Shown: piece after piece, positions 1 through 32,122 of the stretch | How positions within the stretch are numbered: position 1 is the stretch's first letter | Layout of the letters: each line of letters opens with the position of its first letter | From: Patescibacteria group bacterium | GTDB taxonomy: Archaea > Nanobdellota > Nanobdellia > Pacearchaeales > GW2011-AR1 | NCBI GenBank assembly: GCA_051269935.1 | Contig: JBNMFJ010000003.1 | Location: forward strand, 1 to 32,122 | DNA: 32,122 nucleotides | Reading direction: 5' to 3' | Made by a program: the position numbers and the translations under genes | Notes under the pieces: generated by a model | Told to the model about the DNA's origin: nothing | What the model saw: the letters and a program-made list of their open reading frames with translations, nothing else | Database searches by the model: none

Positions 1-2
1 AG

Positions 3-203
3 GGAGATTTAAAGCTAAGCATTAAAGCAGAGTTAGTAAAGGACTACGAAGCACAATGGGAACAAACACCATTTCAGAAATTCATGCGTGGAATATATGA
101 GAAATATATTATTCGAAGCGCAAATGAGGAATACAAAGAAGAATTAGCCTTAGAGGCAGTAGAAGTCGTCAGTAATATAAAGGCATACTTAGAATTATTC
201 TAA
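3..203 (+). CDS. C-terminal end of a hypothetical protein (truncated by window start)
   Basis: Open frame 3 reads GDLKLSIKAELVKDYEAQWEQTPFQKFMRGIYEKYIIRSANEEYKEELALEAVEVVSNIKAYLELF, with stop TAA at 201-203; not in the ORF track. Confidence 0.75.
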   Translation, partial: GDLKLSIKAELVKDYEAQWEQTPFQKFMRGIYEKYIIRSANEEYKEELALEAVEVVSNIKAYLELF

Positions 204-269
204 AATAGCTATTAAAAGGCAATGTTGGACAACAATTATCTTTATAAAATTTAAACATGTTTGAAATTC

Positions 270-1673
270 ATGAGAAAACAAAATACTACCAATATACTCT
301 CCATTTTTACCTTACTATGCCTTATCATATCCCTCTCACTTGTAAGCTCAACAACAATCATTAACGAAACATATTCAGATAAAACACTTATCAAAGAATA
401 CAAAAACACCCTCCAATTAGACATCAATATTATCAACGCTACCCAAGGAGACTATAACGTATATACATTGTCAGACGTGTATCTCGAACCTTCAAACATA
501 TTTAACCTACGAGAAGGAGCAAACTATTCATCCTCTTACACAATAACACCATTCGACAGACTTCTCACTAAAAACGGACCATATACAATCAATTACGTAG
601 TAAACAACAGAAATATCAAAAAACACCAAAAAACAATTACCGTAGATATCATAAGCATAAAAGATGCAATTAAAATCGAGACAACCCCAATCAATATCAA
701 CGCAAACCAAGTAACCATAAAGTTCACTAACGATAACAACATTGAACTAAAAGATATCAATATGACATTTTCATCACTCCTGTTCCAAACAACAAGAACA
801 ATCAGCCTAAACGCCTACGATGAAGAGGAAATTACAATAAACATTGACACAGAAAGCCTAAAAAAAGCAAAAGCCGGAGCATATATTCTAACAACCCAAT
901 TCAATACACCATCAGGAGCAATTCCTACAACAACAAATATATATGTTAACGAAGAATCCGGAGTAAGCACGCTCGAAGATAGTAAAGGGATATTCCTAAG
1001 AACAACCACAATCAGTAAAGTAAATACCGGAAATACTATTGAAAACGTAAGGGTAGAAATAAAGAGAAATCTACTTACACGATTTTTCACTTCATTCTCT
1101 CAAGCACCAATCTCGACTGTACGAAAGGGAGTCGTGGTAACATATGTTTGGGAAGAAACATTAGGCCCATCCGAAATACTAGATATTGAAGCCTCAACTA
1201 ATTATTTCTATCCAATTTTAATAATAATATCTCTCATAATCGTTCTATTTGGAATTAACAGAGCCTTCACTAACAAACTAATAGTTAAAAAAAGCGTTAC
1301 ACCAATAAAAACAAAAAATGGTGAATTTGCCCTTAGGATCAGAATCCTATTAAAAGCTAAAAAATATCTTGGAGATGTAGCACTTGTTGACAAAGTTCCA
1401 AAAACAGTAAAAATATATAAGAAATTCGGAATGACAACACCAGACCATATCAACCCAGAAACAAGACAACTCAAATGGAATGTAGGAGAAATGAAACCAG
1501 GAGAAGAAAGACAATTTACATATGTAGTATATTCACGAGTTGGATACGTTGGAAAATTTGTCCTACCAAAAGCACATGTAAGATTCAAACTAGACGATGA
1601 GACAAATCAAGTAGAATCAAACAACGTGTTATTTTTAGCAGAACAAAGTGCAACCTATGAAAAAGAAGAATAA
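270..1673 (+). CDS. Membrane-anchored, beta-rich (Ig/DUF11-like) cell-surface protein
   Basis: N-terminal hydrophobic signal, T/N/I-rich extracellular region, one TM helix (YFYPILIIISLIIVLFGI), C-terminal domain with ..VDKVP..LKW....PGEE..FTY pattern. ATG at 270 is preferred because TTTATAAA lies at 241. Confidence 0.75.
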   Translation: MRKQNTTNILSIFTLLCLIISLSLVSSTTIINETYSDKTLIKEYKNTLQLDINIINATQGDYNVYTLSDVYLEPSNIFNLREGANYSSSYTITPFDRLLTKNGPYTINYVVNNRNIKKHQKTITVDIISIKDAIKIETTPININANQVTIKFTNDNNIELKDINMTFSSLLFQTTRTISLNAYDEEEITINIDTESLKKAKAGAYILTTQFNTPSGAIPTTTNIYVNEESGVSTLEDSKGIFLRTTTISKVNTGNTIENVRVEIKRNLLTRFFTSFSQAPISTVRKGVVVTYVWEETLGPSEILDIEASTNYFYPILIIISLIIVLFGINRAFTNKLIVKKSVTPIKTKNGEFALRIRILLKAKKYLGDVALVDKVPKTVKIYKKFGMTTPDHINPETRQLKWNVGEMKPGEERQFTYVVYSRVGYVGKFVLPKAHVRFKLDDETNQVESNNVLFLAEQSATYEKEE

Positions 1674-1674
1674 A

Positions 1675-2019
1675 TTACACTTTCGAATCAACAGATTCAG
1701 GTATATTATAAATAATTCTTCCTTGATCTATCAAGTCTATTAAATTATATGTAGCACCATCTTCCATTTCATAGATTTTCAAAGCTTTATCATTTATTAA
1801 GTCAGTCAAAATACATTCACCATCACGAACCTTACATTCAGTACCATAACTTAAAGAAAAACACAGACCATCAGGATTTCTAGTTAAAATTACATTCTCT
1901 GTACCTTCTAATAAAAATGAATAATGTCTCTTTACATGATCAGACACAGAATCTGCATCAATTCCCAATGCGTACTTAACTAATCCATCCACATGCCTAG
2001 CCTGTAAGTGATAATCCAT
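1675..2019 (-). CDS. Hypothetical protein
   Basis: ORF with minus-strand codon bias filling the gap; first ATG at 2019 (track starts at TTG 2028). Confidence 0.6.
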   Translation of the reverse strand: MDYHLQARHVDGLVKYALGIDADSVSDHVKRHYSFLLEGTENVILTRNPDGLCFSLSYGTECKVRDGECILTDLINDKALKIYEMEDGATYNLIDLIDQGRIIYNIPESVDSKV

Positions 2020-2053
2020 ATAACTCAAAAAAGAAAGTCATTTTTAAGCTTAA

Positions 2054-2668
2054 TTATTCTTTAAACCAATCAACCAAAAACCAAAGTAACAAAAAGAACA
2101 AAACAACTACAACCCTTTCCAATCGAAATCCAATTAATGGGGATAAATAAAAGAACGCAAACGTATACAAAAAGCCAAAGAAAAATGCATACAATGGAAC
2201 ATGAACAAATTGCTTAAAACCTTTCATACCCAATCCCTCATTAAACGCATAAAAACCTAACACATTAGGATGAATACAAGTCCAAAAAAGTTGCTTCCCA
2301 GAAAGATTCGGATCAAAGCTAATTTTATTCTTCAAACAATGACCCACAGAATAATTAATCGAAGCAGCAACACTCATTAAAATCGCTGTCAAAGAACTAA
2401 TCACAAAAAAAGAATACACCCCACCATCAGTAACAGTTAATGAATACACCAAAAATGAAGTTCCAGGTAAATACAAACCAAGAAAAACAATTCCTTCAAA
2501 AAAGACAAATAACGCAAAAAGTAACCAATTCGAATCCGCATACAAAGAAGTCATATAGTCCAAAATCTCAGCCGGAAAAGGTATCACATTCAAATTCCCT
2601 AAAAGATACATCAGAAAATAAAATCCCAAAGCAAGTAACGGCAACAATGGCAATGCTTTATTTTTCAT
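2054..2668 (-). CDS. DedA-family membrane protein
   Basis: Multiple TM segments and the DedA-type motif FFEG....LYLPG...L followed by ..SINY.VG. Confidence 0.7.
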   Translation of the reverse strand: MKNKALPLLPLLALGFYFLMYLLGNLNVIPFPAEILDYMTSLYADSNWLLFALFVFFEGIVFLGLYLPGTSFLVYSLTVTDGGVYSFFVISSLTAILMSVAASINYSVGHCLKNKISFDPNLSGKQLFWTCIHPNVLGFYAFNEGLGMKGFKQFVHVPLYAFFFGFLYTFAFFYLSPLIGFRLERVVVVLFFLLLWFLVDWFKE

Positions 2669-2759
2669 GGTTAACTAAAAGAATAAGACTTTAAAAAATA
2701 GTATTATATGAAATTCAATCAATCCTAAAGCTTTTAACCAAGATTTACAATTATTAATC

Positions 2760-3875
2760 ATGATAAAATCCAAACCAAAAGTAATCCTCGGAATGTCCGG
2801 CGGAGTAGATTCTTCAGTAGCAGCCCTACTCTTACAACAACAAGGATACGAAGTAATCGGAATGTTCATGCACTGCGACGTAGACGAGCAAAAAAGATGG
2901 CCAACATCGATTTCCTGGAAAGAAGAAGAACAACATATCAAAGATGTATGTAAACAACTAGGTATCAAATTCATAACAAAGGACTGCGGAGCAGGATACG
3001 AAAAAAAAGTAATCAGTAAGATGTTTGACTCATACAAAAAAGGCCTCACACCAAACCCAGATATCCTCTGTAACAACGTAGGAAAGTTCCCCCTATTACT
3101 AAAAGTTGCAAAAGAACAAGGGGCAAAATACATAGCAACAGGACATTACGCTCAAGTAAAACACACAAAGAAAAATGGCGTAGAACTCCATCAAGGAGTA
3201 GATCAAAATAAAGACCAAAGCTATTTCCTTATAGGACTAGGAAATTCATATTTCAAAAAATGCCTCTTCCCAATCGGCAAGTATACCAAAGACCAAGTAC
3301 GAAAAATCGCCAAAAAAGCAGGATTTAAGAATTGGGACAAACGAGGATCACGAGGGATCTGTTACCTAGGAAAAATTGACATGAAAGATTTCCTCCATTC
3401 CAGAATAAAAGAAAAACAAGGAAACATCATAGACCAAAATAATGATATAATAGGTACACACCCAGGAACCACCTTCTTTACAATCGGAGAAAAAATAACA
3501 TCCGGAAAAGGAAGTGAACTCAATAAGTTAGGACGAAAAGAATATTCCTCAACCAAACTCTTTGTTTCTAAGAAAGACAAAAAAAACAACATCCATATAG
3601 CACCAGAAAATCATCCAAACCTAGCCACAAAAAAATTAGCAATCATAGGACTAAAAACCATTAACAAAAAAGAAAACATAGAAAATAAAAAAATCCATCT
3701 TAGAATAAGACACCTCGGAGAAATGATCCCGGCAAAGATAGTCAAAGAAAATAATAAGTACATCGCAAAACTTAAGAAACCAGTACAAGGAATCGCCCCA
3801 GGCCAATTCGCCGTAATCTACGACAAAACACGACTAGTAGGCGGCGGAGAAATAAGGTTAATAAATCAAGATTAA
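2760..3875 (+). CDS. mnmA: tRNA U34 2-thiouridylase MnmA (bacterial type)
   Basis: SGGVDS PP-loop, TPNPDILCN, ATGHYA, KDQSYFL, S.GIC and C-terminal PGQFAV.Y....LVGGG. Confidence 0.95.
   Translation: MIKSKPKVILGMSGGVDSSVAALLLQQQGYEVIGMFMHCDVDEQKRWPTSISWKEEEQHIKDVCKQLGIKFITKDCGAGYEKKVISKMFDSYKKGLTPNPDILCNNVGKFPLLLKVAKEQGAKYIATGHYAQVKHTKKNGVELHQGVDQNKDQSYFLIGLGNSYFKKCLFPIGKYTKDQVRKIAKKAGFKNWDKRGSRGICYLGKIDMKDFLHSRIKEKQGNIIDQNNDIIGTHPGTTFFTIGEKITSGKGSELNKLGRKEYSSTKLFVSKKDKKNNIHIAPENHPNLATKKLAIIGLKTINKKENIENKKIHLRIRHLGEMIPAKIVKENNKYIAKLKKPVQGIAPGQFAVIYDKTRLVGGGEIRLINQD
3791..3875 (+). repeat. Direct repeat copy 1: 3' end of mnmA
   Basis: 85 nt with 77/85 identity to 5568-5652; the first 26 nt are identical. 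Confidence 0.95.
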
Positions 3876-3919
3876 TGCATAACGAATAGATTTATAATAG
3901 AATAATGTTTTAATATATT

Positions 3920-4432
3920 ATGCAAAAATGGACTAAGAGTAGCATTTTCGGAGGAGGAGTTGCCCTCATTTATGTAACAATTATGTCATTTATATTCGGG
4001 TCTTTTTCAAGAGATCCATCAGGAATACTTAGATACACCTTTCAACAGATAATTATAGACTACATTATTTTCCTGATTATTGGAATAAGTATTGGCTTAA
4101 TATATACAAAAATTCATTCTCTAAGTTGGCCTAAGTGGTTACAAATAGCATCTTTTTTTACCATTATTAGTAGTGTCGCAAATGTTCTCATAGTAATCGG
4201 ACAAGTACTCACTCTCCCTTTCTCAAAATCTGAACCTCTCTACATTAGTATACTTTTATTATCACCTTTTAGTTTTTTTGCTTCATTTGGGATAGGCATG
4301 AGGAATACACCCTTACCAATTGGAGAGGTCATTTTAATATTATCAATTACATCAATATTATCAATAGCATTATACTTTATTCTCGGAGCAATCATCGGTT
4401 GGATTATTAACAATTCTAAAAAGCAAAAATAG
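3920..4432 (+). CDS. Hypothetical multi-pass membrane protein
   Basis: About 5 hydrophobic segments; TTTATAAT at 3891, 29 nt before the ATG. Confidence 0.75.
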   Translation: MQKWTKSSIFGGGVALIYVTIMSFIFGSFSRDPSGILRYTFQQIIIDYIIFLIIGISIGLIYTKIHSLSWPKWLQIASFFTIISSVANVLIVIGQVLTLPFSKSEPLYISILLLSPFSFFASFGIGMRNTPLPIGEVILILSITSILSIALYFILGAIIGWIINNSKKQK

Positions 4433-4470
4433 AAAGAATATGCCCATTGCAAATAAAGATTATATTAAGT

Positions 4471-5502
4471 TCAAAGCTCAGAATTCAAATCACCAATAGA
4501 ATCAAGTAAGGCATCAAAATCAGAGCGGTACTCCCTATTCTGAATAACACGGAATTTTTCAAACTCTCCTTCGGCAAACTCCTTTGCCATTCCCGCAGTA
4601 ACCTTACCAGAATCAAGAAGAACCTCCCTATCATCAAATTCCAAAAATAAATCCAATCGTTTAGACCAATCCTCCATCGTCATAGGAATTTTTCTCTTCG
4701 CTCTTTCTTCCGCCAAATCAAGATAAGCAGAAACAATTCTCCCTAATGAATCCAATTCATCTTTTGTTAAATAATTTTTAGCCACACTAACATCCAGCTT
4801 TACAATTTTCCCATCAGGAGCATATTTCCAAGAACGTAAACCCATATTTTCATTACTCGCATTCGCCCTTTTCAGAATCAACTCAGACGCCGTATGCCTA
4901 TGAATCGCATAATGCAACTTATTTTGAACCTTCGCAAAAAACTCTTTCGTCAAAGCAGAGCTAAGATCATAATCCAAACTCGTAGCATATATATCAGTAA
5001 TTTTCTGATAAAAATTCCTCTCACTAAGTCGAATCTCTCTAATTTCAGAGAAAAGTTCTTCAAAATAATTTTTTCCCAGAAAGCTTCCATTCTCTAAACG
5101 CTTCTTATCCAAAACATATCCCTTCAAAGTAAATTCTCTTAAGACATTCGTTGCCCAGACTCTAAAACGAGTTGCCTTAACCGAATTAACACGATATCCC
5201 ACACTAATCACTGCATCTAAATTATAAAATTCCACATCTCTTTGAACCCTCCTCTCGCCCTCAAAACCAACCTGTCGGAATTTCCGACAAGTTCCTTTCC
5301 TCTCCAGCTCACCAGAAGCATAAATACTAGCCAGGTGCTCAGCAATAGTACTACGTCCCTTATCAAATAGATCTGCTATCATCTGCTGAGTTAACCAAAC
5401 ACTCTCATCCTCCACTCTCAGATTAATAGTATCACCCCCCTCTTCAAATTGAAAAATCAAAAACTCCGCACTAGAATCCCTAACAAAAGCTTCCTTAACC
5501 AT
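4471..5502 (-). CDS. RhuM-family (virulence RhuM) DNA-binding protein
   Basis: E.VWLTQ..IA.LF, YNLDAVISVGYRVNS..AT.FR.WAT, IREIR.SER.FYQKITDIYATS.DY, VAKNYL. Confidence 0.9.
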   Translation of the reverse strand: MVKEAFVRDSSAEFLIFQFEEGGDTINLRVEDESVWLTQQMIADLFDKGRSTIAEHLASIYASGELERKGTCRKFRQVGFEGERRVQRDVEFYNLDAVISVGYRVNSVKATRFRVWATNVLREFTLKGYVLDKKRLENGSFLGKNYFEELFSEIREIRLSERNFYQKITDIYATSLDYDLSSALTKEFFAKVQNKLHYAIHRHTASELILKRANASNENMGLRSWKYAPDGKIVKLDVSVAKNYLTKDELDSLGRIVSAYLDLAEERAKRKIPMTMEDWSKRLDLFLEFDDREVLLDSGKVTAGMAKEFAEGEFEKFRVIQNREYRSDFDALLDSIGDLNSEL

Positions 5503-5567
5503 ACTATTATTTCCACATCTTTAATATATAAAATATCCTATTCTTAATCTAAAACCCCAAAAAACTA

Positions 5568-5652
5568 AATCGCCCCAGGCCAATTCGCCGTAACCTACGA
5601 CAACACACGACTAATCGGCGGCGGAGAAATTAGATTAATAAATCAAGAGTAG
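5568..5652 (+). repeat. Direct repeat copy 2: displaced mnmA 3' fragment (IAPGQFAVTYDNTRLIGGGEIRLINQE*)
   Basis: In-frame, stop-preserving copy of the last 27 mnmA codons plus stop, with no start codon. Confidence 0.95.
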
Positions 5653-5692
5653 AAAACTTAACATTTAAATATACACTCGAATATAGACAAAC

Positions 5693-6277
5693 ATGAAAGT
5701 ATTAGATTACACAACATTATGGAAAGGAATAGCCATCTTCTTAGTTATACAAATACTTTATTTCCTAGGAACATCTTTAGGACTTTATGAATTCAATAAA
5801 ATTGTATTTATGATATTATTAATAATACCTCTCTTTATTCTCTTACTCTTAAACCAAGGAATATTCCTAAAAGACATGCAAAAATTACATACAGAATCAG
5901 TAGACGAAAGAAAGGAAAGAACATTACATAATATGCAAAGCCCATTTGTATACATTCTAATGGCAGTACTTTGGCCTGCACTCCTATTTGAAAAAACATC
6001 ATTTCCCTTGTCAGTAAAATATACTCTAAGTGCAATAATTATCATCCTAGTTCTATACTTCTATATTACAAAGGATAAATACATGAAAAAAGTAAAAAAA
6101 CAAAATATTAGCGAAGCAACACATAAAGCCTCACAAAAAGGATCAATAGTAGGAATAATATGTATTGCCATATCTGCAGTTTTATTAGGGCAAAATGTAA
6201 TTTCAACGACTCATTTTTATATTTTCTCCCTTGCTTCTGTAGGAATCGGATACATCATTTATAGTAATAGTAAATGA
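5693..6277 (+). CDS. Hypothetical multi-pass membrane protein
   Basis: About 6 TM segments in hairpin pairs; TTTAAATA at 5664, 29 nt before the ATG. Confidence 0.75.
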   Translation: MKVLDYTTLWKGIAIFLVIQILYFLGTSLGLYEFNKIVFMILLIIPLFILLLLNQGIFLKDMQKLHTESVDERKERTLHNMQSPFVYILMAVLWPALLFEKTSFPLSVKYTLSAIIIILVLYFYITKDKYMKKVKKQNISEATHKASQKGSIVGIICIAISAVLLGQNVISTTHFYIFSLASVGIGYIIYSNSK

Positions 6278-6320
6278 TACTAAAACCTTCCAGACATAAC
6301 ACTCATTAATACCAAATATA

Positions 6321-6462
6321 AACCGGCTTGCCCGAACTTAGTCTCTAGCTCTTCTAAAAGTGGCTTCTTGTGCCATAATTCGGTATGCCGCCTTTTAGGA
6401 ATACCTCATTCGCAGGGCGAATGAGATTCTTTTGCCAACTTTTCTTTCCAAGAAAAAGTTGA
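6321..6462. ncRNA. Candidate structured RNA or non-coding element (unassigned)
   Basis: GC-richer intergenic tract with stems CGGC 6324-27/GCCG 6387-90, CCGAA 6332-36/TTCGG 6379-83, TGGC/GCCA, CTCATTCGC 6405-13/GCGAATGAG 6417-25, CAACTTTT 6436-43/AAAAGTTG 6454-61. Confidence 0.4.
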
Positions 6463-6512
6463 TGTCCCCAACAATAATCTTCTTAAAGACACTCCACACT
6501 AAAATACAAAAG

Positions 6513-8306
6513 ATGGCAGATATAGTAATTAACAATGAATTTGAAGACGCAGACATGTTCGACAACGAAGTAATGGACTTTGAGTCACAAGACTTCTTCG
6601 AGCTCAAAAAACAATCAGAAGAAATAAACAATGAAAAAATAGACCAACTCAAAGGCTATGAGCTCATCAAAAAAAACTTAGCATACGACCTACCTTATCA
6701 ACGAGAAGGAGCACTCAGATTACTCAATCATTTTAATTCAACAGCACTTTTAGCAGACGAAGTAGGACTAGGAAAGACCATCACAACCGGCCTGTTACTC
6801 AAAGAAGGCATAGTCAGAGGATTCATTAAAAAATGCCTCATACTAGCTCCACCAAGCCTAGTAACCCAATGGGTACAAGAGCTAAGCGAGAAGTTCGAGC
6901 TAGACTTTGATATCATAGAAACCCAAGATGACTGGGACAGATTCCCCCTAGCGATAGCATCTCTCGATAGAGTAAAACAATTCAGCAAACAAACCATCCA
7001 ATTCAAACACAAACGAGCCCACGATCTCACATGGGATTTAGTAATAGTTGACGAAGCCCACAAATTAAAAGAAAAATCAACAGTGAGATGGAGATTCGTC
7101 GACAGATTAAAGAAAAAGCGGTTTCTACTCCTAACCGCAACTCCTTTCCAAAACGATCTATTAGAATTATACAATTTACTCCATCTATTAAAAAAGGGAC
7201 ATCTAGGAACAATCAAAGAGTTCAGAGGAAGTTTCCTCCACAAAGGAAACAAAAGAATGCCAATTAACCCTGATGAACTTAAACGAAAACTAGACGAACT
7301 TATGCTACGAAGAAAACGAACAGAAACCGGAATTGACTATAAATCAAGGATTCCAAAAATAGTAATAGTCGAACAATCCCCTCAAGAAAAGATGATATAT
7401 CAAAACACCGTACGACTCCTCCAAGAAAATTATTTCCGAGCAGACGGAATAGAGATAAACGGTCACCTAGTTGTCTACGCAATCTTACCCAAAATAACAA
7501 GTTCATCAAGGTCAGCAATAGAATCCCTCCAAGGAATCGTAAAAAACGAGAAATACCATAAGGGCACAAGAGAATTCGCCCAAGGTATACTCAACGATTA
7601 TGCCAAACTAGATCACGATAGTAAAATAGAAAAACTCCTTTCAATTGTAGACGAGATTAAAGCAAGAAGCGACGACGAAAAAATCCTTATCTATACAAGA
7701 CATCCTACAACCCTAAAATATATAGTCGAAATGCTCAAACCATACAATCTAAGAATTATCGAATTTCAAGGCGGACTAGACCGAGAAGAAAAATCAGAAC
7801 GAATCGATTCATTCAAAAGAGGAGAAGCAGATATCTTGATCTCCACCGACACCGGAGCTGAAGGACTTAACTTTCAATTCTGCCGAAACCTAATCAACTA
7901 CGACCTACCTTGGAACCCCATGTCAGTAGAACAACGAATCGGACGACTAGACAGAATCGGCCAACAACGAGATATGTACATCTATTCACTAGCAACAAAA
8001 GGGACAATGGAAGAACACGTTGTCGACTTAATCATAAACAAAATGTGTTGCGTAGGAATGGTCATTGGAGAACTACCAATAATACTCTTCAACCTAGGAC
8101 TAGACAGTGAAGCATCAGAAGGACGTAACAAAATAGAAGAACGGCTAATGTCAGTCTTTATCGATTCAAAAGGAAATCTAGATCTCTTCAGCCAAGAAGT
8201 AGATAAAATATCCCAAACAATTCAAAAGGGACTAGACGAATATATTGAAAGTAAAGACGCAACAAGTGAACTCTTAGACAAAGAAGAAACTAAGAAATAT
8301 AATTAA
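6513..8306 (+). CDS. SNF2-family helicase/ATPase (YqhH-like)
   Basis: LADEVGLGKT, DEAHKLK, LLLTATPFQN, EGLNFQF, INYDLPWNPM.VEQRIGRLDRIGQ. ATG 6513 is preferred over TTG 6432. Confidence 0.92.
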   Translation: MADIVINNEFEDADMFDNEVMDFESQDFFELKKQSEEINNEKIDQLKGYELIKKNLAYDLPYQREGALRLLNHFNSTALLADEVGLGKTITTGLLLKEGIVRGFIKKCLILAPPSLVTQWVQELSEKFELDFDIIETQDDWDRFPLAIASLDRVKQFSKQTIQFKHKRAHDLTWDLVIVDEAHKLKEKSTVRWRFVDRLKKKRFLLLTATPFQNDLLELYNLLHLLKKGHLGTIKEFRGSFLHKGNKRMPINPDELKRKLDELMLRRKRTETGIDYKSRIPKIVIVEQSPQEKMIYQNTVRLLQENYFRADGIEINGHLVVYAILPKITSSSRSAIESLQGIVKNEKYHKGTREFAQGILNDYAKLDHDSKIEKLLSIVDEIKARSDDEKILIYTRHPTTLKYIVEMLKPYNLRIIEFQGGLDREEKSERIDSFKRGEADILISTDTGAEGLNFQFCRNLINYDLPWNPMSVEQRIGRLDRIGQQRDMYIYSLATKGTMEEHVVDLIINKMCCVGMVIGELPIILFNLGLDSEASEGRNKIEERLMSVFIDSKGNLDLFSQEVDKISQTIQKGLDEYIESKDATSELLDKEETKKYN

Positions 8307-8595
8307 TATCAACCTTTCTTGAAGTAATAGCCTCATTACCCAACAGAACGTCCTTCAATTCATATCGCCCAATAAATTCACGAGTATGTTCTCGATATTC
8401 TTTTACGCATCCAGAAATAACTTTCAAGGGATCCTGACCATCATAAATTCCAGGCAATTCAATTTGCAAAGAATCCAAATTAAATTCACGAGAAACATAA
8501 CTACCCAATCTTTCTAGATTTTCCAAAACCATATGATAATCTTCAGATATTATTTGAGATTTGCTCTCTCCAACCCTTTTTTCTAGCATTTCCAT
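8290..8595 (-). CDS. Hypothetical protein
   Basis: Convergent ORF overlapping the SNF2 stop; first ATG at 8595. Confidence 0.55.
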   Translation of the reverse strand: MEMLEKRVGESKSQIISEDYHMVLENLERLGSYVSREFNLDSLQIELPGIYDGQDPLKVISGCVKEYREHTREFIGRYELKDVLLGNEAITSRKVDINYIS

Positions 8596-8656
8596 ATCAA
8601 CAAGATATACTATTCGCAAACAGTTTTAAAAGTCTTACTAAAAGAATAAGCAAGAA

Positions 8657-9715
8657 CTAAGAAATTATTTTTTCCGAAATCAATTCAACCAACTCAGGAG
8701 AAATGTAATGAGCTACAGTAATTGTATAAGATGTTTCCCAAGCATCATGTTTCTTTGAGAATTTTTTATGACCCAACTCTTCAGCAATATGAGAATATAA
8801 ACTCTTAACTGCCGATTTATTTATTTCATCAGCATGTTGCAAAAAATTCTCAACAGTTGAAGTCGCATAATGACTACGAACAATATGAGGATAGAAGCGA
8901 ACACCACAATATTTCTCAAATGCATCTTCGAATTGAGTATCACGCAAGGGATGACCATTCACACCCGTAAATACAAAGTCATCATCATCTAATGCTCCAA
9001 GTTTCTCCACTAATCTCTCAATATAAAATTTCGGAAAGCGAACACTCTTTTTTTGAGGAACCCCATCTTTAGCAATAAAAGTAAAAGTCACTACATCACC
9101 ATCAATATCAATATCCCTTCGCTGTAAAGTTGTAAGCCCTTTATGCCCATTCATATTATAATATCCCTCATTCCCAATACGTATATACGTTTTAAGTAAA
9201 GTATACAAAGGCAAAGCCATCATATCATTCTTTCTCAAAGCCCGTCGTAACTTTTTCTCTAATTCCGGTAAATACTCTCCAAACTTATGAACCTTAATAA
9301 ATTTCCTACCCTTAGACTCCTTAATCTTTTTCTCAGTATACAAATAAGCCAACTTCCCATTTGGTTGAGCGAAAATTACATCCCAGTGAGTATTATTTTT
9401 TTCATCATGCATAATCAAATGAGGACTAAACAAACTATACCCCTTATCCAAATTTTGCCCATCAGGCATAACAGTAACCTTAGCCCCACGCACCAAAGAA
9501 TCAGAAGTTAAAAATCCCCTCAAAAATCGATCATCCTTGGGATCAACCAAAGCAGAATAATTAGCATGAGCTTTATACTTATGAGCAATTTCTTCAATAT
9601 GACTCACGTCAAAAGTACATTTCTTAAATCCTTTCTCAGTACCAGTAATAACTACAGGAATAACACCCTGAGTTAAAATACGAATACTCCCTAAAGGAAC
9701 ATTTGACACCACCAT
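8657..9715 (-). CDS. DNA topoisomerase IB-like protein (compact bacterial/poxvirus type)
   Basis: YIRIGNEGY, GLTTL, FTFIAKDG, HIVRSHYAT, AEELGH and HYISP give a complete R-K-R-H-Y catalytic set; ATG at 9715. Confidence 0.8.
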   Translation of the reverse strand: MVVSNVPLGSIRILTQGVIPVVITGTEKGFKKCTFDVSHIEEIAHKYKAHANYSALVDPKDDRFLRGFLTSDSLVRGAKVTVMPDGQNLDKGYSLFSPHLIMHDEKNNTHWDVIFAQPNGKLAYLYTEKKIKESKGRKFIKVHKFGEYLPELEKKLRRALRKNDMMALPLYTLLKTYIRIGNEGYYNMNGHKGLTTLQRRDIDIDGDVVTFTFIAKDGVPQKKSVRFPKFYIERLVEKLGALDDDDFVFTGVNGHPLRDTQFEDAFEKYCGVRFYPHIVRSHYATSTVENFLQHADEINKSAVKSLYSHIAEELGHKKFSKKHDAWETSYTITVAHYISPELVELISEKIIS

Positions 9716-9752
9716 CTTATAGAATTTAAGAAAAACAACTTTATATACATAA

Positions 9753-10160
9753 TTATTCAGATTCAGAAGACATCTCACGCAAAAGAATTCTTACATCAGT
9801 AACCATTTGTTCTATCTCAGTAAGTTTCTCAGAAATCTTCTTCTCCGTTTCCGGAACTTCAGCAACTTCACTCATCAAAGATTCAATTCGTTTAACCTCA
9901 GCCCGTTCATCATCACTTAATACAGCTTTATCACGAACAAATTCCAATTTACGCATTTCTTCTCGCAAGCTTTTCTTTAATTCAACATTATTATCCAAAA
10001 TCTTTTTAGCAGCATAATAATCTTCATGACTCACTTGAAAATAAAATGCCTTAAATCGTCGATATACATCACGAACATCAACAGTACCAGAAGTAGCCTC
10101 TTTCACAACTTCAGGATTCTGTAAACCAGACATTAATTTTTCATATTCATTTTCTTCCAT
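9753..10160 (-). CDS. Hypothetical acidic/coiled-coil protein
   Basis: 135 aa helical, E/K-rich ORF directly upstream of the TopIB-like gene. Confidence 0.7.
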   Translation of the reverse strand: MEENEYEKLMSGLQNPEVVKEATSGTVDVRDVYRRFKAFYFQVSHEDYYAAKKILDNNVELKKSLREEMRKLEFVRDKAVLSDDERAEVKRIESLMSEVAEVPETEKKISEKLTEIEQMVTDVRILLREMSSESE

Positions 10161-10289
10161 ACCTTATATATGAAACATCTATTTTTAAACATTATTCTAA
10201 TGCAAAAGACAAGTCCCCTAAATTATCAACCGAATAGGAAAAATCTCTAGAACAATAATCCTTTTAACTTACCAAAAAGGTAAACTAAT

Positions 10290-11684
10290 ATGCAACAAAA
10301 TTACCATACCTTCGTAATAAGCTTTTTCAAGAAATTAAATGCAACAATACAAGAAGATAACAACTCCTACATCATCACGAATATTCCAAGAACATTCCTG
10401 GACCTACTCAAAAAACCCGAGCCACTAAAAGTAAACTTTTCAAAAGAAACTCTTCAAAACTATGAAAACGTTTCCAACACATCCCCTGTCGGATTAGCCA
10501 TAAAAAAATTTGTAGATAATGCTGGGAAAACAACTCTATTATCAATAGAATTTACCAACAATATTCAAGAAGAAGCCCTTAAAAAAATATCACTAAAAAA
10601 CTGTGAAGTTCAAAACTTAAAACAAAGAATAACCAGCAATTTTTTCTCCAGAATAACCTTTCTAACAACCTTTAATTTTCTTAATAAAAAAGAACAAAAA
10701 GTAATCGAAGTATACGTTCATCAAGGAAAAATCCTCAAAGGGAATCTCCTAGGATATAAGATTATAGACGGAGAAAAAGCTCCATTAAATAGTGATGTAC
10801 TCAAGAATGATATACAAATTGCAAAAATTGAATTACAAGAAAGACTAAAGCCAATCACTGAAGAAATAAGCCAAGAAGTAAAAGAGGAATTAGACGAAGA
10901 TGTACAATCAGTTGAAAATCATTACGAAAAGCAATTAGAAGAATTAGCCACGGACCTAACCGAACAACTAGGGAGAATAAAAAAAACAGAAATAGAAATG
11001 AGATCCTCCGAAGGTGAAGAAAAAGAAGAGTTAAAAATAAAACTAGAGCGACTTAAAAAGGGATTATTAAAATTGAGCCAAGATGACATCCAAGACGATA
11101 TTCTAAAAGAACAAGAGTTTACAATTCGTGATATAAACCACAAATACAGCCTTGACATAAACAATAAAATATTAAACGTAACCGCAATCTATTACCCATT
11201 ATTCCATCTCAGTGCATACCTTAAAAACGACAATGCAAAAAGAATAATAGACCTAATATACGATCCATTAAAAGAAGATTTTCTAAAATTAAATTGCGAC
11301 ACCTGTCAGTCAAGAATTAACGAAATAAATCTATGTACCAACGGACATATCATTTGCTCAAACTGCAAAAAAAAATGTAACGAATGCATGCAACTTTATT
11401 GCATAAATTGCCTAAAAAGAACCTGTTCATCATGCGCAAAAGAGCTCTGTAAATCCTGTATTAAAGTCTGTCATGGATGTGGAAAAACCGTCTGCAAAAC
11501 ACACCACAGACTCGACTGTGTAAGTGGAGAAGAGAGATGTATCGCATGCCTAAGAGCCTGCAGCAGATGCCACGAACTAGCTCAAGAAAAGCACTTCAGC
11601 ATAAGCAAAGACAAAAGCAAGGTTTGCCAAAAATGCATAGGGATTGAAAATCAAGATGCAATCCTCAAGAAAATATTCGATTAA
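10290..11684 (+). CDS. YqhG-like protein with coiled coil and C-terminal multi-CxxC zinc-finger array
   Basis: N-terminus MQQ..H.F...FF......I resembles Bacillus YqhG (by eye); central coiled coil; 23 Cys in the C-terminal region. Confidence 0.65.
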   Translation: MQQNYHTFVISFFKKLNATIQEDNNSYIITNIPRTFLDLLKKPEPLKVNFSKETLQNYENVSNTSPVGLAIKKFVDNAGKTTLLSIEFTNNIQEEALKKISLKNCEVQNLKQRITSNFFSRITFLTTFNFLNKKEQKVIEVYVHQGKILKGNLLGYKIIDGEKAPLNSDVLKNDIQIAKIELQERLKPITEEISQEVKEELDEDVQSVENHYEKQLEELATDLTEQLGRIKKTEIEMRSSEGEEKEELKIKLERLKKGLLKLSQDDIQDDILKEQEFTIRDINHKYSLDINNKILNVTAIYYPLFHLSAYLKNDNAKRIIDLIYDPLKEDFLKLNCDTCQSRINEINLCTNGHIICSNCKKKCNECMQLYCINCLKRTCSSCAKELCKSCIKVCHGCGKTVCKTHHRLDCVSGEERCIACLRACSRCHELAQEKHFSISKDKSKVCQKCIGIENQDAILKKIFD

Positions 11685-11780
11685 TTCTAAATTTCATTGA
11701 ACGGTAATCTTAAAAGGGGATAATCTCTCATTATATTGTAAGTTTTACTTACATTGAGCTCGTCAAATGAGCGCGAGTAA

Positions 11781-11852
11781 GAGCTCGTAGTTTAATGGAT
11801 AGAATATTAGGTTTCGGCCCTAAGGATGGGGGTTCGATCCCCTCCGAGCTCG
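11781..11852 (+). tRNA. tRNA-Arg(TCG)
   Basis: Acceptor GAGCTCG/CGAGCTC, anticodon arm TTAGG-TTTCGGC-CCTAA, T arm GGGGG-TTCGATC-CCCTC, no encoded CCA. Confidence 0.95.
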
Positions 11853-11893
11853 TTACTAGAAGGGTGCCTTTTCACCCTTCTAGTATTCATATT
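11841..11893 (+). repeat. Direct repeat copy 1 (tRNA-Arg 3' end + trailer hairpin)
   Basis: 53 nt with 50/53 identity to 12012-12064; the first 39 nt are identical. Confidence 0.95.
11854..11885 (+). terminator. Perfect 13-bp hairpin in the tRNA-Arg trailer
   Basis: TACTAGAAGGGTG-CCTTTT-CACCCTTCTAGTA. Confidence 0.55.
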
Positions 11894-12011
11894 CTCTGAT
11901 GTAATCGAAGGCGCGAAGATATAATCAAACTATTGATTCTGGGGGTTTGAGCAAAACGCTTCTAAAAACAAAATAATAAACATTTTTTATATGCATTTTG
12001 CGAATAGTGAG
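11894..12011 (+). other. tRNA-associated structured element, copy A
   Basis: Collinear motifs and hairpin positions shared with 30677-30802 downstream of tRNA-Leu. Confidence 0.65.
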
Positions 12012-12064
12012 CCTCCGAGCTCGTTACTAGAAGGGTGCCTTTTCACCCTTTCGGTATTCATATT
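12012..12064 (+). repeat. Direct repeat copy 2 of the tRNA-Arg 3' end + trailer
   Basis: CCTCCGAGCTCGTTACTAGAAGGGTGCCTTTTCACCCTT..., 171 nt after copy 1. Confidence 0.95.
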
Positions 12065-12122
12065 ATTATATCTAGATTCCGCCCCCCAATAATCTTATAA
12101 ATCTCTTTAGCACAAGTAAACC

Positions 12123-13565
12123 ATGTCAGAAAAACCAGATGCCAAAGGTATCACAATAACAAAAGAACAAGACATAGCAGATTGGTATGAACAAGTCTGC
12201 CTAAAATCAAATATCGCAGATTTCGGTCCATCAAAAGGAACAATAATCATCAGGCCAAAAGGATACTTCATCTGGGAACAAATCACCAAATACTTCAACA
12301 CTAATATCAATGACAAACGAGGAGTAGAGAATGCCTTCTTTCCCCTCTTTATTCCAGAATCATTCTTCAAAAAAGAAGCACAACACGCAGAAGGATTCGC
12401 ACCTGAAGTAGCATGGATTGATAAAGAGCTTACAGGAGAAGGCGAAAGACTAGCAATTAGACCAACATCAGAAACCATCATCGCAGATTCATTCAGTAAA
12501 TGGTTACGCTCATACAAAGACTTACCAATGAAAGTAAATCAATGGTGTAACGTCGTAAGATGGGAAACCAAAGCGACAAAATTATTCCTAAGAGGAAGAG
12601 AGTTTATCTGGCAAGAAGGACATTGCCTCTACCAAACAAAAGATGAATGCGAGGAAGATACACTAGGAATAATCCAAGATTACCAAACATTAGCTAAAGA
12701 CCTATTGGCAATCCCAACAATTATAGGATTAAAAACCCAAAAAGAAAAATTCGCCGGAGCAGACCAAACATATACTATTGAGGGGTTTATGCCAGATGGC
12801 AAGGCGCTTCAGTCCGGAACTTCCCATAATCTAGGACAGAATTTTGCAAAAGCCTTCGATATTAACTACATCGGACAAGATGAAAAACAACATATTCCAT
12901 ACCAGAATTCCTGGGGCCTTTCATATCGTATAATGGGTGGCTTAATAATGACTCATTCTGACAACAAAGGATTAGTCCTACCGCCAAAAGTATCCAGAAA
13001 TAAGCTAGTAATAACCCCACTCTTCTTTAAAGGAAAAGAAGAAGAAGCACTAGCTAAAGCTATAGAACTAAAAGAAACACTACAAGAATTTAACCCAATC
13101 TTAGATGAAAGAACAGAAGTGAAGCCCGGAGCAAAATTCTCTGAATGGGAAATGCAAGGAATACCACTTCGAGTTGAAATTGGCCCAAAAGACATTGAAG
13201 CAAACCAAGTAATAGTCGTACAAAGAAACAATAATATAAAGCACACAGTTCCATTAGATGAGCTAAACCTACGAATATCCGTTATTCTAGACAAGATGCA
13301 TACAGAACTATATGACAAAGCAAATGAGACCCTTCAAAATAATATCACAGAGGTAAGTTCCTGGGATACCTTCAAAAGCACAATCGAAAACAAAAAAATC
13401 GCAAAAGTATCCTTTTGTAACACAACAGCCTGTGAAGAAGATATAAAGGAAGAAACAAAGGCTACCTCTAGATGCATTATTCTAAACACAAAGCCAACAA
13501 ACAAGGAATGCGTCAAATGCCAAAAGAAAGCAACGGTAGAAATCTATTTCTCTAAATCATACTAA
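12123..13565 (+). CDS. proS: Proline--tRNA ligase (archaeal/eukaryote type)
   Basis: IRPTSET, QWCNVVRWE...FLRGREFIWQEGH, GKALQSGTSHNLGQNF, C-terminal Zn domain ending in SY. Confidence 0.97.
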   Translation: MSEKPDAKGITITKEQDIADWYEQVCLKSNIADFGPSKGTIIIRPKGYFIWEQITKYFNTNINDKRGVENAFFPLFIPESFFKKEAQHAEGFAPEVAWIDKELTGEGERLAIRPTSETIIADSFSKWLRSYKDLPMKVNQWCNVVRWETKATKLFLRGREFIWQEGHCLYQTKDECEEDTLGIIQDYQTLAKDLLAIPTIIGLKTQKEKFAGADQTYTIEGFMPDGKALQSGTSHNLGQNFAKAFDINYIGQDEKQHIPYQNSWGLSYRIMGGLIMTHSDNKGLVLPPKVSRNKLVITPLFFKGKEEEALAKAIELKETLQEFNPILDERTEVKPGAKFSEWEMQGIPLRVEIGPKDIEANQVIVVQRNNNIKHTVPLDELNLRISVILDKMHTELYDKANETLQNNITEVSSWDTFKSTIENKKIAKVSFCNTTACEEDIKEETKATSRCIILNTKPTNKECVKCQKKATVEIYFSKSY

Positions 13566-13640
13566 ATCACAACATTCTTGTTTTGATTTATAAAATAGTA
13601 TTGTAATTTTTCAGTAATAGTACGTAAAATCATAATAATC

Positions 13641-13719
13641 TTTATATACTGATATGGGTAATAGAAGATACACACAACATATTGTGGTCTAAGGAGACTT
13701 TACCTACAACATATGGTGG
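13641..13719 (+). promoter_or_regulatory. TATA box plus tandem NrdR boxes upstream of nrdA
   Basis: TTTATATA at 13641; ACACAACATATTGTGG (13672-87) and CTACAACATATGGTGG (13704-19) are 32 bp apart and fit the consensus acaCwAtATaTwGtg. Confidence 0.8.
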
Positions 13720-16673
13720 TACAAACGAAAATGGTGATAAAGGTCAGAAAAAGAAGCGGAAAAATTGTCGAGTTAAATAGAGAGAAAATTGGACAGGCAA
13801 TTGGTAAATCTGTAACTTCAGTTGGATTTGGAGGGAGCTCTGAACTAGCAACAAGCTTATCAGATATTGTTATTGAGCGAATAAATATTGATGCAAAAGA
13901 TGATCAAGCGATAGTTTCTGTTGAGAAAATTCAAGACCTCGTAGAACGAGTATTAATCGAAGAAGGTCACTACGCAATAGCCAAGGCATATATTATTTAT
14001 AGAGAAAAAAGAAGAGAAGTCAGAGAAACTGTCATTGAAGGCATGGCTCAAAAAGGAATGAGTGGAAAATTAAGCATAAAGAAACGTAACGGCTCAATCC
14101 AACATTTCGACCTAAGTAAAGCACAAGCAAAATTAAACCGAGTATCGGTAGGATTTGAGAACCAAATTTCATACGAACTAATTACAAAAGAATTTATGAG
14201 AAACATCTTCGAAGGAATAGAAGCTCCAGATATCGACAAGGCATTAATCATGGCAGTTAGTTCATATATTGAGAAAGATCCAGCCTACAGCTTTATTGGA
14301 TCAAGATTATTCTTAGAAAAAATATACAGAGAAGTCTTTGGCCAAAAAGTTAACGATATGAACTTCCAAGATCTCTACACTGAATCATTCACAAAAAGTA
14401 TAAAGACTGGCCATGAAGATGGCCTATTAGATGACAGAATGTTAACCTTTGATTTCCAAAAAATAAGTGAAGCAATTAAGCCAAAAAGAGATTTATTACT
14501 CCAATACATGGGAGCACAAACATTATATGAAAGATATTTTATTAGAGTAAACAAACAAATCACAGAAACACCACAATATTTCTTTATGCGAGTAGCAATG
14601 GGACTAGCACTTGATGAAGAAAACAAAGAAGAAAAGGCCATTGAGTTCTACGAATTATTATCAACATTACGATTTATGTCTTCAACACCAACATTATTCA
14701 ACTCAGGACTAAAAAAATCTCAACTAAGCTCTTGCTATCTAACAACCGTAGAAGATGACCTAGGTGGAATCTTTAAAAATTATTCAGACAATGCTCAACT
14801 ATCAAAATGGTCCGGCGGACTTGGAAATGATTGGACAAACATTCGTGCAACAGGAGCACATATCAAAAGCACAGGAGTAGAAAGTCAAGGTGTTATTCCA
14901 TTCCTAAAAATTGCTAGTGATGTAACCGCAGCAATAAATAGAAGTGGAAGAAGAAGAGGAGCAACATGTGCATACCTTGAAACTTGGCACTTAGATGTAG
15001 AAGAATTTTTAGACTTACGAAAAAACACTGGAGATGACAGAAGAAGAACACATGATATGAATACCTCAAATTGGATACCAGACTTATTTATGAAAAGAGT
15101 AATGAACAATGAAGAATGGACATTATTCTCTCCAAACGAAGTACCAGAATTACACGAAACATATGGAAGCGACTTTGAAAGACGATATATTGAGTATGAA
15201 CAAAAGGCAAAGGCAGGAAAAATGGAACAAAACAAAACAGTAAGTGCCACAAAACTTTGGCGAAAAATGATTTCTATGCTATTCGAAACAGGTCATCCAT
15301 GGATTACATTTAAAGATCCATGCAACATCAGATCACCCCAAGATCACGTCGGAGTAATACACTCATCAAACCTATGTACAGAAATTACATTAAACACATC
15401 AAAAGATGAAATCGCAGTATGTAATTTAGGGTCAATAAATCTCGCTTCACATGTAAATAGCATCGGAGAAATAGATTATGACTTAATGAAAAAAACAGTA
15501 TTCACCGCAATCAATATGCTAGACAATGTAGTCGACCTAAACTTCTACCCAACAATCGAGGCAAAGAATTCAAACTTAAAACACAGGCCAATCGGCCTAG
15601 GAATCATGGGACTACAAGATTTATTCTTTAAAATGAATCTTGCATTTGACTCACCAAAGGCACTAGATACCTCAGACGAATTAATGGAAAACATTTCCTA
15701 CAACGCAATCATGGCATCCTCAACAATAGCGTCAAAAAAAGGAAGTTACAGTTCTTTCCCAGGATCTAAATGGGATAGAGGAATTTTCCCTCTAGACACA
15801 ATAGAATTACTCGAGAAAGAAAGAGGAATGCCAATTGAAGTATCAAAGAAGAAAAGGTTAAACTGGCAATTCCTAAAAGAATATGTAAAAGAACACGGAA
15901 TGCGAAATTCAAATACAATGGCAATCGCACCAACCGCAACAATCTCAACCATCAGTGGATGCTATCCTTGCATTGAACCAATCTACAAAAACATCTATGT
16001 AAAAAGCAACATGAGTGGAGAATTTACAATTATCAACAGCTATCTTATTCACGATTTGAAAAAATTAAATCTATGGAATGATACAATGATAGACAAACTA
16101 AAATATTACGATGGAAACCTTTCCCAAATTAATGATGTACCAATAGAACTTGCAAACAAATACAAAGAATCCTTCGACGTTGACCCAATGGTATCAATCA
16201 TGCACAATGCCCTTCGAGGAAAATGGATAGATCAAAGTCAATCCTTTAATGTGTTTATCAAAGGAACCTCAGGAAAACTCATAAGCGATGTATACCAATA
16301 TGCTTGGAGAGCTGGATTAAAAACAACCTATTATCTACGTTCCCTTGCCGCAACACAAATTGAAAAATCAACCTTAAGCGCAAAAGAATTTGGATTTACC
16401 CAAAAAAGAGAATATAAAGATGAAGAACCAAAAACAACAAACAATATACCAACTCTTGTTCCATCAACATTAGTAAATCCAAACGTAATTGAACAAGAGA
16501 GAATTAAAGAATTAGAACAACCCCAAGAAAACCAAAATACCCAAACAACCCCAATGCCCCTATTACAACAAAATAATAAACCAACAGAACAATCAAGCTC
16601 AATTTTTAATCCAAGTGGAGCACCAATTAAACTCTGCCGAATTGAAGACCCTGATTGCGAGGCTTGTCAGTAA
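13713..16673 (+). CDS. nrdA: Class I ribonucleotide reductase alpha subunit with two N-terminal ATP-cones
   Basis: VRKRSG and IKKRNG ATP-cone starts, STPTLFN, QLSSCYL, SSNLCTEI, APTATIS, KTTYY, C-terminal CEACQ. True start may be ATG 13731. Confidence 0.97.
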   Translation: MVVQTKMVIKVRKRSGKIVELNREKIGQAIGKSVTSVGFGGSSELATSLSDIVIERINIDAKDDQAIVSVEKIQDLVERVLIEEGHYAIAKAYIIYREKRREVRETVIEGMAQKGMSGKLSIKKRNGSIQHFDLSKAQAKLNRVSVGFENQISYELITKEFMRNIFEGIEAPDIDKALIMAVSSYIEKDPAYSFIGSRLFLEKIYREVFGQKVNDMNFQDLYTESFTKSIKTGHEDGLLDDRMLTFDFQKISEAIKPKRDLLLQYMGAQTLYERYFIRVNKQITETPQYFFMRVAMGLALDEENKEEKAIEFYELLSTLRFMSSTPTLFNSGLKKSQLSSCYLTTVEDDLGGIFKNYSDNAQLSKWSGGLGNDWTNIRATGAHIKSTGVESQGVIPFLKIASDVTAAINRSGRRRGATCAYLETWHLDVEEFLDLRKNTGDDRRRTHDMNTSNWIPDLFMKRVMNNEEWTLFSPNEVPELHETYGSDFERRYIEYEQKAKAGKMEQNKTVSATKLWRKMISMLFETGHPWITFKDPCNIRSPQDHVGVIHSSNLCTEITLNTSKDEIAVCNLGSINLASHVNSIGEIDYDLMKKTVFTAINMLDNVVDLNFYPTIEAKNSNLKHRPIGLGIMGLQDLFFKMNLAFDSPKALDTSDELMENISYNAIMASSTIASKKGSYSSFPGSKWDRGIFPLDTIELLEKERGMPIEVSKKKRLNWQFLKEYVKEHGMRNSNTMAIAPTATISTISGCYPCIEPIYKNIYVKSNMSGEFTIINSYLIHDLKKLNLWNDTMIDKLKYYDGNLSQINDVPIELANKYKESFDVDPMVSIMHNALRGKWIDQSQSFNVFIKGTSGKLISDVYQYAWRAGLKTTYYLRSLAATQIEKSTLSAKEFGFTQKREYKDEEPKTTNNIPTLVPSTLVNPNVIEQERIKELEQPQENQNTQTTPMPLLQQNNKPTEQSSSIFNPSGAPIKLCRIEDPDCEACQ

Positions 16674-16678
16674 ATAAA

Positions 16679-17671
16679 ATGATAATTAATAATAACAAAA
16701 CAGATCCAAATAAAATTCTTCCAATGACCTACAAATGGGCGAGACAACATTACAAAGATGGAGTTGCAAACAATTGGACACCAGAAGAAGTCCCAATGCA
16801 AAACGACTTAGAACATTGGAAATCAGATCATATTCTGAGCGATGACGAAAGAAGATTAATTATGTGGAACTTAGGGTTTTTTTCAACTGCAGAATCCCTA
16901 ACAGCAAATAATATAGTACTTGCAGTATACAATCATGTAACAAATGCTGAGTGCCGACAATACTTACTCAGACAAGCATTCGAAGAAGCAATTCACACTG
17001 ACACATTCATCTATTGCTGTGACTCATTGGGACTAGACCCAGAAGAAATTTATTCAATGTATGAGACAATTCCCTCAATCAAAGATAAGGATGATTTTAT
17101 TATAGAAATCACAAGCTCAGTATTAGATCCTCACTTTAAAACAGACACACTAGAAAACATGCAAAAGTTCCTAAAGGACTTAATCGGATTTTACGTAATC
17201 ATGGAGGGAATATTTTTCTACGCCGGATTCGCAATGATGCTAGCATTAAAACGCCAAAACAAAATGGTCGGAATCGGAGAACAGTTCGAATTCATAATGC
17301 GTGACGAGTCACTTCACCTTGCATTCGGATGCGACTTAATTAACACAATCAAGCAAGAAAACCCAGAAATATGGACTCCTGGATTTCAACAAGAAATTCT
17401 ACAATTAATTCATCAAGCAGTTGAACTAGAAAAAAAATACAGCTATGATGCATGCCCAAGAGGATTACTTGGAATCAATGCGGAACAATTCGCAAACTAC
17501 GTAGAACACATAACAGACAGACGACTAGAGCGAATTGGACTCCCACTTCAGTATAACACAGAAAACCCTTTCCCATGGATGAGCCAATCAACAGACCTCT
17601 CAAAAGAAAAAAACTTCTTCGAGACAAGAGTAACCGAATACCAAACTGCTGGAAATTTAAGCTGGGATTAA
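16679..17671 (+). CDS. nrdB: Ribonucleotide reductase beta subunit, class Ic (Mn/Fe, R2c) type
   Basis: W.PEEV, FFSTAESL (E ligand), EEAIHTDTF (F at the radical Tyr position), MEGIFFY, RDESLH, NFFETRVTEY. Confidence 0.93.
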   Translation: MIINNNKTDPNKILPMTYKWARQHYKDGVANNWTPEEVPMQNDLEHWKSDHILSDDERRLIMWNLGFFSTAESLTANNIVLAVYNHVTNAECRQYLLRQAFEEAIHTDTFIYCCDSLGLDPEEIYSMYETIPSIKDKDDFIIEITSSVLDPHFKTDTLENMQKFLKDLIGFYVIMEGIFFYAGFAMMLALKRQNKMVGIGEQFEFIMRDESLHLAFGCDLINTIKQENPEIWTPGFQQEILQLIHQAVELEKKYSYDACPRGLLGINAEQFANYVEHITDRRLERIGLPLQYNTENPFPWMSQSTDLSKEKNFFETRVTEYQTAGNLSWD

Positions 17672-17703
17672 ATATATAAAGAAAAGAAACCCCAACTTAA
17701 AAT

Positions 17704-17853
17704 ATAAAAACTAAAGTAATCATAACTACTGATCTTATAGTTCTAATCCTAATAATCTCCATTACATCTCAACTGTCAAACTTGGGTAATAAAGATAATA
17801 TCGAAGATTATTATAAATGTCCAAATAGTTGTATCGATGGATATTGTATATAA
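17704..17853 (+). pseudogene. Remnant of a small secreted Cys-motif protein (no ATG; ATA first codon)
   Basis: IKTKVIITTDLIVLILIISITSQLSNLGNKDNIEDYYKCPNSCIDGYCI*; signal-like N-terminus joined to a CPxxCxDGxC terminus. Confidence 0.4.
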
Positions 17854-17871
17854 CAATATCATAAATTCTCC

Positions 17872-19923
17872 CTACCCACTAACTTCTTCTAACCTAGAAG
17901 ACTCACCCTTACTCACCCGAATAATTCGATCAACAAAACCTTCCATCTTTTGTTCATGAGAAACCAAAATCAATTGTTCAGTATCCAGTGCATCAAACAA
18001 GTCCCTCATCTTATCAATTTGCTCAGCAGCAAACCCATCAGTAGGCTCATCTAAAATTAACAAATTCTTAGTCTTTAATCGAGACAACATAGAATTCAAA
18101 ACTTGATGTAAACTAAGCCGATATGACAAAGCAACAGCAGTCCTCTCACCACCACTCAAAAATGCATATTCAATTTCATAATCCTGCTGCATAATGATCG
18201 GTGTAAAATCCTCATCCAATCGAACACTTAAATCATCAGAGACCAAAAGACTAAACCATTCAGTAAACACATTGGAAAATTCCATACGCAACTTTGACAA
18301 GACATTTTTTTCAGTCAACATAATAACACTCAAGAATTTCTCATTAACCCAATCTTGTAAATTACGCAAATAAACTATTTGCAATTTAACTTTTTCCTTC
18401 TTCGTAACCTCAATATTCAACTCTTCTAAACGCTCACGAACAAGTTTCAATTCTCTCTGTTTCTCCGCAAAAGTAATTTCATGTAAACGAAGCTTTTTAT
18501 TCAATGCATCTTCTCGCGCAATAACTTCAGTAGATTTTATTTTATCTTCTTCAGATAATTCTTGAGAAACTAACTCGGTAACACGAGCTTCTAATTGTAA
18601 TATTTCCTGCTTAGTTCTATCCAAAGTAAACGCCTCACTTTGCAATTTAATTTTGACATTTTTTTGCTGCTCAAACTTCATCTGCGCTTCACGTAAATTT
18701 CTCAAATCAGATTCATACCCAGAAATTAAATCAGAAACTTTTTCAATATCAGTAGAGAGCTGATTTCTCTCAACAATTTTATGCTCCAAAGAATGGCTTA
18801 ACTCATCAATTTCAAACCCAGTTCTTTTATCAATTTTCTCCTTATGTTCAGAAGAAACAATTTGCTGACAAGTCGGGCAATTATCCATAGACATAATTTT
18901 TTGCTTCAATGTAAAAGGGGCCTCTTTCTGAGATTCAATACGAGTAATAGCCAAATTTATATCCATATACATTTTCCTCTTTTCATCTAAAACACCTTTG
19001 TGCTTAATCAACAATTCAGAAACGGCATTCAAACGATCCACTGAGAAATCAGCAGGATCTGAAATCTCTCGTTGCATAACAACCATATCACGAGAGAGCT
19101 TAACTTCCAACTCTCGCTTACCAATCAAAAGAGCCTTTTCCCGAGCCAAATCAGATTCAAGTTCCCGAGCCTTTTTCACCTTTTCTTCAATAACCTTACG
19201 TTCCAAAGTGACAGCTTCTTTTTGTTTAGATGATTCACGAACTTCCAAATCTAAATTATTCACTTCTCGAGCTAATCCAATTTTTCTCTCAGATTCAATT
19301 TGTAATTTTTCTTTTAATAATTGCAATTCAGCAATCAACACTTCTTTAATTTTGATTGAGTCCTTAATTTTAGAAAGCAGTATACCAGCATTTTCCTTAA
19401 TTCTTTTATATCGATCAAACCCAAAAATATGACGAATAGTATCAAGCCTCACTTCAGGCCTCTCCTCAATAATAGCTTTCATTTCTTCCTGCGGAGTATA
19501 AACCGTAAACTTATACAACAGGTTAGATTTTTTCGCAAACTCACGAGGATATTCAAGTAAATCAATCACCCTACTTTTCATCTCACTAGTAGATAATTCT
19601 TCACGAACACCGTTAGTAGTAATAACATTAGAATCCTGAGTAATCGTACCACCTTTTCCTTTTTTAATAGTTCGCTCCATATCAATAACAGAAGAATCAA
19701 TCTCAACAGTCACCCGAGCATAGGCTGAGTCTGCCCCATGACGCAACAAGCTACTTCCTTTCTGACCAGGCTGTAGACCAAATAAAGCAAATTGCAAACC
19801 TAACAAAATAGAGCTTTTACCCGAACCAATATTACCCAAAAGTAAACTAGCACCTTTCTCGAAAGGAACATCAACAGACTCATAACTTCGAATATTTTTC
19901 AAAGACAAATGCTTAATAATCAT
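17872..19923 (-). CDS. rad50: Rad50 DNA double-strand break repair ATPase
   Basis: Walker A GNIGSGKSS, Q-loop, CPTC zinc hook in coiled coil, LSGGE, LLILDEPT, VSH. Confidence 0.92.
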   Translation of the reverse strand: MIIKHLSLKNIRSYESVDVPFEKGASLLLGNIGSGKSSILLGLQFALFGLQPGQKGSSLLRHGADSAYARVTVEIDSSVIDMERTIKKGKGGTITQDSNVITTNGVREELSTSEMKSRVIDLLEYPREFAKKSNLLYKFTVYTPQEEMKAIIEERPEVRLDTIRHIFGFDRYKRIKENAGILLSKIKDSIKIKEVLIAELQLLKEKLQIESERKIGLAREVNNLDLEVRESSKQKEAVTLERKVIEEKVKKARELESDLAREKALLIGKRELEVKLSRDMVVMQREISDPADFSVDRLNAVSELLIKHKGVLDEKRKMYMDINLAITRIESQKEAPFTLKQKIMSMDNCPTCQQIVSSEHKEKIDKRTGFEIDELSHSLEHKIVERNQLSTDIEKVSDLISGYESDLRNLREAQMKFEQQKNVKIKLQSEAFTLDRTKQEILQLEARVTELVSQELSEEDKIKSTEVIAREDALNKKLRLHEITFAEKQRELKLVRERLEELNIEVTKKEKVKLQIVYLRNLQDWVNEKFLSVIMLTEKNVLSKLRMEFSNVFTEWFSLLVSDDLSVRLDEDFTPIIMQQDYEIEYAFLSGGERTAVALSYRLSLHQVLNSMLSRLKTKNLLILDEPTDGFAAEQIDKMRDLFDALDTEQLILVSHEQKMEGFVDRIIRVSKGESSRLEEVSG

Positions 19924-21128
19924 ATCACATCCTCCAATTTCAACAACCCATATAACTCATCCATCAAACGATTCTCAAAAGCAGCTCCTTTCTCTTCTTC
20001 ACTCTGCTCGACAGATAAAATCTGCATCAACTGAGGTAACGCATAATTAAATTCATGAGGATTCTCTGCAATATATTCTTCAGTAATCTGAGCCTCAACC
20101 AATTCAACATTCCCTAAATCTTTAGCCGTAAAAGTACTAGCAGTTTCCTCAGTTTTTAACTTACTAATATTCCTCAAAAAAGAATACACTCCCTTCTTAC
20201 GAATAAACTCTTCAATATCATTAAACCGAATATCCCCACTCTTTCCCTTTATAATAATTCCATGCAATCGCAATAATAATATTTTGTCAGTCAAATGCAT
20301 CTTATTCAATTTATCAATAACCTCTTCCGTTGCAAGAAATGCATCAGTAACTTCTATCTCCAGATAGACAACCTCAGTCAAAGGCAATAAAACTTCCTCA
20401 GTCCTAAACCTTCCAGATTCATCTAATTCAACAATCACAAAGCCACCATGCTGTAGATCAACCAACTCCTGAAAATTATTGGGATACGTCGGACCAGGAT
20501 ACACAAAATGGCCTAAATCATCTCGAACACTAAAACGCTGATGCACATGTCCCATAGCATAATAATCAGCCCGAGGCAATTCCTCCCGACCAATTGAATT
20601 CATAGCAAAATTATCGATCACGTCACTAATAGTCGTATGTAACATCAAAATAGATTTCCCATTTCTCAAACCATCTTCCTGAATAAACGTCTTCCTCAAA
20701 TCATCCAACTCCATTCCACTCTTCCGACCCGGATACCCATACAAAGCAATTCCCTCATGCATAGTCGGCAACAATTCAATCCGACCATCATCATGCCTCA
20801 CAGTTCTCTCAACATTAACACAAAGACCCGCTTTCTCCAACACATCCAAAAACGTCTTACCAGAAGCAGAATAATCATGAGAACCAGCAATAATAAAGAC
20901 CGGAATATCTGCATCAGCCAACCGCTTAAACTCAGCAAATGCATCCTTCAAGATCTCAATAGGCGGATACGCAGAATCAAAAATATCTCCAGCAAAAAGA
21001 GCAAAATCAACCCTAGACTCGATAATTTTCTTAATAGTCACCTTAAAACTCTTCAAATTCAAGTCAAGAAGTTCTTGCTGTCTCCAGCTCCCTAAATGAC
21101 AATCAGCTACATGCGCAAATCTAACCAT
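19920..21128 (-). CDS. mre11: Mre11 nuclease
   Basis: ADCHLG, AGDIFD, GSHD, MLH, AMGHVH, YPG; ATGA overlap with rad50; ATG at 21128. Confidence 0.92.
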   Translation of the reverse strand: MVRFAHVADCHLGSWRQQELLDLNLKSFKVTIKKIIESRVDFALFAGDIFDSAYPPIEILKDAFAEFKRLADADIPVFIIAGSHDYSASGKTFLDVLEKAGLCVNVERTVRHDDGRIELLPTMHEGIALYGYPGRKSGMELDDLRKTFIQEDGLRNGKSILMLHTTISDVIDNFAMNSIGREELPRADYYAMGHVHQRFSVRDDLGHFVYPGPTYPNNFQELVDLQHGGFVIVELDESGRFRTEEVLLPLTEVVYLEIEVTDAFLATEEVIDKLNKMHLTDKILLLRLHGIIIKGKSGDIRFNDIEEFIRKKGVYSFLRNISKLKTEETASTFTAKDLGNVELVEAQITEEYIAENPHEFNYALPQLMQILSVEQSEEEKGAAFENRLMDELYGLLKLEDVI

Positions 21129-21238
21129 CTTCCTTAAATTTCTCTTTCTCCTCCTACACCAATACATAATAATTTCCTTTTAAACTTGATTATACCAAGA
21201 AATAACTATTAGAAAAATACTGTACCTAATAGCCAAGC

Positions 21239-21613
21239 CTACCTCAAATAGGTACTTATCAAATCCTTAAAAAGAGTTAGCTTCATTTCATCTTTCGTAA
21301 ACACATCCCTCTTCCCAAAACCTTCCACAGCTCCATGTTTGACAGCCAATGATGCAGAATCATCATAATTAGTAATCATCATAATCTTTACCTTGTCTTT
21401 CACTATATTAATCAAATCCATACCTTCCTCACCAGTCTTATCCAAGATCCTATTAACAAGAACCAACTCATACTCAGTCTTATCGATCATAGCCAAAGCC
21501 TCATCAATTGAATGAGCAGAATACACATGAGCATCTGATAGCATATCAGTAATAGCCTTAGCCAACCTCGGCCCATCATATCCACAATTACCAACCTGTA
21601 ATACCTTACTCAT
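21239..21613 (-). CDS. Stand-alone atypical (pseudo) receiver-domain protein
   Basis: REC-like pattern VL.V...DEAL......YELVLVNR.L....GMDL......IMMIT......AVKHGA.EGFGK; the phospho-Asp position is Asn. Confidence 0.75.
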   Translation of the reverse strand: MSKVLQVGNCGYDGPRLAKAITDMLSDAHVYSAHSIDEALAMIDKTEYELVLVNRILDKTGEEGMDLINIVKDKVKIMMITNYDDSASLAVKHGAVEGFGKRDVFTKDEMKLTLFKDLISTYLR

Positions 21614-21703
21614 ACATATAACAATCCCTCATTTATTATAAACACTTCGTAATCACTGTTCCAGCATAGTAATCCTTTTTAATCAAATCAAACTTCCCAA
21701 AAC

Positions 21704-22333
21704 ATGACATTTCTAAGCGATGCAATAGGCGACCACTTCGAAGAATTCATACAAGACAATTTCCAAACCCTCTATCATAAAGCCCAAACAAGCATAGCCC
21801 CTGACTTCTACGATGCCGAACATGAATTCTACATAGAGGCAAAAGTAGGCTACCAAGGATGGGGACCACGAATCAAACGATACCAAGTAGAAAATTTCAC
21901 TAAAGATCTCAACCATAGAACAATCTACGCAATCGGACTACATACAATGAGTCAATCAACAGAAAAGACAAAACACCTCAAAACAAAACAAGGCATAAGA
22001 AACAGAATAGACAAAGAACTAGAAATCGCTCAAGTAACATTTATCTCAGACGAAATCATACAAAAAATCTACCACAAAGCCCATAAAGTAAGCGAATCAG
22101 GAAAACACGAATACTTCATGCTCAAGCCAGCAATACTCAAAGACATCTTCCAAAACAGAGAATTTAAGCGAGAAGGCAAAACCCAAACCTGCGAATCATA
22201 TTACAAATTCAATCCAGTAAGATACGAAACATACCAAGAAGGAATACATAATTACACACCCTGGCAAGCAATCATTAACCCCGAACAAGACAAATCCTTT
22301 AGAAGATTCTTAGAATATCATGAAATGCTATGA
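21704..22333 (+). CDS. Hypothetical protein, possible PD-(D/E)xK nuclease
   Basis: G..FE helix followed by APDF....FYIEAKVG. Confidence 0.5.
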   Translation: MTFLSDAIGDHFEEFIQDNFQTLYHKAQTSIAPDFYDAEHEFYIEAKVGYQGWGPRIKRYQVENFTKDLNHRTIYAIGLHTMSQSTEKTKHLKTKQGIRNRIDKELEIAQVTFISDEIIQKIYHKAHKVSESGKHEYFMLKPAILKDIFQNREFKREGKTQTCESYYKFNPVRYETYQEGIHNYTPWQAIINPEQDKSFRRFLEYHEML

Positions 22334-22394
22334 AAATATCAAATCCCTAAAACAACTAAATTTAAAAGTGAATAATCCCCCTCCCTAAGTATAC

Positions 22395-25256
22395 ATGGTA
22401 GACAAACCCCAATCAATAAACGAGCAAGAATTAGCAATCCTAGAATTTTGGTCAAAAAACGACACATTCAAGAAAACATTAGAAAAAACCAAAAACAACG
22501 AAGAATACGTATTCTACGACGGACCACCATTTGCAACAGGAAGCCCCCATTACGGACACTTACTAGGATCGATAATAAAAGACATCTATGGCCGATTCCA
22601 CACAATGCAAGGAAAGTACGTCAGACGAGTCTGGGGATGGGACTGCCACGGCCTACCAATCGAAAACATAGCAGAAAAAGGCCTAAAAATAAATTCCAAA
22701 GATGAAATCGAAAAAATGGGAGTCAAAAAGTTCAATGACTATTGCCGAAGCAAAGTACTCTCATTCACAGATGAATGGAAAAGAGTAATTAACAGAATTG
22801 GTAGATGGGTTGACATGGACAGCTGCTACAAGACAATGGACAACAACTATATTGAATCAGTTTGGTGGGCATTCAAACAAATGTACGATAAGGGATTTAT
22901 ATACGAAGGGGAAAAAGTATTAATGTTCTGCCCCAGATGTTCAACTCCATTAGCAAAGGCAGAAATAGCAATGGACAATTCCTATAAAAATGTAAAAGAC
23001 CTAACAGTAACCGTCAAATTCAAACTAATAAACCCAAACCTACAAACACAGAAAGACACCTTTGCACTAGCCTGGACAACAACCCCCTGGACACTTCCCT
23101 CAAACTTAGCATTAAGCGTAAACCCAAAAATAGACTACGCCTACATATACGACAAATCTGAAGATTGCAATTTCCTTTTAGCAGAAGAACTCATTGGAAC
23201 ATTCTACAAATCTTCAGAAGAATACGAAATCGTAAAAAAACTCAAAGGAGCAGAACTAGAAAACATAACCTACGAGCCATTATTCCCCTATTTCAAAGAC
23301 AACGCAAACAGCTTCAAAATTCTATTAGGAGATTTTGTAACAGCTCAAGACGGAACAGGAATAGTCCATATCGCACCAGCATTCGGTGAAGAAGATTATG
23401 CTGTCGCAAGAAAATACCAAATTAAGATGGTACAACCAGTTGATGACAAAGGTAAATTCACTCAAGAGGTTACCCAATACGCAGGTCAATTCGTACACGA
23501 CACAAATCTAGAAATTGTGAAATATCTAAAAATAAATAACAAAGCAGTAATGAGCAAAAAAATAGAACACGAGTATCCATTCTGTTACAGATGCGACACA
23601 AAATTATTATACCGAGCAATCCCAGCATGGTTCGTCGACATCCAAAAAATTAAACCAAGATTATTAGAATTAAACCAAGACTTAAATTGGCATCCAGGAT
23701 TCCTAAAAGACGGACGAGTACAATATTCAGTCGAAAACGCACCTGATTGGAACATCTCAAGAAACAGATACTGGGCAACAGCAATACCAATTTGGATGAA
23801 TGAAGACAAAGAAAAAATAGTAATTGGTAGTATTGAAGAACTCAAAAAATACGCAACAAATATGCCAGACAAAGAAATAGATTTACACAAAGACTACCTA
23901 GACGACATCATCCTTAAAAAAGATGGAAAACAGTATGAAAGAATCCCGGAAGTAATCGACTGTTGGTTCGAATCCGGTTCAATGCCATTTGCACAATATC
24001 ATTATCCATTCGAGAATAAACATCAATTCGAAAAGAACATGCCCGCAGACTTCGTAGCAGAATACATCGCTCAAGTACGAGCATGGTTTTATTATATGAA
24101 TGTAATTTCCGCAATCATATTCGATAAAGTCCCATTCAAAAACATAGTAACTACCGGAACAGTAATGGCCGAAGATGGAAACAAAATGAGCAAGAGCATA
24201 GGAAACTTTGTCGACCCAATGATAATCATAGAAAAATTTGGAGTTGATGCATTACGATTCTACCTAGCAAGTTCTCCATTAATGAATGCCGACAATGTAA
24301 ATTTCTCAGAAAAACAGGTTGAGGAAGTCTTCAAGAAAGTAATCGTATTATTACACAATGTAAAAAACTTCTACGCACTCTATCCCAATATCCAAGAGGA
24401 AGAACTCAAAGCTGAAAATATTATGGACAAATGGATCCTAAGCAAAAGCAATAAACTATCCAAACACGTAGAAGAATATCTCAAGGCATACAATACCGTC
24501 AAAACAGGAGCAGAAATAAAAATATTCATAGATGACCTTTCAACATGGTACGTACGGCAAACAAGGGATAGATTTAATGTAGGAGACCCTCAAGCAAAAG
24601 CAACCCTCAAATATGTCCTACAACAACTAAGTACCACAATCGCTCCAATAATGCCATTCATAGCTGAACAGATCCATCAAACTATCAAAAAAGAAAAAAC
24701 ATCAGTTCACATGGAGAACTACACCAAATATGACAAATCATTAATCGACGAAGAATTAATCAATACAATGGAAATAACACGTGAAGCAGTTTCAACAGGA
24801 TTAAGGCAAAGAGACCAAGCACAAATAGGGCTAAAGTGGCCATTACAAAAAGTAACCATTGAAACTGACTCCGGATTTGAATTAGACAAACTAGAAACAA
24901 TAATAAAAGGCCAACTCAATGTTAAAGAAATAGATTTCAAAACAACAACAGATGTTGAATTAAAAGTAACCCTAGACACACAAATGAATCCAGAACTAGA
25001 AGCAGAAGGATATACCAGAGAAATAATCCGAAAAATACAAGCCGCTCGAAAGAAGGCAGAATTAATTAAAGATGACAAAATAATCATAACACTCAAAACA
25101 GAATTTGACAAAGACCTAGATACTCACCAAAAACTGCTACAAGATACCGTAGGAGCCCAATCTATAAAATTTTCAGAGCCCAATACTAGTGCAATACATA
25201 GCGAAGATGGAAAAATCAAAAAAAAGCAATATTCCTTTTCATTCAGCAAAATATAA
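22395..25256 (+). CDS. ileS: Isoleucine--tRNA ligase (type 2)
   Basis: DGPPFATG.PHYGH, GWDCHGLP, AWTTTPWTLPSN, DWNISRNRYW, KMSKS. Confidence 0.97.
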   Translation: MVDKPQSINEQELAILEFWSKNDTFKKTLEKTKNNEEYVFYDGPPFATGSPHYGHLLGSIIKDIYGRFHTMQGKYVRRVWGWDCHGLPIENIAEKGLKINSKDEIEKMGVKKFNDYCRSKVLSFTDEWKRVINRIGRWVDMDSCYKTMDNNYIESVWWAFKQMYDKGFIYEGEKVLMFCPRCSTPLAKAEIAMDNSYKNVKDLTVTVKFKLINPNLQTQKDTFALAWTTTPWTLPSNLALSVNPKIDYAYIYDKSEDCNFLLAEELIGTFYKSSEEYEIVKKLKGAELENITYEPLFPYFKDNANSFKILLGDFVTAQDGTGIVHIAPAFGEEDYAVARKYQIKMVQPVDDKGKFTQEVTQYAGQFVHDTNLEIVKYLKINNKAVMSKKIEHEYPFCYRCDTKLLYRAIPAWFVDIQKIKPRLLELNQDLNWHPGFLKDGRVQYSVENAPDWNISRNRYWATAIPIWMNEDKEKIVIGSIEELKKYATNMPDKEIDLHKDYLDDIILKKDGKQYERIPEVIDCWFESGSMPFAQYHYPFENKHQFEKNMPADFVAEYIAQVRAWFYYMNVISAIIFDKVPFKNIVTTGTVMAEDGNKMSKSIGNFVDPMIIIEKFGVDALRFYLASSPLMNADNVNFSEKQVEEVFKKVIVLLHNVKNFYALYPNIQEEELKAENIMDKWILSKSNKLSKHVEEYLKAYNTVKTGAEIKIFIDDLSTWYVRQTRDRFNVGDPQAKATLKYVLQQLSTTIAPIMPFIAEQIHQTIKKEKTSVHMENYTKYDKSLIDEELINTMEITREAVSTGLRQRDQAQIGLKWPLQKVTIETDSGFELDKLETIIKGQLNVKEIDFKTTTDVELKVTLDTQMNPELEAEGYTREIIRKIQAARKKAELIKDDKIIITLKTEFDKDLDTHQKLLQDTVGAQSIKFSEPNTSAIHSEDGKIKKKQYSFSFSKI

Positions 25257-25343
25257 ATTTTACCGTCGATAAACTTTTTTTTACCTCTTTATAGGGGGAC
25301 TTTGCTGAGAAACATTTAAATACTAGTTTTTGCTTACTCTACC

Positions 25344-26147
25344 ATGATAGTTAAGGATGAATTTTTAAGTCGATTAAGAAAAATATTTGACTTAAATCTA
25401 TATGAGGTGAAAGTCTGGACTGCATTACTTTCAAGAGGAACATCAACAGCCGGAGAGTTATCTTCCATAAGTGACGTACCACGGTCAAGAACATACGATA
25501 TTCTAGAAAGCCTTGAGAAAAAAGGATTTATTGTTATGAAATTAGGCAAACCTATCAAATTTGTAGCACTTAAACCAGAAGAAGTAATTGAAAGAGTAAA
25601 GAAAAATCTTGTAATTACGGCTCAAGAGAAATCAAAACGATTAGAAACTCTAAAGGGAGATGAGGTATTAGAAGAATTAAACCTAATATTCACTGACGGA
25701 ATCAAATTTGTTGAACACACAGACTTATCAGGAGCACTAAAAGGAAGACAGAATGTATATAATCACCTAGATATGCTTGTACGAGAAGCAGAAGAGTCAA
25801 TTACACTTGTAACAACCGCAGACGGTTTAAGCCGAAAAATAGAAATATTATTGCCATCACTTCAAAAGGCAAAGAAAAGGGGAGTCGAGATTAAAATAGC
25901 AGCTCCAATCACTGAAGAAAATAAGGCAGTAGCAAAAGAATTAGCAGAATACGCAGATGTACGAGACGTAGATGGATTACAAGCACGATTTATGATTATT
26001 GATGGAAACCAGGTAATGTTTATGTTAATGAATGATACAGAAGTTCATCCAACATATGACCTAGGAGTATGGATCAATACACCATTCTTTTCTCTCGCTT
26101 TAAGTCAACTCTTTGACATTGCTTGGAAAGACATGAAACCATTATAA
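25344..26147 (+). CDS. TrmB-family transcriptional regulator/chromatin protein
   Basis: LNLYE.KVW.ALL..G..TA.ELS..S.VPRSR.YD.L.SLE.KG wHTH followed by a PLD-like effector domain. Confidence 0.9.
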   Translation: MIVKDEFLSRLRKIFDLNLYEVKVWTALLSRGTSTAGELSSISDVPRSRTYDILESLEKKGFIVMKLGKPIKFVALKPEEVIERVKKNLVITAQEKSKRLETLKGDEVLEELNLIFTDGIKFVEHTDLSGALKGRQNVYNHLDMLVREAEESITLVTTADGLSRKIEILLPSLQKAKKRGVEIKIAAPITEENKAVAKELAEYADVRDVDGLQARFMIIDGNQVMFMLMNDTEVHPTYDLGVWINTPFFSLALSQLFDIAWKDMKPL

Positions 26148-26199
26148 TTTTTATCTTTCTAATAAATACTAAACAATAATTAATCCATAGAAATTTTTC

Positions 26200-27870
26200 C
26201 TACATTTCTTCTAACACTTCAATACCCAACAAGTCCAAAGATTTCTCTAAAGTAATCCTAAACGCATCAACCAAGGCAAGCCTAAACCCTTCGGGTGTCC
26301 CACCTAAAACCGGACAAGAATGATAAAACTCATTAAACAGTTTCGCAAGATTATACGAATAACTAGCAATCACTGAAGGAGTCAAAGTAGAGTATGCCTG
26401 AGAGATAACTTCAGGATATGAATCAATCGCCTTTAATAATAAAATCTCAACATCCTTCAAATCAATAATTTCTATCTTCGCCTTACTTCTCGACTTATTC
26501 AAGATAGAAGAAGCCCGAGCAAAGCTATACAATAAATACGGGCCAGTATCACCCTCAAAAGCCAAGAACCGATCTAAATCAAATACCATATTATGATCCC
26601 GATAATGTTTCAAGTCTCCATACTTAATAGCCGCCAACGCAATCACACGACTCCTATGGTCTAACTCTTTCTTACTCAAACCTAAGGTCTTCTCTTCCAA
26701 ATTCTTATAAGCAGAAGATATAGTCTCATCCACAACATCCTGCATATATACAGTCTTACCCCGCCTAGTCGAAAACTTTTTCCCATCTTTATCTAAATAC
26801 AATCCATGACCAACGTGAACACAATTATCAGCCCAAGAATTTCCCATCTTTTTCAAAATGGTAAACAACTGCTTAAAATGCAAAGACTGCTCAGTACCAA
26901 CTTCATAGATTGCTTGGTCAAAAGAATACCGATCATACCGATCAAGAGCCGCAGCAATATCACGTGTAATATATGTAGAAGTCCCATTCGACTTCTCAAT
27001 TAATACAACACCCAATCCTTCTTCCTTCAAATCAACAACCAAAGCACCATCATCCAAAATAAGAAGTCCCTTCTCTTTCAATAGAGCGACAACAGAAGCC
27101 ATACTCTTATTATACAAACTCTCACCACCAATCTCAGTAAAACTCACATCCAATAAATCATAAATCTTATCAAATTCAATAATAGACAACTCTCTAAACT
27201 TTTCCCATAAAGTAACACTGTCAATATCACCCTGTTCCAAACGAGCAAAAGCTTCACGAGATTCATCAACCAAAGATTTATCCGCACTAACCCTTACATA
27301 TAATTCCTGCAAATGACCAATTGGATCTTTAGCCAATTTATCAGCATCTCCCCATTTCAAATACGCCAAATTCAATTTCCCATATTGTCCACCCCAATCA
27401 CCCAAATGATTAATCGTTGAAACAGTAGCACCATTCGCCATAGAAATACGATTCAAAGCCTCACCAATAATAGTTGAACGTAAATGTCCAATCCCAAAAG
27501 GCTTACCAATATTCGGAGAGCTCATATCAATAATAATTTTTGTACCTTTCAAACTATCCAGTTGCCCCCAATTCTCCCTCTTTACTTCAGCCAAAACTCG
27601 CTGCGCCAACCAAGCCTTATTCATAAAAAAATTAACATACGGACCCGTTGAATCAACACCCGAAACCTCTTTACCCAAATCCTTTCGTAACTTCTCACAT
27701 AAATCAACGGCAATCTCACTAGGCGACTTCTTAAATTCCTTCGCCAAGCTAAAACAAGGAAACGCAAAATCCCCCATCTCCAATTTCGGAGGAACCTCTA
27801 CCATATTCATAAGAGTAGCCTCGTCCAAGGAAACTTCCTGCTTAAGCAAATCAATAACAAATTCTTTCAT
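26200..27870 (-). CDS. argS: Arginine--tRNA ligase
   Basis: GPYVNF, SSPNIGKPFGIGHLRSTIIG, NHLGDWG, KFSTRRG, FEGDTGPYLLY, C-terminal EEM. Confidence 0.97.
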   Translation of the reverse strand: MKEFVIDLLKQEVSLDEATLMNMVEVPPKLEMGDFAFPCFSLAKEFKKSPSEIAVDLCEKLRKDLGKEVSGVDSTGPYVNFFMNKAWLAQRVLAEVKRENWGQLDSLKGTKIIIDMSSPNIGKPFGIGHLRSTIIGEALNRISMANGATVSTINHLGDWGGQYGKLNLAYLKWGDADKLAKDPIGHLQELYVRVSADKSLVDESREAFARLEQGDIDSVTLWEKFRELSIIEFDKIYDLLDVSFTEIGGESLYNKSMASVVALLKEKGLLILDDGALVVDLKEEGLGVVLIEKSNGTSTYITRDIAAALDRYDRYSFDQAIYEVGTEQSLHFKQLFTILKKMGNSWADNCVHVGHGLYLDKDGKKFSTRRGKTVYMQDVVDETISSAYKNLEEKTLGLSKKELDHRSRVIALAAIKYGDLKHYRDHNMVFDLDRFLAFEGDTGPYLLYSFARASSILNKSRSKAKIEIIDLKDVEILLLKAIDSYPEVISQAYSTLTPSVIASYSYNLAKLFNEFYHSCPVLGGTPEGFRLALVDAFRITLEKSLDLLGIEVLEEM

Positions 27871-27933
27871 AATACCCTATTCAAAATCAGATTTATTAGG
27901 CTTTCGGTGGACATTCAGAATACACAAAACCAA

Positions 27934-28034
27934 TTTTGCATTTTAGTGAAACAAAGACAAGGCTTGAGGTTACGTGGCGTAGTAGTTTACGCGAGTGTTC
28001 TCATAACGAAGTATCTGTTCAATAAAATGCAAAA
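27934..28034 (-). ncRNA. ~100-nt rod-like hairpin between rli and argS (candidate structured RNA or MITE)
   Basis: Perfect 12-bp terminal IR TTTTGCATTTTA/TAAAATGCAAAA enclosing nested stems, including GCGTA/TACGC. Confidence 0.4.
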
Positions 28035-28038
28035 GAAC

Positions 28039-29781
28039 CTAGAATGCGACCCATTCCTTGCTAGCCTTCTGCTCACGATCCAAAACGGAGCCCTTCTTAT
28101 TAATACGAGGACGACCAGATTCTTTTTCCTTCCTCAAAGTAACATCCAAACTAGACAACAATTCACTAATCCCGCCAGCAAAATCTTTAATCCCATGAGC
28201 ACGACCAATCACTCCACTCTCACCAGTAAAATTAATAACACTATCCGCCAAATAAGAAACCAACAATAAATCATGATCAATAACAAACGCCGTCTTTTCT
28301 CTCTCAACCATAACTTCCTTAATAGTTTTAGCAACACTAATTCTTTCTTCAACATCCAAATACGCAGACGGCTCATCAATCAAATAAATATCAGCATCCT
28401 TCGCCAAACATCTCGCAATAGATAAACGCTGCAATTCACCACCAGATAATTCTTTAATTTTCTTAGTTTGAATTATCCCCAATTTAAACTTCGAGAAGAG
28501 TCGTTTATTAATTTTCTCAGTAAATACAATATCTCGAACAACAGTCTCATCATCACTATACAAATGCTGATCCTTATACGAAATTTCAAGATCCAAATCT
28601 AGCTTCACAGGAATCCCATTTCCATCCTTCAGAATAACCTTCTCCTTACCAGCCAAACATTTAACAAATGTACTTTTCCCAGTACCATTTTTACCAAGTA
28701 TACCAACAACATTATTCTCATATATATCCCCAGTCTCAACTTCCATTGAAAAAGACTCACCATATTTCAAACTAAACGCCGGCCAAGAAGAAATCTTATT
28801 ACCAGAAAATTGTTGATTCTTAGTGAAATTAAAAACAATCTCCTTATCACGAATCCTTACATTCTCCTCCCTCAAAAATCCAGACAAATATGAATTAACC
28901 CCATTCTTCGAGGCACGAATCTGAGACACAATTCCAAAGCTTCCCTGGTTACCATAAAAAATATGCAAGTCATCAGTCAAATAATCTAACAAAAGCAAAT
29001 CATGCTCAACAACAATAACCATCTTCCCAATACTAATCTTCTTAATATAATCACTCACCCGGAGTCTCTCCGCAATATCCAAATAGGCCAAAGGTTCATC
29101 AAAGAAATACACATCCGCTTCCTTAATCGTAGAAGCCAAAATAGCAACCTTCTGCAACTCACCACCAGATAACTTATTCAACTTATTATCTAACAAATGC
29201 CCGACCCGCAATTCCTCTGCAAGCTCTTTAATCCTAGCCTCATCCCCTCGTTGCAACAACAAATCAATAACAGGTAAATCAATAGAAAGTAAAGATAGAT
29301 TTTGAGGCTTATAAGAAACAACCTTCCCAGTCAAAGCCTGTAAATACGTCAATAATTCAGTCCCTTGGAAAAACTGCTTAATATCATCTTCAGTCGCATC
29401 CTTCCCCAAATTAATAGTCTCCTGGCCCGCCAACAGCTTAACCGCAGTAGTCTTACCAATACCATTACGCCCCAACAAACCTAAAATTCGACCTGGCTTA
29501 GGAATCGGTAAACCATACAAAGCAAAACTATTAACACCATACCGATGAACTAAATCATCAGGATTCACTCCTGGCAAATTCACAATATCAATAGCACCAA
29601 AAGGACAACGACGCTCACAGATCTTACACCCAATACAAGTCTCTTCGTTAATAACTGCCTTCTCGCCAATAACAATACAAGTATCCGCTTCCTTTTTCTC
29701 AACAGGACAATACTTCTTACATTCAAAACCACACAAAGTAGGTTTACATTTATCCTTATTAATAACAGCTATACGAGTCAT
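28039..29781 (-). CDS. rli: ABCE1/RLI ribosome-recycling ATPase
   Basis: N-terminal 2x[4Fe-4S] Cys motif and two ABC domains (GRNGIGKTT, GKNGTGKST, LSGGELQ twice). Confidence 0.96.
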   Translation of the reverse strand: MTRIAVINKDKCKPTLCGFECKKYCPVEKKEADTCIVIGEKAVINEETCIGCKICERRCPFGAIDIVNLPGVNPDDLVHRYGVNSFALYGLPIPKPGRILGLLGRNGIGKTTAVKLLAGQETINLGKDATEDDIKQFFQGTELLTYLQALTGKVVSYKPQNLSLLSIDLPVIDLLLQRGDEARIKELAEELRVGHLLDNKLNKLSGGELQKVAILASTIKEADVYFFDEPLAYLDIAERLRVSDYIKKISIGKMVIVVEHDLLLLDYLTDDLHIFYGNQGSFGIVSQIRASKNGVNSYLSGFLREENVRIRDKEIVFNFTKNQQFSGNKISSWPAFSLKYGESFSMEVETGDIYENNVVGILGKNGTGKSTFVKCLAGKEKVILKDGNGIPVKLDLDLEISYKDQHLYSDDETVVRDIVFTEKINKRLFSKFKLGIIQTKKIKELSGGELQRLSIARCLAKDADIYLIDEPSAYLDVEERISVAKTIKEVMVEREKTAFVIDHDLLLVSYLADSVINFTGESGVIGRAHGIKDFAGGISELLSSLDVTLRKEKESGRPRINKKGSVLDREQKASKEWVAF

Positions 29782-29857
29782 GTTTTGAAAAATAGAAATA
29801 TAGTTTTAAAGGTTGTGATAAGAATAAATCAAGACAATGATATAAATAAAGTAAAAC

Positions 29858-30073
29858 TTATTCAGAAGATTGATTCTTATGCCCACACTCCGGACAAAAC
29901 TTTTCTCCACCCTCTAAAGACCAATTACATTCAGCACACCTTAAAACATCTTTTCTCTCTTCGACAATAGCTTCATAGCCCTCACGACCAGATAACACCT
30001 TCCCCATAATCGATCGTATCTTATCCTGTTCCTCACCAGCTTCTTGAAATTTTCGTAAATCTATTCCATCCAT
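29858..30073 (-). CDS. Small zinc-ribbon protein
   Basis: C-terminal CAEC-x10-CPECG. Confidence 0.8.
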   Translation of the reverse strand: MDGIDLRKFQEAGEEQDKIRSIMGKVLSGREGYEAIVEERKDVLRCAECNWSLEGGEKFCPECGHKNQSSE

Positions 30074-30074
30074 A

Positions 30075-30281
30075 TTATGACTTCCTCTTTAAGACTTTAT
30101 AATCTTTTTCAAACTGTTTTTGTCTAACAAAAGTAACAACACCCTGAACCATCAAACCACATCCAGTCAAAAACCAGAACCAATCAGAATCAATTTCACG
30201 AAAACCAAGTAATTTAATAAGTGATCCAACAATCATTAACACACCTAACAACAATACCGGGAAATATGATACGTAATTCAT
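30075..30281 (-). CDS. Small 2-TM membrane protein
   Basis: Two hydrophobic helices and a basic tail; abuts the zinc-ribbon gene. Confidence 0.7.
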   Translation of the reverse strand: MNYVSYFPVLLLGVLMIVGSLIKLLGFREIDSDWFWFLTGCGLMVQGVVTFVRQKQFEKDYKVLKRKS

Positions 30282-30332
30282 ACTAATTCAACAGCAATAG
30301 ATTTTATAAATCTTATTCTATTTAATACATCA

Positions 30333-30500
30333 ATGGCAAAAACTAATTGTGACCTATGTAAGAATCCAATCCAATACGGATTAATGAATAAGATATTAGG
30401 AACAACCATAACAATCAAAAGAGAAGAGAAAAAAGAGAAAAAAATAGTCTGCCAAGATTGCCAAAAAGAACACAACAGCACAATAAAAGACCAATTCTAA
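30333..30500 (+). CDS. Small 55-aa CxxC...CxxC zinc-finger protein (below the ORF-track cutoff)
   Basis: MAKTNCDLCKNPIQYGLMNKILGTTITIKREEKKEKKIVCQDCQKEHNSTIKDQF*; TTTATAAA at 30303. Confidence 0.8.
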   Translation: MAKTNCDLCKNPIQYGLMNKILGTTITIKREEKKEKKIVCQDCQKEHNSTIKDQF

Positions 30501-30569
30501 AAATTAGTCCAAAATATTCAAACCCTATCTAAACCTTTATAAGTTGTTTTTATTTGAATTGTTTATTAT

Positions 30570-30652
30570 GAGGGAATGCCGGAGCGGCCAAACGGGCTGG
30601 ACTTAAGATCCAGTAGCTTATGCTTACGGGGGTTCGAATCCTCCTTCCCTCA
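30570..30652 (+). tRNA. tRNA-Leu(TAA)
   Basis: GAGGGAA/TTCCCTC acceptor, CTGGA-CTTAAGA-TCCAG, long variable arm, GTTCGAATC, discriminator A. Confidence 0.95.
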
Positions 30653-30676
30653 TATAATATTATCTTTAGATAATAT

Positions 30677-30802
30677 CTATTCTGAAAGAATGATTCTAAG
30701 TCACGAAGATTATTCCAAGTCACTTGACTCACTGGGGTCGAGCAATTTGCTCTCTTTCATGCGAAGCATATCCAAAGAGTGTGAATTGTGAGACAGAATC
30801 CT
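30677..30802 (+). other. tRNA-associated structured element, copy B
   Basis: Homologous to 11894-12011; preceded by palindrome 30657-76 and ending in GAATCCT, which matches the tRNA-Leu T arm. Confidence 0.65.
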
Positions 30803-30834
30803 ACTGACAGTTTAAATCAGAATCAAAACAATAT

Positions 30835-30857
30835 AATAGCGGGAAGTAGACTTGAAC
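30835..30857 (-). repeat. att-like copy of the tRNA-iMet 3' end
   Basis: AATAGCGGGAAGTAGACTTGAAC, 22/23 identical to 31595-31617. Confidence 0.9.
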
Positions 30858-30915
30858 ACGGGAGAAAAACAATGGTCGAAAAAGTATTAAAAGGTATAAC
30901 TTCCAATTAAGTGAT

Positions 30916-31515
30916 ATGAAAGGGAAGCAACATTTATTAATAGGATTTATTATAGTTCTAATTGTCTTGTTCGGGACAATATTTTTTAGTATAAGCAACG
31001 ATAATATAAATTTAGCTTCTCAGTCCTCAGAATTTTTTCTAGTAGTCATCTTTTGCATATTCCTATTTCTTATCGGTTCAATCCTTCCTGATTCTGACAG
31101 CAACGATAAAGGCTCTTTTATTTATGTTCTCGTTCCTATTGCATTAAAGAACTCTAAAAAAAATAAGCTAAAAAAGGATAATGATTACGAAGACTTGGGA
31201 AATATAATTTTTATGATCTTTGGAGTTATTGCATATCCCATCGGATGGATAACTAATCAACTTGAAAAAGTCATAATGAAATATACTAAAAGAAAAAGGG
31301 GGCATAGACAATCGCTTCATACTATCTCTGGAATTTTAACAGTTTCTATTTTTTGGGGAATTATATTTTATTTCATATATTATTCTATTTCCGATTCTTT
31401 CAACATCCTGAATATGCTATTATTTATTTTAACCTTGTTCATTGCTCAATTTTTACATTTATTAGAAGATTTAAGCAAAGATTGGAAAATAGAATGGAAA
31501 GGAAAAGATATGTAA
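30916..31515 (+). CDS. YdjM-like membrane-bound metal-dependent hydrolase
   Basis: N-terminal H, GSILPDSD, GHRQSLHT and LHLLED motifs with TM helices. Confidence 0.8.
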   Translation: MKGKQHLLIGFIIVLIVLFGTIFFSISNDNINLASQSSEFFLVVIFCIFLFLIGSILPDSDSNDKGSFIYVLVPIALKNSKKNKLKKDNDYEDLGNIIFMIFGVIAYPIGWITNQLEKVIMKYTKRKRGHRQSLHTISGILTVSIFWGIIFYFIYYSISDSFNILNMLLFILTLFIAQFLHLLEDLSKDWKIEWKGKDM

Positions 31516-31562
31516 TAAACCTAAATACATCAGGTCAATAAACCAATAATAATTACGAGCTA

Positions 31563-31617
31563 ATTTGAACTTGTTCAAATCTACTTCTAGACAAAATAGC
31601 GGGAAGTAGATTTGAAC
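31563..31617. repeat. Inverted repeats in the tRNA-iMet trailer
   Basis: GTTCAAATCTACTTC 31573-87 is the exact reverse complement of 31603-17; ATTTGAAC-TT-GTTCAAAT palindrome at 31563-80. Confidence 0.9.
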
Positions 31618-31671
31618 TACTGACCTCGAGGTTATGGGCCTCGCGAGCTGACCTGACTGCTCCATCCCGCT
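31597..31671 (-). tRNA. Initiator tRNA-Met(CAT)
   Basis: AGCGGGA/TCCCGCT with A1-U72, CGAGG-CCCATAA-CCTCG, AGTAG-TTCAAAT-CTACT. Confidence 0.93.
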
Positions 31672-31766
31672 ATTGAGATATAATAACCTGCGAAAATACA
31701 TTTTTAAGCATTCCTATTCAAAATTTCATTATATATTCTTATAAACTCAAAGCCACATCTATAGAT

Positions 31767-32122
31767 ATGAAAAAAATCGGAATAGACGACGCAGGGCGAG
31801 GACCAGTAATAGGCCCAATGGTACTAGCTGGAGTAATGGTAGAAGAAGAAGAAGAAGCCGATCTAAAACTTATGGGAGCAAAAGACTCAAAGCTCCTAAC
31901 TCCAAAAAGGAGAAGACTCTTGGCACTACAATTCAAGGAAAAATACGCTTACGAAGCCCAAGTAGTAGAACCAAAAGAAATCGATGATTTCCCAAACCTT
32001 AACGACCTCGAAGCAATCAAATGTGCAATCATAATAAATACCTTTATCAAAGACCTAGACGAAACAGTAAAAGTAGTAGTAGACTGCCCAAGCGTAAACA
32101 CAAAAGCATGGGGAGAAACCCT
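31767..32122 (+). CDS. rnhB: Ribonuclease HII (truncated by window end)
   Basis: MKKIGIDDAGRGPVIGPMVLAGV...KDSKLLTPKRR...NLNDLE...VVVDCPS. Confidence 0.93.
   Translation, partial: MKKIGIDDAGRGPVIGPMVLAGVMVEEEEEADLKLMGAKDSKLLTPKRRRLLALQFKEKYAYEAQVVEPKEIDDFPNLNDLEAIKCAIIINTFIKDLDETVKVVVDCPSVNTKAWGET

Follow-up and report, generated by a model that had tools for sequence, protein, structure and literature searches.

An apparently undescribed small hairpin element, probably mobile, beside the tRNA genes of tiny archaea

Introduction

In a 32,122-nt stretch of archaeal DNA (hereafter the window, meaning the whole stretch analysed), an initial annotation recognised what seemed to be one structured element behind two different tRNA genes, tRNA-Arg(TCG) and tRNA-Leu(TAA). 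These loci raise the question of whether both trailers hold the same element and, if so, whether it is mobile DNA, a remnant of something larger or a functional RNA. Rfam 15 offers no name for it: across the whole window only three tRNAs passed the gathering score, and in two 451-nt regions searched at E ≤ 10 the top non-tRNA match had an E-value of 0.6 and 17 bits against a cut-off of 75. Nor did we find a published description of such an element in a search of open-access article text. The family described here is apparently a small hairpin-shaped mobile element of tiny archaea that has not been described before.

Results

The Arg and Leu trailers each carry one copy of one element family. 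The decisive support comes from a covariance model, R2, whose training set was 42 copies from other loci together with the Leu copy, the Arg copy being held out. R2 scored the Arg copy at 38.5 bits (E 5e-7) and the Leu copy at 47.3 bits, the runner-up within the window reaching 14.8 bits; model R1 did not detect the Arg copy. In a direct local alignment the two elements score 25 against 15.4 ± 2.3 for dinucleotide shuffles, which is above the shuffled background, but because this score was also reached by 2 of 1000 shuffles and by 32 of 2000 random genome windows, the pairwise likeness is modest and limited to the 5' half. The source genome (G000) holds four copies in all, behind Arg, Leu-TAA, Lys-TTT and Pro. 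A search pattern used initially had matched the Arg copy and the Lys copy on contig C19 through GAATAGTGA, a motif that is not the hairpin 3' strand in either, and its match in genome G409 was dropped as it sits in coding-like sequence.

The core of the family is one long imperfect hairpin of about 15 bp or more, with GA on either side and RTAR after it. In the layout of the family an intact tRNA is followed by a linker with a small hairpin, a copy of the 5' strand of a tRNA arm and the order Y-GA-hairpin-GA-RTAR, after which come the remaining loop, the 3' strand of the arm and the tRNA end. In both window copies the core sits within the T-loop of an incomplete duplicate of the adjoining tRNA's 3' end (Table 1). 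The initial annotation was right that one homologous element lies behind both genes, but the chain of blocks that it described is really a single long hairpin. Its GAGC/GCTY mini-hairpin is not a pairing and was dropped, the family alignment giving instead a long hairpin at whose base GCAATTTGC... pairs with ...GTGAATTGT; likewise, in the R2 alignment the family pairs otherwise than by the Arg stem CAAAAT/ATTTTG. The block GYGAATWGTGAG, taken to be common to both loci, is not equivalent in them, being the hairpin 3' strand plus GA at Leu, and the last GC of the hairpin followed by GA, ATAG and TGAG at Arg. What does stand is the copy of the host tRNA's 3' part behind each element. By eye, a K-turn or C/D-box was rejected on account of a bulge on the wrong strand, and a hammerhead for want of CUGAUGA.

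Table 1. Features of the two tRNA loci in the window
Feature	Position	Strand	Evidence
Intact tRNA-Arg(TCG), host gene of copy 1	11781..11852	+	ARAGORN; Rfam tRNA 61.9 bits
Direct repeat 1, Arg locus	11841..11893	+	direct/inverted repeat search
118-nt Arg insert between the direct repeats	11894..12011	+	sequence reading and repeat search
Core of copy 1 (Arg)	11940..12007	+	R2 38.5 bits, E 5e-7, with alignment; genome-wide E 1e-5
Direct repeat 2, the tRNA-Arg 3' end with its trailer, displaced	12012..12064	+	repeat search
Intact tRNA-Leu(TAA), host gene of copy 2	30569..30653	+	ARAGORN; Rfam tRNA
Leu trailer: hairpin at about 30659-30676, then linker module ...CGAAGATTATTCCAAGTCACTTGACTC	30654..30730	+	sequence reading; other trailers of the genome
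Core of copy 2 (Leu)	30731..30795	+	R1 60.5 bits; R2 47.3 bits
Decayed copy of tRNA-Leu T-loop and T-stem 3' side, GAATCCTACT	30796..30805	+	direct repeat search
Unit doubled in part of the source population	30637..30792	+	read-derived contig joints and depth

At the Arg locus, direct repeat 1 comprises the final 12 nt of tRNA-Arg and 41 nt of trailer, including a 13-bp trailer hairpin (11854-11885) and TATTCATATT; it recurs as direct repeat 2 with 94% identity over 53 nt, the hairpin there being weakened by three mismatches. The insert between them carries TAATCGAAG (11902-11910) and the small hairpin AATCAA/TTGATT (11923-11938) in its linker, followed by the T-stem 5' copy TGGGGGTT (11940-11947), a T, GA (11949-11950), the long hairpin (11951-12001), GA (12002-12003) and ATAG (12004-12007). 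A further repeat of the same search, TGGGGGTTCGA against TGGGGGTTTGA, also bears on this insert. BLAST of the Arg trailer against 40 relatives matched only an A-rich loop and was uninformative. At the Leu locus the linker module, with its small hairpin CAAG/CTTG at 30716-30726, also occurs behind other tRNAs of the source genome (Leu-TAG on C40, Ser-TGA on C49 and Val-GAC on C44). Its core runs from the T-stem 5' copy ACTGGGGT through C, GA (30740-30741), the long hairpin (30742-30789) and GA (30790-30791) to GACA, and GAATCCTCCT of the tRNA itself (30636-30645) is repeated behind it over 10 nt with 90% identity.

Reads from the source population bear on both sites. The Arg insert is fixed there, its depth of 49 being equal to that of the flanks (44-46), and read depth gave no sign of an empty-site allele. 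At Leu the unit number varies within the population: read contigs join position 30792, through six other letters, to 30637 (depth 20.6 in X1 and 13.7 in X2), and the unit has a depth of 67.5 against 46-50 in the flanks (X1). This joint could be a tandem allele, or a circle from such an allele; tandem units also occur elsewhere in the family.

The hairpin is conserved as a structure. Over its 15-bp helix 86.7% of the alignment cells are paired, a share that drops to 29-50% if the partner is shifted by 1-3 columns, and compensatory changes affect 11 of the 15 pairs, with a score that none of 500 shuffles reached; the eight lower pairs were absent from the model that produced the alignment. The structural model of the initial annotation was largely wrong. 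Among 578 helix cells, G.T wobbles (66) exceed A.C (19), and GA borders the hairpin 5' in 39 and 3' in 36 of the 40 rows; one strand therefore folds. On that strand the tetranucleotide after the 3' GA is ATAG in nine, GTAA in eight and GTAG in six of the 40 rows. Wobbles of the G.U type together with covariation would suit an RNA just as well.

The family is closely tied to tRNA genes. Within the loci fetched, 30 of 42 copies lie no more than 200 nt from a called tRNA, and an exhaustive count over four contigs puts 33 of 38 within 300 nt of one, 25 of the 38 standing directly 5' of an exact copy of that tRNA of at least 10 nt. The hairpin always sits in a loop of a partial tRNA copy beside the intact gene, mainly the T-loop around 56/57 and sometimes the anticodon loop or D-loop. 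Copies occur in both orientations at many tRNA isotypes, 17 sense and 16 antisense among the 33 with a tRNA in the locus, and on contig G314:C2 they occupy 11 of 23 tRNAs. In addition, pairwise clustering, in which four copies of G123 labelled 'none' form one row and a weak copy at 154026 was omitted, usually places the nearest relative of a hairpin at another isotype; examples are Leu-TAA/Ser-GCT (0.86 identity) and His/Gln-CTG (0.85) in G314, and Arg-TCG/Glu-TTC (0.87) in G288. At the orthologous tRNA-Arg(TCG) sites of 19 relatives, we found empty, sense-filled, antisense-filled, anticodon-loop-filled and scarred states. Since no empty/filled pair with identical flanks was recovered for either window locus, insertion is inferred by comparing relatives. 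Removal of the hairpin does not give back the T-loop sequence, TTC being replaced by Y...RTA.

The covariance-model search that had been proposed as a check recovered further copies, with a patchy distribution among relatives. Of the 49 genomes of the genus, 37 had R1 matches at E ≤ 0.01, at most 11 copies each, and R2 matches at E ≤ 1e-3 turned up in 20 of 150 other genera of the family, with up to 28 copies in a genome. All of these are MAGs and incomplete, G000 standing at 77%, which makes absences weak evidence.

The strand that carries the element tracks genome composition skew rather than the tRNA. In four contigs, each 356-396 kb long, the C-rich strand bears 36 of the 38 copies whatever the direction of the tRNA, a tally that becomes 29 of 31 by locus, as tandem copies are not independent. 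The copies number 0 on plus and 18 on minus for G314:C2 (GC skew +0.057), 9 and 2 for G123:C1 (-0.193), 0 and 6 for G288:C1 (+0.301), and 3 and 0 for G288:C2 (-0.212), where local skew is positive at two of the three. On these contigs long ORFs cover 0.35-0.55 of the plus strand and tRNAs point in both directions; on G314:C2, 10 of 15 minus-strand tRNAs and none of eight plus-strand tRNAs have sense copies. In the source genome, the window contig C3 (skew -0.197) carries both copies on plus and C33 (+0.332) its copy on minus. Exceptions to this rule are two weak copies on G123:C1, the copy on C19 of G000 (skew -0.056) and, by local skew, the two on G288:C2.

The inserts, of 118-160 nt, contain no ORF, and neither Y1 transposase nor TnpB tracks the element. 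Of the 49 genus genomes, 12 encode Y1 transposase (PF01797), but it is lacking in G000, G314, G022 and G391, which hold 4-18 copies, and in G158; TnpB (PF07282) passed the cut-off in six of the 49, mostly in genomes lacking copies, and is absent from G000. The source genome, at its 77% completeness, has a single tyrosine recombinase match (PF00589; C25:2323-2811), 5.7 kb from the nearest tRNA. No integrase adjoins the copies inspected, and no transposase stands beside the three solitary copies of G123:C1, whose neighbours are the housekeeping proteins HisG, ProRS, S8e and TFB, and proteins without a family. Nearby, larger inserts with ORFs and copies of tRNA ends were seen behind tRNA-Met and tRNA-Lys.

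Discussion

Probably, both loci hold members of one family of mobile DNA that is non-autonomous, multi-copy and proper to this DPANN-type archaeal lineage. A tRNA-targeting non-autonomous element or recombination site was among the readings first offered, and it fits the many copies, their patchy distribution, the ORF-free inserts and the tRNA-derived flanks, as well as the tandem units and the variable unit number of the source population. The element may move as, or be recognised in, single-stranded DNA, in step with replication; its insertion would be coupled to a doubling of the tRNA end, by which a working tRNA is kept, and a putative trans-acting enzyme would do the work. More tentatively, and in our view rather unlikely, the hairpin might be the active end of a new strand-specific, replication-coupled element that reads tRNA stem-loops by structure rather than sequence, enters their loops and copies part of the target by means of a host or unrecognised enzyme outside the known transposase families; tRNA copies split at 37/38 and 56/57 would then give rise to non-canonical introns and tRNA fragments in DPANN archaea.

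Several known systems share properties with this element. The integron attC is a recombination site whose identity lies in a conserved hairpin fold and not in its sequence, with one active strand, and the hairpin described here resembles it in both respects; unlike attC, it shows no R/L boxes, integron integrase or cassette array, and its sites lie in tRNA copies. REP/REPIN-RAYT systems (Y1 HUH), IS200/IS605 ends and PATEs are likewise multi-copy short imperfect hairpins that work as single-stranded DNA. As in REPs tagged with GTAG, a conserved tetranucleotide stands by the stem, but on the folding strand RTAR comes after the hairpin, on its 3' side, whereas the portion of PMC3733652 drawn on here places the REP tetranucleotide at the 5' head of the palindrome, a position at which our element shows no conserved GTAG or CGTC; the same portion of that source does not report tRNA-loop targeting for REPs. 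Moreover, REPs are extragenic and without duplication, whereas our element lies in tRNA-gene loops with the target duplicated, and Y1 transposase does not co-occur with it. The IS200/IS605 family targets the lagging-strand template (PMC6006769), and the bias towards the C-rich strand on our four contigs, where strand was assigned by skew, may be an orientation of this type. The combination of TnpA and/or TnpB with an unduplicated target was not found.

A derivation of the inserts from ordinary integrative elements, either as remnants of deletion or as cis-mobilisable mini-versions, seems improbable; a tyrosine integrase would then have crossed over in the T-loop, with the repeats as attL and attR and the hairpin as part of attP. 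The layout is similar: the attL/attR duplications of SSV- and pNOB8-type elements, ICEs and genomic islands have an intact tRNA, then an insert, then another copy of the tRNA 3' part, and here too that part is directly repeated on both sides of the inserts; the break points match the T-loop and anticodon-loop crossover sites of tRNA-targeting integrases. In archaea, integrated elements are on record as leaving partial tRNA copies behind (PMC9897764), and the ORF-bearing inserts behind tRNA-Met and tRNA-Lys would also suit such an origin. However, the inserts considered here are short and gene-free, and the hairpin divides the loop of the tRNA copy at a place that should hold an unbroken core site. 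The same hairpin subfamilies occur at many isotypes with flanks matching the local tRNA; one orthologous tRNA shows both orientations and several positions, and T-, anticodon and D-loops are all used. In addition, a genome-wide strand bias independent of the tRNA is unexpected for double-strand integrase sites, the only PF00589 gene of the source genome lies away from tRNAs, and no integrase adjoins the copies inspected.

We also think it quite unlikely that the hairpin is a functional structured RNA, either an element transcribed together with the tRNA that acts in processing, as first suggested, or in stability, or else a scaffold with a 16-17-nt tRNA-derived 'guide' steering a nuclease or recombinase to tRNA genes. 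Covariation with G.U-type wobbles on one strand only would be expected of an RNA, the tandem GA at both sides could give sheared pairs, and sense hairpins are followed by an exact 16-18-nt copy from the tRNA T-loop to its 3' end, which resembles a scaffold plus guide. Against this, nearly half of the copies are antisense to the tRNA, orientation tracks GC skew rather than transcription units, and copy number differs per tRNA, even within one population. The distribution is patchy (R1 was negative in 12 of the 49 genus genomes), TnpB-type partners are rare and mostly found where copies are absent, and no Rfam family matches.

Finally, archaeal tRNA introns are known near 56/57 and 37/38, and transposing non-canonical bulge-helix-bulge introns of Thermoproteales and other archaea are likewise related short inserts at the same loop positions in many tRNAs of one lineage, but that our elements are relics of such introns is very improbable: although one copy (L033:1620-1793) lies within a tRNA-Ser-like gene between 8-nt anticodon-loop repeats, default ARAGORN does not call that gene, both window copies lie outside and downstream of an intact tRNA, their flanks (1 nt 5' of GA, about 7 nt 3') show by eye no two 3-nt bulges with 4 bp between, and removing the hairpin fails to restore the loop.

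The mobile hairpin element favoured here bears on the biology of ultra-small archaea, which are poor in repeats and yet have up to half of a contig's tRNA loci occupied. It confounds tRNA annotation through partial copies and false 'intron' tRNAs, and assemblies break at tRNA genes. The strand rule could help to orient replication in DPANN contigs, and the element offers a concrete route to interrupted, duplicated or split tRNA genes. If it does move as single strands without a known transposase, these minimal-genome organisms would harbour an unrecognised mobilising activity.

A hairpin family shared by the Arg and Leu copies

The initial annotation had proposed one homologous, multi-block structured element behind tRNA-Arg and tRNA-Leu. 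As a pair, the two are only modestly alike, with a local alignment score of 25 against 15.4 +/- 2.3 for shuffles, a value reached by 2 of 1000 shuffles and by 32 of 2000 random genome windows. Their kinship stands nonetheless at the level of the family, since a covariance model built without the Arg copy recovers it. Neither element matched an Rfam family, in keeping with the annotation's failure to assign one. With a strict pattern derived from the two window copies, 5 of 401 genomes of the order yielded additional copies; the reversed control pattern had no matches. The covariance-model search that had been recommended brought many more copies. At E <= 0.01, R1, a model built from six of the pattern-found copies, matched 37 of the 49 genomes in the genus and up to 11 copies in a single one; R2, built from an alignment of 42 R1 matches (34 sources) that includes the Leu copy and excludes the Arg copy, recovers both (see table), with no other match above 15 bits in the rest of the window. 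The source genome, G000, holds four copies, behind tRNA-Arg, tRNA-Leu(TAA), tRNA-Lys(TTT) (contig C19) and tRNA-Pro (C33), and a family-wide scan of one genome per genus matched 20 of 150 other genera, with a maximum of 28 copies. On two contigs of genome G439 (C10:34-211 and C135:1656-1833), R2 matches of 66 nt overlap at 56-nt spacing; the hairpins here stand back to back, in arrays that have almost no tRNA-derived spacer or none.

In the R2 alignment the core is a single long hairpin, GCAATTYGCNNNNNN pairing with NNNNNNGYRAATTGY, with GA on both sides and RTAR at the 3' side. Within its 15-pair helix 86.7% of cells pair, against 29-50% after the partner is slid, and 11 of the 15 pairs change on both sides; the observed score was reached by 0 of 500 shuffles. 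The lower eight pairs are absent from R1 and so cannot have been produced by fitting the alignment to that model. There are more G.T than A.C cells (66 vs 19, of 578) and the flanking GA is conserved (5' in 39 of 40 rows, 3' in 36 of 40); it is thus one strand that folds. Passive mutation pressure on a C- and A-rich strand would lose G.T pairs, not make them, so that the wobbles are probably not a by-product of skew. Several inner details of the annotation had to be replaced: its GAGC/GCTY mini-hairpin is not a pairing, the family core being one long hairpin; the family's pairing in the R2 alignment differs from the proposed Arg stem CAAAAT/ATTTTG; and GYGAATWGTGAG, read as an equivalent block, is the hairpin 3' strand plus GA in Leu and GC, GA, ATAG and TGAG in Arg. 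Its 5' blocks are real and form a linker module with a small hairpin, also found behind other G000 tRNAs.

Features of the window and the evidence for each
Feature	Coordinates	Strand	Description	Basis
Topoisomerase IB gene	8657-9778	minus	373 aa
tRNA-Arg(TCG)	11781-11852			ARAGORN
Direct repeat behind tRNA-Arg	11841-11893 and 12012-12064		53 nt, 94% identical	repeat search
Arg copy, model match	11940-12007		38.5 bits	R2
Arg copy, parts	11951-12001 (hairpin)		TGGGGGTT-T-GA(hairpin)GA-ATAG-TGAG, then CCTCCGAGCTCG
tRNA-Leu(TAA)	30569-30653			ARAGORN
Leu copy, model match	30731-30795		47.3 bits	R2
Leu copy, parts	30742-30789 (hairpin)		ACTGGGGT-C-GA(hairpin)GA-GACA, then GAATCCTACT
Repeat of tRNA-Leu T-loop string	30796-30805		GAATCCTCCT reappears as GAATCCTACT	repeat search
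tRNA-Met 3'-end copy	30836-30859		~24 nt, 14 exact
ORF	30916-31515		199-aa YdjM-like membrane protein
tRNA-Met	31596-31672	minus		ARAGORN

The hairpin lies in the loop of a partial tRNA copy

G000 (655,717 bases, 52 contigs, 35% G+C, 77% complete) is treated on sequence grounds as a DPANN-type archaeon, because its contig C3, the window, carries archaeal-type genes (ABCE1/RLI, a ProRS with an archaeal/eukaryal C-terminal domain, topoisomerase IB) and its relatives have genomes of 0.5-1.2 Mb. Behind tRNA-Arg, 118 nt are enclosed between two direct repeats, each of which unites the tRNA's final 12 nt with a 13-bp trailer hairpin and TATTCATATT. A common layout emerged from the flanks of the 42 copies and the tRNA-Arg(TCG) orthologues of 19 relatives: the intact tRNA is followed by a linker and then by a small hairpin, which in many genomes is an inverted copy of the T-stem 5' strand plus TTC and abuts the direct copy. 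That direct copy, of the 5' strand of the arm, leads into Y-GA[hairpin]GA-RTAR; the loop then continues with its last 3-4 nt, and the 3' strand of the arm and the 3' end of the tRNA complete the unit. This order places the hairpin, as a rule, in the T-loop of a partial second tRNA copy, where TTC is replaced by Y...RTA. More rarely it occupies the anticodon loop near 37/38 (loci L046, L059) or, in a 5' partial copy lying upstream of the tRNA, the D-arm region (L031, L039, G314 Glu).

A called tRNA lies within 200 nt of 30 of the 42 copies and farther from three; the remaining nine, mostly contig-end tandem arrays, have none called in the locus, with tRNA-end fragments still present. Orientation is even, 17 of the 33 copies with a tRNA sharing its strand and 16 opposing it. 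In a full census of four contigs a tRNA lies within 300 nt of 33 of 38 copies, and an exact copy (at least 10 nt) of the neighbouring tRNA directly follows the hairpin in 25 of the 38.

In G000, the trailers of tRNA-Val(GAC) and tRNA-Ser(TGA) (C44:1-285, C49:1915-2030) carry the same linker module as behind Arg and Leu and then a partial copy of the T-arm with a short insert of another kind in its T-loop (22-26 nt; AGGCCYTTAGGTCATCCC..GGGA), which may represent a second insert family; the tRNA-Leu(TAG) partial copy (C40:3340-3468) has no insert, only TTGAGAAT, and may be a footprint. At the Lys locus (L018, G000:C19:11751-13039, minus strand), tRNA-Lys(UUU) is present as two full genes separated by ~935 nt; the downstream gene has a 21-nt intron and is called 'tRNA-Stop' by ARAGORN. 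Between them lie a small membrane-like ORF and a stray anticodon-arm copy, and after them come the hairpin element and one more split copy of the 3' end. The tRNA-Met 3'-end copy lies ~737 nt downstream of tRNA-Met with the YdjM-like ORF enclosed between them, and this locus (30836-31672) resembles a small insert at a tRNA that carries a gene of its own. In G411 (L033:1620-1793) a hairpin copy, flanked by an 8-nt anticodon-loop repeat (TCTAGAAA), interrupts a tRNA-Ser-like gene that ARAGORN calls only with introns allowed; its loop string, CTAG, is self-complementary and could support a splice-like helix. Two further copies (L042, G150:C1:299307-299381; L040, G003:C53) have the usual duplicated flanks from a source that ARAGORN does not call as a tRNA, and may have targeted an unusual tRNA or a structured RNA gene of another kind.

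Evidence for movement

Hairpin sequence does not track isotype: the closest relative usually stands beside another tRNA of the same genome (identities of 0.86 for Leu-TAA/Ser-GCT and 0.85 for His/Gln in G314, and 0.87 for Arg-TCG/Glu-TTC in G288), and the window's Arg hairpin is closest to the G314 His and Val copies and the G000 Pro copy. The flanks match the local tRNA even where the hairpin's relative sits at another. The orthologous tRNA-Arg site is empty in some relatives (L053, L058, L061, L066, L070); in others it is filled in sense (L054, L055, L057) or in antisense (L056, L060, L067, L068), or is scarred (L052, L065, L069).

Depth was taken from contigs of two runs, X1 and X2, which are a possible source of G000 and may not be independent. 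The Arg insert has a depth of 49 (flanks 44-46), and the Leu unit 30637-30792 one of 67.5 (flanks 46-50). A contig junction running from 30792 through six other letters to 30637 has a depth of 20.6 (X1) and 13.7 (X2); thus part of the population carries two tandem Leu units, the inner unit being followed by an intact tRNA-end copy. The exact 127-nt terminal repeats of C33 and C44 are assembly-graph cycles, which attest a real junction without giving a copy number.

The folding strand follows GC skew

Strand census by R2 on four contigs (356-396 kb each), counted after removal of the weaker shadow matches that the same hairpins gave on the opposite strand
Contig	Whole-contig GC skew	Copies on +	Copies on -	tRNAs +/-
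G314:C2	+0.057	0	18	8/15
G123:C1	-0.193	9	2 (two weakest, <30 bits)	8/9
G288:C1	+0.301	0	6	12/8
G288:C2	-0.212	3	0	6/8

Copy strand tracks contig skew while tRNAs point both ways; thus, the folding strand is the C- and A-rich strand regardless of tRNA direction. Counted by locus, the strand tally is 29 of 31. Long-ORF coverage on the + strand amounts to 0.35-0.55; gene orientation therefore does not account for the skew. On G314:C2, sense copies occur at 10 of 15 minus-strand tRNAs and at none of the 8 plus-strand tRNAs, one of which has an antisense copy. In G000, C3 (skew -0.197, both copies on +) and C33 (+0.332, copy on -) agree, and C19 (-0.056, copy on -) is ambiguous. As an exception, local skew is positive at 2 of the 3 G288:C2 copies.

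A non-autonomous mobile element as the best-supported reading

On the best-supported reading, the copies belong to a non-autonomous mobile DNA element whose targets are the arm loops of tRNA genes; it is seen only where a duplicate tRNA end leaves the tRNA gene intact. Three rivals are retained, in which the copies would be integrase remnants, relics of introns, or an RNA with a functional or guide-like role. REP/RAYT, IS200/IS605, an integrase att pair and a BHB intron each fail on a defining feature. The enzyme searches covered incomplete MAGs throughout, and absences therefore weigh little: of the 49 genomes in the genus, 12 have a Y1 transposase, which was not found in G000, G314, G022, G391 or G158, and TnpB exceeds the cut-off in 6 of 49, mostly those without R1 matches. 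G000 has one tyrosine recombinase, and three solitary copies have housekeeping genes as neighbours. Topoisomerase IB is a tyrosine enzyme able to cut and rejoin DNA at specific sites, and the gene in the window is for that reason a candidate for a connection with the hairpin element.

For the mobile element, wobbles confined to one strand and skew-linked orientation point to a movement that would include a single-stranded, replication-linked step, as in IS200/IS605 elements (PMC6006769). Earlier work describes REP families and the partial copies of tRNAs that large integrated elements leave behind (PMC9897764, PMC3293823, PMC3733652); our search of the open-access literature found no description of a hairpin element in tRNA loops.

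Whole-contig GC skew is itself very strong, at 0.19-0.33 with AT skew opposite, on G288:C1, G288:C2, G123:C1 and the G000 contigs C3 and C33, and the long ORFs of these contigs are split about evenly between the strands, which is unusual. Such strong skew could aid the mapping of replication in these archaea.
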